Shown piece by piece: positions 1 through 64,000 of a stretch of 64,000 nt of DNA. The stretch lies in contig CAYVOI010000001.1 of NCBI GenBank assembly GCA_964453605.1, forward strand, positions 241,627 through 305,626. The letters run 5' to 3'. The position numbers were made by a program, and so were the translations under genes. The notes under the pieces were generated by a model. The model was not told the DNA's origin and searched no databases. It worked only from the letters and a program-made list of their open reading frames with translations. The DNA is from an uncultured Gammaproteobacteria bacterium (GTDB lineage Bacteria > Patescibacteriota > Patescibacteriia > Veblenbacterales > UBA10138). How positions within the stretch are numbered: position 1 is the stretch's first letter; each line of letters opens with the position of its first letter.

Positions 1-422
1 TACAGTCCGTTGAAACCAGTCTTGTTCAAGAAGATTAGATGAGCCGTTTTGCCGATAGAGCCATCTCTCAACGAGTTGTATTTGCTGCGCATCTCATAGT
101 AAAACTCGCTTTGCTCTTCGTCTGATTTTGCGTGATAAGCGTTTTGTATTTGTCGCAGAAGTTTTACCAATTCGTTTGTTCTATTCTGAACGTGTTTGTA
201 TGCAGCAATAAGCGTAGTGTTGATGTCATTCAAAACCGCTTCTTTTGGCTGTACATCAAAGAACACTGCGCCACCGCCCAGGAAGGGTTCAAAGTAACGA
301 TTGAACTTCAAAGGATAGAAATTACGAAGTTGCGGCAGGAGTTGTGTTTTACCCCCTACCCATTTCACGAATGGTTTTGCCGTCCTCTTCTTCAATTTTG
401 GTTTTGTGATGGTCATTGTCAT
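1..422 (-). CDS. DNA adenine methyltransferase, Dam/D12 family; N-terminal part only, the gene runs off the window start
   Basis: Minus-strand translation from ATG 422..420 gives MTMTITKPKLKKRTAKPFVKWVGGKTQLLPQLRNFYPLKFNRYFEPFLGGGAVFFDVQPKE... The KWVGGK and F-x-GGG motifs are typical of D12-class N6-adenine MTases. It is masked in the ORF track by the antisense ORF 132..608. Confidence 0.7.
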   Translation of the reverse strand, partial: MTMTITKPKLKKRTAKPFVKWVGGKTQLLPQLRNFYPLKFNRYFEPFLGGGAVFFDVQPKEAVLNDINTTLIAAYKHVQNRTNELVKLLRQIQNAYHAKSDEEQSEFYYEMRSKYNSLRDGSIGKTAHLIFLNKTGFNGL

Positions 423-436
423 AGTGTTGAAGCCAG

Positions 437-619
437 CTACTTTTTGGATTTCTCGTCATCTCTTCCTTGTTTGAGAAAATCCTTTATGTCCTGGTCGGTA
501 AAGCGCCATTTACCGAGTTTTGAACCTTTGAGCCAGCCTTTTGCCATATACCTGAATAGCGTTCGCTCTTTGACGCCAAGCACCTTCTCCAACTGTTTCA
601 ATGTGTAGGTTTTTAGCAT
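437..619 (-). CDS. Small HTH DNA-binding protein, excisionase/AlpA-like
   Basis: 60 aa: MLKTYTLKQLEKVLGVKERTLFRYMAKGWLKGSKLGKWRFTDQDIKDF. This is the typical phage excisionase helix-turn-helix pattern. It lies immediately upstream of the Dam gene on the same strand. Confidence 0.55.
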   Translation of the reverse strand: MLKTYTLKQLEKVLGVKERTLFRYMAKGWLKGSKLGKWRFTDQDIKDFLKQGRDDEKSKK

Positions 620-696
620 AAAACTTTTGACTTACTGGTGTCTTTATTCTACACTTGAATCAATGAGAAGGCAACTTTTGACAGGGTGCCTTATAA

Positions 697-1341
697 ATGA
701 AAATGACTATGAAAACCAAGCTGGACAATTTTACTGAACTTATCCGCGAAGGAATGCAGTATGCGGAACCAAACATAGAGGATGGAAGCTACCTAATTAA
801 AATCTATGAGGACACACTCTTTGTGAATGGATTTTCGAAGGAAGATATCGAACGGCTTTTGAATAAACTACGTGTCGATGGTCTCATCGCTTTAGTACAA
901 ATCTTCTACGCGCCAAACACTACACTTTCAAGCTATGATCCGCAGGCAAAAGTGAAAGGCAAGGCTGTTTCTGATGAAGTCTTCAATAAACCCGTATATT
1001 ACCTCCATATCAACAAAGAGAAATTGGAGCCAGTCAACTCTGATGAGCCACTTTCGTTTGACGAAGTAACTGGTGTCATTTACTTTCACGGCAAGAAGTG
1101 TGAACTACCACTAAAACAGGTTGAGTACTACGTTTTCAAAACCTTATATGCTAAACCGATTGGAACACGTGTGCCAGAAGATGACATCGAGGAAGAGATT
1201 GATTTACTAAATAGGGGTGATGAAAGTTCCTCCAGGGTTTACGATGCACGCAGGCGAATCAACAAACGCAGCAAAGAACAACTTGGAATTGAGCAACTTA
1301 TCGGATACCGAAACTCTACGTATTGGATAACCCAGTCATAG
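697..1341 (+). CDS. Hypothetical protein, mobile-element cargo
   Basis: 214-aa ORF in an AT-rich region, transcribed divergently from the HTH gene. Promoter-like TTGACT-N17-TACACT at about 627-655. Confidence 0.4.
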   Translation: MKMTMKTKLDNFTELIREGMQYAEPNIEDGSYLIKIYEDTLFVNGFSKEDIERLLNKLRVDGLIALVQIFYAPNTTLSSYDPQAKVKGKAVSDEVFNKPVYYLHINKEKLEPVNSDEPLSFDEVTGVIYFHGKKCELPLKQVEYYVFKTLYAKPIGTRVPEDDIEEEIDLLNRGDESSSRVYDARRRINKRSKEQLGIEQLIGYRNSTYWITQS

Positions 1342-1430
1342 GCAATTCTGACTCGGATTGAGTCAGTACGCTTCCATAGTCATAGGAATAGGCTTGAGAA
1401 AAGCCTGTTTTATTTTGGCTTTGAAAGTTT

Positions 1431-1682
1431 ATGACAATGACTGGATACAACACAGATGAGTTTCGCACTGCAGACCTTTCGCTGACTGCGGCTCTTTGCG
1501 TTTCTGGCTTTGTCGTTGAAGAGATGGAGAGGGTTAGTCCCAGTAGGTCGGTCTTCATCTTCCAGGACACTACCGAACTTCAAGAAGCTGTGAGCCGCTA
1601 TTGGCGAGCAGATTTGAGAGTTGAGCCTCAAGCGCTATTCAACCAACTCAAAGTCTTAAAAGCGCGAATCTACGAGCGATGA
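1431..1682 (+). CDS. Hypothetical protein
   Basis: 83-aa ORF in a run of co-oriented small genes. Confidence 0.3.
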   Translation: MTMTGYNTDEFRTADLSLTAALCVSGFVVEEMERVSPSRSVFIFQDTTELQEAVSRYWRADLRVEPQALFNQLKVLKARIYER

Positions 1683-1876
1683 TTTCTGACGCTTCACTAC
1701 AAGAGTTTAAGGAGATTTGGAAAGAAGAGATTGGTACTGAAATCTCCGATGAACAAGCAATGGAAGAAGCTACGCAGCTTTTGACGCTCTTTGATGCGAT
1801 TTACCGACCCATCAAGAAGCAATGGCTTAATGACGATGACTATGGAATCCACAAGCGACAATCTCAAGCGGTATAA
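1679..1876 (+). CDS. Hypothetical protein
   Basis: 65-aa acidic ORF; its start overlaps the previous stop (ATGA). Confidence 0.3.
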   Translation: MISDASLQEFKEIWKEEIGTEISDEQAMEEATQLLTLFDAIYRPIKKQWLNDDDYGIHKRQSQAV

Positions 1877-2741
1877 GCCTGAACCGCGAGAAGTCGGTTC
1901 AAAAGACGATTCCACAAAGGAACCGTTTATTCCTTTTGGTCGCTACCTCACAGAACACTACCGCGGTCACAAAATAACATATCGAGAGCTTGAGCTTTAC
2001 CTTTGGATGCGTCTACACGCCAATAAGTTTGGCATCGCTGACATAAGTACGGGCAAAATCCTCGACGACTTACATCATTTCAAAAGTGTTGATTACATCA
2101 CAAAGACTTTGAGGTCGTTGCGAAGGAAGAGGTACATCAGTTATCAGGATCGCAAAGGACACCGACGTTCGTTCGATGTCCGTTTTGATTACTGGCTTGG
2201 AGAAGGCGGCATAGTATGGACTCTTGGCAATGAAGGTAGGTACGAACTCCGAGGTGAAAATCTATCCTCAAACAGTACTGAAATGGATGTTACTCCGAGG
2301 TCAGATACTCAAACTCCGAAGTTGAACGGGCAAGAACAAGCTGAAAACAATGCTTTGCCCGCAGTAGTTGTCCGAGGTGATAAGAACGATAAGGAGATTG
2401 AGAAGGAGAATAGAGATTACTCGTCGTCGACGCCTTTAAGAGAAAAGAAGACTTGGAAAGAGATTCCAACGCTCGGTTTCAAGTGGAAGGACGATAACGA
2501 GAAGCGATGCTATGAAATTGCAATCGAAGTCGACGATGAGTATATGGATTACATCTTGAGTAGGCTTTACCACAAATACGGTGGCATCGAAGTCATAGAG
2601 GAAGGCTACAAGCGCTTCGAAGAAGGAATGCGAGCTGCCGACAATAATCTTGATGACATCGGAATCACCGCCGCCTTCTTCAATCACTTCCTTGAAGGAG
2701 CATTAAGCGATAACAGGCTCAAAATACTTGGGCGGTTTTGA
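1830..2741 (+). CDS. Hypothetical protein, possible winged-helix replication/regulatory protein; start uncertain
   Basis: About 300-aa ORF with several candidate ATG starts at 1794-1842. Basic/acidic mixed composition. Confidence 0.35.
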   Translation: MTMTMESTSDNLKRYKPEPREVGSKDDSTKEPFIPFGRYLTEHYRGHKITYRELELYLWMRLHANKFGIADISTGKILDDLHHFKSVDYITKTLRSLRRKRYISYQDRKGHRRSFDVRFDYWLGEGGIVWTLGNEGRYELRGENLSSNSTEMDVTPRSDTQTPKLNGQEQAENNALPAVVVRGDKNDKEIEKENRDYSSSTPLREKKTWKEIPTLGFKWKDDNEKRCYEIAIEVDDEYMDYILSRLYHKYGGIEVIEEGYKRFEEGMRAADNNLDDIGITAAFFNHFLEGALSDNRLKILGRF

Positions 2742-2787
2742 ATACTATGAAAATCCAATCAAACACAATTATGCACCTATACCCCCT

Positions 2788-2814
2788 TGTCAGGGTTTTA
2801 CAGGGTGCTATAAT
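2788..2814 (+). promoter_or_regulatory. Near-consensus sigma70-like promoter (TTGTCA-N15-TATAAT)
   Basis: TTGTCA at 2788-2793 and TATAAT at 2809-2814. An 8-bp inverted repeat GTCGTCCC..GGGACGAC follows at about 2955-2990. Confidence 0.3.
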
Positions 2815-2990
2815 TAAATTGCGTCCTACAAGTTTGAATATAAGCACAGGGTATTTGCCTTTTTTGGCTCCAGGTGAGCAAAGAGGGGCGACTATCCTCC
2901 GCATCTGGGGTGCCTTGTGCATTTCAGACTTGTGGGACGCAGGCTCTGGTCGTCCCTCTTTGTCGTTAGTGGGACGACGGGCATACATCT

Positions 2991-3449
2991 ATGACCCGCG
3001 ACCCCAACTCAAAAGAAGACACTCAAGTAGTGTTCTTCAAAAACAATCCTATCACTCCAAAGAAGAGCCAGTTCCTCCAAAGGATCGGATGGTTCTGGTA
3101 TTTGATTTCGGTTGTTGTTTTACTTCGACTCCTTCAAGTCACGGAGAACTTTTGGCTCACTCTTGCCGCCAGCATAGCGGTGGTGTTTGCGTTTCGATGG
3201 CGAAAAATCGTAGAGGAGATAGACGAGGACATAAAACGTCACGGAACCAGAAACGCACTGACCACGGTTATCAACATACTTTTCATAAAAATTGTTATTT
3301 ACGCAATCGGTCTCTCCTTCCTTTTCACGCTTGCTATGCCACTTGCCTGCAACATTCAAGACTCAATGGGTATCAAGTTCTTCTCGAATAGATTTTGCGA
3401 GAACAGCTTTACTAACCTTAAATATCAACTTTATGAAAACAGATATTAA
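2991..3449 (+). CDS. Hypothetical membrane protein
   Basis: 152-aa ORF with hydrophobic segments; overlaps the recombinase start by a few codons. Confidence 0.3.
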   Translation: MTRDPNSKEDTQVVFFKNNPITPKKSQFLQRIGWFWYLISVVVLLRLLQVTENFWLTLAASIAVVFAFRWRKIVEEIDEDIKRHGTRNALTTVINILFIKIVIYAIGLSFLFTLAMPLACNIQDSMGIKFFSNRFCENSFTNLKYQLYENRY

Positions 3450-5121
3450 AAACAACAAAATCAATTACATCTCCTACACCCGCAAAAGTACAGAGGGCGA
3501 GGATAGACAAACACTCTCGCTCGAAGACCAGAAGCGAGAGCTTGATGAGCTAATTAGCAAAGAGGGTCTGAAGGTCTCTGAAAGTTTTACTGGGAAAGTG
3601 AAAGGTGAAAGCCAGTCCGCACACAAGAGAGGGCGACCGATTTTCAATCACATAATGCAACAGATTGAGAGAGGAAAAGCGAACGGTCTGATTGTGTACC
3701 ACCCAAACCGTATTGCCCGTAATGCTTTCGATGGCGGTCTTGTCATCACGTTGATGGACGAAGGTAAGTTGCTCGAAATTAAAACTCCCACCAAAACATA
3801 CGTGAACAACCCAGACGACAAGTTTTGGTTACAGTTGGAGTTCGGTATGGCAAAGAAGTCATCTGATGATAACGGTGTCGCAGTGACCAGAGGCATTAAG
3901 ACAAAATTGATGGCTGGATGGTATCCTTCACGCGCTCCACTTGGTTACCTCAACACAAAGAATTACGAAGAGAAGGGTAAGAACTTCATTCTCAAAGATA
4001 CAGAGCGCTACGATTCGGTTCGTCGAATGTGGGACTTGATGCTTACGGGAAACTATACTCCTCCGCAGATTGTTCAAATTGCTAACAACGAGTGGAAGTT
4101 CAAAACACGTCCTACCAAACGTCACCCAGGACTCAAGCCACTTTCGCGCAGCAACATCTACAAAATCTTTACCAATCCGTTCTACTACGGTTACTTTGAA
4201 TACGGCAAGGAAGGTTCAAAGCAGTTATACAAAGGCAGTCACGAGCCTATGATTACAGAAAAGGAGTACGACATCGTACAGAAGTTACTCGGACGACTGG
4301 GCAGACCACGCGCCCAAAAACATCGCTTTGCTTTCACAGGATTGATGAGATGCGGTAACTGCGGCGCAATGATTACCGCCGAGGAAAAGGTAAAACATCA
4401 GAAGAATGGCAACATCCATCACTACGTGTATTATCGCTGCACAAAACAGAAGGATGAAAAATGCCCAGAGAAGGCAATCGAGTTGAAAGAATTGAGTTCG
4501 CAGATTGATGAAGCTATTGGAAAGTTCACTATATCCGAGCGCTTTAAGAATTGGGCAATCAAAGACTTGCACCAGATACGCCAAACTGAAGCCCAAACAC
4601 ACGAAGCTGCTCTCAAGAGCACTGAACGCGACCACTTGCGCATTACGCAGCAGTTACACAATCTTTTGCTCAAGCATTCTTCACCAGAGAATAGCGAAGG
4701 ACAGTTGATGTCGGATGCAGAATATCAGGATGTGCGCACGAGCTTGCTAAAGCAGAAATCTGCGCTTGAGTCACGAATCACTACTCAAAACAAGGAAATT
4801 GACGAGTGGGTTGCATTAAGCGAACGCACCTTCAATTTTGCCCGCTACGCACGAACTTGGTTTGCCCAGGGCGATATGAACACCAAGAGAGCGATATTCG
4901 CCTGCATAGGTTCGCACCTCATAGTCAAAGACCGAAAAATAGCAGTTACCCTTCGTCCAGTGTTCCAAACAATCTTTGAAGCATTGCCAAAAACACAACC
5001 TGCAATTTCCGAGATTAGAACCTCTCTTGAACTTGCACTTTCAGCTTCAAATAACGAAAAAGACGCCCTTTCGGGGCAGTCTATTTCTACTTGGCGGAGA
5101 GGATGGGATTCGAACCCATGA
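3433..5121 (+). CDS. Large serine recombinase (resolvase/integrase family)
   Basis: MKTDIKNNKINYISYTRKSTEGEDRQTLSLEDQKRELDEL... shows an N-terminal serine-recombinase catalytic domain (Y-x-R-x-S-T, IVYHPNRIARN). A recombinase domain follows, then Cys clusters (CGNCGAM...YYRC) and a coiled-coil C-terminus. Its 3' end overlaps the 3' end of tRNA-Ser(GCT). Confidence 0.85.
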   Translation: MKTDIKNNKINYISYTRKSTEGEDRQTLSLEDQKRELDELISKEGLKVSESFTGKVKGESQSAHKRGRPIFNHIMQQIERGKANGLIVYHPNRIARNAFDGGLVITLMDEGKLLEIKTPTKTYVNNPDDKFWLQLEFGMAKKSSDDNGVAVTRGIKTKLMAGWYPSRAPLGYLNTKNYEEKGKNFILKDTERYDSVRRMWDLMLTGNYTPPQIVQIANNEWKFKTRPTKRHPGLKPLSRSNIYKIFTNPFYYGYFEYGKEGSKQLYKGSHEPMITEKEYDIVQKLLGRLGRPRAQKHRFAFTGLMRCGNCGAMITAEEKVKHQKNGNIHHYVYYRCTKQKDEKCPEKAIELKELSSQIDEAIGKFTISERFKNWAIKDLHQIRQTEAQTHEAALKSTERDHLRITQQLHNLLLKHSSPENSEGQLMSDAEYQDVRTSLLKQKSALESRITTQNKEIDEWVALSERTFNFARYARTWFAQGDMNTKRAIFACIGSHLIVKDRKIAVTLRPVFQTIFEALPKTQPAISEIRTSLELALSASNNEKDALSGQSISTWRRGWDSNP

Positions 5122-5183
5122 GGCGCTGTTTAGGCGCCACGGTTTAGCAAACCGTTGCCTTAAGCCACTCGGCCACCTCTCCC
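5092..5183 (-). tRNA. tRNA-Ser (anticodon GCT)
   Basis: Minus-strand sequence GGAGAGGTGGCCGAGTGGCTTAAGGCAACGGTTTGCTAAACCGTGGCGCCTAAACAGCGCCTCATGGGTTCGAATCCCATCCTCTCCGCCA. Perfect 7-bp acceptor stem, long variable arm, GTTCGAATC T-loop, encoded CCA. Confidence 0.85.
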
Positions 5184-5189
5184 TATGCT

Positions 5190-5582
5190 TTAAAGATTTT
5201 CTGACAGAAATTTTTTCAGAGCTCCCAGATCTTTTTTCTCTGGGTCGTAATAGTACGATGTGATACCAAGTAATTGAGCACTTTTTACCGCATTTGGGTT
5301 ATGTTCAAAGTAGATGACTTCGTCTTTGTTTAAATCATACCGCTGTAACAATATTTCAAAGTATTTAGGGTCAGTTTTTTCCGGGTCGTGTTTTAAGGTG
5401 AACACCTCGTAGGGCATTTTATCCAGGCCGAATTTCTTGAATTCTTCATCATTTGCACCTGTCAAAATTATTTTTTTGTTCGGAAGAGTTTCGAGTAAAC
5501 TATGCATTGCTTCAAATATTTCAAAACCTTCATTTACCCTAACTACGAATCCGTCAATGGCATCAACTAAAATAGTTTTCAT
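5190..5582 (-). CDS. Short HAD-like hydrolase-domain protein
   Basis: 130 aa; MKTILVDAIDGFVV resembles HAD motif I. AT-rich, wedged between two tRNA-Ser genes. Confidence 0.4.
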   Translation of the reverse strand: MKTILVDAIDGFVVRVNEGFEIFEAMHSLLETLPNKKIILTGANDEEFKKFGLDKMPYEVFTLKHDPEKTDPKYFEILLQRYDLNKDEVIYFEHNPNAVKSAQLLGITSYYYDPEKKDLGALKKFLSENL

Positions 5583-5608
5583 ATAGTTACCTTATAGGCG
5601 GGGGCTAG

Positions 5609-5700
5609 TGGCGGAGGGCACAGGATTCGAACCTGTGTGAGGCTCTCGCCCCAACTGGTTTTCAAGACCAGCGCCTTAAGCCACTCAGCGACCTCTCCAC
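5609..5700 (-). tRNA. tRNA-Ser-like (anticodon TGA) with a mismatched acceptor stem; possible pseudo-tRNA
   Basis: Minus strand GGAGAGGTCGCTGAGTGGCTTAAGGCGCTGGTCTTGAAAACCAGTTGGGGCGAGAGCCTCACACAGGTTCGAATCCTGTGCCCTCCGCCA. The D-arm is nearly identical to tRNA-Ser(GCT), but the acceptor 5' GGAGAGG versus 3' GCCCTCC gives two mismatches. Confidence 0.55.
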
Positions 5701-5701
5701 G

Positions 5702-6016
5702 TTAATTCAATTTACTGTACAGCTTTTTAAATTTGTCTTTTTTATAGCATACCAGGAACCTGTCTTTGTACCTGAGCCCCTGCGCCGTAGCGCCGAGGCA
5801 GAACCCTAGCACTATGGGGTTGTAGATATGACTCAGTACAAGTGTAACACCGAGTGCTAGTGCCCATATCCAGTGGTGCAGGTGAATGTAGTATGCGCCG
5901 AAGCTTAGGCGTAGCGATTGGTGTATGTTGTCTCCCGCGACTTTGCCAGCCGTGAGGCTGAACAACAGGTAGGTAGCAAGCGCGGCGAGCGCAATAGGTA
6001 GGGCAGAGTGCAGCAT
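5702..6016 (-). CDS. Small hydrophobic membrane protein
   Basis: 104 aa with 3 predicted TM-like hydrophobic stretches. Alternative ORF 5742..6059 is arginine-rich and less plausible. Confidence 0.4.
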   Translation of the reverse strand: MLHSALPIALAALATYLLFSLTAGKVAGDNIHQSLRLSFGAYYIHLHHWIWALALGVTLVLSHIYNPIVLGFCLGATAQGLRYKDRFLVCYKKDKFKKLYSKLN

Positions 6017-6043
6017 GGGGTTTATGGTGGCGGAGGGGGGTGG

Positions 6044-6073
6044 CCCTGAAGTAGAGCATAGCTCACTTCAGGG
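6044..6073 (+). repeat. Conserved hairpin repeat CCCTGAAGT-N12-ACTTCAGGG, copy 1
   Basis: Perfect 9-bp inverted repeat. The same stem recurs at 12085..12114 and, with one mismatch, at 43816..43847. Confidence 0.5.
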
Positions 6074-6126
6074 TAAAATTCGAACCTTACTGCGGTGTAA
6101 TAGTTTTTCGCGACCCCGTACGAGAG

Positions 6127-6213
6127 CGGTGGGGGCGAGATTCGAACTCGCGGTCCGTTTGAGCGGACTCCGGTTTTCAAGACCGGTGCACTAAACCACT
6201 ATGCGACCCCACC
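6127..6213 (-). tRNA. tRNA-Ser (anticodon TGA), class II
   Basis: Minus strand GGTGGGGTCGCATAGTGGTTTAGTGCACCGGTCTTGAAAACCGGAGTCCGCTCAAACGGACCGCGAGTTCGAATCTCGCCCCCACCG. Perfect acceptor stem, 3-bp D-stem, long variable arm, G73 discriminator. Confidence 0.7.
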
Positions 6214-6396
6214 GCTCTTCTACGGGGCAAGCTGTCCGATTAAACCACTCTCGCACCCCTCCCTAGCCAAAAAATTGCTACCCCAGTATAGCCACCAAGG
6301 TCAGGAGTGTCAACGTTACCACTTAGGCATTTATTGACGGTAAACAGAAGATGCTTTACCCTTCATACTACAAAGCCAATACAAAAGGAGTCCGCC

Positions 6397-6585
6397 ATGG
6401 AACAGTCAGCAACATCGACATCCGATAAAGACTGTACCTGTCCAAAGAACTGCGATTGCCAAAATCCGCCGCCGTTTCACTGGGATGGGCAGGATGGTAT
6501 TTATCACATCAGTAATATGTGTCCTATACATAACGAAAACCCCCTCGCGAGTGAGGATTGTCCTGTACATAACAATAACCTCTAA
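6397..6585 (+). CDS. Cysteine/histidine-rich small protein, metallothionein-like
   Basis: 62 aa MEQSATSTSDKDCTCPKNCDCQNPPPFHWDGQDGIYHISNMCPIHNENPLASEDCPVHNNNL. Contains a CxCxxxCxC motif. SD AAAAGGAG lies 7 nt upstream of the ATG. Confidence 0.5.
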   Translation: MEQSATSTSDKDCTCPKNCDCQNPPPFHWDGQDGIYHISNMCPIHNENPLASEDCPVHNNNL

Positions 6586-6640
6586 GAGGGTGATTGCTTT
6601 GAGCCATAACCACCTGGTTCCCCGGGTGGTTTTTCATTTT

Positions 6641-7354
6641 CTACCCCTTAGCTACCGTGAGACCCCAGACTTCATGCGCTCCCGCGGCTTTGAGCGCCCG
6701 GGCACAGGCTTCGAGCGTGGCGCCTGAGGTGTAGACATCGTCTACCACCACAAACGTTTTCCCGTTTACGTTTGCTCCGGGCACTACCGTAAACGCTTCG
6801 CGTACATTTTCGGCACGCTCCTCATTAGTCAATTTATTTTGTGGTTTAGTGTGACGCACCCGCTCAAGTACTCGGACTAGTGGAAGTTTAGCCTGCTCAT
6901 GCACAAAGTGAGCTAAGAGTTCAGCTTGGTTAAAGTTTCGCTGCCGGAGCTTGCGCGCCGTAAGTGGTACGGGCACGAGCTGCCACTCGCTCCGTGGGGT
7001 GCCGTGCCAGGCTGGGGGCAGGTCAAAGGCCTTAAGCGTAGCAGTTAGAATATTGCCTAAGGGGACCGTAAGTTCTTTCAGGCCGTCGTACTTTAGGTTG
7101 TGTATCAGCTCTCGTACCAATGGGTTACCGTAGTACTGGGCTACCCACACGCCGTGTAGGGCTTTGTCAGCCCTGCACTCAGCGCAAAATGCGCCAAGCT
7201 CGCTGGGCTCGCCACAGCTGGGGCAGGTGAGCTGGCGGGGGAAGTGGAGGCTGGCTAGGCAGGCAGTGCAGCAGTAACTACCATAGCGGCCGCAACCCAA
7301 ACAGCGGCGGGGGAACAGCGCGTCTACGAGCCAGTTCCACCAGCCGGTCAGCAT
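6641..7354 (-). CDS. comF: ComF-family competence protein (phosphoribosyltransferase domain)
   Basis: N-terminal double CxxC zinc finger and C-terminal PRTase motif VVVDDVYTSGATL. Confidence 0.8.
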   Translation of the reverse strand: MLTGWWNWLVDALFPRRCLGCGRYGSYCCTACLASLHFPRQLTCPSCGEPSELGAFCAECRADKALHGVWVAQYYGNPLVRELIHNLKYDGLKELTVPLGNILTATLKAFDLPPAWHGTPRSEWQLVPVPLTARKLRQRNFNQAELLAHFVHEQAKLPLVRVLERVRHTKPQNKLTNEERAENVREAFTVVPGANVNGKTFVVVDDVYTSGATLEACARALKAAGAHEVWGLTVAKG

Positions 7355-7363
7355 ACCTCACCC

Positions 7364-9880
7364 TTACTCCAAGGTTATCGTACCGTCCTTAGCCGCTTTG
7401 ATAGTTACCTTGGTTGGCGTTTTTTGGAGGTGGAGCAGTTTGTGGGTTATGGGGTCTTCCACCTGTTCCTGCAGGAAGCGGCGGATGCCGCGAGCACCCT
7501 CGTCTGGCGAAAACGTTTTTTTGGCAATGGCCGCTGCCACCCCACGCCCTAAAGTCACTTCGAGCTTCAGTTTTTGTGCTTTGAGGCGCTGGTTCAAGTC
7601 TGCCACCTGCAGCTTCACAATGTCTTCCAGGTTAGCCTCAGAGAGGGGGTTAAAGATGACTATGCCGTCCAAGCGGTTCAAAAACTCCGGACGGAAGAAC
7701 TTTTTAACCTCGCCCATTAAACGCTCCTTGAGTTCAGCAAAGCTCTCTTGGAATTCGGTTTTACCCTCGCCCCCAGCGCTAAAGCCGAGGCGGGCTTGGT
7801 TTCTGAGCTCTTGCAGCCCGAGGTTAGAGGTCATGAGGATGAGCGAGTTTTTGAAGTTCACCTGCTTCCCAGCCGCGTCGGTTAGGTGCCCATCTTCCAA
7901 AATTTGTAGGAGCAGGTTGAACACATCGGGGTGGGCTTTTTCCAGTTCATCAAACAGCACCACTGAGGCGGGTTTGCGCTTGATGAGGTCAGTGAGCTTG
8001 TTAGAGTCTTTGTAGCCTACGTAGCCAGCGGGCGCGCCGATGAGTTTAGAAATGTTGAACCCTTCGGCAAACTCTGACATGTCGAGGCGTATGAGCGCCG
8101 AGGGGTCACCAAACACCGTCTCGGCTACTGCTTTAGCGAGTTCCGTTTTACCAACGCCTGAAGGCCCTAGGAAAATGAATGAGCCAAGCGGTCGGTTGGG
8201 GTTGCCAAAGCCGAGGCGGCCACGGCGTATGGCCTTGGCCACGTGCGTAATAGCTTCAGCTTGCCCCACCACACGCGTGCTCAAAACGCTCTCCAGCTTT
8301 TGCAGCCGCTCGCGCTCCGGCGCCATGAGCTCGGTCACCGGCACGCCAGTAACCTGGGCTACCACTTGCGCAATTTGCTCTGGGCCAACCGTGCCTAAAC
8401 GTTGCTCCCCGCCGTGGCCCTTGCGCAGGCGCTCCAAATCAGTTTTGACTTTGGCCTCCTCTTCTTTGTAGGCGTTAGCCAGCGGGAAGTTCTCTTCTTT
8501 AATAGCGAGCTCTTTAGCCTCCGTGAGCTGCCGTAAGCGTTCACTGAGCCCACGTTCGGCCGTCAGTTGTTCGCTTGGTGCTTGTGAGGTTTTAAGGTGT
8601 GAGGCCGCTTCGTCCAGCAGGTCTATGGCCTTGTCAGGCAAGAACTTTTCTGGCACGTAGCGCTCGGACAGTCGAACCGCTGCCTCAATCGCCTCGTCGG
8701 TTATGGTAACGTGGTGGAAGTTTTCGTAGCTCGCGCGAACACCTTTTAGTACTTCCATGGTTTCTTCGGGTGTAGGTTCAGCCACCTGCACCACCTGGAA
8801 CCTGCGCTCCAGCGCGGCGTCGGATTCAATGGTCTTTTTGTACTCTTCCTGCGTGGTGGCACCAATGCAGCGGATGAGCCCTTTTGCCAAGGCTGGTTTA
8901 AGTAAGTTAGCCAGATCAAGCGTACCCGGCGCGCCGCCAGCGCCCACAATGGTGTGCACCTCGTCTATAAACAGAATAATTTCTGGGTGAGCCTTGAGTT
9001 CTTCCAGCAGTTGTTTGAGGCGGCCCTCAAACTCACCGCGGTACATGGTGCCTGCCACCATGAGCCCCAGGTCCAGAGCGTAGATTTTTTTGTCGCGGAG
9101 AAAATCAGGCACCGCGCCCTCAGCTATGCGGCGCGCCAACCCTTCCACAATGGCGGTCTTGCCCACCCCGGGGTCGCCGAGGAGCAGGGGATTGTTCTTG
9201 GTGCGCCGTGCCAGGATGTTGATGACCCTGGTGATCTCGCGTTCTCGGCCCACCACCGGGTCCAGCTTAGCGCGTGATTCTTTGGAGGTGAGGTCGGTAG
9301 CAAAAAAGTTTAAAGCTGGCGTGTCACCATCGTCCGCGCGTTCACCTTTGGCCTCGGCCACGGCAAAAGCCTCGGTGAGGTCAGGGAACTTTGAGGTTGA
9401 GCGGAGGACCGAGGTGACGTTAGACTTTAAACTCTTGAGCTCCACGTCGAGCTTGCCCCAGAGTTCTTTCACCTCTGCCTCGTCACTCACCGTGAGCGCG
9501 TAGAGCAGGTGCTCGGTGCCAATGTAGTGGTGCTGGTACTTCCAGGCGGTGAGCACGGAGCGCTCGATAATCTTTTTAACCAAAGGCGACAGGTTGCCAC
9601 CCAAAACTTCCGCCAGCTCGGGGTTACTGTTTACCACTTCAGCCACTTTTTCGACCGTGCGGATAGACTGTGGTGTGGTGCCGAGCTTTTCATGAAGTTT
9701 TAAGGTAGACAGCCCGTGCTTGTCTAGAATCTCTGCTGCCAGGCTGCCGCGTTCGGCGGCCAGCGCGAGCACCAGGTCGGTAACCTCAAGCTCGCTCCGC
9801 CCAGCGGAGAGCGCGCCTCCGCGGGCGCGAGCCAAGATTTTCTGGTAGTGGCTGGTGAATTTTGAGAGTATATCGCTCAT
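7364..9880 (-). CDS. clpC: ATP-dependent Clp protease ATP-binding subunit (ClpC-like AAA+ chaperone)
   Basis: 838 aa. Clp N-domain repeats, two Walker A sites ([18 protein letters not shown]), short middle domain, and an LGF ClpP-docking tripeptide. Confidence 0.85.
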
Positions 9881-9978
9881 AGAGCCTTATAACCTATATA
9901 ACGTTACTGGCCCGGCTTTGGTTCAACAGTAAACGTAACCTTGTATACCTATAGTATACCAGATTCCTGAGGTGCCTA

Positions 9979-10875
9979 TTACCGGTTGCTTTCCATGGCC
10001 CGAAGGGCTGTAACTCGTTCGGCAGTTGGTGGATGAGTGGAGAACAGCCTGCTGACAAAACCAGGTTCTGCACCAAACGGCGAGGAGAAGTACAGGTGAG
10101 CTGTAGCCTCAGAAAGTCTGGTAACTGGCGTGCCGTCAGCTTGTATTTTTTCTAAGGCCCGAGCTAGGCCTTCGGGGTAGCGCGTGAGGAGCGCGCCCGA
10201 AGCGTCGGCTAGGAACTCACGCCGCCGCGAGATGGCTAACTTTATCAGGTTGGCAATGAGGGGTGAAAGTAGGATGAGCACAAAACCCACAATCATAAGA
10301 ATGCCCCCGGCGTTGCCCTCGCGGTCCCGGTTGCCGCCTAAGAATCGGCCTGAGCGCATAAAGAGGTTAGAGAGTATGCTCACCAGCCCAACGAGCACAA
10401 TAACCAGTGTGCCGAGGCGAGTGTCGTAGTTTTTAATGTGGCTGAGTTCGTGTGCAATTACCCCTTCCAGTTCTTCATTCTCTAGTTTCGCGACTATGCC
10501 CTCGGTGAGCGCGATAGAGGCGTGCTCAGGGTTGCGGCCGCAGGCAAAGGCGTTCATAGCCTGGTCGGGTATCAGGTACACCTTGGGCATGGGGATGCCT
10601 TCCGCAATGCAGAGGTTTTCCACCAGCCGCCAGACATAGGGGTTTTCGGATTCAGCAGTGATGGGTACCGCACCCGACAGCCCGAGGGCTATACGGTCGC
10701 CCTGGTAGTAGCTCACCAGTGCCATCACCGTGGCCAGCACGGCAGCGAAGGTAATGGTGCCTACGTAATCACCGTTCCACGCGCCCCAGACGTAGCCCAG
10801 GGCCACAATCAAGCCAAAGAAAATAACTACCAAGAACCAGCTCTTGCGTTTGTTGGCAGCAATTTGGTTGTACAT
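9979..10875 (-). CDS. htpX: Zinc metalloprotease HtpX (M48)
   Basis: HELSHIKNYD HExxH motif, N-terminal TM helices, typical HtpX length. Confidence 0.85.
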   Translation of the reverse strand: MYNQIAANKRKSWFLVVIFFGLIVALGYVWGAWNGDYVGTITFAAVLATVMALVSYYQGDRIALGLSGAVPITAESENPYVWRLVENLCIAEGIPMPKVYLIPDQAMNAFACGRNPEHASIALTEGIVAKLENEELEGVIAHELSHIKNYDTRLGTLVIVLVGLVSILSNLFMRSGRFLGGNRDREGNAGGILMIVGFVLILLSPLIANLIKLAISRRREFLADASGALLTRYPEGLARALEKIQADGTPVTRLSEATAHLYFSSPFGAEPGFVSRLFSTHPPTAERVTALRAMESNR

Positions 10876-10921
10876 AGTTTTTCACTTATGCGAGTGGCCA
10901 AGACCACGCGCTAGCGACTAG

Positions 10922-11557
10922 CTAGAAGCTCACCTTCACTGGCTGCCGCTCAGCGTCACTGTCCACCCCAAAGAACTCACGCTTCTGAAAGCCGAACGAG
11001 TTGCCGATGATGTTGGAGGGGAACGTTTCCAGCGCCGTGTTGAGGTCCCTGACCATACCATTGTAGAATCGGCGGGCGGCTTGGATTTTGTTCTCCGTGT
11101 CGGTAAGGTCGTCCTGGAGTTTGCCAAAGTTAGCTGAAGCCTTAAGGTCGGGGTAGGCCTCGGCCACAGCGAAGAGGCTCTTCAGCGCACCCGAGAGCAT
11201 GTTCTCAGCTTGAGCCTTATCGTTCATGCTTTGCGCACCCATGGCGCGAGTTCGAGCTTCGGTTATGTCGTTAAACACTTTGCTCTCGTGCGTGGCGTAC
11301 CCTTTTACCGTTTCCACCAAGTTTGGTATCAGGTCGTAGCGGCGCTTGAGCTGCACGTCGATGTCGCTCCAACCTTCGGCCGAGCGGTTTTTGAGCGAGA
11401 CCAAACGGTTGTAGGTAGCAATGGCCCAAATGATAACCAGAACTACAATGGCGATAACAATAGTGGTTGGTGACATAAGTTTACGGTAAAGGTTTAGTGA
11501 CGCTTTTGGTGTTCCAGCGTCAAGAACCAACTTTAGCATTTCTAGGTGAAAAATCAA
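10922..11557 (-). CDS. lemA: LemA family protein
   Basis: 211 aa, N-terminal TM segment, LemA-like coiled region. Forms the canonical lemA-htpX pair. Confidence 0.8.
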   Translation of the reverse strand: MIFHLEMLKLVLDAGTPKASLNLYRKLMSPTTIVIAIVVLVIIWAIATYNRLVSLKNRSAEGWSDIDVQLKRRYDLIPNLVETVKGYATHESKVFNDITEARTRAMGAQSMNDKAQAENMLSGALKSLFAVAEAYPDLKASANFGKLQDDLTDTENKIQAARRFYNGMVRDLNTALETFPSNIIGNSFGFQKREFFGVDSDAERQPVKVSF

Positions 11558-11641
11558 GCAGGTTTTGTTCGTTGTATGTAGTGGTGGCGGTTTATTTTAG
11601 CTTGTTTTAGCTGAAATTTAAGGCCTATAAGCGGCTATCCC

Positions 11642-11670
11642 TTGACAAATTACTTAGGCTGCGCTATAGT
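11642..11670 (+). promoter_or_regulatory. Near-consensus sigma70-like promoter (TTGACA-N17-TATAGT)
   Basis: TTGACA 11642-11647 and TATAGT 11665-11670. It faces a roughly 600-nt ORF-poor, hairpin-rich region. Confidence 0.4.
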
Positions 11671-12014
11671 AATCAGTTACTGCAAAACTGCGCAGTAGCA
11701 CCAGGAGCAGCCGAAAATCGGCTGACCAGATGGAAAACCCTTACGGAAAACAAACAAGGAGAGTGCCCTAATGGCCTCGTACCCAACTGGTTTCATCTAG
11801 TTTAACAACCCATCGTCGTTCTTCCCGTCGATCATACTAGTCGAACAGTCAAACAACCAACGCCGGAACGCGATGAAAAAATTTCCCAACGGGTTTACGT
11901 AGCGTATGCGCTACATAGGGGGACATCGACAACTTGTCCCCCACGCGCCTAAGTTCATCTGAGTCTCATGTAAGAAGGTGACTTTAGGGGTGTTCATTAC
12001 CAATGGTTGCTCCG

Positions 12015-12250
12015 CAACCGCCCCGATGACCGTCGGGGTGAGAGCGAAGCTCTCAGTTGTCTCTACTACCCTGGGAGGGGAGAACCCTGAAGTAGGCTTT
12101 CAGCCACTTCAGGGCAAGGGGATATGCTAAGGCCAGAGCCGGTTTACACTGGCTCTAACCGGAGGTATATTCCTGGCACGCTGGCCTTCGGGCTTAAGGC
12201 GAGCCATTCTCCTACAGGGTTGTAGTGACAATTAATTCAAGTACCAAAAT
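12015..12250 (+). ncRNA. Structured RNA leader/ncRNA, paralog copy 1
   Basis: Shares ordered hairpins with 38245..38500: CCCCGA-N6-TCGGGGTGAG, then GAGnGCGnAGCnCTC, a GCC-UUCG-GGC tetraloop hairpin, and an AT-rich tail before a strong SD. Confidence 0.35.
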
Positions 12251-12266
12251 AAAAAATGGAGGGTGT

Positions 12267-12446
12267 ATGGAAACAACAAAAATTGTCGTTACGCGACGCA
12301 GTGCTGATTACCACGCGTGCATCAAAGGTCACCCGGAAATTTGGGGTTGTGGGGCATCAATTGCCGAGGCAGTTGGCAATTTGGTTCAAACGCACAGAAC
12401 CGAGTTCAATCTCGAATTTGAGGCTGACATGCCCGATCCCGTGTGA
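12267..12446 (+). CDS. HicB-like (UPF0150) small antitoxin-fold protein
   Basis: 59 aa METTKIVVTRRSADYHACIKGHPEIWGCGASIAEAVGNLVQTH matches the H-x-C-x-x-x-P-x-x-G-x-G-x-S-x-x-EA pattern of the HicB N-terminal domain. Strong SD GGAGGGTG. Confidence 0.45.
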   Translation: METTKIVVTRRSADYHACIKGHPEIWGCGASIAEAVGNLVQTHRTEFNLEFEADMPDPV

Positions 12447-12529
12447 ATTTTCTGTTGACTGTTAGTTGGAACGCCGTATGGTTTCGCCCAGCGGCTTTTC
12501 TTTTTTACTCATTCTGCTAGGCTCTAACT

Positions 12530-13634
12530 ATGCAAGAAGCTGAGCTTGTTCGTAACCTTCGCGCGCTGAAGACCAGAGTCGAGGATGCGCGGAACTGGCT
12601 TTGACCCAGAAAGGGTAAGGGCCAGGTTGGCCGCGCTCGAGGCTGAGATGTCAGCCCCTGAGTTCTGGGCTGATCAGAACCGAGCTAGAGCCGTAACCGC
12701 TGAGCACGACGGCGCTAAAACTGAGCTTGAAGCCTGGGAGAAGTTGCAGCGGGAAGTTGGTGATGCTCTAGAGCTTGCGAGTGCTGACCAAGCTGACCAA
12801 TCGGTTTCTCTCCGTGATGATTTAGAAAAAGTGTACGGCGCTCTACTCAAGCGAGTAGAGGCTTTTGAGTTTAAAAAGTTGCTCGGGCAAAAGTACGACG
12901 AGGCCAATGTGCTACTCGCTGTACACGCTGGCGCTGGCGGCACTGACGCGCAAGACTGGGCTGAGATGCTCCGGCGCATGTACCTCCGGTACGCTGACCA
13001 AATGGACTGGCACGCTGAAGTGGTGGACGAGTCGCGAGGTGGTGAGGCGGGCATCAAGAGCTCTCTCCTCAAAATTACTGGTCGTTATGCTTATGGATAT
13101 TTAAAATGCGAAGCCGGTGTGCACCGCCTGGTGCGCATTTCCCCGTTCGACGCTGAGAAAATGCGCCACACCTCATTCGCGCTCGTGGAGGTGCTGCCTG
13201 AGCTGCCAGAGGTGGGCGAGGTGGAGCTGGACCTTAAAGATTTGCGTATTGATACGTTCATGTCCTCAGGGCACGGCGGGCAAAGCGTAAACACCACGTA
13301 CTCAGCGGTACGCATTGTCCACATTCCAACTGGCATCACGGTCACCTGCCAGAATGAACGTTCACAAATGCAGAACAAAGAAACCGCCATGAAGTACCTG
13401 CGGGCCAAGCTGTGGCAGCTCGAGTGGGGTAAGCAGCAAGCTGAAAAGCAAAAACTCAGGGGAGAGTTCAAGAGTGCGGAGTGGGGGAACCAGGCTCGGT
13501 CGTACGTTTTGCACCCTTACAAGTTGGTGAAAGACCACCGCACCGAGTTTGAAACCACCAACCCTGATGTTGTACTCAACGGTGAGCTTACGCCGTTTAT
13601 AGAAGCCAGGCTTAAGCAGCTGGCGACCGCCTAA
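12530..13634 (+). CDS. prfB: Peptide chain release factor 2, with programmed +1 ribosomal frameshift
   Basis: Frame 0 runs from ATG 12530 (MQEAELVRNLRALKTRVEDARNWL) into CTT TGA C at 12599-12605. The +1 frame from 12603 continues through SPF and GGQ motifs to 13634. CDS is join(12530..12601,12603..13634). Confidence 0.9.
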
Positions 13635-13643
13635 GCTAAACCT

Positions 13644-15077
13644 ATGGGTGAAGTTGTTATTCCACGAGTACCTTCTCTTCACCCAGCACAAACGTTCCGC
13701 TGGGTTACCTTAGGGTTGGTAGCCGGTTTTGCCGCTAGTGTGGTTGTACGTTTGCCTTGGCAGATGTGTGTGCTGGCAGTGGCCTTGGTAGTTACATTTA
13801 TTTTGCTGCAGCGACAGCTGAGAGCGGTGGGGTTGCTGACGCTTGGATGTTTGTTGGCGTTGCTCAGGACAAGTTTTCTGACCTCCCCACCCCCACCGTC
13901 GTTTTTCGTTGGACCGCAGCAGTTTGAAGCTAAAATTGTAGAGGAGCCTAAAGTTTCTGAGCGTTCACGGCGCTACGTAGTGCAGCCTGAAGCGTCAGCC
14001 GTGGGGCAGGTGGTGCTCGTTACTTTGCCGTACCCAGGCTATCGCTATGGCGACCGCCTCAGAGTGAGTTGTAAAAACGTGGAGGTGGTTGACTTTGCTG
14101 GCTACACTAATCAAGGCGTGTGGCGGCAGTGTACGTTTCCAGATTTGGAGCTAGTAGCTAGGTCAGGGTGGAGTTTGCGGGGTTCGCTACTCGAGCTTAA
14201 GTACGGAGTTGGTGCTTACATGCAGAACTTGCTCAATGAACCGTACGCGGCGCTGGCTGCGGGCATGCTCTGGGGCGACTACAGTAAACTACCTCAGTCT
14301 ACCATCGACGCCTTTCGCCGGACTGGCACCTCACACCTCCTGGCCGTGTCTGGGTACAACGTCATGGTGCTGTCGGAAATTCTGTTCACCGTGCTTATTG
14401 CGGTAGGCCTTTGGCGCAAGCAGGCGAGCTGGGTAGTGGTTGGTGTGCTGATTTTGTTTACCTTGTTCACTGGCGCTGAGGCGTCAGTAGTTAGGGCAGC
14501 TATTATGGCGTCGCTTCTCATTGCCGCGCGTCTCTTGGCCCGCAAACCTGACCGAGTGAATGTGCTTCTTGGCACCGCCGCCGCCATGTTGCTCTTTGGC
14601 CCGCGGCTGGTGCTTGACCTAGGCTTTCAGCTCAGCTTTGGCGCCATGGCCGGGTTGATGTTTGTGGCGCCGGTGTTTGAGCAGCAGTTCAGTTTACTGC
14701 CAGAAGTTTGGGGCCTCAGGCAGTCGGTAGCCCAGACCATGGCCGCGACAGTTGTAACACTGCCTATTATTCTCGTGCGGCTAGACCAACTCAGCCTGGT
14801 GAGTCCGTTTGCTAACGTGCTGCTCGGGCCGGTGGTTGTTCTGGTGTTTGCCCTTGGCTTACCCCTTTTGGTGCTCGGGATGGTGCAGTGGCTGGCAGCG
14901 CCGTTAGCTTGGGCGCTCACTGCCGTGCTCTACTACGTTATTACAGTGGTAGAGTCGCTCGCCAGTTTGCCCTGGGCCTGGACGCAGGGTAGTGCTGTGG
15001 CTTGGATAGCGGTAGTAATGCTGTATGCTGTAGGCGCCTGGTGGCTCTGGCCGCGACCTGAGGGTGCCAAGAAGTAG
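13644..15077 (+). CDS. comEC: ComEC/Rec2 family competence membrane protein
   Basis: 477 aa, polytopic membrane protein with the SHLLAVSGYNV competence-domain motif. No beta-lactamase domain. Confidence 0.8.
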   Translation: MGEVVIPRVPSLHPAQTFRWVTLGLVAGFAASVVVRLPWQMCVLAVALVVTFILLQRQLRAVGLLTLGCLLALLRTSFLTSPPPPSFFVGPQQFEAKIVEEPKVSERSRRYVVQPEASAVGQVVLVTLPYPGYRYGDRLRVSCKNVEVVDFAGYTNQGVWRQCTFPDLELVARSGWSLRGSLLELKYGVGAYMQNLLNEPYAALAAGMLWGDYSKLPQSTIDAFRRTGTSHLLAVSGYNVMVLSEILFTVLIAVGLWRKQASWVVVGVLILFTLFTGAEASVVRAAIMASLLIAARLLARKPDRVNVLLGTAAAMLLFGPRLVLDLGFQLSFGAMAGLMFVAPVFEQQFSLLPEVWGLRQSVAQTMAATVVTLPIILVRLDQLSLVSPFANVLLGPVVVLVFALGLPLLVLGMVQWLAAPLAWALTAVLYYVITVVESLASLPWAWTQGSAVAWIAVVMLYAVGAWWLWPRPEGAKK

Positions 15078-15146
15078 ACGCCTTGTCAGCACCTTGCTTT
15101 GTGTTATTATGAGGTGGCTAATAATTTAATTTTTTCATTAGACCGT

Positions 15147-16250
15147 ATGGCTAAATCTGCTCAGAGCGAAGTGATTCATGATTTTGCCAGCTTTCCAGTT
15201 TTCAAAACCAAGGTAGAGGGTAGCCCTCGCTTTAACCTCAACGACCCGGCCGAACGTAAGAAGTACTTTGAACTCAAAATGGGTGCTGAGCTCAAGGCCA
15301 TGAAGCAGTACCTCGACGATGGTAAAACGTTCGTGGCCCTGCTCTTAGGGAAAAAGAACTCGGGCAAGGGTACCTACTCCAAGTTGTTCATGGAAGCAGT
15401 GGGGAGCGACAGGATTGGTCACATTTCTATTGGTGACATTGTCCGCGATGCTCATGCTATGGCGCAAACTGAGGCCGGCCAAGCTGAACTAGTTGAATTT
15501 TTGCGTAAAAACTACCGCGGGTTTCACTCACCAGAGGAAACCATTGACCTTATCTTGGGCAGGAACCAGTCCTCGCTCATTTCCTCAGAGCTCATTGTTG
15601 GCCTTATTAAGTACGAAATTTCCAAGCGGCCTCGGCAGGCCCTGTTCATCGATGGTTTCCCCCGTGCCCTGGACCAAATGAGCTACGCCATGTACCTCAA
15701 AGAGATAATTGGCTATCGTGCCGACCCCGACCTGTTGGTATTCATTAGCCTCCCGAGTTCGGTTATCAACGAGCGCATTAAATACCGCGTCATCTGTCCC
15801 ATCTGTAAAACACCTCGGAATCTGAAGCTCATGGCCACGCGCCAGGCTGGGTATGATGAGGCTACCAAGCAGTTCTATCTTATGTGTGATAACCCCAGCT
15901 GTAATGGCGCGCGTATGGTACCAAAAGAGGGTGATGAGTTGGGTATAGAGCCTATTCGGGAGCGGTTAGAGCTCGATGATAAGATCATGCGCCACCTTCT
16001 GAAGCTCCACGGTATTCCTAAGGTGTACCTCAGGAACGCTATTCCGGTGGACGAGGCAGCTGATAAGGTTGATGACTACGAAATCACCCCCGGCTACAGC
16101 TATGAACAAGCATCTGATGGCTCAGTAAAGATTAACGAGTCACGCTGGGTGATTAAAGATGACGAGGGGCGGGACAGCTATAGCTTGCTACCCCCGCCGA
16201 TTGTGGTAGCACTGGTGAAGCAGATGACCAAGGCACTTGGTCTAAGGTAG
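15147..16250 (+). CDS. Divergent adenylate/nucleoside-monophosphate-kinase-like protein with a long C-terminal extension
   Basis: GKKNSGKGTYSKLF P-loop; ISIGDIVRDA resembles ISTGDMFRDN of Adk; lid-like CPICK...C..C cluster. 367 aa versus 210 aa for the canonical adk in this window. Confidence 0.5.
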   Translation: MAKSAQSEVIHDFASFPVFKTKVEGSPRFNLNDPAERKKYFELKMGAELKAMKQYLDDGKTFVALLLGKKNSGKGTYSKLFMEAVGSDRIGHISIGDIVRDAHAMAQTEAGQAELVEFLRKNYRGFHSPEETIDLILGRNQSSLISSELIVGLIKYEISKRPRQALFIDGFPRALDQMSYAMYLKEIIGYRADPDLLVFISLPSSVINERIKYRVICPICKTPRNLKLMATRQAGYDEATKQFYLMCDNPSCNGARMVPKEGDELGIEPIRERLELDDKIMRHLLKLHGIPKVYLRNAIPVDEAADKVDDYEITPGYSYEQASDGSVKINESRWVIKDDEGRDSYSLLPPPIVVALVKQMTKALGLR

Positions 16251-16256
16251 TTTTAT

Positions 16257-16709
16257 ATGGCGACAGATGAGAAGAAGCGCGTAGGGGCAGGCTTTGGTGT
16301 TATCCTAGAACGCGACGGCAAAATTCTTTTAGGTCTGCGGCACCCCGACCCCGACAAGGCTGATTCAGCTTTCCGTAGCGCCGGCGAGTGGTGGTTGCCC
16401 GGCGGGAAGTTGGAATGGGGAGAAAGTTTTGAGGCCGGTGCGGCCCGCGAGGTCAAAGAAGAAACTAGCATTACCATCGAAAACCCTAAGGTTATCTCGG
16501 TTCACAATTGTAAGAACGAGCACGCCCACTTTATGACCGTTGGGCTCGTGACTCATACGTGGCAGGGAGAAGCCCGGGTAATGGAACCAGATGAAATAGT
16601 GCAGTGGGAATGGTTTGGCCTCAACAGCTTGCCTCAGCCCAGGTATTTTCCTAGTTTTGAGGTCATAGAAAATTACGTACAAGGTAAATTCTATATATCG
16701 AGGCCATAA
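16257..16709 (+). CDS. NUDIX hydrolase
   Basis: Nudix box GGKLEWGESFEAGAAREVKEETSI. Confidence 0.8.
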   Translation: MATDEKKRVGAGFGVILERDGKILLGLRHPDPDKADSAFRSAGEWWLPGGKLEWGESFEAGAAREVKEETSITIENPKVISVHNCKNEHAHFMTVGLVTHTWQGEARVMEPDEIVQWEWFGLNSLPQPRYFPSFEVIENYVQGKFYISRP

Positions 16710-16823
16710 GTAGCCCTCGTTAACCCACAGCACCTATCAGCTACAAGCGTGCCGAGAAGACATGGTGTTCTAGTGTGAAACGTGCTACACTATAGCTACC
16801 TTAGCAGTTAACGTTTATGTACT

Positions 16824-17174
16824 ATGGGTAAAGAGTATAGCCGAGAAATGTATGAGCAGGCCGAGGGCAAAGTTCATAGCCTGGAAGAGAGGGGCCAGCA
16901 GCTAGCTGCGGAAATTCAGCGGGATATAGAGGAACATGGCGTACGAGGCTACTTGAAGCATGCCATGAACTTAAACATTCTGCGAACTAATCTTGAAGTT
17001 GGGCAAATCTACCAAGCGGAGGCCAAACGTGCTCAAGTTCTTGAAGCGGGGGAGGCTGAAGCGGTAGAGCTTAATAATGAGCACGCCCGGCTCCAGCAGA
17101 AGGTAGCTGAGGCTCTAGGCCAGTTGGCACAGTTTGAAAAAGATAAGCTGGGCATGCACGTCGAAGAGACATGA
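16824..17174 (+). CDS. Hypothetical coiled-coil protein
   Basis: 116 aa, Glu/Ala/Gln-rich heptad-like sequence. Followed by a strong terminator. Confidence 0.4.
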   Translation: MGKEYSREMYEQAEGKVHSLEERGQQLAAEIQRDIEEHGVRGYLKHAMNLNILRTNLEVGQIYQAEAKRAQVLEAGEAEAVELNNEHARLQQKVAEALGQLAQFEKDKLGMHVEET

Positions 17175-17197
17175 TGGTTTAAACTATGGTGTGGTTC

Positions 17198-17228
17198 AAC
17201 GTGCCCCTGCGGGGGCACGTTTTGGTTT
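17198..17228 (+). terminator. Rho-independent terminator
   Basis: AACGTGCCCC-tgcg-GGGGCACGTT followed by TTGGTTT. Confidence 0.55.
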
Positions 17229-17605
17229 ACCGTTTGACAGCCCGAGTAGTTGTGCTACTATACCCCAATACCTTATAGGTTTATGGCTAACTTCAGCCAC
17301 AAGTCGGTCCGCACTACCCAGGTTGTTTGCTTTAGCCTGGTGCTTTGCCTGTGCCTGGAGCGGCTTGGAACTATGAGGTAGATTTCGAAAGCAAAACCCT
17401 CACGCAAATTCCTGAGCCGCCCCTTACCGGAGCGGCTCACGTGTTGTAACAGCGCTTTTTAACAACTAAATCATCAACTCAATCAGGCTACTGTTAGAGA
17501 AAGGAGGAGCACGAAGGGCACTACATGCCCAAACGAGCCAACCCAGCTATTCACTACATCACCACCAACGCTGAGTGGCAGAGCCACTCAAGAAAGGAGC
17601 AGTAC

Positions 17606-17881
17606 ATGCCACACCCGAACGGAGAGCTTGTGACCCAAGCGATGCCAGAGCGCACGTTAGCAGCTCCGCGCCAGCTATCAGCCCCCGGCTACACCAGTCC
17701 CCATGAAATTGGTCGCCACTGTGTTGTGAATATTGGCGGCACCGACCAAGTAGTGTGCTTCTACATGCACTGTGCTGTAACCGGAACGGTTGATAACCTG
17801 AAAAACTTTCTTTTGCAGCCCTGCCAGCGCCGTCGCGGCGACGAAGAAACGCGTGACAGCTGGGGAAACGTTCGACCTTGA
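17606..17881 (+). CDS. Hypothetical small protein
   Basis: 91 aa; SD AAAGGAG 6 nt upstream of ATG 17606. Confidence 0.4.
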   Translation: MPHPNGELVTQAMPERTLAAPRQLSAPGYTSPHEIGRHCVVNIGGTDQVVCFYMHCAVTGTVDNLKNFLLQPCQRRRGDEETRDSWGNVRP

Positions 17882-17892
17882 AAGGAGCCACC

Positions 17893-18084
17893 ATGAAAGC
17901 GGATAAGCACTGTGCCAGTTGTAACTTTCCTATCGACGACGCGGTTGAAACCTGTGCCTACTGCGGCCACCCGCAAGGCACCCGCCCACTCGACGTGGAG
18001 TGTCCTGACATTCCACACGAACCCAACCCGCCACCGCGGCCGCCCCACGAGAATGAGTTGCCCCGCTACGTTGGCTGCATCTGA
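17893..18084 (+). CDS. Small zinc-ribbon protein
   Basis: 63 aa MKADKHCASCNFPIDDAVETCAYCGHPQGT... (CxxC...CxxC) with a Pro-rich tail. SD AAAGGAG 5 nt upstream. Confidence 0.45.
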   Translation: MKADKHCASCNFPIDDAVETCAYCGHPQGTRPLDVECPDIPHEPNPPPRPPHENELPRYVGCI

Positions 18085-18132
18085 CCCGCTTCACCCCCCT
18101 ACTGTTCAACCCGAACCTAAAAGGAGTAAACA

Positions 18133-18414
18133 ATGACCACGTGCATAAGAAAGATATGCCGCACCTGCAAGCGTTCACCAACCAATCTTGAGACCAACTA
18201 CTGCCAACACTGCGAGCGGTACACCGGTTTTGTACCCGATAGGCGCGCTGAAGAGCTCTACGAAGTTTGCACCCAGTGCGCCCACCCGCGTTTTTCACGA
18301 GGTAACGGCCAGTGTACAGCAGCCCACCCGCTCGCCACCGAGTTTAGGTGGATGAACGTCTTAGAGCACCGCTCACTCCGCCAGCAGCTCGCTGAACCCG
18401 AAGTCACCGAATAG
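18133..18414 (+). CDS. Small zinc-ribbon protein, two CxxC pairs
   Basis: 93 aa with CRTC...CQHC and CTQC motifs. SD AAAAGGAG upstream. Confidence 0.45.
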   Translation: MTTCIRKICRTCKRSPTNLETNYCQHCERYTGFVPDRRAEELYEVCTQCAHPRFSRGNGQCTAAHPLATEFRWMNVLEHRSLRQQLAEPEVTE

Positions 18415-18469
18415 CCCAATCACCCACCACCAACCCGCGGGGTCTAGCTCCGCAGAAAGGAACTAGTAC

Positions 18470-18919
18470 ATGGAAAGCACCACCGCCCGGACGGCTGAGC
18501 TGTACCAGCTCTGGAAAGCATCATGCAATGCACTTCGGCAGTTGCGGGCCGACAAGCAGGTGCTCGCCAAGAAGCAGTGCGTGCTCAGCCAAGAGCTCAT
18601 TGCCCTTCGCTCGCGTAGCAAAGCAGAGCAGGAACTGCTCAGGGTTCGCACAGCCGAGCTCAGGCAGAGCATCGATAACCATACGGCCAGCTACCAGCAG
18701 CACATTCGTACCCACCGCCGGCTCTGCCGAACCATCGAAGCCACGCTCGGCTCGGGCACCATTGGCACCTGGGTTAGCACCCTACTCGTTCTCACCGCCC
18801 CGCAGCCTGAACCAGAGCCGTCGCCGGCTGAACAGCAAATGAAGCCAATTGTACTTTCGAAAAGTCCGGATTCTAACTACGGCCGCAGCGGCGGACTGTA
18901 CTGGGACGGCTACGCTTAA
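18470..18919 (+). CDS. Hypothetical coiled-coil protein with one hydrophobic segment
   Basis: 149 aa; SD GAAAGGAA upstream. Terminator GGTTTCCAC-AAC-GTGGAAGCC plus T-run at about 18944-18985. Confidence 0.45.
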   Translation: MESTTARTAELYQLWKASCNALRQLRADKQVLAKKQCVLSQELIALRSRSKAEQELLRVRTAELRQSIDNHTASYQQHIRTHRRLCRTIEATLGSGTIGTWVSTLLVLTAPQPEPEPSPAEQQMKPIVLSKSPDSNYGRSGGLYWDGYA

Positions 18920-19203
18920 CACCAACCCATTATCACTCATTTTTTTAAAAAGGTTTCCACAACGTGGAAGCCTTTTATTTTCTTGGTTCTTTTAAACTCC
19001 ACGGTTCATCAAACATTCATGCTTGTACTGAAGTGTTCGTTGGCTCAAGGTGAGGGCAAACAAAAAACGAATCTTTATTCAAAGAAAGGAGGAAAAACCA
19101 GCGAAAAAAGGGACAAAGTTTTGTCCCTTTTTATTTTTTCGCTAAGTTCCAGCTTGTGTATAAAAAAATGGCTAACGTTAGCCACCAGATTCATTTTTCG
19201 CGA

Positions 19204-19475
19204 TTGACAAAACACTTCACTTGCGCTACACTGGTAGTAGCTCTTCCACATGCTTGATACCAATTGAGCTCTATACATATATGCCATGGGGTTCGCATAG
19301 CTAACGCCTCCGGGCGACAGCTGAGAACGCCACGCGGCAGTGTGGTAGGGGAGTAACGGGACGTTTGATGGGAGTGAGGAACACGCTCTCATCCGCACCC
19401 AGCTTCCCTAAGCCCAGCCCAACTGGAGTCTAGGAACTCCAATTCGTATCAAGCCCTGGTAGGGCTTTTAATTTT
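19204..19475 (+). ncRNA. Candidate small ncRNA unit: consensus promoter to intrinsic terminator, no ORF
   Basis: TTGACA 19204-19209, N17, TACACT 19227-19232. Terminator AGCCCT-GGT-AGGGCT plus TTTTAATTTT at 19452-19475. About 235 nt between them with no ORF longer than 10 codons. Confidence 0.3.
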
Positions 19476-19525
19476 GCCCAAATATTGCTACAGTGCCAGA
19501 GCTCAATACCCGTATTGAGCACTCT

Positions 19526-19653
19526 GGTCGGGGTGTGGTGTACCCCGAAGAATCCGCCAGTCGGCGGATTTACGGGGCAGGCATGCACCCGAGGGGGCGA
19601 GAGCGAGCTGGCGTAGCTCTCGCGGGCAGTTACATTGAAAAAGTATCCATGGT
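19526..19653 (+). pseudogene. Degenerate 5' fragment of tRNA-Pro with hairpin insertions
   Basis: Starts with the same 19 nt as the tRNA-Pro 5' end (GGTCGGGGTGTGGTGTACC). Retains ATGCACCC but has a nested hairpin inserted in the D-loop and no T-arm or acceptor 3' half. Confidence 0.4.
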
Positions 19654-19728
19654 CGGGGTGTGGTGTACCGGTAACATGCACCCTTGGGGTGGGTGTGACA
19701 GCGGGTTCGACTCCCGCCACCCCGACCA
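19654..19728 (+). tRNA. tRNA-Pro (anticodon GGG)
   Basis: CGGGGTGTGGTGTACCGGTAACATGCACCCTTGGGGTGGGTGTGACAGCGGGTTCGACTCCCGCCACCCCGACCA. 7-bp acceptor, CACCC/GGGTG anticodon stem with loop TTGGGGT, TTCGACT T-loop, encoded CCA. Confidence 0.8.
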
Positions 19729-19762
19729 TGGATATTTGGAAGACAGCGGGCATTGCCCAGGA

Positions 19763-19800
19763 GGGTGTGACGGTGGGTTCGACTCCCACTACCCCGACTA
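19763..19800 (+). repeat. Partial direct repeat of the tRNA-Pro 3' half (att-like remnant)
   Basis: GGGTGTGACGGTGGGTTCGACTCCCACTACCCCGACTA versus the tRNA GGGTGTGACAGCGGGTTCGACTCCCGCCACCCCGACCA. A third acceptor-end-like copy, CCTCCACCCCGACCA, sits at 19942-19956. Confidence 0.5.
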
Positions 19801-20025
19801 AGCACATTCGTTTAGGAGACAGAGGGGCGTAAAGCCCTCGCGTAAAGCGACGTGGTCGCCACGCGACTTTACGTCGGGGGCCACGCCCTCTAGGAGGTTC
19901 GATTTACCCCGTAGGGATACGAAGTATCTCCTGCGGGGCTCCCTCCACCCCGACCAGAGATCATAGATATGATGAAACCCGACTCGCATCGCAAGCCGGG
20001 TTTCGTTGTTTGAAGTTAGTGCTTT

Positions 20026-20478
20026 TTAGCTCGGTACCAGAGCCAGGCCTTGGGAGTGACAGATGCTGAAGGCGGGGTGTTTCTCGCCAATTTCACGTAA
20101 GACCTCTTCGGTCTGTTTTCGCCAACGCGAGTCGCAGGGTTTAGCGTTGGTAACTTTAAAGCATTCAAGCGCTTCGGTCTTAGTTTTGAAAAGTGCGATG
20201 ATGGCAAATGTACCATCTCCCCAGTAGCGAGTGTTTACCTTTTCAATGTTGCGTTCGATGCCAGCAAGTGGGCTGGTCATCGCGTATTTTTCTGGGAAGA
20301 ATACAATAAGCTGTTTGCAAATCGCTACCATTGTGCCACCCTGCAGCTGGTACCCCACAGGAGGAGAATTGCTGTCTCCGTGAACGGCGATTTTCTTGAC
20401 CGAAGGGTACCCATTCTTGCCCTGAGCTTTGGCATGGTAAACAGAAGTTTTTGTTACCGCAAAGAATTCTTTCAACAT
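20026..20478 (-). CDS. Hypothetical protein
   Basis: 150-aa ORF with reasonable codon usage; no recognisable motif. Confidence 0.4.
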   Translation of the reverse strand: MLKEFFAVTKTSVYHAKAQGKNGYPSVKKIAVHGDSNSPPVGYQLQGGTMVAICKQLIVFFPEKYAMTSPLAGIERNIEKVNTRYWGDGTFAIIALFKTKTEALECFKVTNAKPCDSRWRKQTEEVLREIGEKHPAFSICHSQGLALVPS

Positions 20479-20620
20479 TTTGACCTCCTTTTCAGGCCTA
20501 ATTTAAGGGACTATGTGGCGGTTATATTTGCCACGACCTTAGCATAGTAGCTTGTGTTTGTCAACCAAAAAACGCCAGGTTGGTGGCGCTCGTCTCGTAT
20601 GGGTTAGAAGGATAGTAGAG

Positions 20621-20797
20621 CTATGCTATAGCCTTGGCCAGTGTTTTGATGCAGCGGGTGCACATCCACAGGCGCTTGCCGCCAACCGTTTTGTACTGGA
20701 GGTTCAAGTGCTGGCGCTTGATGGTGGAGATGTTGGAGTGGCTGCGGGAGTTGGCCTTGTTGTAGCCTCGGCCACAGCGTTCACAAATTCGTGCCAT
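20621..20797 (-). CDS. rpmB: 50S ribosomal protein L28
   Basis: Minus-strand 58 aa MARICERCGRGYNKANSRSHSNISTIKRQHLNLQYKTVGGKRLWMCTRCIKTLAKAIA. It matches the L28 C-x-x-G-(8)-N-x-x-SHSN...NLQ pattern. Below the ORF-track length cutoff. Confidence 0.75.
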   Translation of the reverse strand: MARICERCGRGYNKANSRSHSNISTIKRQHLNLQYKTVGGKRLWMCTRCIKTLAKAIA

Positions 20798-20856
20798 AGG
20801 TATGGTAGTATTACTTACGTCCCACGTAGTCTAGCACCTTTGCTAACTTAGTCAAG

Positions 20857-21009
20857 TATGCCCGGTATGACAACTTTAGCTACGCTCACCATTCTGGCCC
20901 GATTTACCGACAAAGCATTAGTTTTCTATGTCAAGGTTATTGTTTAGTGCTAACCCAAACCACTTGGCTCGCGTAAGCGTGCCAGGCTAAAGTTGCTCTA
21001 CCGGGTATG
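20857..21009. mobile_element. TATG-flanked miniature inverted-repeat element, copy G
   Basis: TATGCCCGGTATGACAACTTTAGCTACGCTC...GCTAAAGTTGCTCTACCGGGTATG. Same terminal architecture as the six copies in the r-protein operon. The terminal ATG is the M50 peptidase start. Confidence 0.6.
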
Positions 21010-21654
21010 GACTTCACCCTCCCCCTACTGTTTTTCTTCTTCATCATTATTCCGTCCTCCATTTTGCACGAGTACGCGCACGGTTGGGTGGCGGATAAGC
21101 TTGGCGACCCTACCCCGAGGCTCAGTGGCCGGCTGACGCTGAACCCGTTGCCGCACATAGACCCTATGGGTACCCTGCTTTTGCCCTTAGGTCTGTTCCT
21201 CTTGACTCGCGGCAGCTTTCTCTTCGCCTACGCTAAGCCCGTGCCGTTTAACCCGCTGGCTCTCCGATGGCAGCGATGGGGGAGCGCGGCGGTGGCCATG
21301 GCCGGCCCGCTTACTAATTTGGCCGTGGCGTTTATTTGCGGCACGTTGCTCCAGGTGGCCCCCTTAAGTAACTGGAGCGTGCTTCTAGTCATAATAACCT
21401 ACGCCAACATTATGCTGGCGGTGTTTAACCTAGTGCCTATTCCGCCGCTCGACGGCTCTAAGATTCTCTACACCCTGCTGCCGGACCGCTACTACGCGGC
21501 CAAGGTGTGGCTGGAGCGGTACGGGTACTTTATACTTATCTTTTTTATCTTCTTCCTTTTTTCCGCTGTGCTTTCGCCTGTTATCCACTGGTTGTTCCAG
21601 TTGGCCGCTGGCCGCGTAGGTGAGCTGATACTGTTCCAAGGCCTGGGGGCTTGA
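21007..21654 (+). CDS. Site-2 protease family zinc metalloprotease (M50)
   Basis: HEYAHGWVA HExxH motif in a TM helix and the FNLVPIPPLDGSKIL LDG motif. Confidence 0.7.
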   Translation: MDFTLPLLFFFFIIIPSSILHEYAHGWVADKLGDPTPRLSGRLTLNPLPHIDPMGTLLLPLGLFLLTRGSFLFAYAKPVPFNPLALRWQRWGSAAVAMAGPLTNLAVAFICGTLLQVAPLSNWSVLLVIITYANIMLAVFNLVPIPPLDGSKILYTLLPDRYYAAKVWLERYGYFILIFFIFFLFSAVLSPVIHWLFQLAAGRVGELILFQGLGA

Positions 21655-21743
21655 CGACAGTAGAGCCTCCTGGTATGCTACGGGCGGAGGAATTGAGCTT
21701 GCATTAGCAGTTTATTTTTTTTACCGCTCGAAATAGTTAAGGT

Positions 21744-22160
21744 ATGCCGACTATCAACCAGCTCGTTCGCCGCTCTAGGCAGAGCTTAAAGCGAAAATCC
21801 AAGACGCCAGCGCTGGAGCCTGTCTTCAATACGCTTAAGCGCAAGCGCACCATGCTACAAAAAGGTAGCCCGTTTAAGCGTGGTGTGTGTGTAAAGGTAA
21901 CCACAACTACCCCAAAGAAACCGAACTCGGCGCTTCGCAAGATTGCCCGTGTCCGCCTCTCCAATGGTATGGAAGTTACGGCCTACATTCCTGGCATTGG
22001 CCACAACTTGCAAGAGCACTCTATTGTTATGATCCGCGGTGGCAGGGTAAAGGACTTGCCAGGTGTTCGCTACCATATTGTACGTGGTGTGTATGACACC
22101 TCGGGTGTGGAAGGTCGCAAGCAGGGTCGCTCGGTGTACGGTGTTAAGAAACCTTCCTAA
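21744..22160 (+). CDS. rpsL: 30S ribosomal protein S12
   Basis: [25 protein letters not shown]...; 138 aa. Confidence 0.95.
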
Positions 22161-22165
22161 ACTCT

Positions 22166-22633
22166 ATGCGTGGTAAGAAACAAGCACCTAAGCGCGCCAT
22201 TTTGCCTGACCCACGGTACCAGAGTGTGGTCGTGGCGAAGTTTGTGAACAATATTATGGAGCGCGGTAAGAAAACCGTGGCCCGTAAGATTGTGTACAGT
22301 GCGTTCGATATTTTGGCACAAAAGACCAAGCAAGACCCCAGGGACATTTTTGATTTAGCCATGAAGAACGTGGCCCCGCAGGTAGAGGTGCGGAGCCGCC
22401 GTGTTGGCGGTGGTAACTACCAGGTGCCGGTGGAAGTTAGGGGCGACCGCAAGCAGATGCTCGCTATGCGCTGGATAATCGACGCAGCCAGCGCCAAGAA
22501 GGGCAGGCCCATGCACCAGAAGTTGGCTGAAGAGCTCATGGCCGCCTCGCAGAACGAGGGCGAAGCCATAAAGAAGAAACTCGACGTGCACCGCATGGCC
22601 GAGGCCAACCGCGCCTTCGCGCACTTTGCCTAA
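22166..22633 (+). CDS. rpsG: 30S ribosomal protein S7
   Basis: 155 aa. Its position after rpsL and conserved S7 length and N-terminus. Confidence 0.95.
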   Translation: MRGKKQAPKRAILPDPRYQSVVVAKFVNNIMERGKKTVARKIVYSAFDILAQKTKQDPRDIFDLAMKNVAPQVEVRSRRVGGGNYQVPVEVRGDRKQMLAMRWIIDAASAKKGRPMHQKLAEELMAASQNEGEAIKKKLDVHRMAEANRAFAHFA

Positions 22634-22639
22634 ACTTTT

Positions 22640-22870
22640 ATGCCAGACGCGCCGGCTGAGACGAAGGTTTGTCCGAAGTGTGGGGGAGTGATGGAACAAG
22701 GTAAGATTAAACCAGTGAGTCAAGTTCCAGGTTTACTCGTTGGTTCAGCGACCGTTGGCAGTCAAAGGTGGTTTAATGGTTCAGAACCAGCAGATGTAAA
22801 GCATGGTCAAAGGATCCAAGCTTTTGCCTGTACCAAGTGCGGGTATTTGGAATCTTACTTAGAAAAGTAA
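22640..22870 (+). CDS. Small zinc-ribbon protein inserted between rpsG and fusA
   Basis: 76 aa with CPKCGG ... CTKCGY. Confidence 0.45.
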
Positions 22871-22907
22871 TAGGTTTTATCAGTCAGACATTCGTACTGA
22901 ATTTTTT

Positions 22908-24992
22908 ATGCCTCGTGAATACTCTCTCGAGAACACCCGTAACATAGGCGTTATCGCTCACATCGACGCTGGCAAAACCACCGTCAGCGAGCGCATTTTG
23001 TTCTACACCGGTAAAAAGCACAAGATTGGTGAGGTGCACGAAGGTGACACCACCATGGACTGGATGGAGCAAGAGCGCGAGCGCGGCATCACCATCACCG
23101 CGGCGGCTACGACCTGCTTTTGGAAGAACACGCGCATAAACCTTATCGACACGCCAGGGCACATTGACTTCACGGTCGAGGTAAAGCGCAGTTTGCGTGT
23201 GCTCGATGGTGGTGTGGTGGTGTTCGACGGTGTAGCTGGCGTGGAGCCACAGTCAGAAACCAACTGGCGCTACGCTGATGACTACAAGGTGCCGCGCATT
23301 TGTTTTATAAACAAAATGGACCGCATGGGTGCGGACTTTTACGCTGATGTGGCTAGCATTCACGAGCGTCTGACCAAGCGTGCTTACCCGGTGCAGCTCC
23401 CTATTGGTGCCGCTGAGACATTTGCTGGCATTATCGACCTGCTGACGCGCAAAGCTGTTATCTACAAAGACGACCTGGGCAAGGAGTGGGACGAAACCGA
23501 CGTGCCAGAAGACATGAAGGCTAAAGTTGAAGAGTGGCGCCACAAGCTGGTGGAGGCGATTGCCGAGCACGACGACAAGTTGTTGCACCTCTACCTCGAA
23601 GGTAAGGCCGAGGAAATTCCTGTAGCCGATCTTAAGCGCGTGCTGCGTCAGGCCTGCATAGCCAACAGCATCGTGCCTATTTTCTGCGGGAGTGCTTTGA
23701 AGAACAAGGGTGTGCAGTTCTTACTCGACGGTGTGGCTGACTATCTGCCCTCTCCTTTGGACATTCCGGCAGTTAAAGCTACTAATCCTAAAACCGGTGA
23801 GCCTATAGAGCGCCACGCCTCAGACACTGAACCCTTTACCGCCTTGGCGTTTAAAATTGCCACTGACCCGTTTGTGGGGAAGCTCGCCTTCTTCCGCGTA
23901 TACTCTGGTGTGCTTAAAGCTGGTTCTTATGTTTTGAATTCATCAACTGGCGAGAAAGAGCGCATTTCAAGAATCGTTCGACTCCACGCCAACTCGCGTG
24001 AGGACGTAGCGGAGGTTTACGCTGGTGAAATCGCTGCCGCGGTCGGGCTTAAGGCCACCACCACCGGCAATACGCTCTGTGATCCTGAAAGCCCAGTGCT
24101 GCTCGAGTCCATTGTCTTCCCCGAGCCAGTTATTTCGCTCGCTATTGAACCCAAGACCAAGGTGGATCAGGAGAAAATGGGTGTGGCGCTGCAGAAGCTC
24201 GCTGAAGAGGACCCCACCTTCCGCGTGCGCTCGAACGAGGAAACTGGACAGCTCATTATTTGGGGTATGGGCGAGCTGCACCTCGACATTATTGTCGACC
24301 GCATGAAACGCGAGTTCAAGGTAGAGGCTAACGTGGGTAAGCCGCAGGTGGCGTACAAAGAAACCATCACCCGTACTGCTCAGGCCGAAGGTAAGTACAT
24401 TCGGCAAACTGGTGGTCATGGTCAGTACGGCCACTGCTGGATTCGCGTGGAGCCACAGACGGAAAAGGGTAAGGGCTTTGAGTTCTTGGACGAAATTAAG
24501 GGGGGCACTGTTCCGCGCGAGTTCATCAAGCCGATTCAAAAAGGCGTGGAAGAGGCCATGGACAACGGTGTGCTGGCTGGCTACCCCATAGTCGACGTTA
24601 AGGTGGCCGTGTACGACGGTAGCTACCACGATGTCGACTCTTCGGAGGCCGCCTTCAAGATCGCCGGCTCCATGGCATTCCAAGCTGCCTTTAAGCTAGC
24701 GGGGCCAGCCATACTTGAGCCGATTATGAAAGTGGAAGTGATAACGCCTGAGGCCAACATGGGTGATGTGATTGGCGACCTTAACTCCAAGCGCGGGCAG
24801 ATACGGGAAATGCGCGATCGCACGGGCCTCAAGGTGGTAGATGCTGAAGTGCCTTTGAGCGAGATGTTCGGCTACGCCACCAATCTCCGCTCCATGACGC
24901 AAGGCCGCGGCAGCTACACCATGGAGTTTGACCACTACGCCGAGGTACCGCGGCACGTGGCTGAGGCTATCATTGGTCAGGGTAAAAAGTAG
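22908..24992 (+). CDS. fusA: Elongation factor G
   Basis: 694 aa, [10 protein letters not shown]-domain, full EF-G domain series. Confidence 0.95.
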
Positions 24993-24996
24993 AGCC

Positions 24997-25317
24997 ATGG
25001 CAGTACTGGTGGACCTAGATCAGCTGGCACGTATTTTTGGGCGACAAGGTGAGCGCGTGGTGCTGGTACTGCCGAGTGGTGACAGCGTAGTGCTGGTGCC
25101 CTTGTCAGAGTACGAACAGCTGGTCGGTGGTACACGTGCCCAAGCCAAACCAGTTACCCTCGAAGCACAGCCTCGCCGCAGCCCAGGCCGTCGGCCAGCC
25201 CCTAAACCCATTGAGCCAATGCCAGCCCAGACTAAGTCAGAATCTCCAGAGTCTATAGATCCGCTGCAGGGGGGTCTCTCCGATGACGACCAGTACTTCC
25301 CCGAGCCTCTGGAATAG
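24997..25317 (+). CDS. Phd/YefM-like antitoxin-fold protein with a Pro-rich tail
   Basis: MAVLVDLDQLARIFGRQGERVVLVLPSGDSVVLVPLSEYEQL resembles the YefM/Phd N-terminal motif. The C-terminal half is low complexity. Confidence 0.35.
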   Translation: MAVLVDLDQLARIFGRQGERVVLVLPSGDSVVLVPLSEYEQLVGGTRAQAKPVTLEAQPRRSPGRRPAPKPIEPMPAQTKSESPESIDPLQGGLSDDDQYFPEPLE

Positions 25318-25475
25318 GCTCCGGCCCAGCGGGACTTGTCAAAGTTTTACCCCCGTGCTAGAGTGAACAAGCATTCTTGGCCTAAAAGGGCCACTTTACC
25401 AAAACTTTAACCCTAATTATTTACGTTTCGTTGAGGCGTTTAACCTCTCGAAACCTAAGCTTTAAGCCAACCCCT

Positions 25476-26678
25476 ATGGCAGATAAGTTCGATCGCAGCA
25501 AGCCGCACGTCAACGTTGGTACTATTGGCCACGTCGACCACGGCAAGACCACCCTCACCGCAGCTTTGCTGCAGGTGCTCAAAGTTACTGGCCACAAGTC
25601 GCAAGACAAGAGCGTGGACCAGATTGACAACGCGCCTGAGGAAAAGGCACGTGGTATTACCATCAACACTGCTCACGTGGAGTACGAGAGCGACAAGCGC
25701 CACTACGCGCACGTCGACTGTCCTGGCCACGCTGACTACGTGAAGAACATGATAACCGGTGCCGCGCAGATGGACGGTGCTATTTTGGTGGTGTCGGCCG
25801 CTGACGGCCCCATGCCCCAGACTCGCGAGCACATCCTGCTCGCGAGGCAGGTAGGCGTGCCGTACATTGTGGTGTTCTTGAACAAGGTAGACATGGTCGA
25901 CGAAAAAGACCTAGTGGACCTGGTAGAAGAGGAAGTCAGGGACCTTTTGAAGAAGTACGAGTTCCCTGGCGACAAGACCCCCATTATCCGCGGGTCCGCT
26001 CTTAAGGCGCTCGAGGCAGCTGCTGCTGGTAAGAAGGACGACCCGGCACTCCAGCCTGTACTCGACCTGGTGAAGGCACTGGATGAGTACATCCCTGAGC
26101 CAGTGCGCGACACTGACAAGCCGTTCCTGATGCCGATTGAGGACATTTTCTCTATCGAAGGCCGTGGTACCGTGGTGACTGGTCGTATTGAGCGTGGGTT
26201 AGTGAAACTGAACGACGAAGTAGAAATTGTGGGTCTCCGCGCTACGCAGAAGACCGTTATCACCGGTATTGAAATGTTCAACAAGCAGCTCGACGAGGGC
26301 CGCGCCGGTGACAACGCTGGGCTCTTGCTCCGTGGTACCAAGAAAGAAGACGTGGAGCGCGGGCAGGTGCTCGCCAAGCCAGGGAGTGTGACCCCGCACA
26401 CCGAGTTCGAGGCTGAGGTCTACATCCTCACCAAGGAGGAAGGTGGCCGCCACACGCCGTTCCTTAAAGGTTACAAGCCCCAGTTCTACATCCGCACCAC
26501 CGACGTGACTGGTGAAGTTGGCCTGCCGGCTGGTGCCGAAATGGTTATGCCTGGTGACCGCGTGAACATTACCGTGAAGCTTATTACCCCCGTGGCTCTG
26601 GAAGAGAAGATGCGTTTCGCCATTCGCGAGGGTGGCCGCACGGTGGGCGCTGGGGTGGTAGCCAAGATCACCAAGTAA
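25476..26678 (+). CDS. tuf: Elongation factor Tu
   Basis: [31 protein letters not shown]...; 400 aa. Confidence 0.95.
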
Positions 26679-26725
26679 CCCTTACTCGGTTTCCGTTCCC
26701 CGTTCTTTCCTAAAGTCTACAGTCC

Positions 26726-27097
26726 ATGACGACGCGAGCAGACACAACCCACGCCAAGGTGGCCCACACGCAGGCCCCGGAAGAGGAAGAGTCACGCTCG
26801 CGTCTTCGTATCCGCATCCGCGCCTACGACCACAAGATTATCGACCAGTCCGTCCGGACCATTCTCGACACCGTCCTCCGGTCCGGCGCCAAGGTGATGG
26901 GACCTATACCGCTTCCGACGGAGAAAACCCGCTTCACCGTGAACAGCTCCTCGTTCATCGATAAGAACGCTCGCGAGCAGTACGAAATGCGGGTGCACAA
27001 GCGGCTCTTAGACATCGTAGACCCAACCCCCAAGACCATCGACGCTCTAACCAACCTCAGCTTACCAGCAGGGGTTGACCTAGAGATTAAGATGTAG
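26726..27097 (+). CDS. rpsJ: 30S ribosomal protein S10
   Basis: [15 protein letters not shown]... with a short N-terminal extension. Confidence 0.9.
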
Positions 27098-27311
27098 TAG
27101 AGTTACAACGTTCTTGAAATCCTTCTAAAACTTCCCCTACGTGTAGCCTTAGCACTGCGACGGTGGCCCTAAAGACCACACCTACAGCTGCCAAAGCCCA
27201 CACCTACGGAGTTCCTCTCACTTCTCACCACCTTACCCCGACATTCTTGTATGACAACCGTTTACCGGAGTTTTGGAGTTGTGGGTAGGTAAACGGTTTT
27301 TGTTTAGAGCT

Positions 27312-27457
27312 TATGCCCAGCATGACAACTTCGCTAGTGCTCGATTCAACCACCATGTATAACAACCTTATGTTTCGTATAAAGTCTTTATTCACTAACC
27401 ATTCGCTTACTTCTCCTCGCACTGAGGTGGTTGAGCGAAGTTGCTCTGCTGGGTATG
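27312..27457. mobile_element. TATG-flanked miniature inverted-repeat element, copy A
   Basis: TATGCCCAGCATGACAACTTCGCTAGTGCTCG...GAGCGAAGTTGCTCTGCTGGGTATG. Terminal inverted repeat CCCAGCA/TGCTGGG, flanking direct TATG. Its 3' ATG is the rplC start. A terminator lies just upstream at about 27258-27308. Confidence 0.6.
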
Positions 27458-28063
27458 TCTAAGTTCATCCTCGCCACCAAAGTCAGCATGTCACGTACCT
27501 TCAAAGCCGATGGTACGTCTGTGGCTGTGACGACGCTTAAGGCTGAGCCTATGGTGGTGACCCAGGTGAAAACTGCAGACAAAGACGGCTACCAAGCCGT
27601 GCAGGTGGGGGCTGGCTCTCGGCGCAAGGTTTCAAAGAGCGTGGCTGGTCACGTGAAACCTACAGGCAAAACGTTCCGTCGCCTGAAAGAGTTCCGGATG
27701 ATAGGAGAGTTCCAGGTTGGCCAGAGTGTCGACCTTACGCAATTTGCACCAGGGGATAAGGTGAACGTAGTTGGTGTTTCCAAAGGTAAGGGGTTCCAGG
27801 GTGTGGTGAGGCGTCACGGGTTCCACGGTCACCCGCCAACCCACGGTCACAAAGATCAGGAGCGCAGGTCAGGCTCTATTGGCGCTGGTGGTTTACAACA
27901 CGTGCGCAAGGGTATGCGCATGGCCGGCCGCATGGGTGGTGATCGCATTACCGTGCACAACCTGGAGGTAGTAGCCGTAGCGCCCGAGAAGCACGAGCTC
28001 ACCTTAAAAGGTGCCGTGCCAGGGGCCAGGCACGGTTTGCTTATGGTAACTAGCGTAAAGTAG
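27455..28063 (+). CDS. rplC: 50S ribosomal protein L3
   Basis: MSKFILATKVSMSRTFKADG...; the ORF-track N-terminus MSEVALLG is derived from the inserted element. Confidence 0.9.
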   Translation: MSKFILATKVSMSRTFKADGTSVAVTTLKAEPMVVTQVKTADKDGYQAVQVGAGSRRKVSKSVAGHVKPTGKTFRRLKEFRMIGEFQVGQSVDLTQFAPGDKVNVVGVSKGKGFQGVVRRHGFHGHPPTHGHKDQERRSGSIGAGGLQHVRKGMRMAGRMGGDRITVHNLEVVAVAPEKHELTLKGAVPGARHGLLMVTSVK

Positions 28064-28067
28064 TTTT

Positions 28068-28703
28068 ATGGCAACGTCGTCTCTCCAAGTGGTAGATAGC
28101 AAAGGCCAGGCGGTCAAACAGGTGGAGCTGCCCTCCACGGTGCTTGAGCGCAAGGTCAAACCTTCCGTGGTACACCAGGTGGTGGTCGGGTATGCTGCCA
28201 ACCGTCGCGCCGGTACGGCACACACCAAAGACCGCAGTGAAGTGTCGGGTGGTGGTAAGAAGCCGTGGAAGCAGAAGGGGACTGGGCGGGCTCGCCAGGG
28301 CTCTATTCGCGCACCTCAGTGGGTGGGCGGTGGAGTTGTGTTTGGCCCACGCAATACCCGTAACTACAGCCACCGGCTGACTGATGAGCTGAAACACTCA
28401 GCCCTCGCCATGGTTGTAGCTGACGCGCTTCGCTCTGGCAATGTTACGGTGGTAGATTCGTTCCCGACTGAACCAAAGACCAAAGTGTTCGCGGCTTTTC
28501 TTAAAGCGGTGCAGCCAGCTGGCACCAAGCGCTCCCTCGTACTTCTTACGGAAGGGGAACGCGAGATGAGGCGCGGCCTACAAAACTTACCCAACACTGG
28601 TGTGATGGCCGTTAAACAGCTTAACGCTTATGATGGCTTAAGCTTCCCGCGCTGGGTGGTATCGCAACTCGGGCTCACTGAACTTCTCAAAGCAATTCGC
28701 TAA
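28068..28703 (+). CDS. rplD: 50S ribosomal protein L4
   Basis: 211 aa L4 family with KQKGTGRARQGS. Confidence 0.9.
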   Translation: MATSSLQVVDSKGQAVKQVELPSTVLERKVKPSVVHQVVVGYAANRRAGTAHTKDRSEVSGGGKKPWKQKGTGRARQGSIRAPQWVGGGVVFGPRNTRNYSHRLTDELKHSALAMVVADALRSGNVTVVDSFPTEPKTKVFAAFLKAVQPAGTKRSLVLLTEGEREMRRGLQNLPNTGVMAVKQLNAYDGLSFPRWVVSQLGLTELLKAIR

Positions 28704-28708
28704 CTTGT

Positions 28709-29047
28709 ATGGCATTACTCGGACGCAAAAAGTCAGTTGCAGGTACAGCTACCACCGCCTCAACCGGCAAGCCCATGCTGGGGGTTACCTTAGTGCCGCT
28801 CGTTTCGGAAAAGAGCAGCCGTTTGCAGGCGCAAGGACAGTACACCTTTGCCACCGCGCCAACTGCGACTAAGGTGATGGTTAAGAAAATGGTGGAGCGC
28901 GCTTACAACGTGCACGTAGTAGGAGTAAACAGTGTCAGGCTGCCTCGTAAGTTTGTACGCCGCGGCCGCAGCCAAGGCACAACTAAAATCCGCAAGCACT
29001 TTGTAGTTCGCTTAAAGACAGGTGAGTCTATCGCCGTTAAAGTTTAA
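28709..29047 (+). CDS. rplW: 50S ribosomal protein L23
   Basis: 112 aa; operon position and L23-like core. Real start may be the internal M. Confidence 0.85.
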   Translation: MALLGRKKSVAGTATTASTGKPMLGVTLVPLVSEKSSRLQAQGQYTFATAPTATKVMVKKMVERAYNVHVVGVNSVRLPRKFVRRGRSQGTTKIRKHFVVRLKTGESIAVKV

Positions 29048-29051
29048 GCCG

Positions 29052-29197
29052 TATGCCCAGCATGACAACTTCGCTAGCGCTCCTACCAACCACTATGTGC
29101 CAGAACCTTATGCTTCGTACACAGACCTTATTCACTAACCACCAACTTACTCCCACTCGCGCTTGGGTGGTTGAGCGAAGTTGCTCTGCCGGGTATG
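29052..29197. mobile_element. TATG-flanked miniature inverted-repeat element, copy B
   Basis: 146 nt, TATGCCCAGCATGACAACTTCGCTAGCGCTCC...GAGCGAAGTTGCTCTGCCGGGTATG. Identical to copy E over its full length. Its 3' ATG is the rplB start. Confidence 0.65.
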
Positions 29198-30034
29198 CCA
29201 GTTAAACTCTACCGACCAACAACCCCAGGCCGCCGGCACGCCGGCATTCTGACCGCCGAGCTTACCAACAAGCGGCCGGAGCGTTCTCTGGTACGCGGGG
29301 GCAGGTCTAAGGCCGGGCGCAATTTCCAGGGTAAAATAACCACCCGTCATCGTGGTGGTGGTGTGAAGCGCTTGCTCAGAATGCTCGACAGCCGCCGCGA
29401 CAAGTACGGCGTGACTGCACGCGTCGTAGCCCTTGAGTACGACCCCGGCCGAACAGCCAACTTGGCGCTCCTCAGTTACCGCGATGGCGAAAAGCGCTAC
29501 ATTTTGGCGCCGGAAGGTTTGCGCGTGGGCCAGGAAGTGGTTTCGGCCAAAACAGCGGTGGAGGCTAAAGTCGGCAACCGCTTGCCCTTTAAGTTTATTC
29601 CCGCCGGGTTACAAGTGCACGACATTGAACTGACGCCTGGTCAGGGTGGCGCCATGGTGCGCTCGGCAGGAAGTTGGGCTACGTTTATGTCTATCGAAGG
29701 TGATCAGGCCAGGTTGAAGCTCCCCTCGGGTGAAGTACGCAGCGTGTCGGTGGATTGTCTCGCGACCATTGGGCAAGTGGGGAACATTGATCATGCCAAC
29801 GTGCGCCTGGGCAAAGCTGGGCGCCGTCGCCACCTCGGCTTCCGTCCGTCAGTTCGTGGTAAAGCTATGAACCCGGTGGACCACCCACATGGTGGCGGTG
29901 AAGGGCACAACCCCATTGGTATGAAGCACCCCAAGACACCCTGGGGTAAACCCGCACTCGGCGTGCCGACACGCAAGCGAACCAAGGCTTCCAACCGTTT
30001 CATTATTTCTCGCCGCCCCAAGCGGACTAAGTAA
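29195..30034 (+). CDS. rplB: 50S ribosomal protein L2
   Basis: [17 protein letters not shown]... and HPHGGGEG motif. Confidence 0.95.
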
Positions 30035-30039
30035 TTCCT

Positions 30040-30399
30040 ATGTCACGTAGCTTAAAGAAAGGTCCGTTTGTAGACCCCAAGCTCCTCCAGAAAATGGCCA
30101 AGGTAAAGGTGGGTGATAAAACCGTCATCAAAACCTGGTCACGGGATTCCACCATCACTCCTGAAATGGTTGGGTTCACCTTTGGTGTGCATAATGGCAA
30201 AACCCACGTGGCCGTGCTCGTAGTGGAGAACATGGTCGGGCATAAGCTCGGGGAGTTTTCTCCAACTCGTAAGTTCCAGGGCCATGGCGGTAAGATGGCT
30301 AAAGAGCAGGCTCTGGCAGCTGCCGCCGCAGCCGATGCTGCCAAAGCAGCTGCTCAGGCGCCAGCGGCCGAGGCTAAGAAAGAACCAGCTAAGAAGTAA
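30040..30399 (+). CDS. rpsS: 30S ribosomal protein S19, with Ala-rich C-terminal extension
   Basis: [16 protein letters not shown]... plus about 30 extra residues [21 protein letters not shown]. Confidence 0.9.
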
Positions 30400-30405
30400 A
30401 CTTTT

Positions 30406-30762
30406 ATGGACGTTTCAGCTAAACTCATGTTCTTTAGGGCCTCGCCCCGCAAGGTGAAGTTGGTGATAGACACCGTGCGCCGTATGCCTTTGGGTAAGGC
30501 TCTACAGCAGCTCAGCGTGCTGCCGCAGGCGGCAGCTAAGCCCGTGGCCAAGTTGCTCGCTTCGGCCGCCGCCAATGCTACTAATAACTTAAAGCTCGAT
30601 CGCAGCGCCTTGTGGGTGAAGCAGATTACCGTAGGCCAGGGTCCTCGGCTTAAGCGCTGGCGGCCACGGGCTATGGGTCGTGCTACACCTATACACCGCC
30701 CCACCTCGCACCTCAAGGTAGTCCTGAGCGACGAGAAGGCTAAGGTTATTCGGACGCGCTAA
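30406..30762 (+). CDS. rplV: 50S ribosomal protein L22
   Basis: 118 aa, L22 family, operon order. Confidence 0.9.
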   Translation: MDVSAKLMFFRASPRKVKLVIDTVRRMPLGKALQQLSVLPQAAAKPVAKLLASAAANATNNLKLDRSALWVKQITVGQGPRLKRWRPRAMGRATPIHRPTSHLKVVLSDEKAKVIRTR

Positions 30763-30773
30763 TTTATACACCT

Positions 30774-31460
30774 ATGGGTCACAAAGTTCATCCTAAAGTA
30801 TTCCGTCTCGGTACCGTCTACACCTGGAAGTCCAAGTGGGTCGGCCGTCGTGACTACCGCGAGCTGTTAGAAGCCGATGTCCGCCTGAGGCGTTGGCTCA
30901 AGAAAAAGCTCCGTGGTTCTTCTGTTTCGCAAATCGAGGTGGAGCGCGGTGCTTCAACGCTGACCGTTACCATCTACACGGCTAAACCAGGGTTGGTTAT
31001 CGGTCGTGGTGGCGCGCAGGTGGAAGAGCTGAAGAAAGAGCTTAAGGCCAAGTTCATGAAACCCGGACAGAACTTCCAACTCAATATTCAGGAAGTGGCT
31101 AACCCCATGATGTCGGCAGAAATTGTGGCTGAGAACATGGCCCTGGAGCTCGAGAAGCGCTTGCCATTTAGGCGCGTGATGAAACAGGCTATGGACCAGG
31201 TGATGAAGGCCGGGGCTTTAGGGGTCAAGGTTATGATCGGTGGGCGCCTGAACGGTTCAGAAATCGCCCGCAGCGAAAAACTCAGCATCGGTAAGGTGCC
31301 GCTCCACACCATTCGCGCCGAAGTGGACTACTCTCGCACCACTGCGCACATGACCTATGGGGTTTTGGGTGTGAAGGTCTGGATAAATCGCGGTGAGGTG
31401 TTTGCTCCCAGCCGTCCTATTACGGTCGCTCAGGTGCGCGCCGCTAGCCGTGATCGCTAA
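30774..31460 (+). CDS. rpsC: 30S ribosomal protein S3
   Basis: [13 protein letters not shown]...; 228 aa. Confidence 0.95.
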
Positions 31461-31471
31461 GGAACACTTTT

Positions 31472-31888
31472 ATGTTGATACCGAAGAAAGTTAAATACCG
31501 TAAGACCCACCGGGGTGACCAGATCCGCGGGGTAGCACTTCGCAAAGCGACGTTAAGCTTTGGTAGCTTTGGCCTCAAAACCTTAGAAGCTGGTTGGATA
31601 ACCTCCCGCCAGATCGAGGCCGCCAGGCGCGCCATTACTGGCCACCTCCAGCGCCGGGGTAAAGTGTGGATCCGCATTTTCCCCGACAAGTCGGTAACGG
31701 TGAAGGGTAATGAAATTCGCATGGGCGGTGGTAAGGGCGCTGTGGACCACTACGTGGCTCCCGTGAAGCCCGGTACTGTGCTGTTTGAAATGGACGGCGT
31801 AACCCACGAGCTGGCGCGCGAAGCCCTAAGGCTCGCTGCCCACAAGATGCCCGTGAAGACCACTCTCATTAGCCGCCAGTCAGCCTAA
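31472..31888 (+). CDS. rplP: 50S ribosomal protein L16
   Basis: [15 protein letters not shown]... Confidence 0.95.
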
Positions 31889-31897
31889 ACCTTACCT

Positions 31898-32110
31898 ATG
31901 TCGAACCAGAAGTCCGAGCAGAAGAAACAGCTCTTTGCCCTCGAGGCGCCCCAAGCCACAGAGCAGCTTATGGCTGCCCGCCTGGAGCTGCAGAGTCTCC
32001 GCGCTAAGGCCGCTGGGTCAGACCTTAAGAACGTCCGCGCTATCCGTAAGGTTCGCACCACCATTGCCCGTTTAGCTACACGCCTCAAGCAGCTTCAAGC
32101 TACCAAGTAA
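31898..32110 (+). CDS. rpmC: 50S ribosomal protein L29
   Basis: 70 aa coiled helical protein in the L29 position. Confidence 0.85.
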   Translation: MSNQKSEQKKQLFALEAPQATEQLMAARLELQSLRAKAAGSDLKNVRAIRKVRTTIARLATRLKQLQATK

Positions 32111-32114
32111 CTCC

Positions 32115-32261
32115 TATGCCCAGCATGACAACTTTGCTAGAGCTCGCGGCCACGGCTAACACTACCACCCCTATGTACTCTACTGCTCATACAATTACCA
32201 TTAACGACTCGCAGCCAAGCTCGCTCCATTGGGGCCGAGCAAAGTTGCCAGCTCAGGTATG
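32115..32261. mobile_element. TATG-flanked miniature inverted-repeat element, copy C (more diverged)
   Basis: TATGCCCAGCATGACAACTTTGCTAGAGCTCGCGG...GAGCAAAGTTGCCAGCTCAGGTATG. Its 3' ATG is the rpsQ start. Confidence 0.55.
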
Positions 32262-32510
32262 ACTACCAAACCCATTAAACGTCAGCTCGAAGGTGAAGTA
32301 GTGTCCGACCGCGCCAACAAAACACGCGTGGTGTTGGTTTCTCGTGTGCAGGTGCACCCCAAGTACGGCAAACGGTTCCGCACCTCAGAGCGCTACCAGG
32401 CACACGACGAACAGAACACCTACAAGGTGGGGGACAGGGTAGTGATTGAGGAAACCCGGCCGTACTCCAGGACCAAGCGGTTCCGCATTATTTCAAAGGT
32501 TAAGGCGTAA
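32259..32510 (+). CDS. rpsQ: 30S ribosomal protein S17
   Basis: MTTKPIKRQLEGEVVSDRANKTRVV... Confidence 0.9.
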   Translation: MTTKPIKRQLEGEVVSDRANKTRVVLVSRVQVHPKYGKRFRTSERYQAHDEQNTYKVGDRVVIEETRPYSRTKRFRIISKVKA

Positions 32511-32526
32511 TACTGTTTAGATCCCT

Positions 32527-32898
32527 ATGGTCCAACTCCGTTCCATGCTCAAAGTGGCCGACAACACTGGCGCCCGCAAGGTGCAGTGCATTAAGGTGTT
32601 AGGCGGCTACCAGAAGCGCTACGCTAAGCTCAGCGATATTATTACCGTGGTGGTGAAAGACGCTCAACCCCACGGCATGGTGAAGAAGAGCGACGTGCTC
32701 CACGCTGTGCTCGTACGCACACACAAAGAGTACCGCCGCCCCGACGGCTCCTACATTCGCTTTGACGACAACGCTGTGGTTATTATCGACAAGAAGACCA
32801 AAGAACCCAAAGGTACTCGCATCTTCGGCCCGGTGGCCAGGGAGCTCAGGGCCAAGGGTTTTCAGAAGATTATTTCCCTAGCGCCTGAAGTGCTGTAA
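32527..32898 (+). CDS. rplN: 50S ribosomal protein L14
   Basis: [27 protein letters not shown]. Confidence 0.95.
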
Positions 32899-32908
32899 CG
32901 CCCCGTTT

Positions 32909-33235
32909 ATGAACCTCAAGGTAAAAAAGAACGACACCGTAGTAGTTATCTCTGGCCGTGATAAGGGCAAGCAGGGTAAGGTTACCCAGGTGTTCCCGCG
33001 TGAGGCCATGGTAGTGGCTGAAGGTATCAACCTCCGGGTGAAACACCTCAAGGCTCGCTCGGGCAGCCAGAGTGGCAACAAGGTGCAGTACGCTGCCCCA
33101 ATCAGTGCCGCCAAGGTTATGGTGGTCTGCCCCCAGTGCTCTAAACCTACGCGCGTGAGGATGCTGAAAGCCGAAGACGGTCGGATAATCCGGAGCTGCC
33201 ACCGCTGCCAGCAACCACTAACGAGCGCTGCCTAA
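32909..33235 (+). CDS. rplX: 50S ribosomal protein L24, with C-terminal CxxC...CxxC zinc-ribbon extension
   Basis: KOW-domain N-terminus VISGRDKGKQGKV plus CPQC...CHRC tail. Confidence 0.9.
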   Translation: MNLKVKKNDTVVVISGRDKGKQGKVTQVFPREAMVVAEGINLRVKHLKARSGSQSGNKVQYAAPISAAKVMVVCPQCSKPTRVRMLKAEDGRIIRSCHRCQQPLTSAA

Positions 33236-33245
33236 CTGTTGCCTT

Positions 33246-33806
33246 ATGACTACGAAACAGGTTGATCTCAAAGCCGAATACCAGAGTAAGGTTGTGCCTC
33301 AGCTCAAGCAAGAGTTTGGCTACAAGAACACCATGGCCGTGCCGAAGCTCCTTAAGGTGAGCCTCAACGTTGGCTTTGGCCAAGTGGCGCGCGACCCAAA
33401 GCTCCAAGAAGTGGCGGTTAAGACTTTAGGTCGCATCACCGGCCAAAAGCCAGTGGTCACGCTGGCCCGTAAATCCATTTCCAATTTCAAAATCCGCCAG
33501 GGTATGCCGGTCGGGGCCATGGTAACACTCAGGGGCAAACGCATGTACGACTTTTTAACTAAGCTTACCCGTGTGGCGTTGCCTCGCGTGAGGGACTTCC
33601 GCGGCTTGCCGCCCAATTCAGTTGATGCCCGGGGTAACCTCTCCATTGGTTTCCGTGAGCACACGGTGTTCCCCGAAATCCGTGCTGACGAGTTGGAAGG
33701 TTTGCACGGCCTAGAAGTTTCCATTTCAACCACGGCCGGCAGCAAAAACCCTGGTAAGCGGCTGTTTGAACTCCTCGGTTTCCCTTTTAGCCAACCCAAC
33801 GCCTAA
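33246..33806 (+). CDS. rplE: 50S ribosomal protein L5
   Basis: 186 aa L5 family. Confidence 0.95.
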
Positions 33807-33811
33807 GTTGT

Positions 33812-34006
33812 ATGTCTACTACTGCTCAAGAGAACAAATCACGCGCCTCCCTCACGAACCCGAAGTACTCCACGCGCATCGTGCGTCGGTGTTGGCGCTG
33901 TGGCCGTAAGCACGGCTACATGCGGAAGTTCAACCTCTGCCGTATTTGTTTCCGGGAACTCGCGAACAACGGTGAAATTCCAGGCATTACCAAGGCCAGC
34001 TGGTAG
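33812..34006 (+). CDS. rpsN: 30S ribosomal protein S14, Zn-ribbon type Z
   Basis: 64 aa with [20 protein letters not shown]. Confidence 0.9.
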
Positions 34007-34023
34007 CCCAACTTTCCACTCCT

Positions 34024-34410
34024 ATGACAGACCCCATTAGCGACATGCTCACACGTATCAGGAACGCTATCCTCGTGAAAAAGCCCGAGGTGGTGGTGCC
34101 GTACTCCAGGCTCAAAGCTAACTTGGCACAGATTTTGGTGCACGAAGGGTACCTCGAGTCGGTGAGCGAGGTAGAGGCTCCGTTCCGCTCCCTGAAGCTC
34201 AAACTCTCCTACCAAGCTGGTCAGTCAGCCATCCGGAATTTGAAGCGCGTTTCCACCCCAGGCCGCAGAACGTACGCCAAGGCGCCTGAGCTGCCACGCG
34301 TGCTCTCTGGACTTGGTATTGCCATTATTTCTACCTCCCAAGGCCTCATGACGAACCGCGATGCCCGAGCCAAGAAGCTTGGTGGTGAGGTTATTTGCGA
34401 AATCTACTAG
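34024..34410 (+). CDS. rpsH: 30S ribosomal protein S8
   Basis: MTDPISDMLTRIRNA... Confidence 0.9.
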   Translation: MTDPISDMLTRIRNAILVKKPEVVVPYSRLKANLAQILVHEGYLESVSEVEAPFRSLKLKLSYQAGQSAIRNLKRVSTPGRRTYAKAPELPRVLSGLGIAIISTSQGLMTNRDARAKKLGGEVICEIY

Positions 34411-34557
34411 TATGCCCGGCATGACAACTTCGCTGGAGCTCGCGGCCGCAGTATTCAGTAACACTACTATGTACAATACTTCTGTCATTCGTATTACCAT
34501 TAACACGCAGCCTGGCTCGCTCCCAAGCGGACGAGCGAAGTTGCTAGCCCAGGTATG
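34411..34557. mobile_element. TATG-flanked miniature inverted-repeat element, copy D
   Basis: TATGCCCGGCATGACAACTTCGCTGGAGCTCGCGG...GAGCGAAGTTGCTAGCCCAGGTATG. Its 3' ATG is the rplF start. Confidence 0.6.
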
Positions 34558-35109
34558 TCACGCTTAGGTAAGCTCCCCATCACCATACCCTCCGGCGTTC
34601 AGGTAACGCCTAAAGAAACCGAGGTCGCCTTCAAAGGCCCTAAGGGTGAGTTTGTGCAAGCTCTGCCGCCACAGGTTAAGGTTGCCCTGGAAGGCACCAC
34701 CTTGACCGTGCTCGCTCCAGCCTCAGATTCAAGCGAGGCCAGGGCGCTGTGGGGCCTGGCTCGGCAGCTCCTCCAGAATGCGGTTACCGGTGTGGCTCAA
34801 GGCTTTACCAAAAAGCTTGAGCTCTCGGGTATTGGGTTTAAGGCTGCAGTAGAGGGTAAAGACCTCGTGCTTAACCTTGGCTTTTCTCACCCGGTCCGCT
34901 TTGCGGTGCCCCAGGGCGTTGCTATCACCGTGGAAAAGAACAACCTCATCACCGTTACCGGCGCTTCTAAGCAGCAGGTGGGGCAGGTAGCCGCAGAAAT
35001 TCGTTCACTCAAGAAGCCAGAGCCCTACAAGGGTAAGGGCATTAAGTACGCCGATGAGACCATTCGCCGCAAGGCTGGTAAGGTCGTTAAGGCCGCTGGC
35101 GCAAAGTAA
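34555..35109 (+). CDS. rplF: 50S ribosomal protein L6
   Basis: MSRLGKLPITIPSGVQV... Confidence 0.9.
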   Translation: MSRLGKLPITIPSGVQVTPKETEVAFKGPKGEFVQALPPQVKVALEGTTLTVLAPASDSSEARALWGLARQLLQNAVTGVAQGFTKKLELSGIGFKAAVEGKDLVLNLGFSHPVRFAVPQGVAITVEKNNLITVTGASKQQVGQVAAEIRSLKKPEPYKGKGIKYADETIRRKAGKVVKAAGAK

Positions 35110-35114
35110 CCACC

Positions 35115-35260
35115 TATGCCCAGCATGACAACTTCGCTAGCGCTCCTACCAACCACTATGTGCCAGAACCTTATGCTTCGTACACAGACCTTATTCACTA
35201 ACCACCAACTTACTCCCACTCGCGCTTGGGTGGTTGAGCGAAGTTGCTCTGCCGGGTATG
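35115..35260. mobile_element. TATG-flanked miniature inverted-repeat element, copy E (identical to copy B)
   Basis: 146/146 identity with 29052..29197. Its 3' ATG is the rplR start. Confidence 0.65.
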
Positions 35261-35614
35261 CCTAAGTCTATTCTCAAACCACGTACCATTCGCCACCGCC
35301 GTCTGCGTTCGCACTTGGCGGGCACAGCAAAGCGGCCACGCCTAGCTGTTTGGCGGAGCCTCCGGCGCATTACTGCCCAGCTCATTAACGACGACACTCG
35401 CCGTACGCTCGCTGCGGCTTCAAGCCAAGAGCTCACGGGCGCGGCCAAGAAGGCTAAGCCGGTGGAGCAAGCTATGGCAGTAGGGAAGATGATCGCCGAG
35501 CGCGCTAAGGCCAAAGGTGTCACAACGGTGGTGTTTGACCGCGGTGGCCAGGCGTACCACGGCCGCGTAAAGGCGCTAGCTCAGGGTGCGCGTGAGGGCG
35601 GTTTACAGTTCTAA
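35258..35614 (+). CDS. rplR: 50S ribosomal protein L18
   Basis: [17 protein letters not shown]... L18 family. Confidence 0.9.
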
Positions 35615-35628
35615 CACATTATATTCGT

Positions 35629-36171
35629 ATGCCACAGAACATGGGACAACAGCGAGGTAGGGGTCAGGGCGCGGGCGGCCGCGGTGGTTTTGGTGGTCGC
35701 GGTGGCCGTGGGCCACGCCGTGACCGGGTGGAGGATGAGTTTGACCAGCGCGTTGTAGAGCTAGCACGCGTCACCCGCGTGATGGCCGGTGGTAAGCGCA
35801 TGCGCTTTAGGGCCTTGGTGGTTTTGGGCAACAAAAAGGGCCGTGTCGGCGTTGGTTTGGCTAAGGGAGCTGACGTGAGCCTCGCCGTCGAGAAGGCCGC
35901 TACTAAAGCCCGCAAGAGTCTGGTGCAAGTGCCCCTGAAAGAGGGTACGTTCCCGCACGAAATTACGGTTAAGTACAAGAGCGCTCGCGTGATGTTGAAA
36001 CCAGCCAGGGTTGGTACGGGTATTATCGCCGGCGGCCCGGTACGTGTGGTGCTAGAAATGGCGGGTGTGCCGAACGTGGTCAGCAAGACGTTGGGTTCCC
36101 CCAATAAGATTAACAACATTCGGGCTGTGTTTAAGGCCTTCTCGCAGATGAAGCCTATTAAGGCCGCCTAA
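35629..36171 (+). CDS. rpsE: 30S ribosomal protein S5
   Basis: Gly/Arg-rich N-terminus followed by the S5 dsRBD and C-terminal domains. No rpmD (L30) follows. Confidence 0.9.
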   Translation: MPQNMGQQRGRGQGAGGRGGFGGRGGRGPRRDRVEDEFDQRVVELARVTRVMAGGKRMRFRALVVLGNKKGRVGVGLAKGADVSLAVEKAATKARKSLVQVPLKEGTFPHEITVKYKSARVMLKPARVGTGIIAGGPVRVVLEMAGVPNVVSKTLGSPNKINNIRAVFKAFSQMKPIKAA

Positions 36172-36174
36172 CCC

Positions 36175-36324
36175 TATGCCCGGCATGACAACTTCGCTGG
36201 AGCTCGCTTCGGCCACGGCAGGTAAAGAAATTCTTATGCTCTATAAGTTAAACTTCAGTACTACCATTAATATGCAGCTCCGCTCGCTCCCTAGTGGCCG
36301 AGCGAAGTTGCTCTGCTAGGTATG
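36175..36324. mobile_element. TATG-flanked miniature inverted-repeat element, copy F
   Basis: TATGCCCGGCATGACAACTTCGCTGGAGCTCGC...GAGCGAAGTTGCTCTGCTAGGTATG. Its 3' ATG is the rplO start. Confidence 0.6.
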
Positions 36325-36807
36325 TCACTTACCCTCCAAAACCTCAAACCCGCTCACGGGTCGCAACGCAACCGCAAGCGCTTGGGCCGAGGTAACGCCT
36401 CAGGCCATGGTGCCTACTCTACCCGCGGTATCAAGGGTCAGCGCGCTCGCCAAGGCGGGCGTAAGGGCTTAACCCAGCTGGGGGCCAAGCACTTTATTTC
36501 CCACCTGCCCAAAGTTCGCGGGTTCCAGAGCTTTAAGGCTAAACCCCAGGTGGTAAACATTGCCGACCTTACCAAGGTTACCCCCGATAGCACTGTGGAC
36601 GCCCGCGTGTTGGTAAGTTTAGGCTTGATTCGCGACCACCGTGTGGCGGTAAAACTCATTGGCAGTGCTAAGTTGCCCAAGCTCACCATTACCGTACAGG
36701 CAGCTACCGAGGGTGTGCGCGCAGCCGTGGCGGCCGCTGGTGGCACGCTGGAGCTTAAACCCCTTGCCGCCACCACTAAGACTGCTACAGTTACTTCAGC
36801 GGAGTAG
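36322..36807 (+). CDS. rplO: 50S ribosomal protein L15
   Basis: MSLTLQNLKPAHGSQRNRKRLGRG... Confidence 0.9.
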   Translation: MSLTLQNLKPAHGSQRNRKRLGRGNASGHGAYSTRGIKGQRARQGGRKGLTQLGAKHFISHLPKVRGFQSFKAKPQVVNIADLTKVTPDSTVDARVLVSLGLIRDHRVAVKLIGSAKLPKLTITVQAATEGVRAAVAAAGGTLELKPLAATTKTATVTSAE

Positions 36808-36829
36808 ACTTTCGCCTTCAACCTGAATT

Positions 36830-38107
36830 ATGTGGGCCAAGCTTGAGCAGATAGTAAAAACGCCTGACCTGAGGAACAACCTGTTCTTCGTGCTCGGGTG
36901 TTTAGTGGTGTTCCGCCTGGCGGCTCACCTGCCCATACCAGGCGTGAACCCCATAGCGCTTAGGAACTTTTTTGGTTCGAGCCAGCTCCTGGGGTTGTTG
37001 AACCTCTTCTCGGGCGGGGGCTTACAGAACTTCTCGGTGGTTATGTTGGGTGTGGGGCCCTACATTACCGCGTCCATCATCATGCAGCTCCTCACTATGA
37101 TCGTGCCGCGCCTAGAGGAGATTTCCAAAGACGGTGAAGCTGGCCAGCAGCGCATCAACCAGTACACGCGCTGGCTCACCGTGCCCCTAGCTGCTCTCCA
37201 AGCCTATAGCTTCATCGTGCTCCTTAAGAACCAGGGCGGTGGGCAGATTATCGGGAGCCTGACCCCGTGGCAACTTGGCACCAGCATTGTTACCATCACT
37301 GCCGGTACCATATTCCTCATGTGGCTGGGGGAGCTTATTTCCGAACGCAAAGTGGGGAACGGCGTTTCGCTCATTATTTTTGCCGGCATTGTGGCTACCA
37401 TCCCCACGCACCTGGAGCAGGCTCTGGCGACCTACGACTCGTCCCAGCTCCCGAGCCTTATCGTGTTTATGGCGGTGGCGCTCATTACTGTTATTAGCGT
37501 AGTCGTAGTCACTGAAGCCCAGCGCAACATTCCCGTAACCTACGCTCGCATGGTCAAGGGCCCCCGTACCTACGGCGGCGCCACCACCTTCTTGCCGCTC
37601 AGGTTGCTTCAGGCCGGTGTTATCCCCATCATCTTCGCCATCTCTGTCATACTGTTCCCGCCTATGGTGGCAAACTTTTTGGTAAAGTCGCAGGCGGCCT
37701 GGCTCGCCAGCGCTGCCCAGTACACCATTACCTTGTTCCAAAATCAGACGTTCTACGCCATTGCCTACTTTGTGCTCGTCTTTGGCTTTACCTACTTCTA
37801 CACAGCGGTCATTTTCAAACCTGATCAAATTGCCGAGAATTTGCAGAAGCAAGGCGGCTTTATCCCAGGGATACGGCCGGGGGGGAGTACCACTGAGTAC
37901 CTGGGACAGGTTATGAACCGTATTATTTTCCCTGGTGCCTTGTTCCTCGGGCTCATTGCCGTGCTCCCCTTGGTTATGCGTGGCGCTACCGGCAGCCAGC
38001 TCCTCGTTATTGGTGGCACCTCGCTCCTTATCGTGGTGTCGGTAGTCATTGAAACCGTGCGGCAGATAAACGCGCAACTTGTAATGCGCGACTACGACGA
38101 GCTGTAG
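36830..38107 (+). CDS. secY: Preprotein translocase subunit SecY
   Basis: 425 aa, 10 TM segments, conserved SecY motifs. Confidence 0.95.
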   Translation: MWAKLEQIVKTPDLRNNLFFVLGCLVVFRLAAHLPIPGVNPIALRNFFGSSQLLGLLNLFSGGGLQNFSVVMLGVGPYITASIIMQLLTMIVPRLEEISKDGEAGQQRINQYTRWLTVPLAALQAYSFIVLLKNQGGGQIIGSLTPWQLGTSIVTITAGTIFLMWLGELISERKVGNGVSLIIFAGIVATIPTHLEQALATYDSSQLPSLIVFMAVALITVISVVVVTEAQRNIPVTYARMVKGPRTYGGATTFLPLRLLQAGVIPIIFAISVILFPPMVANFLVKSQAAWLASAAQYTITLFQNQTFYAIAYFVLVFGFTYFYTAVIFKPDQIAENLQKQGGFIPGIRPGGSTTEYLGQVMNRIIFPGALFLGLIAVLPLVMRGATGSQLLVIGGTSLLIVVSVVIETVRQINAQLVMRDYDEL

Positions 38108-38127
38108 GTTGTTGCCATTTTCGACCA

Positions 38128-38162
38128 CGAAATCCTTGGCTAACGCCAAGGATTTTTTGTTT
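38128..38162 (+). terminator. Rho-independent terminator after secY
   Basis: AAATCCTTGGC-taac-GCCAAGGATTT followed by TTTTGTTT. Confidence 0.6.
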
Positions 38163-38244
38163 ATTGTTCTACAGTCTGTTCCACAACCCTTGACTTTTTG
38201 GCGGTTTTGGACTATGTTTAATAGTTCTTTAATAATGGCTGCTT

Positions 38245-38500
38245 CGTCAGCCACCCCGACAGTCATCGGGGTGAGCGCGGAGCGCTCAATAGCTCATTCG
38301 CACCCTCCTGCAGGGAGCCCCAAACTACGTAACGAGTTCGGGGTGGAGGAACAGGCGGTACGTAACTGCTTAGGGTTGGAGTAGTCTGGCCTTGGGCAGA
38401 TGGCGTACTGCTGGTACACCAGCCTTCGGGCATAAGGTGTGCCAGTTCACCTTCAGGATGGTGCGGGTGAGTAATTAACTATTGAAATAAAATAAACAGA
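38245..38500 (+). ncRNA. Structured RNA leader/ncRNA, paralog copy 2
   Basis: Promoter TTGACT-N17-TATGTT at 38190-38218. Ordered hairpins CCCCGA-N6-TCGGGGTGAG and GAGCGCGGAGCGCTC, a GCC-UUCG-GGC hairpin, and an AT-rich tail shared with 12015..12250. Confidence 0.35.
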
Positions 38501-38513
38501 AAGGAAAAACAAA

Positions 38514-38681
38514 GTGAAAGCCAAATTTATTATTGGGGTGATTCTCTTCACTGCGGGGGTCGTCTTGAACCTCTACCATCGTATTAGCACTGGGGAATGG
38601 GCCGATTACAATGTACTGTTACTTATGGGCATTGGTATCATGCTCATCAGCATAGGCAATAAAATTTTCAAATTGAAGTAA
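38514..38681 (+). CDS. Small hydrophobic protein (GTG start)
   Basis: 55 aa VKAKFIIGVILFTAGVVLNLYHRISTGEWADYNVLLLMGIGIMLISIGNKIFKLK with two TM-like segments. AAAGGA upstream. A terminator follows at about 38712-38751. Confidence 0.3.
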   Translation: MKAKFIIGVILFTAGVVLNLYHRISTGEWADYNVLLLMGIGIMLISIGNKIFKLK

Positions 38682-38777
38682 TAATTTGTGCCTAAGCGGG
38701 TGAATAGATTTAAAGAAGGTCACAGAACATCGTGGCCTTCTTTTTATTTTCCAGTCAAGTAAGGTAAACTGTACTGT

Positions 38778-39410
38778 ATGGTAAATCGGTTTACATTATT
38801 AGGCCCCCAGGGGTCAGGGAAGGGCACGCAGGCCAAGGTTCTAGCAGAACGCTTGGGCGTGCCGCATATTTCTACTGGTGACATGTTCCGCGATAACATC
38901 GCCCGTGGTACTTCCTTAGGCCTTAGGGCCAAGGAGCTTATTGAGCATGGTACCCTGGTGCCCGACGACCTCACCAATGCACTGGTGGAAGAGCGCCTCA
39001 AACAGCCTGATGCCCGGAACGGTTTTGTGCTGGACGGGTTCCCTCGGAACATGGCGCAAGCTGAGTTTTTGACGAAACTCCAGCCTGAGGTTCGCGCTAT
39101 TAACCTTGAGCTCTCAGATGATGAAGCGGTTAAGCGCATCGCTGGCCGCAGGACCTGTGAGCAGTGCGGGGCTATTTTTCACCTTGAGTTCAATCCGCCA
39201 AAGGTGCAGGGAGTTTGTGACAAGTGCGGCGGTAAGCTGGTGGAACGCTCAGACGATACCGAAAGCTCCGTTCGGCGTAGGCTTAAGGACTACCACACCG
39301 CTACCGAGCCGCTACTCGAGTACTACCGCAGTCACGGCGCCCTAACTTCGGTGAACGGCGCTCCCGCTATTTCTGAAGTTACTAAGCTTATCGAGCAGGC
39401 GGTGGGGTAG
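38778..39410 (+). CDS. adk: Adenylate kinase
   Basis: GPQGSGKGTQ P-loop, ISTGDMFRD, and a Zn lid (C-x2-C...C-x2-C). Confidence 0.9.
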   Translation: MVNRFTLLGPQGSGKGTQAKVLAERLGVPHISTGDMFRDNIARGTSLGLRAKELIEHGTLVPDDLTNALVEERLKQPDARNGFVLDGFPRNMAQAEFLTKLQPEVRAINLELSDDEAVKRIAGRRTCEQCGAIFHLEFNPPKVQGVCDKCGGKLVERSDDTESSVRRRLKDYHTATEPLLEYYRSHGALTSVNGAPAISEVTKLIEQAVG

Positions 39411-39415
39411 CAGCG

Positions 39416-39731
39416 TATGCCCAGTAACAAAACTTCGCATGTTCTTCTATACCTACCTACTTCAGAGCGCTAAAGACGGTAAGCACTATATCGGCTTTAC
39501 AAAAGATTTACGCGGTCGGATTGAAGAACACAATGCAGGTAAGAGTTTTGCAACGAGACCTCGGGTGCCATTAGTCCTTGTTTACTATGAAGCGTGTCGA
39601 AGTGAACAAGATGCCAAACAGCGGGAGAAGTACCTCAAAACTACAGCCGGCCGTAGGTTCCTGGCCAAGCGTCTTCGACGTTTTCGATTGCTGAGTTTGG
39701 CATCTTGGTGAAGTTATTGTTACTGGGTATG
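39416..39731. mobile_element. 316-bp TATG-flanked inverted-repeat element carrying a GIY-YIG nuclease gene
   Basis: TATG-CCCAGTAACAAAACTTCGC...GGTGAAGTTATTGTTACTGGG-TATG. The 11-bp perfect TIR CCCAGTAACAA/TTGTTACTGGG and subterminal AACTTCGC/GAAGTT blocks are homologous to the ends of the 146-bp elements. The terminal ATG is the map start. Confidence 0.55.
39439..39711 (+). CDS. GIY-YIG nuclease family protein (YhbQ/UPF0213-like)
   Basis: MFFYTYLLQSAKDGKHYIGFTKDLRGRIEEHNAGKSFATRPRVPLVLVYYEA..REKYLK shows the YxY...YIG...R..EH.N core of the GIY-YIG fold. 90 aa. Confidence 0.8.
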   Translation: MFFYTYLLQSAKDGKHYIGFTKDLRGRIEEHNAGKSFATRPRVPLVLVYYEACRSEQDAKQREKYLKTTAGRRFLAKRLRRFRLLSLASW

Positions 39732-40496
39732 TCGAGTTTAGTAAAAACTAAAGCCGAAGTTGCCACCATGCGTGCGGGGGGTAAAATTTTAGCCCAAGTT
39801 TTAGCCGAAGTTGCCGCGGTGGTACAGCCTGGCGTTACCACGGGCGAGCTCAATAAGCTGGCGGAGACAAGGCTTCGTGCCCTGGGCGCTACGCCATCAT
39901 TTTTAAACTACGGTGCTGAAGCAGGTAACCCATTCCCGGCTACGTTGTGCACTTCAGTTAACAACGCGGTGGTACACGGTATACCCTCTGACTACCAGCG
40001 TTTAGTGGAAGGGGATATTGTAGGTCTTGATATAGGCTGCTGGTACGATGGGCTCTGCACCGATATGGCCGTCACTGTACCGGTTGGTAAGGTATCAGCT
40101 GAAGCACAGAAGCTTATAGCAGTTACCAAAGAAGCGCTTAAACTTGGCTTAGCACAGGTAAAAGCTGGCGCTAAGTCCGGGGACGTTGGTAGTGCTGTAC
40201 AGGCTTACGTTGAGAAAAATGGGTTTTCAGTAGTTAGGCAGCTGGTGGGGCATGGGGTTGGGCGTGCGGTGCATGAGGAGCCCCAGGTGCCTAACTTTGG
40301 CCGCAAGGGAACTGGCACTGTCCTTGAAGCAGGTATGACGATTGCCGTGGAGCCTATGGTAAATCAAGGCGAGGCAGAGGTGGAAACCCTGGACGACGGT
40401 TGGACCGTGGTAACCTCTGACGGGAGCTTTTCAGCCCACTTCGAGCACACCGTGCTGGTGACCCCTAAGGGTTGTGATATTTTGACTGTGGTATGA
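39729..40496 (+). CDS. map: Methionine aminopeptidase type I
   Basis: Pita-bread fold with metal ligands (D..D..H..E..E); operon position after adk. Confidence 0.9.
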   Translation: MSSLVKTKAEVATMRAGGKILAQVLAEVAAVVQPGVTTGELNKLAETRLRALGATPSFLNYGAEAGNPFPATLCTSVNNAVVHGIPSDYQRLVEGDIVGLDIGCWYDGLCTDMAVTVPVGKVSAEAQKLIAVTKEALKLGLAQVKAGAKSGDVGSAVQAYVEKNGFSVVRQLVGHGVGRAVHEEPQVPNFGRKGTGTVLEAGMTIAVEPMVNQGEAEVETLDDGWTVVTSDGSFSAHFEHTVLVTPKGCDILTVV

Positions 40497-40885
40497 AAAT
40501 TTTGAGTATTGATTACGGTGAGCGGCGGGTGGGGTTGGCGGTGGGGGATACCGAAACCAAGTTGGCGTTGCCTTATGGCACTCTGGAACGGCTGAGCGAC
40601 GAGACGCTCATAGTGCAGCTGGAACAGATTGTGGCTGAAGAGGGTATTGAGCGTATTGTAGTTGGTGAACCGTTGGGGACTGACGGTCGTAGCACTGCTC
40701 AAACTGAAAGCGCTCGCGAGTTCGCGCTAGGGCTCAAAGCGCAGGTGGCAGTGCCTGTAGAGTTGTTTGACGAGCGCTTTACCAGTCAGCGCGCCGACGC
40801 GGCCGGAGGCTCGGGCGGTAAGGTGCGCGGGCGCGATGAACTGGCGGCTATGTTCTTGCTGCAGGATTATCTGGAGCGTAACTAA
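40493..40885 (+). CDS. ruvX: Holliday-junction resolvase-like protein YqgF/RuvX
   Basis: MKILSIDYGERRVGLAVGD... RNase H-like YqgF signature. Confidence 0.85.
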   Translation: MKILSIDYGERRVGLAVGDTETKLALPYGTLERLSDETLIVQLEQIVAEEGIERIVVGEPLGTDGRSTAQTESAREFALGLKAQVAVPVELFDERFTSQRADAAGGSGGKVRGRDELAAMFLLQDYLERN

Positions 40886-40888
40886 CCT

Positions 40889-41920
40889 ATGGCGCTGTCG
40901 GTTGCAGCCATAACGTTAGCCTTTGTACTCACGGCGGAGCTCACGTTCTACGTACGGCACTGGGCCTGGCGCCGTAACATTGTTGATGAACCTAACCTGC
41001 CGCGGAAAGTCCACACTCAAGCTACTGCGCTCCTCGGGGGCGTGTCTATTTACGTAAGCGTCAGCCTGGTCGCCTTGACGTTCGCCCTTACCACCCATGC
41101 GATTATTGGTAAAGACATAAGCTGGGCGCAGCTCCTGGCAGTGACTTTCGGGGGTGGGCTTATTATGTACGGCGGCTGGCGCGACGATGCCTTTGGCTTG
41201 TCGGCAGGGAGGCAGCTCGTGTGGCCCATCTTGGCGGCCCTGGTCGCGGTGGCAGCTGGCATTGGCCCTAAGGTGTTGAGTAGCCCGTGGGGTGGGTTTG
41301 TGCACCTTGGCGCAGTGGCCTCAGCCGCCCTAGCGTTCGCCTGGCTCATGGGTATGATGTACACCACCAAGCTCCTTGATGGGTTGGACGGCCTGGCTAC
41401 CGGCATTAGCGCCATCGGTAGCTTTATTATTTTTGGGCTAACGCAGTTCACACCGTTCTACCAACCATCAGTTGGTTTGCTGGCGCTAGCACTTGGTGGG
41501 GCTGCTTTAGGGTTTTTAGTCTGGAACTGGCACCCTGCTAAAATTTTCCTTGGAGAAGGAGGAAGCCTATACTTAGGTTTCATGCTCGGCGTGCTCTCCA
41601 TAATATCCGGCGCTAAAATAGCCACCGCGCTCTTGGTTATGGGTATTCCCATCCTTGACGTGGCTTGGGTCATAGTACGCCGGTTGTTTTGGGATAAAAA
41701 GAGTTTGGTGGAAGGCGACAGGAAACACCTGCACTACCGCCTGCTCGACGTTGGTCTTTCTCACCAACAGGCCGTTTTACTCCTCTATGCCTTGGCGACA
41801 ACTTTTGGGGTCGCCTCATTATTTTTAGGTACCACAGGTAAGGTCGTAGCTCTTGGGTTGTTATTGGGTGTGATGTTTACGCTAGGCGTGGTTACCGTTT
41901 CTCGTTTGCAAAAAAAATAG
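40889..41920 (+). CDS. Polyprenyl-phosphate N-acetylhexosamine-1-phosphate transferase (MraY/WecA family)
   Basis: KLLDGLDGLATG and NWHPAKIFLGEGGSLYLGF motifs; 10-11 TM segments. Confidence 0.75.
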   Translation: MALSVAAITLAFVLTAELTFYVRHWAWRRNIVDEPNLPRKVHTQATALLGGVSIYVSVSLVALTFALTTHAIIGKDISWAQLLAVTFGGGLIMYGGWRDDAFGLSAGRQLVWPILAALVAVAAGIGPKVLSSPWGGFVHLGAVASAALAFAWLMGMMYTTKLLDGLDGLATGISAIGSFIIFGLTQFTPFYQPSVGLLALALGGAALGFLVWNWHPAKIFLGEGGSLYLGFMLGVLSIISGAKIATALLVMGIPILDVAWVIVRRLFWDKKSLVEGDRKHLHYRLLDVGLSHQQAVLLLYALATTFGVASLFLGTTGKVVALGLLLGVMFTLGVVTVSRLQKK

Positions 41921-41972
41921 GCCCCAACGTGTTTCCATTGGAGCCTAGTACTTCTACCTCACCATCGCACCA

Positions 41973-42440
41973 TCAGGCGCGCTTGCGTTGCTTGTTCTGG
42001 AGCTGATTGACCCGCTGGACGCCAATCTCGTACCCCTGGTCGAGGATCGTGTCCTTCGCGCCGATCTCCCTCAGCTTCCGCCGGATTTCTTCGAGGTCAA
42101 GGGCCCCGGCGTTGCGCGCGACCGCATCGGCCACCTGCTCCCGGAAGAAATCGGTCATCTTGACCCCGGTGGGTTTGAGTTTCACGAGTTTGTGGACAAG
42201 AGTGTCGAAGTGGATCCAGTCGTACTTGATGATCGCGTCGCTCATGGCCTCGAGGGTCTCCTTGACGCATCCGTTAGTGTCCTGTAGGTGCAGGCAGTTA
42301 TCGTGGATTGGGTCAGGCGTCTGGTCGTCCGCCACCCGGTGGCCACCAGGGGTAGTTACCTTGATCGGGGTTCTTGACCCGTTGCGGCTCTGGGCGTTCA
42401 ACCGTAGGATGAGGTCGGGAAAAACGTGCAGTTCTTTCAT
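41973..42440 (-). CDS. Hypothetical protein
   Basis: 155-aa ORF with no recognisable motif. Confidence 0.4.
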   Translation of the reverse strand: MKELHVFPDLILRLNAQSRNGSRTPIKVTTPGGHRVADDQTPDPIHDNCLHLQDTNGCVKETLEAMSDAIIKYDWIHFDTLVHKLVKLKPTGVKMTDFFREQVADAVARNAGALDLEEIRRKLREIGAKDTILDQGYEIGVQRVNQLQNKQRKRA

Positions 42441-42661
42441 GGCATCTCCTGTGTATGGTGGATGGGGTTATGTTAATTAGTTATGTTTGTTACTTAAAAA
42501 ACTTATTTTCAAATTCTTTTCACTATATACTAAATAAATAAGGGTGTCAAGAAATGAACTGCAAAGGTTCCGAAGGGGCCACGGTTGACCCCAGGATTGA
42601 CAGGATTACCTGTATTAAGTACTATAATTGGGCAGTGTTTCAGAGTTTATTCATGAATCTT

Positions 42662-42973
42662 ATGTCTACTATTGCAGTAGTAAAAACCGGCGGGAAGCAG
42701 TACGTGGTCCGCGAGGGCGATGTGCTGAAGGTGGAAAAGCTCGCCGCAGCTGATGGTACAATAGTCTTTACTGATGTATTGCTCAAGGCCGCAGCTGATG
42801 GTAGTTCAGTAGAGCTCGGGCAACCGCGTGTTAAGGCTACCGTAACCGGCAGCGTCACCAAGCAGGGCCGTGCCAAGAAGGTTTTGGTGGTGCACTACAA
42901 GGCCAAGGTGAGGTACCACAAGAAGTACGGCCACCGTCAGCCATTCACCGAGGTTAAGATCGATAAACTATAA
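42662..42973 (+). CDS. rplU: 50S ribosomal protein L21
   Basis: MSTIAVVKTGGKQYVVREGDVLKVEKL... The ORF-track start at 42554 is an upstream artefact. Confidence 0.85.
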   Translation: MSTIAVVKTGGKQYVVREGDVLKVEKLAAADGTIVFTDVLLKAAADGSSVELGQPRVKATVTGSVTKQGRAKKVLVVHYKAKVRYHKKYGHRQPFTEVKIDKL

Positions 42974-43013
42974 AAGCCTTAGGAGGGCGCTTACCATTAA
43001 GCTGCAAACGCTT

Positions 43014-43097
43014 ATGACATGTACTAAGTGTGGTCAAGAGGGCTGCGCTTGCGACACGAGCGGCGAGTGCAACTGCAACGAGAGCTGCCCTTGTTAG
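43014..43097 (+). CDS. 27-aa cysteine-rich microprotein, metallothionein-like
   Basis: MTCTKCGQEGCACDTSGECNCNESCPC with 9 Cys in 27 residues and a CxCxxxCxC motif. Sits between rplU and a strong terminator. No SD. Confidence 0.4.
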   Translation: MTCTKCGQEGCACDTSGECNCNESCPC

Positions 43098-43106
43098 TTT
43101 GGTCCT

Positions 43107-43143
43107 AGAAAAAACAGTCCGCCCACAGGGGCGGACTGTTTTT
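43107..43143. terminator. Bidirectional rho-independent terminator
   Basis: AAAAAA-CAGTCCGCCC-acag-GGGCGGACTG-TTTTT, between the plus-strand rplU unit and minus-strand recR. Confidence 0.65.
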
Positions 43144-43152
43144 ATGTTCCTG

Positions 43153-43761
43153 TTACACTTCCCGCCGGCCGGTGAGAGCGCTCTCCAAAGTTACCTCGTC
43201 AGCGTACTCCAGGTCAGCCCCTACCGGCAGGCCTTGGGCCAGGCGGGTGACCTTAATGCCCAACGGTTTTATCAGCTGCGCCAGGTAGAGTGCCGTGGTT
43301 TCGCCATCTAGGTTGGGGTTAAGGGCTAGTATAACTTCCTTAACCCCGTTAGCTTTGAGTCGCTGAGTCAAGGCTGGCACCGTCAGCTTGTCAGGTGTCA
43401 CCCCCTCCAGTGGGCTCACTAAGCCCCCGAGCACATGGTAGCGCCCGTGGAAGGCGCCGGTTTTCTCTAAGACCGGTATGTTCTGGCTCTCGGCCACTAC
43501 GCAAATAGTCGTTTTGTCCCGCCTTTGGTCAGTGCAAATAGGGCAGGGGTTTTGGTCCGTAAAGCGGTGACACTCTGAGCACGTTGTGACCTGCTCTTGT
43601 ACGTGCCGTAAGCTCTGGGCCATAGCTTCAAGCTCCTCTTTGGGCTGTTTCAAGAGGTAGTACACTAGGCGTTCAGCGGTTTTAGGGCCAATGCCAGGTA
43701 GCTTGGTGAACTCTTGCAGCAGCTGCTCAAGTGCGCGCGGGGTAGGGGACATGGAAAACAA
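43153..43761 (-). CDS. recR: Recombination protein RecR
   Basis: C4 zinc finger CSECHRFTDQNPCPIC plus Toprim domain; 202 aa. Confidence 0.9.
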   Translation of the reverse strand: MFSMSPTPRALEQLLQEFTKLPGIGPKTAERLVYYLLKQPKEELEAMAQSLRHVQEQVTTCSECHRFTDQNPCPICTDQRRDKTTICVVAESQNIPVLEKTGAFHGRYHVLGGLVSPLEGVTPDKLTVPALTQRLKANGVKEVILALNPNLDGETTALYLAQLIKPLGIKVTRLAQGLPVGADLEYADEVTLESALTGRREV

Positions 43762-43864
43762 AATTCAAAGCAGGTTAGTGTCTTAAGTATATCGGAAATA
43801 TTGGTCATTGCGAAGCCCTGTAGTTGTGCGACGCACATACTTCAGGGCGTGCTATACTAACTCT

Positions 43865-44338
43865 ATGTCCAAAGTCCTCATTGTCTACGGCACCAACTCG
43901 TCCAACACCTACGTTACGGCTGGTCTGGTAGCCAGCGAGCTGAAGGCGGGAGGTTTTGAGGTTACGGTGGTGCCAGCCAGCGAGGCCAGTGCGGCTACCC
44001 TCGAGCCGTACGATTTGGTAGTACTTGGCTCATGCACCTGGAGCAAACCCGCACCCGACGGCCATGAACTGCAGGGGCAGCTGCAAGAGCTGTTTGAGCA
44101 CTTTGCCGAAGGCCTCAAGGGCAAAGAGTTTCCGGGTAAAAAGTTTGCTGTGTTTGGCTTAGGCGACAGCCGCTACACAGAATTTTGTGCGGCAGCTGAT
44201 AAGCTTGAACAGCTGGTTAAAGATGTGAAAGGCGAACAGGTAGGCCCGAGCCTTAGGGTAGATGGTATGCCCCAGAAACAAGAAGAGGTTATAAAAACCT
44301 GGGCCAGGGGTATTGCTCAAGCCTTCCAAGCTGCCTAA
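43865..44338 (+). CDS. Flavodoxin
   Basis: MSKVLIVYGTNSSNTYVTAG FMN-phosphate loop; 157 aa. Confidence 0.8.
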   Translation: MSKVLIVYGTNSSNTYVTAGLVASELKAGGFEVTVVPASEASAATLEPYDLVVLGSCTWSKPAPDGHELQGQLQELFEHFAEGLKGKEFPGKKFAVFGLGDSRYTEFCAAADKLEQLVKDVKGEQVGPSLRVDGMPQKQEEVIKTWARGIAQAFQAA

Positions 44339-44344
44339 TGCTCA

Positions 44345-44935
44345 CTATTGAGTAGAGCGTTTGAGGTGTGGTGCTATGTCTGTGCTGGTGCATCCGCCCC
44401 ACAGGCCTAAGTGTTTTGTTCGTGCTTCCTCTTGTGCGGCGTGGAACTCGGCTTCATGAGCCACGTCCGGCGGATAGGGGTAGGCATACGCATAGCCCTG
44501 GCGCACCAGCTCTAAGTTTACAAATACATCACCCTGGTAGACGTAGCGCAGGAACCGGTCATACTTGTCCCGGTCCTCGACGTCGGCCACCAGTGTAACC
44601 TCTTTACCCTCTACCAGTTCTTTGTTCTGCTTTGATGCTTCTTTGCCAAAGCACTGGACTGGTTTTCTGGGGTCCACTGTTTCTGGTGTATCTATGCCTA
44701 TGTAGCGCACACGGTCGCCACTCGTTAGCTCAACGGTATCACCATCTACCACGCGCGCTACCGTAGCCTTGCCCTGGTAGCCATCGGGCAGCCTGGGGCC
44801 GGCGAGGGGCAGGTGCGTGCCGGCTGGCAACTGAACACCGCTCTGCCACAGCAGCAGTAGCACTACCGCAATAAATCCAGCGCCGTAGATAGTGGTTCGT
44901 TTTAGCGTAAGCATAGTAGGGGGTGCTGCCCGCAT
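44345..44935 (-). CDS. Thermonuclease (SNase-like) with N-terminal membrane anchor
   Basis: ATVARVVDGDTVELTSGDRVRYIGIDTPE... is the staphylococcal nuclease homologue signature. Confidence 0.7.
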   Translation of the reverse strand: MRAAPPTMLTLKRTTIYGAGFIAVVLLLLWQSGVQLPAGTHLPLAGPRLPDGYQGKATVARVVDGDTVELTSGDRVRYIGIDTPETVDPRKPVQCFGKEASKQNKELVEGKEVTLVADVEDRDKYDRFLRYVYQGDVFVNLELVRQGYAYAYPYPPDVAHEAEFHAAQEEARTKHLGLWGGCTSTDIAPHLKRSTQ

Positions 44936-45011
44936 TGACAGCGGAGGTGCCTGCTACTAGGATAGCGCTATAAGCGTTCTTTTCAAACACACCTAACAAC
45001 TGAGGACTGCC

Positions 45012-45302
45012 ATGAGCCGAAAAAAGTATGAACACCCCCCGCATGAGCAGCTGCTTAAGCGTCTGCAGCACCAGTACACCATCTACGCCACGTCGGAAGA
45101 TGAACACCAGGTGCTGTACGCACAGCTCAAAATAAAAGACCTGTGCCGCCAGCTCCGTGAGGTCGAACTCCCAGCGCGTGTGGTGGCGAAATGCATTAGG
45201 GCGCTCGAGCGCCTGCAGGCTAGCCCCCGCCTGCTGGAGGTACGGTACCCCGAAGGCGAAGCGGCCCTAGTAGAAACTATTTCATTTTTGAGTGCAACCT
45301 AA
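45012..45302 (+). CDS. Hypothetical protein
   Basis: 96-aa ORF ending at a bidirectional terminator AAAAAGCCTCGTAACCCACGAGGCTTTTT (45301-45329). Confidence 0.35.
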   Translation: MSRKKYEHPPHEQLLKRLQHQYTIYATSEDEHQVLYAQLKIKDLCRQLREVELPARVVAKCIRALERLQASPRLLEVRYPEGEAALVETISFLSAT

Positions 45303-45354
45303 AAAGCCTCGTAACCCACGAGGCTTTTTACGTCGTTAAAAGCCATTTTGAGTT

Positions 45355-45663
45355 CTACTTGCTCATCCCCGGCATGTTGATGCCACCGGCCGCGCGCACC
45401 TTTTCTGCCATCACCTTCTGTACCTTTTTATTGGCCTCGCCAATAGCGTCCTTAAGTGCCTTTTCAAGTTCTGTCTTCTTAGCCGGCTGGAGCATCTCAG
45501 GGTCTATCTCAATACCCTCTACTTCTTGATTGCCGCTCATCTTCACCTTGACTTTACCCCAGGCGGCACTCGTTTCTATGTGCTCAGTAGCGAGCATGCC
45601 TTGAATGGTTTTAGCTTGGCTCCGGAGGTCTTTTATCTCTTTGAGTTTGGAAAACATGGACAT
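45355..45663 (-). CDS. ybaB: Nucleoid-associated protein YbaB/EbfC
   Basis: 102 aa; MSMFSKLKE...GGINMPGM matches the family. Confidence 0.85.
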   Translation of the reverse strand: MSMFSKLKEIKDLRSQAKTIQGMLATEHIETSAAWGKVKVKMSGNQEVEGIEIDPEMLQPAKKTELEKALKDAIGEANKKVQKVMAEKVRAAGGINMPGMSK

Positions 45664-45691
45664 AAGGTTTTGGTAAAGAAACAGTTAAAAG

Positions 45692-47086
45692 TTAGGCTAG
45701 TGGTTGAGGCGGGGGAGCGGCCATGGACTTTTCCAAGTTGCGGAAGGTGACGCGGTCCTGGTCAAAGAAGAGTTTAATAACGCCGGTGGGGCCGTTACGG
45801 TGTTTGGCAATGTGAATTTCCGTGAGGTTCCGCTCATCCGCCCCGAGCTCGTCTATTTGGTAGCCCTTGTCGGCTGCTTTGCGGTAGATGAACAGCACCA
45901 CGTCGGCGTCTTGCTCAATAGAGCCTGACTCCCTAAGGTGGGCAAGTTTGGGAATAGCCGGTTTGCTCATTTCCACCGCGCGCGAAAGCTGCGACAGCGC
46001 CAGCACTGGCACATTGAGTTCACGGGCCAAGGCCTTAAGGCCGCGGGTTATTTCCGAAATTTCTTGCACGCGGTTTTCGCTGTTCCGGCCTTCCATAAGC
46101 TGTAGGTAATCAACCAGCACCAGCCCCAGGCCGTGTTCAGCCTGCAGCCGCCTGGCTTTGGTGCGAATTTCCATAACGTTGGCGGTGGCGGAGTCGTCTA
46201 TAAATATCGGCGCCTCCGACAGCACGCCCATGGCGTGGCCAATGCGGGGGAAGTCGTCTTCGCGTTCCGAGAGTTTGCCTGTGCGCATGCGCCACATATC
46301 TACCCCAGCCTCGGCGCTGAGGAGCCTATCCACCAGTTGCTCCTTAGACATTTCCAGGGAGAATATTCCGACCGGTACCTTTTGCTTGGTGGCAACTGAC
46401 CGTGCGATGTCAAGCGCTAGGGACGTTTTACCCACCGATGGTCTGGCTGCCAGTACCACCAGGTCGCTCTTCTGTAAGCCTGCCAGCAGGTTGTCGAGCG
46501 CGGTAAAGCTGGTGGGGAGTCCGCGGAGCTTGCCTGACTCTTTGTGGAGCTCGTCGATACGGTCAAAGGCTTCATTCAGGACCGACTTTATGGGTATAAA
46601 GTTCTGCTTGTAGTACTTCTGGCTCACGGCGTAGAGTTTGCGCTCGGCCTCATCGAGCAGGTTTTCGGTGTCCTCGGTTTCTTGGTACCCCAAGCCGGTT
46701 ATATCGGCCGCCGCTTGCAACAGTTTACGGAGAGTGCTCTTGCGCTGTACCAACTTAGCATAGTGCACTACGTGGCTTGAGGTGGGCACGGCGTTGGCAA
46801 GTTCGGTGAGGTAGCTGTGCCCGCCTATTTGTTGCAGCTGGCCTTTTTCCTGCAGCTTGCTGGAGAGTGATAAAATGTCAATCGGCTCACGTGCTTCATA
46901 CAGATCGCGCATGGCTTCAAAAATCATACCATGCGCATCGCGGTAGAAATCCGAAGGCTCTATAATGTCCGCCACTTTTATGATGGCGTCTTTGTCTATA
47001 AGCAGTGAGCCTAAGGTGGAAGCCTCGGCCTCTAGGTTTTGCGGCGGTAGCTTGTCGACTGAGCGGTTACTTGGTGCAGCTGACAT
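45692..47086 (-). CDS. dnaB: Replicative DNA helicase DnaB
   Basis: 464 aa; Walker A ARPSVGKTS and an H-x-R-N-G-P-T-G-like C-terminal motif. Confidence 0.9.
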   Translation of the reverse strand: MSAAPSNRSVDKLPPQNLEAEASTLGSLLIDKDAIIKVADIIEPSDFYRDAHGMIFEAMRDLYEAREPIDILSLSSKLQEKGQLQQIGGHSYLTELANAVPTSSHVVHYAKLVQRKSTLRKLLQAAADITGLGYQETEDTENLLDEAERKLYAVSQKYYKQNFIPIKSVLNEAFDRIDELHKESGKLRGLPTSFTALDNLLAGLQKSDLVVLAARPSVGKTSLALDIARSVATKQKVPVGIFSLEMSKEQLVDRLLSAEAGVDMWRMRTGKLSEREDDFPRIGHAMGVLSEAPIFIDDSATANVMEIRTKARRLQAEHGLGLVLVDYLQLMEGRNSENRVQEISEITRGLKALARELNVPVLALSQLSRAVEMSKPAIPKLAHLRESGSIEQDADVVLFIYRKAADKGYQIDELGADERNLTEIHIAKHRNGPTGVIKLFFDQDRVTFRNLEKSMAAPPPQPLA

Positions 47087-47212
47087 AAGTAGGTTTATTG
47101 TAAGTACTTAGTGTGCTTAAAGCAAGATTGCTGAATACACAATTTGTTCACACCGGTTGTGTGTATTCGTTCGACAAGTAGAAGCAAATTATTTACACTA
47201 GTCTTGCCCTTT

Positions 47213-47725
47213 ATGGACAACGATTACGTAATTTTCGATGTTGAAACCACGGGCATGAAGCCCGAGGAGGGCCATGCTATTGTGGAATTGGCGGCCCAGC
47301 GCGTTAGCGGTAGGGACGTGGTGGATACATTTCAGAGCATAGTAAACCCTGGCCGCTTGGTGGACCCTGAAGCTGCGGCCGTGCACGGCATAACCGACGC
47401 CGTAATTGCAGCCGAGGGCAAGCCACTCATAGAGGTGGTGCCGGCGTTCATGCTGTTTAGCGAAGGCGCGACATTGGTGGCGCACAACATTCGCTTTGAC
47501 CTTGGGTTCATGAACCACCATTTGAAAGCCCTTGGCTTGCCGCCGCTTGGTAACCCACTGCTCGACACACTCGACCTCGCGCGGCAGAAAGTGCTGGTCG
47601 CCAGCTACGCGCTGGGGTACTTAGCTAAGCATTTTGCAATTCCTCAACCCACTGCCCACCGCGCGCTCGCTGATGTGGAAGTAACTCGACAACTCCTGTT
47701 TAAGTTGCTGGACTTGAAAAAATAA
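47213..47725 (+). CDS. DnaQ-like 3'-5' exonuclease (DEDDh)
   Basis: MDNDYVIFDVETTGM Exo I motif and the HRALADVEV Exo III motif. Confidence 0.8.
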   Translation: MDNDYVIFDVETTGMKPEEGHAIVELAAQRVSGRDVVDTFQSIVNPGRLVDPEAAAVHGITDAVIAAEGKPLIEVVPAFMLFSEGATLVAHNIRFDLGFMNHHLKALGLPPLGNPLLDTLDLARQKVLVASYALGYLAKHFAIPQPTAHRALADVEVTRQLLFKLLDLKK

Positions 47726-47738
47726 TACCAGAAAATTT

Positions 47739-48485
47739 ATGGGAGAACCGAATAATTTTGGCTCAGTCAGTGTTGATTACAATGCTGCCCGCCGTGGGTA
47801 TCCAGGAGAACTTTATAGCTACCTTCACTCTTTAGTCCAACAGGTCACTCCCAATACTCTTGACATTGGCTGCGGAACAGGCATCTCAACTCGTGAGTTA
47901 CAACAGTATGGTTTTAATGTTGTCGGAGTTGATAAAGACCCTGTAATGCTTGAGGCGGCAAGGCAGCGGGGAGGTAACATTTCGTATCTGGTTGCACCGG
48001 CAGATACATTACCTTTTTCAGCAGAGCAATTTGATGTTGGTGTTGCATTCACCGCTTTCCATTGGTTCAACAATCTAGAATCATTGATGGAAATAAGGCG
48101 TGTGTTAAGGCGGGGAGGGGTTTTCTTTGCTGCACTCAAGGGTAACCGTAAGACTGCTGAGACCAAAGATTTTATGGCTGGTTATGAAGCCATACTTGAA
48201 AAGTATGCCGGTAAAAATTTTGATAGCACCAAGAATCATTTTAATACAGGTCTTCTAGCTAAACTATTCACCAATATTACGGAAAAGTCTTTCTACCTAG
48301 ATGAACGCTATACTACTGATGAAGCCTTGACGCTTATTCGTTCACTGAGTATTTGGAATCTAGTTTCTGAGGCAGATAAGCCAAATATGTTACAAGAGCT
48401 TGAAATTTTTTACAAGGGTCACTTAGTCGATGGTTTCGTAGTGAGAAGGCGGGAAATATTTACCATCGTTGCCTATAAGGAATAA
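47739..48485 (+). CDS. Class I SAM-dependent methyltransferase
   Basis: LDIGCGTGISTREL motif I; AT-richer than the surrounding genes. Confidence 0.75.
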   Translation: MGEPNNFGSVSVDYNAARRGYPGELYSYLHSLVQQVTPNTLDIGCGTGISTRELQQYGFNVVGVDKDPVMLEAARQRGGNISYLVAPADTLPFSAEQFDVGVAFTAFHWFNNLESLMEIRRVLRRGGVFFAALKGNRKTAETKDFMAGYEAILEKYAGKNFDSTKNHFNTGLLAKLFTNITEKSFYLDERYTTDEALTLIRSLSIWNLVSEADKPNMLQELEIFYKGHLVDGFVVRRREIFTIVAYKE

Positions 48486-48561
48486 TTAGTACGTGCTTAT
48501 TTAGTCTCGGACTTGAAAAAGTAAGTGAAAGCTACTATAGTTCACACGCAGTTCTTTACAC

Positions 48562-48637
48562 GGGTCCATAGCTCAGTTGGTAGAGCAGCGGCCTTTTAAG
48601 CCGTGTGTCCTGGGTTCGATCCCCAGTGGACCCACCA
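48562..48637 (+). tRNA. tRNA-Lys (anticodon TTT)
   Basis: GGGTCCATAGCTCAGTTGGTAGAGCAGCGGCCTTTTAAGCCGTGTGTCCTGGGTTCGATCCCCAGTGGACCCACCA. Confidence 0.85.
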
Positions 48638-48651
48638 CCCGTATTAAGACT

Positions 48652-49185
48652 ATGCGTACGTACGACGAGTTGCTTGATGTAGTAGACGAAAATGACCAGG
48701 TTGTTGGTCGAGACACCCGCGAGAACATCCACAAGCTAGGACTCCTTCACCGAGAAATTTGGGTATGGATAGCTAATGACCGCGGTGAAATTGCTTTCCA
48801 GCGCCGTAGTCCAGACAAAGATACATTTCCTAACATGCTCGATGCTTCGGTTGGCGGGCACGTTGACCTTGGTATGGATTACGCTGCAACCGCTTGCAAA
48901 GAGTTAGAAGAAGAAACGGGAATCAAGGCCTCGAAGGACGAGTTGCTGTTTGTGGGGATGATGAGAAAAAGCGGGCACGATAAGGTAACAGGAAAAACTA
49001 ATAATGTTATACGCGCCGTGTATTTTTATAAACTGAAAGAGAGAGAGAGTTTAGTGGCTGAAAAAGGAAAGGCGACAGGATTTGAGTATTGGGCTATAGA
49101 TAAACTTAAAAATTTGTCCCAAGAAGAAAGGGCTCAATTTGTGCCTACAGCATTGGATGAGGCCATGCACTTAAAGCTGGTTTAG
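48652..49185 (+). CDS. NUDIX hydrolase
   Basis: GGHVDLGMDYAATACKELEEETGI Nudix box. The ORF-track start overlaps tRNA-Lys; the real start is MRTYDE. Confidence 0.75.
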   Translation: MRTYDELLDVVDENDQVVGRDTRENIHKLGLLHREIWVWIANDRGEIAFQRRSPDKDTFPNMLDASVGGHVDLGMDYAATACKELEEETGIKASKDELLFVGMMRKSGHDKVTGKTNNVIRAVYFYKLKERESLVAEKGKATGFEYWAIDKLKNLSQEERAQFVPTALDEAMHLKLV

Positions 49186-49201
49186 GTGTACTATAGGTAT
49201 T

Positions 49202-49360
49202 ATGAGAAACTATGCTTCAAAGAGTATTCGTAAAGTTACTCGCTACCGCACGCCGGCAACCTTTAAGATGAAGGCCACCTTGGCGCCGGGCAAAGCGAAA
49301 ACCAACCCGCCGTACCAGCCACCCGGCCGCGGGCGCAAGACCAACATTGGCCGTGCTTAG
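49202..49360 (+). CDS. Small basic protein (52 aa), uncharacterised
   Basis: MRNYASKSIRKVTRYRTPATFKMKATLAPGKAKTNPPYQPPGRGRKTNIGRA. Followed by a strong bidirectional terminator at 49370-49402. No SD. Confidence 0.3.
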   Translation: MRNYASKSIRKVTRYRTPATFKMKATLAPGKAKTNPPYQPPGRGRKTNIGRA

Positions 49361-49410
49361 TTGAGTATTAAAAAGTCCTCCCCGAACGGGGAGGACTTTT
49401 GTGGTTTCAG

Positions 49411-50217
49411 CTAGTAGATTTCAAACGTCAGGTTTACATTCACCGTTACGTCTTGGCTACCAGCTTGCACTTCGGGTGCGGGAGCCGCGTCAGTCTTCAT
49501 CATACCCATACCTGCAGCATAGGGAATAGGGTAGGGCGGTGGCGTGTTGGCGCTTTCAGAGAACGACCGCACTTTCCCTAAGCGTACCCCCGCGGCCTTA
49601 GCGAGCACCTCGGCCTTGGCGCGGGCTTTCTCTATGGCCTGGAGCCTGGCTTGCTGCTGGTAGGTGTCGGGGTCGTCTATGGTAAAGCTGAGCTGGCCCA
49701 CCTGGTTGGCACCGCGCTCCAGCGCGCCAGCTAAAATGTCACCCACCTTGTCTAGGGAGCGGACTTTAACTTCCACCGCCTGGGTGAGCTGGTAGCCGTC
49801 TAAGTTCTGCTTGCCAGTCTGGGGGACGTAGGAGTAGGTGGGGTAGAGGTTGTACTGTGTAGTGCGAACGTCTTTGTCCTCTATCTTTTGTTGTTTAAGG
49901 TAGTCCACCACCTGGTTCATCTTTTTCGTGTTGTCAGCTTGCACGGCTGCCACACTTGGGCCACGGCTCTCTACTGATAGGGAAATAACCCCTACGTCGG
50001 GAATAGCCGTTACCTTACCTTCGGCGCTCACCGCGATAGTGTCGTTGGTGCTAGTTGGGCTTTGCCAGTGTTGCAAGTTCTTCCAATCAATACCCGCTTG
50101 GAAGGCACGGTCCAAACCAAAGGCTGCCAGCCAGGCAATAAAGAGTATCGAAATAACAGCCCTGACACCTAGGGGAATGTGTTCCCAGCAGGACTTTCTC
50201 TCCGTCGTAGTATCCAT
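49411..50217 (-). CDS. SIMPL-domain (DUF541) protein
   Basis: N-terminal TM segment, then SIMPL-like repeats (..VSAEGKV.A.PD.. and GYQLTQAVEVKV). Confidence 0.7.
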   Translation of the reverse strand: MDTTTERKSCWEHIPLGVRAVISILFIAWLAAFGLDRAFQAGIDWKNLQHWQSPTSTNDTIAVSAEGKVTAIPDVGVISLSVESRGPSVAAVQADNTKKMNQVVDYLKQQKIEDKDVRTTQYNLYPTYSYVPQTGKQNLDGYQLTQAVEVKVRSLDKVGDILAGALERGANQVGQLSFTIDDPDTYQQQARLQAIEKARAKAEVLAKAAGVRLGKVRSFSESANTPPPYPIPYAAGMGMMKTDAAPAPEVQAGSQDVTVNVNLTFEIY

Positions 50218-50391
50218 AGCACGTTGCGTTAAAGAGTTAGTGTAGGTAGTGTACTAAAAGCTGCTATGCTTGTCACCCGCGTTGACCATTTGCTCACAGT
50301 TTTCTATACTACGTGAGCATATTCTTACTCTACGTAACGCCCCAGCAACTTGCTCTGTTTCAAGTTACTGAGCTAACAGGAGAACATTGTT

Positions 50392-51174
50392 ATGGGTGAA
50401 CAGAACCAGAGCGTAATGAGCCAGTGGACCCAGGGGAATGTCTTAAAGCTAGTGGGCTTGTTGCTCATGGGCGCTATTGTGATAGTGGCTATTCTCCGCG
50501 ACCGCATAGTGAACCAGCCCCAAGCCCAAGTGTCGGTAGCGGGTGTGGGGAGGGTTTCGTACCAGCCTGACCAAGCTACCGTGACCTTGGGCGTGCAGGT
50601 TGATAAGGTGTTCACGGCTGACGGCGCTCTGCGGCAGCTGAATGACAAGGTAGGTAAGGTGGTAGCGGCAGTTAAGGCAGCCGGCATAGACGATAAAGAT
50701 ATAGAGACAGAAGCTTACACTTTGTACCCGCAGTACAACTACGTTAACGGTGTGCAAATTCCAGCGGGCTACAGCGCCAACCAGCAGCTTAGTGTAAAGG
50801 TGCGGAACCTTGGAGCAAACAACAGTAACGTTTCGGCGGTGGTAGCTGCCGCTACGCAAGCCGGCGCCAACCAGGTAACCGGCATTGCCTTTGACGTGTC
50901 GAACCTGGAGACCTTAAAGCAGCAGGCGAGGGTGCAAGCGATTGCCGACGCCAAGAGCAAAGCAGGTGCGCAGGCTCAAGCGGCCGGGGTACGTTTAGGT
51001 GAAATTTTGGGTTGGTGGGAGAACGTGGTGCAGTCGCCTGACGCAGAGCTCTACGGTGGTGCGGCTGATGGCAAGGGTGGTGCTGGCATAGGCGGTGCGG
51101 CGCCAACGCCAGTCGTGCCCTCAGGCAACCAGGAGATCATAATTCAGGAGAGCCTGAACTATAAAATAGATTAA
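50392..51174 (+). CDS. SIMPL-domain (DUF541) protein, divergent paralog
   Basis: Same architecture and motif order as 49411..50217 (GYSANQQLSVKV, QARVQAIADAKSKA). Confidence 0.7.
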   Translation: MGEQNQSVMSQWTQGNVLKLVGLLLMGAIVIVAILRDRIVNQPQAQVSVAGVGRVSYQPDQATVTLGVQVDKVFTADGALRQLNDKVGKVVAAVKAAGIDDKDIETEAYTLYPQYNYVNGVQIPAGYSANQQLSVKVRNLGANNSNVSAVVAAATQAGANQVTGIAFDVSNLETLKQQARVQAIADAKSKAGAQAQAAGVRLGEILGWWENVVQSPDAELYGGAADGKGGAGIGGAAPTPVVPSGNQEIIIQESLNYKID

Positions 51175-51188
51175 CCGCGGCTGCTCCG

Positions 51189-51746
51189 ATGGCGTCTTTA
51201 CCACAGGAGGTAGTGCAAGCCAAAGAGCGTCAAGTGTCGAGGCTCTTTAAGCTAAGCTTATTGCTGAAAGGTGCGGTTGCTTTGCTCCAGCTGGTGGGTG
51301 GTGTGGCTTTGTACCTGGTGGCGCTGGTGGAGGCAGGGCTTACCCACCTGGTATCGCGCCAGGCGCTGCTTAATTTTATAAGTGCTCTAGCGCACGAGGA
51401 GTTAACAGAAGACCCGCGCGACTACCTGGTTACCCACCTCATTGGCGTGGCGCAGAACTTAACCGCCGCCTCGTTGCACTTTGCGGCGTTCTACCTCTTG
51501 GTTCATGGTGTAGTAAAGCTGTGGTTCATCGTTGGCCTGTTCAGAAAAAAGCTGTGGTACTACCCGACAGCTATAGTTGTTTTCGGCTTGTTCATGGTGT
51601 ACCAGGTGTACCGCTTTAGTATTACGCACTCGGTACTACTCATGCTTATCACTGTAGTGGATGCGGTGGTAGTGTGGCTTACCTGGCACGAGTACAACTA
51701 CCTGCGAGGTCGTTTGCGTATTGACAGTAGTGCGCCAGTACGCTAG
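51189..51746 (+). CDS. Hypothetical membrane protein (DUF2127-like)
   Basis: 185 aa, four TM helices. Terminator at about 51829-51863. Confidence 0.45.
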   Translation: MASLPQEVVQAKERQVSRLFKLSLLLKGAVALLQLVGGVALYLVALVEAGLTHLVSRQALLNFISALAHEELTEDPRDYLVTHLIGVAQNLTAASLHFAAFYLLVHGVVKLWFIVGLFRKKLWYYPTAIVVFGLFMVYQVYRFSITHSVLLMLITVVDAVVVWLTWHEYNYLRGRLRIDSSAPVR

Positions 51747-51866
51747 GGTAGGGGTAGGTATGACACGAACGGTTTACATCTCCATGAATAATAACCAGCC
51801 CTAGGGACTGGTGTTGCTGTTTGTTTTTCAACCGGTCCCTCTTTAATAGGGGGACCGGTTTTGTAT

Positions 51867-51942
51867 TCCGGGGTAGTTGAGTTGGTACAACGCCACGCTG
51901 TTAACGTGGATACCGCAGGTTCGAGTCCTGCCCCCGGAGCCA
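51867..51942 (+). tRNA. tRNA-Asn (anticodon GTT)
   Basis: TCCGGGGTAGTTGAGTTGGTACAACGCCACGCTGTTAACGTGGATACCGCAGGTTCGAGTCCTGCCCCCGGAGCCA. Confidence 0.85.
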
Positions 51943-52077
51943 TTACAATCTGTTCTACGCGACCGGAACGCTTCCATAGGCATATCCAGTTGTAGAGGTC
52001 GTTAATAACGTCGAACCCTAGGCTTCGGCGTCATTATTGTCATCGCTGAAAATTCAGGATATATTTATCCGTAGATT

Positions 52078-52914
52078 ATGGCTAACCCATTTGAAGGCTT
52101 TATAAATAAGTTCGAACAGAGCTTACATAGTAAAGATTCTGCTATTTATAATGTTCTGGCAAATGTTTTCTCGATGCGTATCATTGGTAATAAAACCCAC
52201 GGGGATTTGGCAGAAATTGCGTTGACCGAATATGTAAACCAATACGTAGATGGGTATTCAGCTAAGCATACTGGGAAAGAAAAATTTCGTGCCAAAGAGT
52301 TTGAGGAAGATATTCGTATTAGAGAAGAAAATACAGGCGTAGAGATACCTGTCAGCATTAAAACCTATGGCGCCGGGCCGTTACAGCTTTCTACAAATAA
52401 AGACAGTTCAATGTTTAGCTGTTTGCAAAAATCGATTGGCGAACATGAGGTCACCGATCCAGTTAAAATAGAGGAGGTTTTGGGTCAGCCATGTTTTGTA
52501 AATTTTAGTGATGTAAACGTACTTCCGCTTATTTATAACGAGAAGGCCCTATCATTTAAGATAGTGATATTTAATTTAGGCAAAGCCTATCAATCGGTAC
52601 GAAAAATAAAATTTCTTCCGCCTAGAAAGTATGGCAAGGTCAAACAGACATTCCCTATTTATAAATTTTTTAATGCTAAAGACGAATACATATTTGAAGT
52701 CCGTTATGGTGATGCCAAAGCAAATGCATTACAAAGGGGAATGTGGACTCACACCGAGAATGCCCCGGGTTATTTTAAGGTGCTTTTGCATGGTACATAT
52801 AAGATTAATGAACCTCTAATAAATTTGATATCGAAAATTCTCGTGTCTCCTAAAAGCAAGCATGAAGAAATTTTGAAGCTCTTCCCGGCCTCAAAAGAGA
52901 AGTCCGTAATTTGA
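52078..52914 (+). CDS. Hypothetical protein, candidate restriction endonuclease partner of the adjacent MTase
   Basis: 278 aa in a low-GC island directly upstream of a D12-class MTase. No recognisable motif. Confidence 0.35.
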   Translation: MANPFEGFINKFEQSLHSKDSAIYNVLANVFSMRIIGNKTHGDLAEIALTEYVNQYVDGYSAKHTGKEKFRAKEFEEDIRIREENTGVEIPVSIKTYGAGPLQLSTNKDSSMFSCLQKSIGEHEVTDPVKIEEVLGQPCFVNFSDVNVLPLIYNEKALSFKIVIFNLGKAYQSVRKIKFLPPRKYGKVKQTFPIYKFFNAKDEYIFEVRYGDAKANALQRGMWTHTENAPGYFKVLLHGTYKINEPLINLISKILVSPKSKHEEILKLFPASKEKSVI

Positions 52915-52960
52915 GTTAATCCGACCCTCATTATTTATGCTATAATCATAAGTAATCATT

Positions 52961-54157
52961 ATGGATACTGAGGGTATTAAATATACAGGTTCAAAAAGGG
53001 AGATAATCCCTGTACTGCTTAAATTAATGCGCCCCCTTGGTGTGCGTACTGTTTTTGATGGGTTTTCTGGAACGACTAGAGTTTCGCAAGCTCTTAAAAA
53101 GGCTGGTTACTTAGTTTATGCGAATGATGTTGCAGTTTGGTCTAAAGTTTTTGGTTACTGTTACTTGTTGAATAAAAAATCAGCCGCGTATTATCAAAAG
53201 ATAATAGATAAGTTAAACAGTCTCCCGGGTAGAGCGGGGTGGTTCTCTAAACACTATGGTGGAGAGTCAAATGGCGGTAGTGCTGTTCATGAGGATGGGA
53301 AAAAAAGAATGTGGCAGCTGCATAATACAATGAAGTTAGATTCGATTCGATCCGAGATTGACAATTTAGCCAATAATGAAATTGAAAGGTCGGTATTGTT
53401 GACGAGTTTAATTTTAGCCATGGACAAGGTGGATAGTTCGGTGGGCCATCACGTTTCTTATCTAAGAGAATGGGCACCAAGGGCTTATAATACTATGCAG
53501 ATGAAGGTGCCAGAATTAATAATTGACGACAAAGATCATCGTATTTTCTGTGATGATATTTTTAATGTGTTGGAAGGTGTTGAAGTTGATTTAGCCTACT
53601 ACGATCCTCCGTATGGCTCTTCCAATGAGTTAATGCCGCCATCCAGAGTACGTTATGCTTCTTATTACCATCTTTGGAAGACCGTATGTTTGAATGATGA
53701 GCCTAGATTAGTTGGCAAGGCTAACCGTCGTGAGGATGCAAGTGATTTAATTGCCGGTTCCATATTTGAAGAATACCGCAAAGATAGTACAGGTAGATAT
53801 TTAGTAATGGATGCAATTGAGAAACTTATTAAAAACACCAAAGCGAAGTACGTCATTTTGTCATACAATAATCATGGTCGCGCGACTTTTGATGGTATAC
53901 TTGAAGTAATTAGGAATCTGAAGCTCAAGTGCTCCATCTTTGAGATGGACTATAAGAAAAACGTCATGTCGCAAATGGCCTGGACAAATAAATGGTTAAA
54001 TGGTGGCTCTTCGCAAGATATCGGAAATAAGGAGTTTCTGTTTTTGATGCAAAAGAAGAAGTCCCTTAGTTTTAATATAGGTGCTAGTTTTACAGTAGAA
54101 AAAATAAGCCTACGAGAGCCCGCTACTGTGAATCAACAGAAACTCGCGCTGTTTTAG
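52961..54157 (+). CDS. DNA adenine methyltransferase, D12/Dam class
   Basis: KYTGSKREI (like KWAGGK), FDGFSGTTRV motif I, YYDPPYGSS motif IV; 398 aa; low GC. Confidence 0.75.
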   Translation: MDTEGIKYTGSKREIIPVLLKLMRPLGVRTVFDGFSGTTRVSQALKKAGYLVYANDVAVWSKVFGYCYLLNKKSAAYYQKIIDKLNSLPGRAGWFSKHYGGESNGGSAVHEDGKKRMWQLHNTMKLDSIRSEIDNLANNEIERSVLLTSLILAMDKVDSSVGHHVSYLREWAPRAYNTMQMKVPELIIDDKDHRIFCDDIFNVLEGVEVDLAYYDPPYGSSNELMPPSRVRYASYYHLWKTVCLNDEPRLVGKANRREDASDLIAGSIFEEYRKDSTGRYLVMDAIEKLIKNTKAKYVILSYNNHGRATFDGILEVIRNLKLKCSIFEMDYKKNVMSQMAWTNKWLNGGSSQDIGNKEFLFLMQKKKSLSFNIGASFTVEKISLREPATVNQQKLALF

Positions 54158-54218
54158 TCGACATTATCTAACTATTCCAATATAGCTCAGGCTTATCGCC
54201 GGAGGTTACTATATAGGT

Positions 54219-54539
54219 ATGGCCCCAAAAGCAATCGCCGGTGGTGTGGCGCACGCCTTACCCACGGATTTACGAAAAGCCCTCTCTCCCGATAGAGCGG
54301 CCTTGGTAGTCTGGCAAGACCTCACACCACTAGCGCGTAACGAGTGGATCTGCTGGACTATGTACGTCAAGAAAGCAGAAACGCGTAAGGAGCACGTGGC
54401 GCGTGTAGTGCAGGAGCTTAAACAGGGTATGCGCCGGCCGTGCTGTTGGCTGGGTTGTATTCATCGCACGGACAAGCAGATAAGCCCTTCGGTGCGGGCA
54501 GTGCTCAATAGGCAATCTCACAGATTTAAGAAAACATAG
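54219..54539 (+). CDS. Hypothetical protein
   Basis: 106-aa ORF. Confidence 0.35.
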   Translation: MAPKAIAGGVAHALPTDLRKALSPDRAALVVWQDLTPLARNEWICWTMYVKKAETRKEHVARVVQELKQGMRRPCCWLGCIHRTDKQISPSVRAVLNRQSHRFKKT

Positions 54540-54642
54540 GTCTGCCTAGAGTACGTCACTCGCGCCTACCACGCCGCTGGATTTTTGATGGGTGCAAAGA
54601 AACGTTACACAACCGTAAGCGTTGCTTATAGCGCCTTAGCCT

Positions 54643-55998
54643 ATGTGGTATCATGCTTTTATGCGCGCCCCAAGGATTAGCAGAGCTACCACGTGGCTTA
54701 CGGCCATGTTGTTTGCGGTACAGCTTGGGGTTGTACCAGTGTTAGCTGACCAGCCGAACTCTCAGGCTGAGCGGGCGCAGCTGCAGCAGCAGCTCCAGGT
54801 TATTGAGCAGCAGATTGCTGAGTACGCCCAGCAGCTGGCGGTAACCAAAACCCAGAAGAACACCCTGACCAACAAAATAAAACAACTTAAGACCCAGCAA
54901 GCCGCTTTACTCTTACAGATTAAAGCCACGGCTCTTAAGATAAGCGTGCTGGAAGGGCAAATTGGTGATACGGTTGGAGCCATTGACCAGGCCACTACCC
55001 GTTTGGAGACACTGCGCGGACAGCTCGGGCAGTTTGTGGTACGGCTTGAGCAGCAAGACGATACGCCGCTCTGGTACCGCGTGGCCACCACCGCTACCTT
55101 GTCAGATGTATTCAGCAACGTGCAGAGCTACGTGCAGGTAGTGGGGGCTTTACAACAGCTGATGCAGCAGGTAACGGCCACCAAAGCCCAGCTCGAGGTG
55201 CAGCACCAGGTGCTCTCGGGCCAGCAAGACGAAGCGCAAAATTTGCTCTCTATAAAAACCTTGCAGCAACAGAAGGTTGCTGACACGGTAAAAGAGCAGA
55301 ACACCTTACTCCAGGAAACCAAGGGTCGGGAGAGCGCGTACCAGAGCACCCTCAGTAATGCCAAGGCGCAGGCTGCTGCTATCCGCAGCCGCATTTACCA
55401 GCTCTTAGACGTTAGTACCCAGATAACCTTTGGTCAGGCGTACCAAATTGCGAGTTGGGTTAGTGACCAAACTGGCGTGCGGCCAGCGTTCTTGCTTGCT
55501 ATTTTAACGCAAGAGTCGTCCTTAGGGCGGAACGTAGGTACGTGCAACCGTTTAGGGGACCCGCCAGAAAAGCATTGGCAGGCGATTATGAAACCTGATC
55601 GCGACCAGCAGCCGTTTTTGCAGATAACACGCGAGCTCGGCATGGACCCTGACGTTACCCCGGTGTCCTGCCCTATGCGCAACAAAGACGGCAGCCAGCT
55701 GGGCTGGGGTGGCGCCATGGGGCCGGCGCAGTTTATCCCTTCCACCTGGCTTGGGTACCGCGGCAAGGTGACTGCCTTTACCGGTAAAGCTACCGCGAAC
55801 CCGTGGGACATTCGTGACGCGTTTGTAGCTGCGGCTATAAAACTTAAAAATGATGGAGCCGATGGCACACCCACGGGCGAGTGGAATGCGGCTATGCGCT
55901 ACTTTAGCGGCAGCACCAACCCGGCCTACCGGTTCTACGGCGACAACGTGGCCAAACTGGCCGAAGGCTACCAGGCCGACATCAACCAGCTGAAGTGA
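54643..55998 (+). CDS. Secreted coiled-coil protein with C-terminal lytic-transglycosylase-like domain
   Basis: Signal/TM N-terminus and about 250 aa of Gln-rich coiled coil. The C-terminal ILTQESSLG (catalytic E-S) and GAMGPAQFIPSTW resemble the SLT domain. Confidence 0.5.
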   Translation: MWYHAFMRAPRISRATTWLTAMLFAVQLGVVPVLADQPNSQAERAQLQQQLQVIEQQIAEYAQQLAVTKTQKNTLTNKIKQLKTQQAALLLQIKATALKISVLEGQIGDTVGAIDQATTRLETLRGQLGQFVVRLEQQDDTPLWYRVATTATLSDVFSNVQSYVQVVGALQQLMQQVTATKAQLEVQHQVLSGQQDEAQNLLSIKTLQQQKVADTVKEQNTLLQETKGRESAYQSTLSNAKAQAAAIRSRIYQLLDVSTQITFGQAYQIASWVSDQTGVRPAFLLAILTQESSLGRNVGTCNRLGDPPEKHWQAIMKPDRDQQPFLQITRELGMDPDVTPVSCPMRNKDGSQLGWGGAMGPAQFIPSTWLGYRGKVTAFTGKATANPWDIRDAFVAAAIKLKNDGADGTPTGEWNAAMRYFSGSTNPAYRFYGDNVAKLAEGYQADINQLK

Positions 55999-56066
55999 TT
56001 CTTGGGTATTCCTGATTGGTTCCTACTGTTACGTTTTGTGTTTCTAGTGTAGACTGTCTAGTACTT

Positions 56067-56867
56067 ATGAATAGTATTGAGGTTCAAAACTTAACCAAGA
56101 AGTTCGGCGACTTTACTGCCGTAGACAACGTTTCGTTTAGCGTTCCTGCGGGCGAGCTGTTTGCCTTTTTAGGGCCTAATGGCGCTGGTAAGTCCACCAC
56201 TATTAAAATGCTGACCACACTCTTGCACCCAACGTCCGGCTCCATAGCCGTACACGGCCACAGTCCGGTAACCCAGGCTAACGCAGTCAGGCAATCCTTT
56301 GGTATTGTGTTCCAAGACCCAAGCCTGGACGACGAGCTCACGGCTCAGGAGAACATGGAGTTCCACGGTGTGCTCTATAGCGTGCCGCCTCGGCTCCGGC
56401 GCGAACGTACCGAGCAGCTCTTAAAATTTGTAGACCTGTGGGACCGCCGCAACAGCTTGGTGAAAGAGTTTTCCGGCGGCATGAAGCGCCGTTTGGAAAT
56501 AGCGCGCGGGCTCTTACACCACCCGAAAGTTATGTTCCTGGACGAGCCTACGCTTGGCCTTGACCCCCAAACCCGTAACCACATGTGGAGCTACCTGCAG
56601 GAACTTAACAAAACAGAAGGCATTACCGTGTTCTTTACCACGCACTACATGGAAGAGGCCGAGCGTGTGGCGCAGCGCATTGCCATTATCGACCACGGCA
56701 AGGTGGTGGCGAGCGGCACAGCTCAAGAGCTCAAACAGCAAACGGGCAAAGCTTCGCTCGAGGACGCGTTCCTCGCGCTCACGGGTAAGACTATTCGCGA
56801 AGAAGAGGGTGGCCCTATGGACACCCTACGCCAGATGAGCCGGCTATGGCGGGGCACTAAACGCTAG
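56067..56867 (+). CDS. ABC transporter ATP-binding protein
   Basis: GPNGAGKST Walker A, LSGGMKRRL signature, FLDEPT Walker B. Confidence 0.85.
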   Translation: MNSIEVQNLTKKFGDFTAVDNVSFSVPAGELFAFLGPNGAGKSTTIKMLTTLLHPTSGSIAVHGHSPVTQANAVRQSFGIVFQDPSLDDELTAQENMEFHGVLYSVPPRLRRERTEQLLKFVDLWDRRNSLVKEFSGGMKRRLEIARGLLHHPKVMFLDEPTLGLDPQTRNHMWSYLQELNKTEGITVFFTTHYMEEAERVAQRIAIIDHGKVVASGTAQELKQQTGKASLEDAFLALTGKTIREEEGGPMDTLRQMSRLWRGTKR

Positions 56868-56871
56868 TGCT

Positions 56872-57618
56872 ATGAACACCATCTACATTTTGTGGTTGAG
56901 GCAGTTGAAGCGGTACTTACGTTCCAGGTCGCGCATGATTGGCAGTTTAGGGCAGCCGCTACTCTTTCTGCTGGCGCTAGGCTATGGCCTGGGGCCAGTG
57001 TTCCAGCGCGCGGGGCAGGGGAACTACTTACAGTTCTTGGCGCCAGGCATTATTGGTATGGGGATTATTTTTACCTCCATATTTTCTGGTATTGAAATTA
57101 TTTGGGACCGACAGTTTGGGTTCTTAAAAGAAACTATGGTGGCGCCAGTGTCGCGCTTTAATATTATGCTGGGGCGCACGCTCGGGGGCGCTACCGTTGC
57201 CGCCATTCAGGGTGTAGTGGTGTTTTTGATAGCCCTGGCCGCCGGGTTCAGGCCGTACTCGTGGGGCCTGGTGCCCCTCGCCATAGTGTTCATGGTGCTG
57301 GTGGCACTACTCTTTACTGCGTTTGGCACGGCGCTTGCTGCCCGGCTCCAGGACATGCAGGGGTTTCAGCTCATTATGAACTTTATTGTGATGCCCTTGT
57401 TCTTCCTCTCGGGCGCGTTGTTCCCGTTAGAGAGCGCGCCTAAAGTGCTCGCCATCCTGGCGGCGTTTGATCCGCTGTCCTACGGCGTGGACGCTTTTCG
57501 CGTGCTACTCATTAACCAATCACACTTTGGTTTAGGGGTGGATGTAACGGTGCTCAGTTTAGTTACACTTGCGTTCTTAGGGCTAGGCAGTTACCTGTTT
57601 TCAAAAATAGAAATTTAG
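56872..57618 (+). CDS. ABC-2 family transporter permease
   Basis: 248 aa, 6 TM segments, immediately downstream of the ATPase. Confidence 0.8.
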   Translation: MNTIYILWLRQLKRYLRSRSRMIGSLGQPLLFLLALGYGLGPVFQRAGQGNYLQFLAPGIIGMGIIFTSIFSGIEIIWDRQFGFLKETMVAPVSRFNIMLGRTLGGATVAAIQGVVVFLIALAAGFRPYSWGLVPLAIVFMVLVALLFTAFGTALAARLQDMQGFQLIMNFIVMPLFFLSGALFPLESAPKVLAILAAFDPLSYGVDAFRVLLINQSHFGLGVDVTVLSLVTLAFLGLGSYLFSKIEI

Positions 57619-57627
57619 TCGGGAATA

Positions 57628-57663
57628 CAAAACCATCCGCCAATCGGCGGATGGTTTTTCTTG
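57628..57663. terminator. Bidirectional rho-independent terminator
   Basis: AAAACCATCCGCC-gatt-GGCGGATGGTTTTTCTTGTT. Confidence 0.6.
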
Positions 57664-57669
57664 TTAGAA

Positions 57670-57882
57670 CTACATCATCGAGTTGCAGCACTTGCACATG
57701 CCCGAGGTGAGCTTGGTTACGCCTGCAATCAGGAGGAACAGGGGCCACAAAATGTCTACCGTGGCGTGGGTCATGGCGCCTAAGCCCTTCAGCAGGAACA
57801 CGAGGGCGATTAACGTTATCATGCCGGGCACCACCTTGTGGTGTGGGCAGGGGCACTTTTGACCTGGCATCATTTGGTCCAT
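57670..57882 (-). CDS. Small Cys-containing membrane protein
   Basis: 70 aa; strong SD AAAGGAGGTG upstream on the minus strand; CPCPHH and CKCC motifs flank one TM helix. Confidence 0.5.
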   Translation of the reverse strand: MDQMMPGQKCPCPHHKVVPGMITLIALVFLLKGLGAMTHATVDILWPLFLLIAGVTKLTSGMCKCCNSMM

Positions 57883-57982
57883 TGAGATGCACCTCCTTTC
57901 TTGCTTACGTATGAACTGTTGGTGTAAGTATACACCAGTTCTAGCGCAAGGTCACCTGGTGCTATACTATCGTTACAGATAT

Positions 57983-58378
57983 ATGGAACAACCCAAGGTA
58001 CACAGCAAGGGTTTGCGCGAGTTCTACTTCTGGGCAGGCATTGTAGCCACCTTTGCTTACCGCATTATTATTGTGCTCACAGGCTACCCGGGGTGGCTTA
58101 AGTTCACCTGGTACGTTGGCACTGTTGGCTTTGTGCTCTACTTTGTTCACCGCTACCAAGTTTCTGAGCGCCGTGCCAAGCTTATTCATGAGCACACACT
58201 GGCGCAGAAGGTTTCAGGACTTTCCGAACTGAGTAAAGACGACAAAGCCGCTATGAGCTACGTGTTCCAAACGCTCGAGAGTAGTAAAGAAAAATGGAAC
58301 TATATTTTTATTTTTATCATGTCGGGCCTGGCGCTGGTGTGGGGGATAGTGACCGACGTAACTGCTTGGATGAAGTAA
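57983..58378 (+). CDS. Hypothetical membrane protein
   Basis: MEQPKVHSKGLREFYFWAGIVATF...; -10 TATACT 15 nt upstream; terminator at 58425-58470. Confidence 0.45.
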   Translation: MEQPKVHSKGLREFYFWAGIVATFAYRIIIVLTGYPGWLKFTWYVGTVGFVLYFVHRYQVSERRAKLIHEHTLAQKVSGLSELSKDDKAAMSYVFQTLESSKEKWNYIFIFIMSGLALVWGIVTDVTAWMK

Positions 58379-58483
58379 TTATTAACCAATCTCAAAAACA
58401 AGGCTTGGTAGACTTTGAATATCTACAAAAAACATCCCCTTCCTTAATTACTTCAGAAGGGGATGTTGTATAGAGCAATAATG

Positions 58484-59206
58484 CTATTTGGCAACAGCCG
58501 CATAACGAATTGGCTGTGCCTTTTTTTTGATTTTTTGGGTTAACCCAACGGTCCGGACACCATGGCTGCAAAGATATGGGAAAAAATGTCCACTGCTACC
58601 TTGTATTACCTCTTTATCCAAGGAGATAATTGCGAATTTTCTCTGTAGACCAGGATAGCGCTTACCGATAGCAAGCAGTTCCGCAATATTCGCAGGGCGA
58701 TATCCCAGCCTATCTAGTTCAGCAATAATCTGGTGGCGGTCTAAGCCCCGATAACCAACTTCATGGTTTTCTAGGTTGACTAAAAAAATTTCTGTGTCAA
58801 CCTCGCCATTCCCTGAAATTGGAAAATTCGAGGCATTGATCGTGTCATGAATTTTTCCATACTTGCCACCTTGAAGCATTTCCTCAAGCGACTGATTATA
58901 GTTCACTGACACAGTGACTGATCTTATTTTCCAGTCGTCCGTACTGTTGCCTGGTAGTTGTGGAGTAACTGCAGGCTCCTCGTCGACTACGTTACTTTTT
59001 TTTACCAGCGTCAGTTCCTTGCCTTCCACCAATGCCGTAAGAGCGAGACGTAAATTCCCAATCAGCGCCTTTTTCTTGTTTGTTTTCAGAGCCCTTATCA
59101 GCGTGCTTATTTCCGAAGTTCCAAAATCAGCAATGATTGTTGTGATGGCTTTAACAATCATACTAAACAATTTCAGGAACTCCGAGGTCGTTTCTTGTCG
59201 GTCCAT
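58484..59206 (-). CDS. Hypothetical protein (AT-rich)
   Basis: 240-aa ORF whose composition is distinct from its neighbours. Confidence 0.4.
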   Translation of the reverse strand: MDRQETTSEFLKLFSMIVKAITTIIADFGTSEISTLIRALKTNKKKALIGNLRLALTALVEGKELTLVKKSNVVDEEPAVTPQLPGNSTDDWKIRSVTVSVNYNQSLEEMLQGGKYGKIHDTINASNFPISGNGEVDTEIFLVNLENHEVGYRGLDRHQIIAELDRLGYRPANIAELLAIGKRYPGLQRKFAIISLDKEVIQGSSGHFFPYLCSHGVRTVGLTQKIKKKAQPIRYAAVAK

Positions 59207-59359
59207 GGTTCCCTCTCTTAGAGTAGAGTGATGTATGTTTGTTTATTAAAATTTTTAAAGAACATTATATATTATCACTAAATTAACGTTGTGTCAATAG
59301 CTCTGTTGTTGCCATAAGTAAAAGCACTCCCGCTGAATAGCGGGAGTGCTTGATTTATA

Positions 59360-60631
59360 CTAACGCCTCCGGAAGGAGGTGTGGGGGTGCCTACTGCGAC
59401 TGGGCCCTCGACCGTGACGGCGGTGGCTATGGTCGTGGGGTAGGGCTGGCCGGTCAGGTGGCAGCTCAGGGAGCTTTGAAATAGGGAGCATAATGCGCAC
59501 CAGCTTTTCGATGCTCCTGACGTCGTTACCCTGCTCAGGCGTGGCGAAGGAAATAGCGCGCCCGGGGTGCCCCGCGCGGCCCGTGCGGCCAATACGGTGG
59601 ACGTAGTCCTCCGGATTATCCGGCAGGTCAAAGTTTATCACGAGTTCAATACCAATTACGTCTATACCTCGAGCAGCAATGTCGGTAGCTATGAGCACGC
59701 GGTACTTGCCGGCTTTAAACCCGTCCAGCGCGTCGCGGCGTTGAGCAAGCGAGCGGTTGGAGTGAATTTCTGCTGCCGTCACGCCCATAGCTTTAACAGC
59801 GCGGGTGACGTTCTTGGCGCCGAACTTGGTGCGGCAGAATACCAGCACCGTGCCTTGGTACTGTTGCAGGAGCTTGTCGAGCAGGCGGCGCTTGGCGTCT
59901 TTTCTGACTACGAACAGCTCTTGCGTTACGAGTTCAGCCGCAGTGCCAGCACGGGCAATTTCCACGCGCACGGGAAGCGCCATGTGCTGAGTGGCCAGGC
60001 GGACAATGTCGTCGGGCATGGTGGCTGAGAATAGCATAGTTTGTCGGTCGGCTGGCTTAGGCACAGCGTGCAAAATTATTTTAAGCTGGGGTGCAAAGCC
60101 CATGTCGAGCATGCGGTCAGCTTCGTCAAGTACAAGTATTTTGACTGCGGAGAGGTTAACACTATGGCGCTCGAGGTGGTCAATGAGTCTGCCAGGTGTG
60201 GCGATTATTATGTGTGGTCTACGCGATAAGCTCTTGAGTTGCTTGTTTATGTCCTCACCGCCAATGAGCACCGAAGTGCGGAGGCCCAAAGGTGTGCCCA
60301 CCTGTCGCAAAGCTTCATCCACCTGGAGCGCCAGCTCGCGCGTGGGCAGCACTACCAGCCCCAGGCCCTTCACCTGTGCCAGGCGCTGCAGCATGGGCAG
60401 GCCAAAGGCCATGGTCTTGCCCGTGCCGGTTTGGGCAATGCCAATAATGTCCTTGCCTTGGATAAGGAGAGGAATGGATTTGCGCTGAATGGGTGTGGGC
60501 TCTACAAACCCTAAGCGCTCAATAGCTTGGAGTAGCTTAGGTGCTAACCCTAGGCCGTAGAAGTCTGAGCTGGTTGGTTCTGCTGCTGTCATAGTGCTAG
60601 AGCTAACGTGACCCGATGCCGCTCGCGTCAC
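59360..60631 (-). CDS. DEAD-box ATP-dependent RNA helicase
   Basis: GTGKTMAF, DEAD, SAT and HRIGRTGR motifs with an Arg-rich C-terminal tail. Start may be at 60592. Terminator at 59318-59356. Confidence 0.85.
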   Translation of the reverse strand: MTRAASGHVSSSTMTAAEPTSSDFYGLGLAPKLLQAIERLGFVEPTPIQRKSIPLLIQGKDIIGIAQTGTGKTMAFGLPMLQRLAQVKGLGLVVLPTRELALQVDEALRQVGTPLGLRTSVLIGGEDINKQLKSLSRRPHIIIATPGRLIDHLERHSVNLSAVKILVLDEADRMLDMGFAPQLKIILHAVPKPADRQTMLFSATMPDDIVRLATQHMALPVRVEIARAGTAAELVTQELFVVRKDAKRRLLDKLLQQYQGTVLVFCRTKFGAKNVTRAVKAMGVTAAEIHSNRSLAQRRDALDGFKAGKYRVLIATDIAARGIDVIGIELVINFDLPDNPEDYVHRIGRTGRAGHPGRAISFATPEQGNDVRSIEKLVRIMLPISKLPELPPDRPALPHDHSHRRHGRGPSRSRHPHTSFRRR

Positions 60632-60773
60632 GTTAAGTTCATGACAGGTTGCCGGAGGCTCGAGTCGTCCTTGAAAACGGTCAAGGACAGTTGGGCTTGA
60701 GTGTAGCAGCCGGGGCCCTACCTGTCAACGGGTGCCTCTAGCTTCATGCGATGTGTGCTACTATGCATAGCGT

Positions 60774-61403
60774 ATGGACCTTAAGGCTATCATTGAAGCC
60801 GTTGGCTATGTTGGTCTCTTCAGTATCATCTTTGCTGAGTCCGGGCTCCTCGTTGGCATTGTGTTCCCGGGCGACAGCGTGCTCTTTACCGCTGGGTTCT
60901 TAGCGAGCCAGGGCTTGTTCAGCATTGGCTGGCTTATTGTGGTGTGCTTCGTGGCTGCCGTAGCCGGTGACAGTGTAGGGTACGCCTTCGGCCGCAGGGT
61001 TGGTAAGCGCTTCTTTGTCTATGAGCGGTCACGTTGGCTGAATCCGGCCAACGTGAGTCGGGCCCAAGGCTTCTACCAGCGTCACGGCGGTAAGACCATC
61101 ATTCTGGCCCGCTTCTTGCCAGGCATACGGACGTTAGCGCCCATACTGGCTGGAGTGGGGGAAATGCACTACCTAACCTTTTTGGGTTTCAACCTCATAG
61201 GGGGTGTGCTGTGGGCTATCGGGCTCACCGCGCTTGGCTACCTGCTTGGTAACGTTATACCAGACGCTGATCGCTACATTATTACCATCGTGCTGGGGAT
61301 TGTGGTACTCTCAACGTTGCCGACGCTGGTGCCGGTCATGAGTTCAAAAGAGCGGCGGCAGAAATTGCTTGCCTACCTCAGGAGCTGGTGGCACAAGCCC
61401 TAG
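60774..61403 (+). CDS. DedA family membrane protein
   Basis: ILARFLPGIRTLAPILAG DedA signature. Confidence 0.8.
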   Translation: MDLKAIIEAVGYVGLFSIIFAESGLLVGIVFPGDSVLFTAGFLASQGLFSIGWLIVVCFVAAVAGDSVGYAFGRRVGKRFFVYERSRWLNPANVSRAQGFYQRHGGKTIILARFLPGIRTLAPILAGVGEMHYLTFLGFNLIGGVLWAIGLTALGYLLGNVIPDADRYIITIVLGIVVLSTLPTLVPVMSSKERRQKLLAYLRSWWHKP

Positions 61404-61454
61404 CTTGCGCAGGGCTTTATTTTTTCTCCTACGTTTGCTACAGTTGCAACGTCT

Positions 61455-62708
61455 ATGGCTACACCAGTAAAGAACGGTTGCCCTGATTGCGGGCCTACGC
61501 CTACCTCCCACGCCCTGGCCTGGTGGACAGCGGTTTTGGATTGGGTGTTTGAACCCTACGCTAACTTCCTCCAGCGCATTTGGCTAAAGTGTAAGCCGCG
61601 GGTACTTAAACTCCCACTCGACCGCATTGCCTTCCGTAGCATGCACTGGGCCGAGAAGCTACACCTAGGTAAGGTAGTGACTGATATTAAACCCGACCAT
61701 AACCTTAGGCTCCGGGTGCTCTGGCAAGAAGCCAAGCGCCGCGGCATAGCGCTCTACGAGTTTAGACCCTTTGGCCGTTCCGTTGACCTTATGGTAGCTA
61801 AGCGGGGTAGTGAACTATTTGCTTTTGACGGTTTACCTCGGCCGCGCGGAGTACCTGGCGACGGCGCCGAGTGGATGGATGACAAGGCCATCATGCGACA
61901 GAAGTTCACCGAGGCTAACATACCGATTGCACGCGGTGGTATGTTTGTACTTGTGAAGCGCGCGCTCCAGTGCTTTGATGAGCTCGGCGGCCCAGTTATT
62001 GTTAAGCCTCGCGTGGGCTCGCGCTCCAGGCACACGCACATTCACATCACTACGCGGAGCGGCCTGGTGCAAGCTTTTTATTCCGCCCAGCAGCTCTGCC
62101 CCTGGGTGGTGGTGGAGGAAGAGCTGCAAGGCCCAGTCTTCCGCGCTACGGTGGTGGCCGGTAAATTAATTGGTGTAGCCCGCCGCGACATGCCCCAGGT
62201 GGTAGGTGATGGCGTAAGCACCGTTGGTGAGTTGGTAGCCCAGGCCAACGCTCACCCTGGCCGCGACCACGACATTTTCTATAAGCTGCCCGGTGAGACT
62301 GAACTCAAGGACGAGCTCACACGCCAAAACCTAACCTGGGGCTCGGTCCCTGAGGAGCAGCAGGTCGTCATGCTCGGCTCGAAGGTAAACCGTGGTATTG
62401 GCGGCGTGACTACCGATGTTACGGCTGAGGTGCACCCTGAGAACGTCGCCCTGTTCGAGCGTATTGCACAGGTAGTAGCCGACCCTATCATCGGTATAGA
62501 TTTCATCGCCAGGCACCTTCGTGACCCGTGGCACAGCCAAAGCGCCGTTGGCGTTATAGAGTGCAACAGCTTACCGTTTATCGATTTGCATCACTACCCC
62601 TTGAGCGGTACGCCGCGCAACGCGGCGGGCGCTATTTGGGACTTGGTGTGGCCCGAACGCGCACCTTCACCGGCTCAGCCTGGATCAGCCGTGCCAGCAG
62701 AGGCGTGA
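61455..62708 (+). CDS. ATP-grasp domain protein (RimK/cyanophycin-synthetase-like)
   Basis: VIVKPRVGSRSRHTHI and a later GIDFI-like ATP-grasp C-terminal subdomain. Confidence 0.55.
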   Translation: MATPVKNGCPDCGPTPTSHALAWWTAVLDWVFEPYANFLQRIWLKCKPRVLKLPLDRIAFRSMHWAEKLHLGKVVTDIKPDHNLRLRVLWQEAKRRGIALYEFRPFGRSVDLMVAKRGSELFAFDGLPRPRGVPGDGAEWMDDKAIMRQKFTEANIPIARGGMFVLVKRALQCFDELGGPVIVKPRVGSRSRHTHIHITTRSGLVQAFYSAQQLCPWVVVEEELQGPVFRATVVAGKLIGVARRDMPQVVGDGVSTVGELVAQANAHPGRDHDIFYKLPGETELKDELTRQNLTWGSVPEEQQVVMLGSKVNRGIGGVTTDVTAEVHPENVALFERIAQVVADPIIGIDFIARHLRDPWHSQSAVGVIECNSLPFIDLHHYPLSGTPRNAAGAIWDLVWPERAPSPAQPGSAVPAEA

Positions 62709-63093
62709 GGTACTCGGTCCCCGGCGTCATACCCCGTTCGAAGACGTGCTTCATGGGGTGGCTCTCGGTCGAAAACTCACGGTGGCCCCTAACTTCACCA
62801 TCGTTAAACACACGCACGTGGTACTGGTAGACCTGGTCTACCAGTTTGCGCATGTTTAGGGTTTCGTCCGGGTCTATCCAGGCCAGGTAGTCGTCACTAA
62901 ACCCCGCTGCTCTAAGGGCAGCCCGCACCTGGCGGTCGGTAACCTCTTGTTTCAGCCAGCCTAAAGAAAACCGCTGGCGGTCGTCGTGCCGCATGAACCC
63001 CAGGAACATCAAGGTGTCGCGGGTAGTGGGGAAGAGCGGTTCAAACAGGTGCCAGAGTAATGACTTCAGGCGTTCGAAGAACGTAATAGGCAT
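62632..63093 (-). CDS. Hypothetical protein
   Basis: 153-aa ORF converging on and overlapping the ATP-grasp gene's 3' end by 77 nt. Confidence 0.3.
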   Translation of the reverse strand: MPITFFERLKSLLWHLFEPLFPTTRDTLMFLGFMRHDDRQRFSLGWLKQEVTDRQVRAALRAAGFSDDYLAWIDPDETLNMRKLVDQVYQYHVRVFNDGEVRGHREFSTESHPMKHVFERGMTPGTEYLTPLLARLIQAEPVKVRVRATPSPK

Positions 63094-63206
63094 ACCGTGG
63101 GTAGAACTGGTCTCACCAGCATACCCTGGCTACCCTGCGTTGACAAATTATTCGTCCCGCTGTACCATTTGGTACTACCAAACCAAAAACATACATAGGA
63201 AAAAAA

Positions 63207-63839
63207 ATGCACAAACCATCAAACTATATACGGCTAGGTAGCCGTAATTTGTACGTCGGGCAGCGAGTGTACCACGACGTGTTCGGCACCGCTGGCCAGG
63301 TTCAGCAGGTTATCCGTCAGGGTAATGAGTTCAGGGTTGTGGTGGCCTTCGACCCGCCGGTCGGAAACAAACAGCTGTTACTTTCAACACGGGAGCCGGC
63401 TGCGCGCGACCACCTCTGGGTTTCACCCCCAGCTGCTCAAGCCTCCCTGCCGAAACCCGTACCCAGCGGCCTGCCGGCTGTTAAGCCGGACCTGGCGGTG
63501 GCCGAGCGGGAAGCAGATCTGATTCAAGGCGCTCTTGACTGGGCTGAAGACTACTTCAGACAGCACTACCTTGGTCAGGGGCGCGTAGGCTACGACGAGC
63601 TTGTGCAGTTCTTGCTCGAGCAGGCCAGCACGAACGCCGTTGACGTACGCAAGTCGCTTGAGCTGGTTTTGAAACACGGTCGCGACGTTCCGCGTAGCTA
63701 CGTAGACGCATTCTTTCTGAACGTCAAGCAGCTCATACGAGCTCACCGTGACTATGCTGGTTTTACGCAAGCGCTCGTCGGGTTAGTGGTGCACTACCGC
63801 CGCCGTAGAAAAACACCCCGCCCACCAACAGTGAGCTAG
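63207..63839 (+). CDS. Hypothetical protein
   Basis: 210-aa ORF with an Arg/Pro-rich C-terminus. Confidence 0.35.
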   Translation: MHKPSNYIRLGSRNLYVGQRVYHDVFGTAGQVQQVIRQGNEFRVVVAFDPPVGNKQLLLSTREPAARDHLWVSPPAAQASLPKPVPSGLPAVKPDLAVAEREADLIQGALDWAEDYFRQHYLGQGRVGYDELVQFLLEQASTNAVDVRKSLELVLKHGRDVPRSYVDAFFLNVKQLIRAHRDYAGFTQALVGLVVHYRRRRKTPRPPTVS

Positions 63840-64000
63840 CCCCTGCCCGTGCCACGGCTATTATGCAACCCCCGGTGATATACATCGGGGGTATTTTTTG
63901 CAAACTTTAGCTAAAAATGGTACAGTTTGTTAGCTATGGACTACGTTTTCACCAACCAGCTCAAAGGCTATGTAGGTAAAGAGGTAATGCTTAAGGGCTG

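Follow-up and report, generated by a model that had tools for sequence, protein, structure and literature searches.

The hairpins treated here come closest to a case already described, the NTS/SRM hairpin repeats of the Ssn nucleases. Their published layout is repeat-ssn-repeat (Chenal et al., Nat Commun 2025, PMC11893778). For SsnA the stem sequence of the site is essential, the loop is not, and just one of the two strands is acted upon; the published SRM motif is degenerate, HGTCWYN(0-2)YYVSBRHN(0-5)WNVSBRGN(0-2)RNCYNB (PMC11893778). Ssn repeats and our hairpin are both short inverted repeats (20–50 nt) that form hairpins and lie nearly always between genes; both need the stem sequence, leave the loop free and take their direction from an asymmetric feature; both stand on either side of ~90–100-aa single-domain GIY-YIG genes; and both are distributed over many phyla, with symbionts and naturally competent bacteria among the hosts.

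Other families share part of this anatomy. REP/BIME elements with RAYT (Y1 transposase) are likewise imperfect palindromes between genes, and a nuclease is thought to read them as ssDNA hairpins; their copies lie both ways round, and their conserved stems carry mismatches or bulges. A genome carries tens to hundreds of REPs, frequently arranged in inverted pairs (BIMEs), and the palindrome has a conserved GTAG at its 5′ foot. MITEs and foldback elements, too, have two conserved inverted ends around a short variable interior. The terminator hairpins of Neisseria DUS and Pasteurellaceae USS have conserved 9–10-nt arms in inverted pairs around a variable interior, and uptake sequences also occur as single copies, about one per kb, including inside genes.

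We analysed a 64-kb stretch, the window, of the 876-kb genome of a tiny bacterium from a candidate phylum. Three hairpins were found:

6044-6073, + strand: hairpin copy 1, CCCTGAAGT-A-GAGC-ATA-GCTC-ACTTCAGGG (pattern search, folding)
12085-12114, + strand: hairpin copy 2, CCCTGAAGT-A-GGCT-TTC-AGCC-ACTTCAGGG (pattern search, folding; pairs in the leader alignment, columns 92-121)
43816-43847, − strand: hairpin copy 3, CCCTGAAGT-A-TGTGC-GTC-GCACA-ACTACAGGG, with one A.A mismatch (folding; missing in relatives)

These positions, and the non-coding location of all three copies, had been given in a preliminary description and are confirmed by the sequence. Copies 1 and 2 have perfect 9+9 arms and copy 3 has one mismatch, for an arm identity of 18/18, 18/18 and 17/18 positions. 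The pattern CCCTGAAGT-N8-20-ACTTCAGGG has two exact matches in the window, against none in 100 dinucleotide shuffles. The exact CCCTGAAGT 9-mer occurs five times in the window, each time inside one of the three hairpins, and 9-mers with one mismatch are barely above chance (25, with 14.8 expected).

What had been read as a 12-nt loop is not a loop. A single unpaired A stands right behind CCCTGAAGT in every copy and is followed by an inner helix of 4–5 bp, closed by a 3-nt loop. The inner helices are GAGC/GCTC (copy 1), GGCU/AGCC (copy 2) and UGUGC/GCACA (copy 3); nearly all of the inner 11–13 bases differ between copies, yet 4–5 pairs form in each. The earlier picture of conserved stems with free loops, taken as the sign of a structural, protein-binding, REP-like or mobile element, is partly supported: the arms and the A are conserved, and the inner helix is variable but complementary. 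The pattern is consistent with selection for arm sequence and for pairing, rather than with neutral decay after recent duplication. Folded as RNA the hairpins reach −20 to −22 kcal/mol (z −4.7 to −6.8), and as DNA −12 to −13 kcal/mol is predicted for both strands.

Because the arms are palindromic, orientation can be read from the unpaired base alone. The unpaired A is on the + strand in copies 1 and 2 and on the − strand in copy 3, which is therefore inverted relative to the other two; the earlier statement that all copies share one orientation was mistaken. Both orientations relative to local transcription are found among the copies. Replication direction was rejected as the cause of orientation, for the window has a steadily rising cumulative GC skew, which leaves the inversion of copy 3 unexplained.

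The hairpins do not fit the definition of REP/RAYT. The bases preceding copies 1, 2 and 3 are GTGG, AGAA and CACG (− strand), and GTAG is confined to the stem, where copies 1 and 2 have it at the bulge; no Y1 transposase domain was found in the ten neighbouring ORFs scanned; and the 64 kb of the window show three copies and no BIME pairs, where REPs number in the hundreds per genome. The broader proposal of a structural, protein-binding or mobile hairpin fared better, as copy 3 is missing in relatives and GIY-YIG genes adjoin the hairpin in other phyla. A DNA uptake sequence was rejected, there being no single copies outside hairpins. The MITE principle is exemplified within the window by another element:

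39416-39731, + strand: GIY-YIG element, not a hairpin copy, with ORF 39439-39711 (90 aa; PF01541 only, E 9e-16)

It has inverted repeats CCCAGTAACAAAACTTC / GAAGTTATTGTTACTGGG with TATG on either side, and is inserted at the map start codon. The window also holds about seven gene-less derivatives (~150 nt) with the ends of this element. Unlike in MITEs, no target-site duplication is visible at the hairpin copies and no autonomous partner was identified for them, and the hairpin arms CCCTGAAGT differ from the element ends CCCAGTAAC.

As in the Ssn/SRM systems, the hairpin has a conserved stem sequence, a free loop, a direction (given by the unpaired A) and a mostly intergenic location, and the window holds a single-domain GIY-YIG protein of ~90–100 aa in ORF 39439-39711. 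This ORF belongs to the same superfamily as the hairpin-adjacent nucleases described below but to a different clade, whose members have CCCAGTAAC...GTTACTGGG ends; it is flanked by a different repeat and by no hairpin, the nearest copy being 4.1 kb away. No GIY-YIG gene of the hairpin-associated clade was found in the 64-kb window. Unlike in Ssn/SRM, then, the window hairpins do not adjoin a GIY-YIG gene, and their copy number is low. The asymmetry also differs, as it lies in an unpaired base inside the stem, whereas that of the SRM lies in conserved flanks. The published SRM motif (HGTCWY...), which by a check done by hand matches the NTS consensus, has no match in the window (shuffle mean 0.6) and none in ten GIY-YIG loci. 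Finally, the hairpin-associated nucleases form a separate group and are only candidate members of the Ssn clade cd10448 (CDD).

A scan of species-representative genomes, which selected for these arms and gives counts per phylum that are not unbiased, yielded at least 124 hairpins with these arms in many phyla. Among the matches listed, 39/124 (31%) have the same unpaired A/T and an inner stem of 3 bp or more; such a bulge is found in 1.6% of control 9-bp hairpins, both in the same loci (10/644) and in relatives (7/427). The bulged form is enriched at the ends of stable-RNA genes. Again among the matches listed, 10 of the 39 bulged copies, plus one misclassified copy (L038), have a tRNA or 5S gene no more than 150 nt away, against 1 of the 77 copies classed as 'none' (61) or 'direct' (16). 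Overlap with the mature tRNA, at its first or last bases, is common (L044, L099, L114, L013), and in other phyla the hairpin follows 5S rRNA by 8–10 nt, with a U run. A −10-like TnTACT from the bulged T, serving as promoter of a leaderless tRNA, was considered and rejected because the A at −11 is missing. A phage origin finds no support, with only three matches in 2.9 million viral contigs. Literature searches on the hairpin sequence itself gave GFP shRNA papers only.

GIY-YIG ORFs were found in four of the at least 120 pattern loci, counted among the matches listed, all at 41–222 nt from the hairpin. These are single-domain genes in four unrelated genomes (L013, L044, L075, L019), and the ORFs match only PF01541. 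In two of them, L075 and L019, hairpin-bearing repeats lie on both sides of the nuclease gene, the arrangement published for ssn genes. The nucleases of L044, L013 and L075 (two Patescibacteria and one Bacteroidia) cluster in a neighbour-joining tree. Among solved structures the nearest to the relevant GIY-YIG proteins are the UPF0213 proteins 1ZG2 and 1YWL.

Our preferred reading, to which we give a probability of roughly 0.45, is that the hairpins are a strand-oriented palindromic DNA repeat of the Ssn/SRM kind that accompanies small GIY-YIG nucleases, and not a chance triplet, one of the copies having become part of a leader RNA. By analogy with Ssn, the hairpin would be recognized as single-stranded DNA, its partner protein would be a GIY-YIG nuclease, and the repeat would be mobile. 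Single-stranded DNA could arise when the genome is replicated, when transforming DNA comes in or where transcription opens a bubble, and each single strand would then fold into the 9-bp stem, one unpaired base and the short inner helix. What the protein reads would be the sequence of the arms together with the unpaired A, a T on the opposite strand; these would give the site its direction, and of the inner helix only pairing would be required. The nuclease may bind the hairpin and nick nearby, which would explain the spread of the repeat, its location at gene boundaries and its marking of recombination-prone DNA. The leader copy would double as an RNA helix. The occurrence in both orientations and the position of copy 3 outside transcription units are natural for an element that acts as DNA. 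Copies 1 and 3 would, in this reading, be lineage-specific additions.

Copy 2 calls for separate treatment. The earlier description had placed it inside a long structured region upstream of prfB; the location is right, and the copy is not free-standing but an integral helix of a conserved leader RNA, which has a paralog in the window:

11995-12245, + strand: structured 5′ leader RNA, ~250 nt, containing copy 2, upstream of a 60-aa ORF and prfB
38227-38485, + strand: leader RNA paralog (290 bits) between secY and adk, upstream of a 56-aa membrane ORF
38318-38343, + strand: diverged equivalent helix in the paralog leader, CCCCAAACT-A-CG-TAA-CG-AGTTCGGGG, with the unpaired A kept and two pairs changed on both sides

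A promoter, TTGACA-17-TATAGT, lies upstream of the leader RNA at 11642-11670. The equivalent helix amounts to a fourth, diverged version of the hairpin, CCCCAAACU-A-CG..CG-AGUUCGGGG. Between the two leaders both partners have changed in 11 of the 60 pairs, and the helix equivalent to copy 2 is kept, unpaired A included, in the paralog and in a further leader (L126). These pair-preserving changes argue that the RNA-level role of copy 2 and its paralog is real. About 1 Mb of related genomes holds one further hairpin copy, within a homologous leader, and a syntenic leader ortholog (L125) has another domain where copy 2 would sit. The preliminary description had reckoned with a chance triplet, should further copies be lacking and related genomes show no conservation; close relatives are mostly without the hairpin, yet identical hairpins are widespread elsewhere. 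Two coding explanations for the helix, a hidden small ORF ending at the arm UGA and a prfB-like SD with a CCC-UGA shift, were rejected, since a start codon is lacking, the 38-kb paralog contains no stop and copy 1 is antisense. In L126, UAA takes the place of the arm UGA.

It could accordingly be asked whether all copies act in RNA, where they might form a structural helix or be bound or processed by an RNA-binding protein or a ribonuclease, and mark or protect the ends of stable RNAs and leaders. We regard this as unlikely, though deserving of serious weight. Besides the leader, it is favoured by the abutment on mature tRNA ends and the U-run-bearing copies behind 5S rRNA in other genomes, and by copy 1, which lies within a transcribed − strand tRNA-Ser/ORF operon with promoter 6313-6285(−) and terminator 5078-5064(−). 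Copy 3 might be brought into the recR 5′ UTR by a weak promoter-like site at 43887-43860 on the − strand, but it sits between the divergent recR and flavodoxin promoters, upstream of both and outside both conserved transcription units. The transcribed strand, moreover, has a bulged A in copy 2 and a bulged U in copy 1, and both hairpin orientations are seen downstream of 5S and tRNA genes (L002 versus L038; L012 versus L013); therefore one bulge-reading RNA-binding protein cannot account for all copies. Nor is there an Rfam family: at the gathering score Rfam 15 finds only tRNAs in the window, and at E≤10 it gives nothing meaningful around copy 2 and the paralog or around the hairpins in other phyla. 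An RNA-level module would also leave the link to GIY-YIG DNA nucleases unexplained.

Copy 1 lies beside a tRNA, as previously reported, 52 nt downstream of tRNA-Ser (6126-6213, − strand). The tRNA-Ser cluster around it is lineage-specific, and no homologues were found for the orphan ORF adjoining it. The copy appears to be bracketed by part of a tRNA gene:

6028-6086, − strand: putative tRNA-Ser 3′-end remnant around copy 1, GGTTCGAAT ... hairpin ... CCCTCCGCCA, identical to the 3′ end of tRNA-Ser 5609-5698

This bears on the GGAGGGG block that had been noted upstream of copies 1 and 2. The block is real but ambiguous in meaning: near copy 2 it makes up one side of a helix in the leader RNA, and at copy 1 it coincides with the tRNA-Ser 3′-end remnant TGGCGGAGGG. 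The extra TGG.GGAGGGG stretch common to copy 1 and the region upstream of copy 2 could also suggest that copies 1 and 3 are functionless fragments of degraded members of the leader family, or gene-conversion patches, as could the presence in the window of two leader paralogs within 26 kb, and that of partial leader modules which stand alone in relatives (L203, L125). We consider such an origin improbable. The leader covariance model matches at copy 1 the 30-nt hairpin only, with nothing in its flanks, and the flanks of copy 3 are without similarity. Neutral relics should decay evenly, but here the arms are intact and the interior is wholly different yet paired, and identical hairpins in other phyla would go unexplained.

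Copy 3 stops 17 nt short of the flavodoxin ATG (43865), where 20 nt had first been stated. It covers the flavodoxin promoter's −35 region and directly adjoins the recR −35, as might an operator in double-stranded DNA at which a dimeric transcription factor, CIRCE- or HAIR-like, would regulate the neighbours from two 9-bp inverted half-sites; such palindromic half-sites would also function either way round. This is very improbable, as half-site spacing is unequal (12 nt versus 14 nt), copies 1 and 2 are away from promoters, and the spacers are self-complementary in 3/3 copies (rough chance ~1e-6), which a double-stranded site does not need. Four relatives without copy 3 all keep the recR −35/−10 and the flavodoxin TGnTATACT −10, in recR-flavodoxin spacers 20–30 nt shorter. 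Least credible of all are terminators or attenuators sharing a stem by chance: many Bacteroidota copies, including those behind 5S rRNA, do have A and T runs on their flanks and the look of bidirectional terminators, but no window copy has a T run behind it on either strand (downstream bases TAAAATTC, CAAGGGGA and CGTGCTAT for copies 1, 2 and 3), 0/3 were called by a terminator scan, copy 3 lies between divergent gene starts and copy 2 is in mid-leader. KOPS, sigma-54, K-turn, hammerhead and 16S A-site mimicry, considered as candidates, were dropped as none fits a perfectly paired stem.

We return to the reading of the hairpins as a DNA repeat that accompanies GIY-YIG nucleases. In its most specific form the bulged CCCTGAAGT-A hairpin would be the cognate ssDNA site of single-domain GIY-YIG nucleases that form a clade of their own, spread horizontally and settle exactly at the ends of stable-RNA genes (tRNA 5′/3′, 5S 3′) in Patescibacteria, Bacteroidota and other phyla, with one copy taken over here as a leader-RNA helix. 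We judge this extended version somewhat unlikely; even were our reading wrong, there would still be a conserved bulged hairpin near stable-RNA genes that is absent from database descriptions. If true, it would be a new nuclease/repeat pair whose directional signal, an extrahelical base, is of a new type, and it would extend Ssn-type pairs, which are of interest as programmable single-strand DNA cutters, by a recognition site beyond the published motif, in candidate-phylum bacteria and Bacteroidota. The leader copy would be an example of a selfish repeat turned into part of a structured RNA. The location at tRNA and 5S ends could explain some tRNA-gene duplications and rearrangements, and in naturally competent symbionts with reduced genomes such pairs may control the recombination of incoming DNA.

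The three hairpins of the preliminary description were found at 6044-6073, 12085-12114 and 43816-43847 (copies 1, 2 and 3). The pattern CCCTGAAGT-N8-20-ACTTCAGGG has two exact matches in the window and none in 100 dinucleotide-preserving shuffles; copy 3 has one mismatch in its arms. The 64 kb hold five exact CCCTGAAGT 9-mers, all within the three hairpins. What had been taken for a 12-nt loop is mostly paired over its central 12–14 bases: folding places an unpaired A directly after CCCTGAAGT in all three copies, then an inner helix of 4–5 pairs whose sequence differs per copy (GAGC/GCTC, GGCU/AGCC and UGUGC/GCACA), then a 3-nt loop. Because the arms are palindromic, orientation can be read solely from the unpaired base. 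This A is on the + strand in copies 1 and 2 and on the − strand in copy 3, so the copies do not all share one orientation, as had been claimed for them. Folding is strong, with energies of −20 to −22 kcal/mol as RNA (z −4.7 to −6.8) and −12 to −13 kcal/mol as DNA, on either strand. A chance triplet, the outcome that was to have undone the original observation, is excluded, and identical hairpins also occur in many phyla; the hairpin is real and non-random.

Copy 1, reported as beside a tRNA, lies inside a − strand tRNA-Ser operon, on the opposite strand. The operon order is tRNA-Ser, hairpin, orphan 104-aa ORF, tRNA-Ser, truncated HAD ORF, tRNA-Ser, with these limits:

6313-6285, − strand: operon promoter (promoter scan)
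5078-5064, − strand: operon terminator (terminator scan)

A search of 5.8 billion proteins found no homolog of the orphan ORF beside copy 1. Copy 1 is bracketed by an apparent remnant of a tRNA-Ser 3′ end (GGTTCGAAT ... CCCTCCGCCA, − strand). The three tRNA-Ser genes are spaced about 517 bp apart in the one operon (5092-6313, −), separated by the truncated HAD-like ORF and an orphan membrane ORF, and the tRNA-Ser at 6126-6213 is enclosed by a 14-bp leader/trailer stem (6114-6137/6204-6227); the spacing and the stem suggest duplication or rearrangement at tRNA-Ser. After a tRNA-Pro gene (19654-19728), parts of its 3′ half recur twice, at 19760-19808 (82% identity) and 19939-19961; an integration or duplication event may have left them behind.

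Copy 2 was rightly placed in a long structured region before prfB. Its element has a paralog in the window:

~11995-12245, + strand: structured leader with copy 2 (repeat families D18 and D20; alignment with the paralog)
38227-38485, + strand: leader paralog (alignment with 11995-12245)

In the consensus fold of the two, 11 of 60 pairs are changed on both sides. The paralog's equivalent helix (38318-38343, CCCCAAACU-A-CG..CG-AGUUCGGGG) retains the unpaired A and has two pairs altered on both sides. With a covariance model built from both leaders, a homolog spanning the full length was detected in a relative, at L126:8076-8311 (39 bits), with the helix CCCTAAAGT-A-GTTCCGA-TAGA-TCGGGAC-ACTTCAGGG-CAAG preceded by GGGAGGGGAGA as in the window; at copy 1 the model matches the 30-nt hairpin alone, leaving the flanks unmatched. 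The syntenic ortholog of the copy-2 leader in another relative, L125 (gene order lemA, element, small ORF, prfB), retains the promoter, closing helices and GCCUUCGGGC hairpin, and carries an unrelated domain at the site where the copy-2 hairpin would be. Every leader version has a sigma-70-like promoter upstream (11642-11670 for copy 2) and continues into a small ORF that has a Shine-Dalgarno site, which makes the element a family of structured 5′ leaders. Within it, the hairpin is a helix at the periphery that can be exchanged. Rfam has no match for either window leader. The family (the two window members, L126:8076-8311, L125:3890-4210 and L203:9056-9167) spans about 110–260 nt, each member having its own promoter of this type, three small hairpins, the GCCUUCGGGC hairpin, and closing helices in which GGAGGGGAGAA pairs with UUCUCC. 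Each stands upstream of a small ORF (membrane, secreted or unknown), and the family may be an unknown cis-regulatory RNA.

Copy 3, described as upstream of the flavodoxin start, lies between divergent recR and flavodoxin genes. We compared this spacer in four relatives (L203, L206, L207 and L208; flavodoxin 62–76% identical). The recR −35 and −10 are conserved in all four, the window promoter (TTCGCA-17-TATACT, 43814-43786) abutting copy 3, and so is the flavodoxin −10, TGnTATACT. The hairpin is absent from all four, their spacers being 20–30 nt shorter, so copy 3 is lineage-specific; on this reading it would fall outside both main transcription units. In the window (43850-43867), L203, L206 and L207 the extended −10 is exactly 6 nt before the flavodoxin ATG, with no Shine-Dalgarno, so the mRNA would be leaderless; the L208 −10 lies 18 nt upstream, and the leader has a GGAG Shine-Dalgarno.

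To judge by its leader, copy 2 clearly acts in RNA, and a hairpin acting in RNA is the main rival to the reading we prefer below. We consider it less likely. Weighing against it are the bulged bases, which would be U in copy 1 but A in copy 2, and the position of copy 3, upstream of the two conserved promoters.

A scan that took one genome for each species yielded at least 120 loci and at least 124 hairpins with CCCTGAAGT/ACTTCAGGG arms; among the matches listed many phyla are represented, Bacteroidota and Patescibacteria above all. In a scan of this size, chance would be expected to produce hairpins with any chosen 9-bp stem, but not the fine structure. Among the matches listed, 39 of 124 hairpins (31%) have an unpaired A after CCCTGAAGT, or on the other strand a T before ACTTCAGGG, together with an inner stem of 3 bp or more, and at most eight have another single-base bulge; the A/T-bulged class is 1.6% of all other 9-bp hairpins (same loci plus 1 Mb of relatives). 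The bulged class is also enriched beside stable-RNA genes: among the matches listed, 10 of the 39 bulged hairpins, plus one at locus L038, have a tRNA or 5S gene no more than 150 nt away; the figure for the classes 'none' and 'direct' is 1 of 77. In one Patescibacteria genome the terminal GG of the hairpin forms the first bases of tRNA-Ile, tRNA-Lys and tRNA-Val, and variants with compensating arm changes (CCGTGAAGT, CCCCGAAGT, CCATGAAGT) occur at other tRNA 5′ and 3′ ends. In Bacteroidota the hairpin comes 8–10 nt after 5S rRNA, followed by a U run. Both orientations are found downstream of tRNA and 5S genes.

At two loci of one Patescibacteria genome (L044 1600-3000 and L114 100-800), three-segment elements flank eight of nine tRNA genes on at least one side, the exception being tRNA-Gly at L044:3907. 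The 5′-end element is TCAGGG-CTTG-CCCTGAAGT...ACTTCAGGG and the 3′-end element its mirror image, CCATGAAGT...ACTTCATGG-CAAG-CCATG. Their outer bases co-vary with the tRNA terminal bases, so that the middle segment is pairable in two ways.

The fetched loci were searched for GIY-YIG genes using the window's own ORF and a small profile. Four such ORFs were found in the 120 pattern loci listed (L013, L044, L075 and L019), all 41–222 nt from a hairpin; for any one of them, random placement within an 8-kb locus would give such closeness about 10% of the time. At L075 and L019 hairpin-containing repeats lie on both sides of the gene. The L044, L013 and L075 proteins cluster in a neighbour-joining tree, despite their origin from two Patescibacteria and one Bacteroidia. 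This layout appears to match that of Ssn, a recently described family of GIY-YIG enzymes with a single domain and ~94 aa. Their substrate is exclusively single-stranded DNA, which they bind and cut at hairpin repeats (NTS/SRM). In most cases these repeats flank the ssn gene; they almost never occur inside genes and are recognised on one strand only, with the stem sequence required and any loop tolerated (PMC11893778). The published SRM pattern does not match the hairpins in the window or the GIY-YIG loci. On viral contig L228 a related GIY-YIG gene sits between duplicated tRNA-Ser 3′ parts, and a trailer hairpin pairs with the tRNA 3′ end. Other GIY-YIG genes of the same subfamily, at L181 2890-3230 and L174 5690-6200, are flanked by another inverted repeat (CCCCGTTAGAGA / TCTCTAACGGGG) whose end likewise coincides with the next gene's ATG, which suggests several nuclease/repeat pairs in Patescibacteria.

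The window's GIY-YIG protein falls in a clade other than that of the hairpin-adjacent nucleases, and no hairpin flanks its ORF. The related window features are:

39439-39711, + strand: GIY-YIG-only ORF, 90 aa (PF01541 match)
39416-39731, + strand: GIY-YIG element, inverted repeats CCCAGTAACAAAACTTC / GAAGTTATTGTTACTGGG, TATG on both sides
~20855-21010, 27310-27465, 29050-29205, 32113-32270, 34409-34565, 35113-35268 and 36173-36335: gene-less elements

Members of this clade, 60–80% identical across Patescibacteria, all have ATG-CCCAGTAAC ... GAAGTT..GTTACTGGG-TATG ends. The second flanking ATG of the window element is the start codon of map; homologous elements at L213, L221, L224/L225 and L227 have the same ends exactly on the next gene's start codon (ABC transporter, mshE/T2SSE and NERD protein genes). 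The window element looks like a mobile element targeting start codons. The seven gene-less elements (~150–160 nt) lie between ribosomal-protein and neighbouring genes, start with TATGCCC(A/G)GCATGACAACTTCGCT and end with AGCGAAGTTGCTCTGCCGGGTATG, in which the ATG is the start codon of the following gene. Their two ends pair as a long stem. Over 148 nt the copies at 29052-29199 and 35115-35262 match at 100% identity. All seven have the look of miniatures derived from the GIY-YIG element.

Tentatively, with a probability of about 0.45, we take the hairpin to be a strand-oriented palindromic repeat of the Ssn/SRM kind, one copy of which would have been built into a leader RNA. This reading rests on arms and bulge that stay intact while the interior is replaced yet paired, on presence/absence differences among relatives, on indifference to transcription direction and on the cross-phylum association. 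It is weakened by the window GIY-YIG protein, of another clade and without a flanking hairpin, and by the unmatched SRM pattern. The REP-like or structural/protein-binding element first proposed survives in part: the hairpin behaves like nuclease-associated palindromic repeats but is outside the sequence definitions of both SRM and REP. Fewer observations are fitted by relics of leader paralogs, which we think improbable, or by a duplex-DNA operator, for which the odds are poorer still. Terminators also fit fewer observations and are the least probable of all.

The hairpin is described in neither Rfam nor the literature, as far as our literature search reached. Its main value is as a pointer beyond the three copies, to a bulged hairpin common to phyla at the ends of stable-RNA genes, which also adjoins a distinct group of small GIY-YIG nucleases.

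What the first reader, a model, noticed from the sequence alone, without database searches (positions are those of the whole stretch)
11642..12266. About 600-nt ORF-free, hairpin-dense transcript with a consensus promoter and a 9-codon uORF with strong SD
Downstream of TTGACA-N17-TATAGT the sequence contains a perfect 10-nt palindrome ACTGCGCAGT, hairpin CAGCCG-AAAAT-CGGCTG, and then AAGGAGAG-N7-ATG GCC TCG TAC CCA ACT GGT TTC ATC TAG (11771-11800, MASYPTGFI). At least six further hairpins follow before the HicB-like gene. The region is too long and too structured for a simple 5' UTR. The short, well-initiated uORF suggests attenuation-type control or a large ncRNA.
Basis: seen in the sequence. 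Interest (0 to 1): 0.55.

Follow-up and report, generated by a model that had tools for sequence, protein, structure and literature searches.

The report
Conserved boxA-led structured leader RNA
Only the last ~180 bases of this 600-base gene-free stretch are conserved: they are one member of an uncatalogued family of folded RNAs in a small group of ultra-small (CPR) bacteria, made from a strong promoter carrying an rRNA-type anti-termination signal and always sitting just before a short, variable gene, while the mini-ORF and the other hairpins are specific to this genome.

Summary
The stretch folds far better than shuffles (z -10.5). It is not one 600-nt unit, though.

Relatives share only 12055-12232, even those with 87-90% identical RF2. 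This is a three/four-way-junction RNA closed by a ~25-bp helix. On 9 homologues, 92% of cells pair and 36 of 56 pairs show compensatory changes. No Rfam family matches.

A covariance model finds a second, diverged copy in the window (38292-38471, between secY and adk). It also finds orthologues upstream of prfB in eight further distinct relatives.

Most members share:
- a TTGACA-N17-TATNTT promoter
- an initial transcribed sequence that matches the boxA consensus GYTCTTTAANA (exactly in six, with one mismatch in three)
- no terminator after the RNA
- an SD plus a short ORF 35-60 nt downstream, often a membrane or secreted protein and different in almost every genome

The 5' ~380 nt, including the uORF, occur only in this genome, so uORF attenuation is not supported.

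My best reading is a Nus-factor (boxA)-dependent structured leader laid out like a miniature pre-rRNA or the lambda N leader. The structure is well supported; the function is inferred.

The parts
11642..11670 (+). Sigma-70-type promoter TTGACA-N17-TATAGT, the probable start of the copy-1 transcript
   Evidence: 11 of 12 matches. In relatives the equivalent promoter lies 30-100 nt from P1; here it lies 385 nt away.
11671..11991 (+). Genome-specific 5' leader extension. It holds the palindrome 11687-11696, hairpin 11708-11724, SD 11756-11763, 9-codon uORF 11771-11800, and hairpins 11896-11917 and 11918-11942.
   Evidence: No DNA or protein similarity in 115 related loci. It is not a repeat within the window. 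Fold z is -3.9.
11992..12002 (+). Degenerate boxA, GTTCATTACCA (9 of 11 to GYTCTTTAANA), followed by ATGGTTGCT as in L111
   Evidence: Alignment A6. Consensus from PMC5725501.
12005..12055 (+). Three small leader hairpins: GGTTGC-TCC-GCAACC, CCCCGA-N6-TCGGGG and TGAGAGC-GAA-GCTCTCA
   Evidence: All three have counterparts in the same order at 38237-38290 in copy 2; the last two are also alike in sequence, the first only in shape. The last one is listed by the terminator scan but has no U-tract worth the name.
12055..12232 (+). Conserved structured RNA domain, copy 1. P1 is 12056-12081 paired with 12208-12232; P2 is 12085-12114; P3 is 12118-12174; P4 is 12175-12205.
   Evidence: CM R1 scores 125 bits on + against 34.5 on -. 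Fold. Covariation. No Rfam hit.
12233..12266 (+). A-rich, largely G-poor unstructured linker with SD GGAGGGTG (12258-12265); no terminator
   Evidence: Relatives have equivalent linkers, often with an AAUCACA-like motif.
12267..12446 (+). Downstream 'cargo' ORF of 59 aa, function unknown
   Evidence: 38% identical to the 63-aa ORF after the RNA in L009. No Pfam or PDB match.
38178..38234 (+). Copy-2 promoter and boxA: GTTCCACAACCC-TTGACT (38190-38195)-N17-TATGTT (38213-38218), then boxA GTTCTTTAATA (38224-38234)
   Evidence: Nearly identical to the promoter/boxA of the prfB-locus RNA in L105.
38292..38471 (+). Conserved structured RNA domain, copy 2, lying between secY and adk
   Evidence: R1 gives 69 bits (E 9e-12) on + against 9 bits on -. 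R2 gives 109 bits, but copy 2 is one of R2's training sequences. Fold z -8.2. No Rfam hit.
38514..38681 (+). Copy-2 cargo ORF, 55 aa with two hydrophobic segments and a GTG start. The secY terminator is at 38129-38156 and the unit's own terminator at 38712-38743.

Best explanation
The reported stretch is a composite of two parts.

Its 3' 178 nt (12055-12232) belong to an undescribed family of structured RNAs found in a narrow clade of Patescibacteria (Veblenbacteria-like). Each member is a three- or four-way junction closed by a ~25-bp helix (P1). Each lies on the sense strand inside the 5' leader of a short, variable ORF.

I propose that the unit works as a Nus-factor-modified leader, laid out like a miniature pre-rRNA or like the lambda N leader:
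1. A strong sigma-70 promoter starts transcription at or just before a boxA sequence.
2. NusB/S10 bind boxA, which makes RNA polymerase resistant to Rho across 200-600 nt of untranslated, C-rich RNA.
3. By holding the 5' end at the polymerase, the complex favours closure of the long-range helix P1 (leader-trailer style).
4. P1 closure brings boxA and its bound complex next to the linker and SD of the downstream ORF. The folded domain then sets the fate of the attached small-ORF mRNA (translation, Rho access, stability). P1 is also long enough to be an RNase III site, and cleavage there would uncouple the RNA from the ORF.

The 5' ~380 nt, including the uORF, are a genome-specific extension. 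The promoter next to boxA has decayed in this copy, and transcription probably starts at 11642.

Shown: the conserved fold, the strand, the promoter, the boxA match, the absence of a terminator and the variable ORFs. Inferred: Nus binding, anti-termination, RNase III cleavage and the regulatory outcome.
For: Conservation limited to 12055-12232:
- blastn/nhmmer of the whole stretch against 80 prfB loci gives only one short hit.
- Relatives with 87-90% identical RF2 match only at 12056-12084 and 12158-12234.

Structure:
- RNAalifold on 4 sequences gives 57 pairs, 22 of them compensatory.
- On 9 sequences, 92.2% of cells pair against 37-44% for slid partners.
- 36 of 56 pairs change on both sides.
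- The covariation score is 0.643 against 0.10-0.135, and 0 of 500 shuffles reach it.

Strand: + strand scores are 31.7-153 bits and - strand scores 9-39 bits; each member scores at least 11 bits higher on + than on its own - strand.

Specificity: 100 viral loci that contain the 14-mer CCTGGGAGGGGAGA give no CM hit above 14 bits.

Family: two copies in the window plus L001, L009, L010, L011, L097, L105, L109 and L111.

boxA:
- The consensus GYTCTTTAANA (PMC5725501) is matched exactly 5 nt after the -10 hexamer in copy 2, L009, L097, L105, L109 and L111.
- It is also matched exactly in the leaders of L003, L112 and window 59263(-), which have no junction RNA.
- The promoter+boxA pattern occurs 6 times in the window against 0.49 expected; exact matches occur 2 times against 0.
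- One of the weaker matches abuts tRNA-Lys.

Layout:
- Folded leader hairpins leave boxA at the base of P1, and the SD lies 25-45 nt beyond the other strand.
- No terminator separates the RNA from the ORF, whereas canonical terminators follow the ORFs.

Precedents:
- Nus factors bound at boxA repress suhB translation even with 100 nt inserted between boxA and the SD.
- Lambda nutL acts on the N RBS across ~200 nt of highly structured, RNase III-sensitive RNA (PMC5725501).
- boxA precedes the leader-trailer helix in pre-rRNA (PMC10250234) and protects untranslated CRISPR transcripts from Rho (PMC7665894).
Against: - No transcript, binding or cleavage data exist.
- boxA is identified by identity to a gamma-proteobacterial consensus. 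The boxA of CPR rRNA operons could not be fetched for comparison.
- I did not check whether nusB, rho or rnc are present in this genome.
- Copy 1, the finding itself, has only a 9/11 boxA, about 320 nt downstream of the only good promoter.
- The RNA persists while the downstream ORF changes between close relatives, and in L010/L011 the 'ORF' is only 22-24 codons. This fits an RNA with a function of its own at least as well as a cis-regulator.
- The 5' strand of P1 (CCUGGGAGGGGAG) is invariant in most prfB-locus members. The tip of P3 (U.G/G.U/G-C) is invariant or nearly so. P4 (GCC-UUCG-GGC-AUAA) is nearly invariant in the six GC-rich members. The model does not explain any of these.
- The family is small (10 distinct sequences), and the 9-sequence alignment was fitted to the model.
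- The RNA is absent upstream of prfB in other relatives of similar distance (L002-L008, L110, L112-L115).
Confidence: 0.4

Rival explanations
1. Stand-alone stable RNA. The structured domain is the product. It is made like an rRNA or tRNA (strong promoter, boxA, long closing helix cut by RNase III or another processing enzyme) and acts in trans, probably as a protein-bound RNA. The ORFs downstream are accessory genes that merely use the read-through.
For: - The RNA is conserved at the prfB locus while the ORF behind it differs in almost every genome.
- L010 and L011 have only 22-24-codon ORFs, and in L011 a terminator lies ~90 nt after the RNA.
- Helical elements are sequence-invariant or nearly so: the U.G/G.U/G-C tip of P3 in all nine aligned members, and the P4 bulge in the six GC-rich members. 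These look like protein or metal sites.
- A boxA-like element also precedes tRNA-Lys.
- P1 has 24-27 nearly continuous pairs.
Against: - No terminator or obvious 3' end follows the RNA in most members.
- An SD+ORF follows at a tight 35-60 nt in all of them.
- The same promoter+boxA leads directly to ORFs without any RNA in L003 and window 59263, and with only a hairpin in L112.
- Distribution is patchy, with two diverged copies in one genome and none at the secY-adk site of a relative. This is unusual for a housekeeping RNA.
- It has no rod-with-bubble shape as in 6S RNA, and no Rfam hit.
Confidence: 0.22
2. Riboswitch-type sensor. The junction is an aptamer for a small molecule or ion, and controls the downstream membrane or secreted proteins.
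For: - It is a compact multi-helix junction in a 5' UTR with conserved internal loops and strong covariation.
- Several downstream ORFs are small membrane proteins.
Against: - The downstream genes have no common family or function: a 59-aa soluble protein, a P-loop ORF followed by a Csx3-like ORF, a lipoprotein-like ORF, and 2-4-TM peptides.
- No terminator or SD-sequestering helix is linked to P1.
- The junction strands are only 1-4 nt long in the minimal members, leaving little room for a pocket.
- P2, the loops and extra hairpins come and go.
- No Rfam riboswitch model matches, even at E<=10.
Confidence: 0.12
3. Neutral or selfish insertion. This would be an IVS-like stem-loop element that landed between boxA and the RBS of boxA-led genes and is tolerated because its closing helix keeps the flanks together.
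For: - It is optional: boxA-led leaders exist without it (L003, window 59263) or with only a 16-bp hairpin (L112).
- Hairpin insertions are common in these leaders: L109, the GC-rich element in L011, and the 320-nt extension here.
- Its distribution is patchy.
Against: - The fold is maintained by compensatory changes between GC-rich and AT-rich genomes (RF2 67-90% identical), and across two paralogues.
- The P3 tip is invariant or nearly so in all nine aligned members, and P4 is nearly invariant in the six GC-rich members.
- There is no transposase, no repeat copies and no target duplication.
Confidence: 0.1
4. Type I toxin-antitoxin-like locus. A long structured 5' UTR would keep the mRNA of a small toxic membrane peptide silent until it is processed.
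For: - Copy 2 and several relatives are followed by 22-74-aa hydrophobic peptides.
- Long structured leaders and processing are typical of such loci (my own knowledge).
Against: - Copy 1 and L009 precede a soluble 59-63-aa protein, L001 a 190-aa P-loop protein, and L097 a 197-aa lipoprotein-like ORF.
- The simple scans find no antisense promoter.
- The SD is not inside the fold.
Confidence: 0.05
5. One reading: one ~600-nt regulatory RNA in which translation of the 9-codon uORF controls downstream expression by attenuation.
For: - The SD, spacing and ATG of the uORF are good, and it lies on the same transcript.
- The 5' part folds better than shuffles.
Against: - The uORF and everything from 11671 to ~11990 are missing from all relatives.
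- No U-tract terminator or alternative hairpin pair follows the uORF.
- The uORF has no run of regulatory codons.
- The SD is partly paired in the MFE.
Confidence: 0.04

Closest known systems
Phage lambda N leader (pL - nutL boxA/boxB - large RNase III-sensitive structure - N ribosome-binding site)
   Same: The order of parts is the same: promoter, boxA near the 5' end, ~200 nt of highly structured untranslated RNA, then SD and a short gene. In lambda the Nus/N complex at nutL acts on the distant RBS, and RNase III cleavage of the intervening structure modulates this (as summarised in PMC5725501).
   Different: There is no boxB hairpin or N protein here. The intervening RNA is a conserved multi-helix junction rather than one long stem. 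The setting is chromosomal in CPR bacteria, in at least two loci per genome. No cleavage or repression has been shown.
rRNA operon leader (boxA followed by the leader-trailer helix that encloses 16S rRNA)
   Same: There is a strong promoter, a boxA matching GYTCTTTAANA, and then the 5' strand of a long helix whose 3' strand comes after a structured RNA domain. The helix is long enough for RNase III (PMC10250234).
   Different: The enclosed RNA is 100-180 nt, matches no rRNA model and is followed by a translated ORF. No boxB or boxC was recognised.
boxA-led non-rRNA transcripts: the E. coli/Salmonella suhB leader and CRISPR array leaders
   Same: boxA lies on a non-rRNA transcript. It protects untranslated RNA from Rho (CRISPR, PMC7665894) or represses translation of the next gene (suhB, PMC5725501). 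The RNA-less leaders in L003, L112 and window 59263 have boxA ~40-100 nt before the start codon; the two shortest (~40-46 nt) resemble suhB.
   Different: Those leaders have no conserved structured domain between boxA and the gene. The genes served here are short, variable accessory ORFs.
Orphan structured leader RNAs and riboswitch aptamers (three/four-way junctions in 5' UTRs)
   Same: The size (146-231 nt), junction architecture, covariation and 5'-UTR position are similar.
   Different: There is no coherent downstream gene set and no expression platform. No match is found to any of 4227 Rfam models.
Leader-peptide attenuators (trp/his type)
   Same: There is a short ORF with a good SD in a long leader.
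   Different: The uORF is not conserved, has no regulatory codons and is not followed by terminator/antiterminator alternatives.

Membership tests
Any described RNA family (Rfam 15, 4227 models) | Covariance-model score at or above the family's gathering threshold | tested here: not met
   At gathering threshold the window gives only 6 tRNAs. At E<=10, 11400-12600 and 38100-38760 give only chance-level hits of 15-25 bits. Eight related loci give only T-box leaders elsewhere.
Leader-peptide transcription attenuator | A leader ORF that is conserved among relatives | tested here: not met
   The uORF at 11771-11800 and its surroundings are absent from all relatives, including those with 87-90% identical RF2.
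Leader-peptide transcription attenuator | Mutually exclusive terminator/antiterminator hairpins with a U-tract after the leader ORF | tested here: not met
   The terminator scan finds no U-tract terminator between 11800 and 12267. The one hairpin it lists (12039-12055) has a poor tail, and its counterpart in copy 2 has none.
boxA / Nus-factor-modified transcription unit | Sense-strand match to the boxA consensus GYTCTTTAANA in the promoter-proximal transcript | tested here: met
   The match is exact in copy 2 (38224-38234), L009, L097, L105, L109 and L111. L001, L010 and L011 have one mismatch. Copy 1 has 9/11 (11992-12002). Enrichment is 6 observed against 0.49 expected.
boxA / Nus-factor-modified transcription unit | NusB-S10 binding and Rho-resistant elongation | not testable with these tools
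   This needs biochemistry or reporters. The presence of nusB and rho in the genome was not checked.
boxA / Nus-factor-modified transcription unit | The same boxA in the organism's own rRNA leader | not tested
RNase III-processed stem (pre-rRNA, lambda N leader) | A quasi-continuous helix of about two turns (>=20 bp) | tested here: met
   P1 has 24-27 pairs interrupted only by 1-2-nt bulges in all members.
RNase III-processed stem (pre-rRNA, lambda N leader) | Cleavage by RNase III | not testable with these tools
   This needs 5'/3'-end mapping or an in vitro assay.
Riboswitch | Association with a functionally coherent set of downstream genes | tested here: not met
   At least nine different downstream ORF types share no family.
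Riboswitch | An expression platform coupled to the aptamer (terminator or SD-sequestering helix) | tested here: not met
   No terminator is present after P1, and the SD lies 25-45 nt outside the fold.
6S RNA | A rod-like hairpin with a large central bubble, and a match to the 6S models | tested here: not met
   The RNA is a branched junction with 1-4-nt junction strands. No 6S model hits at E<=10.
Type I toxin-antitoxin | A small hydrophobic toxin ORF plus an antisense RNA promoter | tested here: inconclusive
   Hydrophobic peptides follow copy 2 and several relatives but not copy 1, L001, L009 or L097. The consensus scans find no minus-strand promoter, but these scans are crude.

The most novel reading that the evidence does not exclude
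This is a new class of structured RNA that CPR bacteria make in the way they make rRNA: a strong promoter, boxA and a leader-trailer-type closing helix. It would either be released as a stable protein-bound RNA with a function of its own, or serve as a cargo-independent expression module into which small accessory genes (membrane peptides, defence-type genes) are slotted. In both cases Nus-factor control would extend to a whole set of small genes in these reduced genomes.
Probability: 0.25. Interest if true: 0.75.

Novelty: new variant of a known kind. Interest (0 to 1): 0.58.

Why it matters
Very few non-coding RNAs beyond rRNA, tRNA, RNase P, tmRNA and some riboswitches are known in Patescibacteria (CPR). 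Their genomes are tiny, so a conserved 150-230-nt fold kept in two copies is unlikely to be idle.

The link to a boxA that exactly matches the consensus matters for three reasons:
- It would extend Nus-factor (boxA) control to non-rRNA transcripts in a deep-branching, uncultured lineage.
- It offers a natural counterpart of the lambda N-leader arrangement in a cellular genome.
- It gives a simple sequence handle (promoter + boxA) for finding other highly expressed non-coding or small-protein units in these organisms.

It also shows that gene callers place false ORFs over this RNA. If the function turns out to be merely structural or neutral, the finding is a modest addition to the catalogue of orphan RNA motifs.

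Tried and rejected
- **Whole-stretch homology.** blastn and nhmmer of 11561-12270 against 80 prfB loci gave one 46-nt hit. The element had to be found by eye and then by pattern and CM.
- **Missed or decayed gene.** tblastn of 10,181 six-frame ORFs from related loci against 11480-12270 gave only chance-level hits. There is no ORF above 50 aa.
- **Repeat or mobile element.** The 385-nt 5' part has no other copy in the window. The only hit was a 20-nt match, which turned out to be the shared leader hairpin of copy 2.
- **Metagenome pattern scan.** Of 23 loci, only L097 was a true homologue. One gut coding gene accounted for 17 of the other 22 hits, and L094 was rejected on inspection.
- **Viral scan with the 14-mer.** This gave 120 chance hits, later used as a negative control.
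- **Broader CM.** R2, built from 6 sequences, found no new members in 94 sources.
- **Copy 2 in a relative.** It is not conserved at the secY-adk site of L236, which holds a 119-aa ORF instead.
- **Known RNA classes.** 6S, SRP, RNase P, tmRNA, 5S, the Mn2+ (yybP-ykoY), glycine, ZTP and S15-leader resemblances were considered from memory. All were dropped because no Rfam model hits and the architecture differs.
- **'HicB-like' label.** Sequence searches, a low-confidence model (pLDDT 67) and a fold search gave nothing.
- **My own error.** Searches used 12268 instead of 12267 as the ORF start, so they read the wrong frame. They were repeated correctly. One search used a wrong LemA start.
- **Source contig look-up.** The exact LemA protein was not on record. 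The window's own contig was reached through RF2 (L104).
Full report
**1. Observation.**
- the promoter TTGACA-N17-TATAGT at 11642-11670 (11/12)
- the palindrome ACTGCGCAGT at 11687-11696
- the hairpin CAGCCG-AAAAT-CGGCTG at 11708-11724
- AAGGAGAG-N7-ATG and a 9-codon ORF at 11771-11800
- a chain of further hairpins

No ORF exceeds 50 aa. The stretch 11670-12270 folds at -243.7 kcal/mol against -181 +/- 6 for shuffles (z -10.5). The reverse strand gives z -7.4. Rfam finds nothing here at its gathering thresholds or at E<=10, and ARAGORN finds no tRNA or tmRNA.

**2. Context.** The stretch lies between lemA (10922-11476, minus strand; htpX lies beyond it) and a 59-aa ORF (12267-12446). That ORF is followed by prfB with its +1 frameshift site CTT TGA C at 12599-12605, and then comEC. 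RF2 relatives are all Patescibacteria MAGs. The nearest named ones are Candidatus Veblenbacteria. The window's own contig is 876 kb long.

**3. What is conserved.** The whole stretch has almost no DNA similarity in 80 prfB loci. In relatives whose RF2 is 87-90% identical (L105/L106, L108/L109), only 12056-12084 and 12158-12234 find a match. Reading the upstream regions shows one homologous element of 146-231 nt that begins ...CUAC(N2-3)CCUGGGAGGGG... and ends ...CAG(G/A)(G/U)U..GUAG.... The 5' ~380 nt of the finding, with the uORF, have no counterpart anywhere. They are not a repeat in the window and carry no trace of a decayed gene.

**4. Structure.** Every homologue folds on its own into the same architecture:
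- P1 is a long closing helix of 24-27 pairs with 1-2-nt bulges.
- P2 is an optional hairpin.
- P3 is a long hairpin whose tip is UUGGU-loop-ACUGA.
- P4 is a hairpin. In the GC-rich members it reads GCC-UUCG-GGC with a 3' AUAA bulge.

RNAalifold on four sequences predicts 57 pairs, 22 with compensatory changes. On nine sequences aligned to the model:
- 92.2% of cells pair, against 37-44% when partners are slid.
- 36 of 56 pairs change on both sides.
- The covariation score is 0.643 against 0.10-0.135, and 0 of 500 shuffles reach it.

The caveat is that this alignment was fitted to the model. The first alignment (A3) was a plain MAFFT alignment and already showed the pattern.

The + strand scores 31.7-153 bits and the reverse strand 9-39 bits; every member scores at least 11 bits higher on + than on its own reverse strand.

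**5. A family, with a second copy in this window.** Model R1 finds a second copy at 38292-38471 (+), with 69 bits and E 9e-12. Filters-off scanning of the window finds no third copy. This copy sits in its own transcription unit between the secY terminator (38129-38156) and adk. It is followed by a 55-aa ORF with two hydrophobic segments (38514-38681) and a terminator.

The family so far comprises 10 distinct sequences: two copies here, plus L001, L009, L010, L011, L097, L105, L109 and L111. An enlarged model (R2) adds none among 94 sources. The RNA is absent upstream of prfB in L002-L008, L110 and L112-L115, and from about 70 more distant loci. As a control, 100 unrelated loci that contain the 14-mer CCTGGGAGGGGAGA give no hit above 14 bits. 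No related locus matches an Rfam family at the RNA, although T-box leaders are detected elsewhere in the same loci.

**6. Promoter and boxA.** In copy 2 and in most relatives the RNA is preceded by (GTTCCAC-N5-6-)TTGACA-N17-TATNTT. Five bases after the -10 hexamer comes GTTCTTTAA(C/T/A)A. This is an exact match to the boxA consensus GYTCTTTAANA derived for Nus-factor binding (PMC5725501). Both that paper and PMC7665894 note that the consensus drifts with phylogenetic distance.

The combined promoter+boxA pattern (two or fewer mismatches) occurs 6 times in the window against 0.49 expected. Exact matches occur twice against none in 200 simulations. One of the weaker matches abuts tRNA-Lys.

The same promoter+boxA also leads to ORFs without the junction RNA. 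The leader is ~40-46 nt in L003 and window 59297-59253 (minus strand). In L112 the leader is ~100 nt and holds only a 16-bp hairpin. The basic module is therefore promoter - boxA - A/C-rich linker - SD - ORF, and the structured RNA is a self-closing insert between boxA and the linker.

**7. Copy 1 in detail.** Alignment with the other leaders shows a degenerate boxA at 11992-12002 (GTTCATTACCA, 9/11). It is followed by ATGGTTGCT and three small hairpins (12005-12055) that have counterparts in the same order in copy 2. The hexamers just upstream of this boxA are no longer promoter-like. The only good promoter is the one at 11642.

It is moderately structured (z -3.9). Its SD+uORF resembles the linker+SD+start of the family's downstream ORFs (compare L111). 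It may be the stump of an older cassette, but that is conjecture.

**8. Downstream ORFs.** In every member an SD and start codon follow P1 after 35-60 nt of largely G-poor, A/C-rich sequence with no terminator. Canonical terminators follow the ORFs. The ORFs are unrelated to one another:

| Locus | ORF(s) after the RNA |
|---|---|
| window copy 1 | 59-aa soluble protein |
| L009 | 63-aa protein, 38% identical to the window's |
| L105 | 136-aa protein with 4 TM segments, then a 42-aa peptide |
| L111 | a 42-aa peptide related to L105's |
| L109 | 74-aa and 62-aa proteins with 2 TM segments each |
| L001 | 190-aa P-loop protein, then a Csx3-like protein |
| L097 | 197-aa lipoprotein-like ORF |
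| L010, L011 | 22-24-codon ORFs |
| window copy 2 | 55-aa protein with 2 TM segments |

**9. Mechanism proposed.**

*Shown:* a conserved sense-strand fold; a strong promoter; a boxA match at the transcript's 5' end; a closing helix that places boxA at one side of its base and the linker+SD at the other; no terminator; and variable ORFs.

*Inferred from established systems:*
- NusB/S10 binding to boxA modifies the polymerase, so that Rho does not terminate in the long untranslated, C-rich leader. CRISPR arrays are the precedent (PMC7665894).
- Tethering of the 5' end promotes closure of the long-range helix. The pre-rRNA leader-trailer helix is the precedent (PMC10250234).
- P1 closure keeps the Nus complex close to the RBS, where it can influence translation or Rho access. 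The precedents are suhB, where 100 inserted nt did not abolish the effect, and the lambda N leader, where nutL acts across ~200 nt of structured, RNase III-sensitive RNA (PMC5725501).
- P1 has the length of an RNase III substrate.

I put about 0.4 on this cis-acting reading.

**10. Rivals.**
- **Trans-acting stable RNA (0.22).** This is the strongest rival. The RNA outlives its downstream ORFs in evolution and has sequence-invariant or near-invariant helical elements (the P1 5' strand, the P3 tip, the P4 bulge) that suggest a protein partner. Against it stand the missing 3' end signal, the tight spacing to an SD+ORF, and the patchy, multi-copy distribution.
- **Riboswitch (0.12).** The incoherent gene set, the lack of an expression platform and the very short junction strands argue against it.
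- **Neutral insertion (0.10).** Compensatory evolution across GC-rich and AT-rich genomes and across paralogues argues against it.
- **Type I toxin leader (0.05).** It fits only some downstream ORFs, and no antisense promoter was seen.
- **uORF attenuation (0.04).** It fails on conservation and on the absence of terminator alternatives.

**11. Novelty and limits.** No Rfam 15 model matches, and the literature searches for CPR structured RNAs listed nothing relevant among their top-ranked results. boxA-led non-rRNA transcripts and structured leaders are known kinds, so I rate this as a new variant of a known kind. The fold itself looks like a new RNA family.

The limits are:
- only 10 distinct sequences from one clade
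- sampling biased towards prfB, with the one unbiased scan restricted to an exact pattern
- no rRNA leader from these genomes for comparison
- no check of the nus, rho or rnc genes
- no expression data

Noticed in passing
window 59253-59297 (-), ORF 58484-59206 (-): A third TTGACA-N17-TAATAT promoter with an exact boxA (GTTCTTTAAAA). It is followed by a 46-nt CA-rich leader and a 240-aa ORF with no Pfam match, and there is no structured RNA in between.
   Followed up: partly
window 48513-48561 (+): A TTGAAA-N17-TATAGT promoter with the boxA-like GTTCTTTACAC ends exactly at the 5' end of tRNA-Lys (48562). This suggests the element marks stable-RNA units in this genome.
   Followed up: partly
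window 27075-27370 (+): TTGACC-N17-TAGAGT plus GTTCTTGAAAT, then about 270 nt of C-rich sequence ending in a terminator-like hairpin. This is a candidate small RNA. I did not check its ORF content.
   Followed up: no
window 19204-19653 (+): A promoter (TTGACA-N17-TACACT) is followed by about 400 nt of hairpin-rich sequence running up to tRNA-Pro. The stretch 19528-19542 repeats the first 15 nt of the tRNA.
   Followed up: no
window 12530-13634 (+): prfB has the classic +1 frameshift, CTT TGA C at 12599-12605. The SD-like stimulator upstream is weak here (CGGAACUGG) but strong (AGGGAGG) in the AT-rich relatives L009-L011.
   Followed up: no
L011 3170-3340: A GC-rich, ~170-nt hairpin element is inserted into the AT-rich promoter region of the RNA. 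It is flanked by TTGACAAAATTGTCAAGCCGCG and GCGCGGTTGTCAAGA and looks like a miniature mobile element.
   Followed up: no
L001 2863-3863: The ORFs after the RNA are a 190-aa P-loop protein and a 102-aa Csx3-like protein (PF09620, 28 bits). This is a defence-type pair at the variable site.
   Followed up: partly
L111 1847-2293: The public gene call (148 aa) runs straight over the structured RNA and is probably a false ORF.
   Followed up: partly
L112 1811-1925; L003 2537-2580: boxA-led leaders lack the junction RNA. L112 has only a 16-bp hairpin (AATTATTCTTACAAAT/ATTTGTAAGAATAATT) before the SD and a 124-aa ORF whose N-terminus looks like a signal peptide. L003 goes straight from boxA to the SD.
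   Followed up: partly
L110 1028-2423; L113 97-1982: In these relatives the interval before prfB holds F420-ligase-like, RibD_C and Vut_1 (vitamin/queuosine-precursor transporter) genes instead of the RNA. L110 shows lemA on the far side of these genes.
   Followed up: no
window 38225-38230 with ~38500-38505: In the MFE of the copy-2 transcript, the boxA UCUUU run pairs with the SD region (AAAGGA) of the downstream ORF. This could be a 5'-3' clamp that Nus binding would open. boxA and SD sequences are complementary by nature, so it may mean nothing.
   Followed up: no
L001 8566-8867; L105 6203-6486: Rfam finds T-box leaders in these CPR loci (114 and 97 bits).
   Followed up: no

Follow-up and report, generated by a model that had tools for sequence, protein, structure and literature searches.

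The cluster described here lies in a 64-kb window, the whole stretch of DNA analyzed, from a member of the Patescibacteria (CPR) with a tiny genome, and comprises five small genes, A to E, at positions 16824-18919. Promoter, terminator, and attenuator calls in the window are predictions from sequence. Gene A (16824..17174, + strand) encodes an acidic, helical or coiled-coil-like protein of 116 amino acids and forms a transcription unit apart, upstream of the operon that holds the other four genes. It is followed by a terminator-like hairpin (17198..17221, +) with a 10-bp stem that includes 7 GC pairs, and then by TTGGTTT. The operon opens with a sigma-70-type promoter-like site (17234..17261, +; TTGACA-16-TACTAT with TG) and a leader, and then carries genes B (17606..17881), C (17893..18084), D (18133..18414), and E (18470..18919), all on the + strand. 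The operon is closed by a terminator-like hairpin (18948..18976, +) with a 13-bp stem and a T-rich tail, and equivalent hairpins are also found 3' of the gene E homologues in the metagenomic contigs L092, L093, and L094.

Farther downstream, the hairpin scan returned a second terminator-like hairpin (19105..19132, +), and a promoter-like site was found at 19204..19232 in the hairpin and promoter scan of the window. The stretch 19083..19132 (+) combines this second hairpin with an orphan SD, AGAAAGGAGGAAAAA, without an open reading frame, and probably represents what is left of a further lost cistron. Beyond it lies a tRNA-Pro(GGG) gene (19654-19728), with partial copies at 19525-19544, 19760-19808, and 19939-19961. 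The original prediction had the cluster flanked by strong terminators and promoters. Such sites are indeed present at both flanks, but promoter-like and terminator-like sites are about as frequent in shuffled sequence, and it is their placement alone that is informative.

The encoded proteins and their relatives

The cluster was compared with related loci, among them L002, L003, and L004, in which the interval from an ADK-like gene to tRNA-Pro(GGG) forms the corresponding island, and L011, which also has such an island, and with the contigs L092, L093, and L094, which at 1.2-2.8 kb are too short to be placed in their genomes. The gene starts of the cluster are identical in an independent gene call on the identical contig, and the product sizes of B to E fall between 63 and 149 amino acids, as first described. 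With a codon model trained on core genes, B, D, and E score best in the annotated frame and A and C are ambiguous; for gene A the model cannot choose between the annotated frame and an antisense frame. No homologue of gene A was found in 90 related loci, and no family match above a curated cut-off in the family-library scans.

Gene B encodes 91 amino acids with 4 Cys and 4 His. Its N-terminus, MPHPNGE, resembles the MPHCPHDE of L092:368, and the pattern H-x-V-[VL]...FC...HC-x-V is common to B, L092:368, and L094:1093, in an alignment that is otherwise poor. The sequence just upstream of B (17498..17605, +) contains an orphan SD, AGAAAGGAGG, placed 17 nt before an ATG at 17525, together with an in-frame remnant, fused to B, of a gene here called Zn1. 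At the equivalent position, L094 (875-1051) and L092 (147-326) encode Zn1 as a zinc-ribbon protein of 58-59 amino acids. The window can be aligned to Zn1 only over the SD and the 3' third of the gene, and its SD region is duplicated, with the copies 93 nt apart; this stretch is likely the relic of a lost first cistron. A start for B at 17525, which would give a protein of homologue-like length (118 amino acids), was rejected because 17525-17605 aligns with the 3' end of the lost upstream gene; the MPHP... N-terminus and the SD map to 17606.

Gene C encodes 63 amino acids: a zinc ribbon (C7xxC10...C21xxC24) at the N-terminus, then a Pro-rich linker, and ELPR-x-VGCI as a conserved motif at the C-terminus. 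Its homologues are L092:721, L094:1446, and L003:8443, and C10, C21, and C24 are invariant among the four sequences. It scores 18.7 bits against Pfam PF13240 Zn_Ribbon_1, below the gathering cut-off of 25, and 18.2 bits against PF12773 DZR, for which the cut-off is 27.3.

Gene D encodes 93 amino acids with two predicted metal sites. An exhaustive HMMER search of 1.84 billion representatives returned three real relatives (E 1e-17 to 1e-11, 42-46% identity), and L003:8893 is a further, full-length relative at 27% identity. In these five sequences C9, C24, C27, C46, C49, C61, H65, and H79 are invariant. Against DZR_2 gene D reaches only 11.7 bits (cut-off 27), and in a profile search of the PDB the family profile matched the eL43 zinc ribbon weakly (E 0.02). 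Two further candidates, P0007 (an LRR-like protein of 1133 amino acids) and P0008 (a repeat protein), were set aside as compositional matches upon reading of their sequences.

Gene E encodes a basic protein of 149 amino acids and, among the genes of the cluster, shows the widest coding margin. Its N-terminal ~95 residues are helical and coiled-coil-like, its PDB profile matches are only weak ones to coiled-coil chains, and its C-terminal motif, KPIVLSxxPD(P/S)NYGRSG, is conserved in the homologues L093:645, L094:2272, and L092:1351. The original prediction of two proteins with paired CxxC knuckles is thus borne out by C and D, whose knuckles are kept in their homologues. It had also given one product a coiled coil and a transmembrane segment; for gene E the former is consistent with the N-terminus, but the best 19-residue Kyte-Doolittle mean is 1.19, against the usual 1.6, and the stretch concerned (96-110) is unconserved in the homologues.

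Genes A to E, along with gene F, an SD-led gene beyond the tRNA gene, and other SD-led ORFs, gave nothing above the cut-offs of Pfam, PHROG, PADLOC, and NCBIfam, and phmmer searches of the PDB with D and B gave no match. A word-indexed search of 5.8 billion proteins with B, D, and E returned the query alone; the orphan status of D is partly an artefact of the word filter, since the exhaustive search later found its family. Structure prediction, proposed earlier as a check, was carried out, but the single-sequence AF2 models reached a pLDDT of only 47.7 for D and 42.5 for B, too low for a fold search.

The products are under selection, because the metal ligands (6 Cys and 2 His in D, 3 of the 4 zinc-ribbon Cys in C) and the gene E motif are invariant or nearly so in the homologues recovered. 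B to E define four new small-protein families, two of them predicted to bind zinc, alongside a previously unannotated leader RNA. The archaeal CPxCG micro-proteins are small zinc-finger proteins comparable to the Zn_Ribbon_1 and DZR type. The products here resemble such micro-proteins in their length (60-95 amino acids), in their conserved paired CxxC knuckles, and in the weak matches of C to Zn_Ribbon_1 and DZR and of the D profile to eL43. In contrast, all scores are under curated cut-offs, the operon includes a helical partner protein, and the second Cys/His set of D (C9, C61, H65, H79) and its conserved helical tail are unmatched by described families.

Synteny had been named as a further check. 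The gene order (Zn1)-B-C-D-E, along with the SDs, recurs on L092, L093, and L094, and an orthologue of D occupies the same interval between the ADK-like gene and tRNA-Pro(GGG) in L003, a related MAG; D is the only gene with a detectable orthologue inside a long syntenic contig. The intervals of L002, L003, and L004 also contain small ORFs that are preceded by an SD and encode zinc-ribbon and coiled-coil proteins, and the promoter and leader are kept in relatives. Synteny of the locus, the promoter and leader, and the neighboring ncRNA extends to genomes in which the ADK-like proteins share only 74-78% identity. The cluster proteins themselves diverge very rapidly, identity in D being 27-46%, and there is turnover of cistrons by gain and loss. 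A metagenome scan of 80 loci with the ADK-like protein recovered mostly more distant lineages without the island.

Two kinds of start site

Sequence reading and a motif scan place AAAGGAG 6 nt before the ATG of gene B (17606), 5 nt before that of C (17893), and 6 nt before that of D (18133). The four-fold AAAGGAG at 5-7 nt that was originally described holds for these three genes but not for E, where only AAAGGAAC (followed by 'tagtac') precedes the ATG at 18470, a weaker SD that reads AAAGGAA at 8 nt. Gene A has no SD and carries T at -1, as core genes do. On both strands of the 64 kb AAAGGAG occurs 10 times, with half of these occurrences inside 17500-19092. The SD-led ORFs outside the operon, at 6397, 12267, 20478(-), and 57882(-), are scattered.

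The accompanying observation that SDs are rare among the other genes of the window was confirmed, with almost all of these being SD-less. Pairing with the anti-SD was modeled over 18 nt upstream of 72 start codons, with a canonical anti-SD assumed (the window contains no rRNA, and the 16S rRNA lies outside it). The median over the 72 starts is -0.8 kcal/mol, and random positions pair more strongly (-2.4). Six starts reach -8 kcal/mol or below, 17606, 17893, and 18133 among them. SDs are therefore depleted upstream of genes in the 64-kb window, with a few strong exceptions. T at -1 precedes 53 of 64 non-SD genes (83%) in the window but only 1 of the 8 ORFs led by an SD (Fisher p = 1.5e-4). The locus offers a testable example of a genome with two start-site grammars, one SD-independent (UAUG) and one that uses the canonical SD.

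A comparable situation has been described in the Bacteroidia, which have SD-blind ribosomes, an SD-led minority of genes, and autoregulation of rpsU/bS21 (PMC7797042, PMC9976891, PMC13000453), and which typically keep the SD at the prfB frameshift site (PMC10798248). As in the Bacteroidia, SDs are depleted here, and very few genes with strong, well-spaced SDs form a separate translational class. The lineage is different, however, and the SD-led genes here encode small lineage-specific proteins. The default start context is T at -1 rather than upstream adenines, the canonical anti-SD is an assumption here, and the prfB frameshift site here is without its SD. A motif search found no rpsU/bS21-like ORF in the window; in the Bacteroidia-type system rpsU is an SD-led gene, and the 16S rRNA has a canonical anti-SD that bS21, bS18, and bS6 sequester. 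The anti-SD is absent from some Parcubacteria (PMC9297842).

The leader and its predicted switch

The conserved promoter and leader of about 190 nt at 17234-17440 are newly recognized here. They are kept in six sequences, including the window, L002, L003, L004, and L094, with nhmmer E-values of 1e-51 to 1e-59 in L002-L004 and 1e-33 in L094. Within the leader lies an ORF of 32 codons (17283..17381, +; MANFSHKSVRTTQVVCFSLVLCLCLERLGTMR) that has no SD and T at -1, and whose product is hydrophobic and rich in Ile, Leu, and Val. An aligned ATG, a length of 30-33 codons, and T at -1 are common to all five named sequences, and between the window and L094 a 3-nt indel preserves the frame. The ORF is too short for the codon model to be informative. 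Ile, Leu, and Val together make up 28-40% of the leader peptides, as they would in any hydrophobic peptide, and there is no tandem run of one regulatory codon.

Downstream, 17357..17440 (+) has the appearance of an attenuator-like switch built from segment 2 (17357-17370, +; GGAGCGGCUUGGAA), segment 3 (17409-17423, +; UUCCUGAGCCGCCCC), and segment 4 (17428-17439, +; CGGAGCGGCUCA), in which 2:3 pairing would form an antiterminator and 3:4 pairing a terminator hairpin. The stop codon of the leader ORF lies 9 nt 3' of segment 2 in the window. In per-sequence folds the 3:4 hairpin has an energy of -18 to -23.5 kcal/mol, with outer stems that differ in a compensating way across four genomes, and the 2:3 duplex is predicted at -13 to -20 kcal/mol. 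Nascent RNA without segment 4 adopts the 2:3 fold in all five sequences, and the full-length leader RNA the 3:4 fold in four of them; in the exception, L094, the antiterminator is still the MFE structure when segment 4 is included. L002, L003, and L004 have a good U-rich tail; that of the window is poor (ACGUGUUGU), and a second small hairpin and T5 come next there (17441-17460). No Rfam family matched the leader.

From its sequence the leader reads as a leader-peptide transcription attenuator, for which the attenuators of amino-acid operons, of the trpL, ilvL, and leuL type, are the classical model. Like these, it has an ORF of 30-33 codons in about 190 nt and a strong hairpin immediately 5' of the structural genes. 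The 5' arm of this hairpin has an alternative partner in an upstream segment, which a ribosome terminating at the leader stop codon would cover. The Ile/Leu/Val-rich peptide recalls ilvL in particular. The differences are that tandem codons for one amino acid are absent here, the U-tract is weak in the window, there is no Rfam match, and the genes controlled encode small proteins rather than biosynthetic enzymes, in a CPR host with little biosynthesis.

The usual targets of T-boxes are genes for aminoacyl-tRNA synthetases, transporters, or biosynthesis. In L002, L003, and L011 the island contains T-box leaders (RF00230) directly before SD-led small genes, at 114, 91, and 88 bits respectively, of which only L002 passes the gathering score of 93. 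In the alignment both GUU (Val) and UUC (Phe) are compatible as specifier codon, and the T-box-led neighboring genes of these relatives are predicted to respond to uncharged tRNA. Unlike these islands, the window has no T-box match at the gathering score, nor one at E <= 5 in 16700-20100, and the relatives' T-boxes directly precede not B-E but another sub-operon, which encodes a coiled-coil protein and a 39-aa basic peptide.

Origin and proposed mode of action

A foreign, phage-like origin had been suggested for the cluster, which would make it a recently acquired phage or mobile cassette, or a prophage remnant at a tRNA-Pro hotspot, that kept the SDs of its donor. The tRNA gene with its partial duplicates does adjoin the cluster, the genes are small orphans, the island varies among relatives and contains an IS30-like transposase in L011, and gene F has a weak IMG/VR match (47% over 34 aa). 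Against this, the tRNA-Pro copies, which had been called a scar array, all lie 3' of the cluster (19525-19961) and do not bracket it, and no integrase ORF is found in 14-22 kb. The k-mer comparison with the core gave a core-like result, the tetranucleotide distance to the window mean being z = -0.4 to +0.5 for 16.5-20 kb, while the true outliers of the window lie at 1-6 kb and 52-54.5 kb (z up to 4.1); codon usage is also core-like, with GC3 of 0.58-0.71 in the cluster against 0.57-0.76 in the core. PHROG gave nothing of note (best E 0.037), tblastn of B, D, and E gave no match in 50,697 phage records, and IMG/VR held no relatives of B or E. Synteny at 74-78% ADK-like identity implies that any acquisition is older than the clade. 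With orthologues in syntenic position and core-like composition, recent acquisition is very improbable and largely refuted. In SD-poor genomes horizontal transfer should not be diagnosed from the presence of SDs, as the SD cluster here is native. The other proposal, a small regulatory or defence module, fares better in its first half, the attenuator-like leader and the relatives' T-boxes making a regulatory role plausible. Defence and conflict modules often use small zinc-ribbon and coiled-coil proteins, and a toxin-antitoxin, abortive-infection, or other such module, with its fast evolution reflecting an arms race, would suit the very rapid divergence, the gene turnover, and the hypervariable island at a fixed site. 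However, none of A-E, F, and the 6397 ORF matched PADLOC-DB v2 at E <= 1, the family scans gave no nuclease, ATPase, kinase, or other effector domain, the 4-6 cistrons are without the architecture of a TA pair, and a T-box and attenuator typify regulons of translation and amino-acid supply instead; defence is left without support and is improbable. The original prediction as a whole is partly supported.

Two further alternatives concern whether the features are what they seem. The ORFs might be chance ORFs in a transcribed non-coding region, for the coding margins amount to no more than 0.04-0.14 (core genes reach 0.14 or more, and A and C are ambiguous) and all were orphans in the word-indexed searches. 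Yet four consecutive, non-overlapping ORFs each have a correctly spaced SD, and orthologues at 27-46% identity retain the order, lengths, SDs, and invariant Cys/His ligands; the probability of this reading is close to negligible, and for C, D, and E it is effectively refuted. The leader, for its part, could be no attenuator: 17262-17460 would then be a stand-alone small RNA and/or encode a 32-aa membrane peptide, type-I-toxin-like or regulatory, with the hairpin as its terminator and B-E expressed by read-through or from an unrecognized promoter. The hydrophobic core of the peptides (ILGLI-like; KD15 2.2), the strong hairpin stem in every genome, the absence of tandem regulatory codons, and the AT-rich spacer of about 60 nt between the hairpin and the first SD would all agree with this. 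On the other hand, segment 4 repeats segment 2 exactly, something for which a plain terminator has no need, the leader stop lies at a constant short distance after segment 2, and there is no second promoter-like site in 17261-17606. Segments 2 and 3 also covary in every genome (AGAGCGG/CCGCUCU, GAAGCGG/CCGCUUC, GGAGCGG/CCGCUCC), a claim that comes from per-sequence folds, the covariation term of RNAalifold on four sequences being zero because MAFFT misaligned the hairpin arms. A stand-alone RNA or peptide is a rather unlikely alternative.

The explanation that fits best, held with slightly more confidence than doubt, is a native, vertically inherited, CPR-clade-specific small-protein operon that is gated by an attenuator according to translation status and translated by means of SDs. 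Transcription would start at the single promoter (17234-17261) and run through the ~190-nt leader and SD-led B, C, D, and E (17606-18919) to the hairpin at 18948-18976. The 32-codon leader ORF would be initiated by the default, SD-independent mode of the genome (T at -1). A ribosome at its stop codon would mask segment 2, allowing the 3:4 terminator to form, whereas with slow or absent leader translation the 2:3 antiterminator would form first and RNA polymerase would read through. The resulting mRNA, with 11, 48, and 55 nt between its cistrons, would be translated one cistron at a time via SD/anti-SD pairing, a route hardly used by the rest of the genome. The operon would thus be on when ordinary translation falters, for instance when charged tRNA is short, which fits the presence of T-box leaders in the corresponding island in three relatives. 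The products may be small zinc-ribbon and helical regulators that bind nucleic acids or proteins and respond to stress; this is the weakest step, with no homology pointing to a specific activity.

A broader version of this proposal is quite speculative and probably too ambitious. According to it, the SD-led small genes (the operon together with 6397, 12267, 20478(-), and 57882(-)) would form a separate translational regulon, expressed only when the default 'UAUG' mode falters. The leader ORF would act as a reporter of the default mode and terminate transcription of the SD genes, and the anti-SD might normally be unavailable, as in the Bacteroidia. The zinc-ribbon products would in turn feed back on the machinery of translation or transcription, and the locus would be a 'nursery' of persistent SD landing pads at which small ORFs are born and lost.

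The CPR/Patescibacteria make up a big share of bacterial diversity, and to our knowledge translation initiation and its regulation are almost unstudied in them. The leader is a predicted attenuator that would wire the UAUG grammar to the SD grammar within a compact, testable locus, and the new families and leader RNA, being conserved in one clade, are amenable to cloning and assays. Should the link to translation status prove false, a 'foreign-looking' SD cluster has still been shown to be native. If it is true, the operon would represent a starvation or stress response in organisms without most of the known ones.

Two classes of translation start

The window carries prfB, comEC, an adenylate-kinase-like (ADK-like) gene, rpsL-rpsG-fusA-tuf and an S10/spc ribosomal operon that lacks uL30. 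Among public genomes, Patescibacteria/CPR MAGs (DeMMO2_23, UBA10001 and others) come closest to it, with ADK-like proteins 74-78% identical to that of the window. Proteins of the window are also present on an 876-kb NCBI contig, and independent gene calls on an identical 11.8-kb Logan contig agree with the gene starts of the original prediction.

Pairing to the anti-Shine-Dalgarno (anti-SD) sequence was modelled on the 18 nt that precede each of 72 start codons. The anti-SD motif is absent from some Parcubacteria (PMC9297842), and a canonical anti-SD is assumed here, as the window contains no 16S rRNA. The median modelled pairing is -0.8 kcal/mol at the starts versus -2.4 at random positions, and SD-like sequence is therefore depleted before genes. 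Pairing of -8 kcal/mol or stronger is found at just 6 of the 72 starts, three of which belong to the small genes B, C and D (17606, 17893 and 18133, + strand). The base at -1 also separates the two classes, being T in 53/64 non-SD genes versus 1/8 SD-led ORFs (p = 1.5e-4), where it is otherwise C or A. Together, the T at -1 (UAUG) and the SD depletion suggest that initiation is by default SD-independent and employs an extended start codon. Both the pairing model and the -1 contrast show the SD cluster in this SD-poor window to be real and far from chance. Four strong SDs had been claimed, and three of these stand: AAAGGAG lies 6, 5 and 6 nt from the ATG of B, C and D, respectively, while E (18470, +) is preceded by the weaker AAAGGAAC alone. 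Gene A (16824, +) has no SD upstream of its start. Of the ten AAAGGAG in the window, both strands counted, five fall inside 17500-19092.

The other SD-led ORFs are all small, and none has a homologue in 90 related loci. They comprise a Cys-rich 62-aa ORF (6397-6585, +), a 59-aa ORF upstream of prfB (12267-12446, +), a 59-aa ORF with a C-terminal CxxC between rpsG and fusA (22691-22870, +), the 150-aa gene F just past the tRNA-Pro repeats (20026-20478, -) and a 70-aa membrane protein with CxC motifs (57670-57882, -). Gene F has a single weak partial match on an IMG/VR contig. The prfB gene harbors a programmed +1 frameshift (region 12530-12605), in which a 24-codon ORF0 terminates with CUU UGA C (12599-12605), and the sequence just upstream (GCGGAACUGG) has no SD-like stimulator of the usual kind.

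Conservation and origin of the small genes

In the related loci L002, L003 and L004, the island that extends from the ADK-like gene and a glycosyltransferase to tRNA-Pro(GGG) is also packed with small ORFs, which encode zinc ribbons or coiled coils and nearly all of which have a strong SD. D is the sole protein for which a full-length orthologue is recognisable in these three islands, at L003:8893-9174, which is likewise 93 aa long and 27% identical to D (pairwise E 2e-6). When 5.8 billion proteins were searched by word index, the queries alone came back; an exhaustive HMMER scan of 1.84 billion cluster representatives gave three real relatives of D (42-46% identity, E 1e-17 to 1e-11). The metagenomic contigs on which these three relatives lie (L092, L093 and L094; 1.2-2.8 kb) share a gene order, complete with SDs, of Zn1 (a zinc-ribbon cistron of 58-59 aa) followed by homologues of B, C, D and E, with an additional zinc protein between the C homologue and D in L094. 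Zn1 has been lost from the window, where its SD (17498-17507) and 3' third (17510-17605) persist, the latter joined in frame to B. At 19083, between two terminators, there is another SD with no ORF behind it.

Alignment of D reveals invariant C9, C24, C27, C46, C49, C61, H65 and H79, which would be enough for two metal sites. In C, residues C10, C21 and C24 are invariant and a C-terminal ELPRxVGCI is common to C and L092, while E retains a C-terminal KPIVLSxxPDPNYGRSG. The transmembrane segment once proposed for E is not credible, since its best 19-residue hydropathy is 1.19 and polar sequence replaces the stretch in homologues. The neighboring prfB and comEC are 67-79% and 37-53% identical, respectively. 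The alignments show that C, D and E are real genes under selection, inherited within the clade and diverging much faster than their neighbors. Single-sequence AF2 models of two cluster proteins were both unusable, and no homology points to a more specific function, but the conserved metal ligands, small size and helical partners suggest nucleic-acid- or protein-binding regulators.

At the more distant locus L068, whose ADK-like protein shares 57% identity, only a short stretch (11465-11852) separates the ADK-like gene from tRNA-Pro(GGG). It is occupied by two small ORFs, one of 70 aa preceded by an SD-like GGGAGG and the other a zinc ribbon of 63 aa that has no evident SD. Because zinc-ribbon genes are present even here, their link to the ADK-like/tRNA-Pro site may be old.

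A foreign, phage-like origin had been considered plausible for the cluster, and is rejected on the evidence. Over 16.5-20 kb, tetranucleotide composition departs no more than usual from the window mean (z -0.4 to +0.5). Core genes have a GC3 of 0.57-0.76, to which the five ORFs (0.52-0.71) come close, and a codon model trained on those genes favors the annotated frame of B, D and E. PHROGs, PADLOC, Pfam and NCBIfam yielded nothing at curated cut-off or convincing E-value for the cluster proteins; B, D and E have no tblastn match in 50,697 phage records, and B and E have no relatives in IMG/VR scans. The partial tRNA-Pro copies are confined to 19525-19961, all downstream of the cluster, which is thus not bracketed by them. 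Orthologues at the syntenic position with core-like composition, named beforehand as the observation that would speak against a foreign origin, are indeed what is seen. Better candidates for acquired DNA are the compositional outliers of the window, the low-GC segments 1-6000, which contains three tRNA-Ser genes, and 52000-54500 (0.37-0.46 versus about 0.54; z up to 4.1). At L011, from a close relative, the corresponding small-gene island has an insertion at 13936-14943 (-), a 335-aa ORF for an IS30-like transposase.

A predicted attenuator in the operon leader

A promoter-like site at 17234-17261 (+) precedes a leader of about 190 nt and then the first SD. The leader has no Rfam match. It is conserved in L094 and L092 and, with nhmmer E of 1e-51 to 1e-59, in L002, L003 and L004. 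Within it lies an ORF of 30-33 codons, with no SD and with T at -1, whose ATG holds one alignment position in each of the five complete copies; the window and L094 differ by a 3-nt, frame-preserving indel. Downstream, segments 3 (17409-17423) and 4 (17428-17439) form a hairpin of -18 to -23.5 kcal/mol, the outer stem of which is different yet compensating in every genome. Segment 2 (17357-17370), at the end of the leader ORF and 9 nt before its stop codon, is an upstream copy of segment 4 and is able to pair with segment 3 instead. Segments 2 and 3 covary (AGAGCGG/CCGCUCU, GAAGCGG/CCGCUUC, GGAGCGG/CCGCUCC). Nascent RNA lacking segment 4 folds 2:3 in 5/5 sequences, and the full RNA folds 3:4 in 4/5.

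This predicted layout is the anatomy of a leader-peptide attenuator, of which the trp and ilv attenuators are the classical type and one of the two closest mechanistic analogues. The U-tract is poor in the window, and no regulatory codon run was found in the leader ORF, the peptide of which is hydrophobic and rich in Ile, Leu and Val. That the element is instead a stand-alone sRNA or a membrane micropeptide with its own terminator is, given the covarying alternative pairing, rather unlikely. For an attenuator, the switching step we infer from the folding models is that, when SD-independent translation is efficient, the ribosome ending the leader ORF would mask segment 2, the terminator would form and the operon would be off. 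If the leader is translated slowly or not at all, the antiterminator would be the first to form and a polycistronic mRNA would be made, on which cistrons separated by 11, 48 and 55 nt would each be started via their own SD.

T-boxes, neighboring elements and the two modes of initiation

T-box leaders are found in three related islands, at L002:11131-11432 (114 bits, where 93 is the gathering score), L003:7250-7569 (91 bits) and L011:13070-13368 (88 bits), the latter two just under that score. They sit directly upstream of other SD-led small genes, for a coiled-coil protein of 82 aa and a basic peptide of 39 aa, rather than of a synthetase or transporter gene. All three share the specifier region GAAGUUCC, with GUU or UUC as the codon. 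The window has no T-box. From these T-boxes, the island appears to have come repeatedly under sensors of tRNA charging or translation in the clade. The earlier suggestion of a small regulatory module is thus retained and, with the leader and the T-boxes of the relatives, sharpened.

Further elements surround the cluster. A structured ncRNA of about 230 nt (19239-19470, +), with a promoter-like site at 19204-19232 and a terminator at 19451-19467, is conserved in L002, L003 and L004 with compensatory changes in 19/52 predicted pairs, and has no Rfam match even at E <= 5. The tRNA-Pro "scars" (19525-19625 and 19760-19961) may not be mere scars, because the upstream 5'-half copy and the next hairpin (19598-19623, GCGAGAGC...GCTCTCGC) are kept in relatives with compensating stems (L002 GTGAAAGC/GCTTTCAC, L004 GCCGATCC/GGATCGGC). 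The 5' copy (19522-19550) and the distal 3' copy (19931-19959) are complementary to each other. A repeat of about 145 nt with imperfect terminal inverted repeats (5' TATGCCCAGCATGACAACTTCGCT ... AGCGAAGTTGCTCTGCCGGGTATG 3') occurs at 20863-21009, 27310-27457, 29050-29197, 32115-32261, 34413-34557, 35113-35260 and 36175-36324, between ribosomal-protein genes (before uL3, uL2, uS17, uL6, uL18 and uL15) and before an M50 peptidase gene. Every copy starts TATG and has the ATG of the gene as its exact end; those at 29195 and 35258 hardly differ from each other. The repeat could be a MITE aimed at start codons or an intercistronic structured RNA with the AUG in a stem.

In Bacteroidia, sequestration of the anti-SD makes ribosomes blind to SDs, and the very few SD-led genes, notably rpsU, make up a special class (PMC7797042, PMC9976891, PMC13000453). 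This SD-blind system is the other of the two closest mechanistic analogues, with the anti-SD of the present genome assumed, there being no 16S in the window. The principles are already known; what appears to be new are the small-protein families and an undescribed leader RNA. The chief interest lies in the two-grammar pattern of translation and in the predicted coupling between the two grammars.
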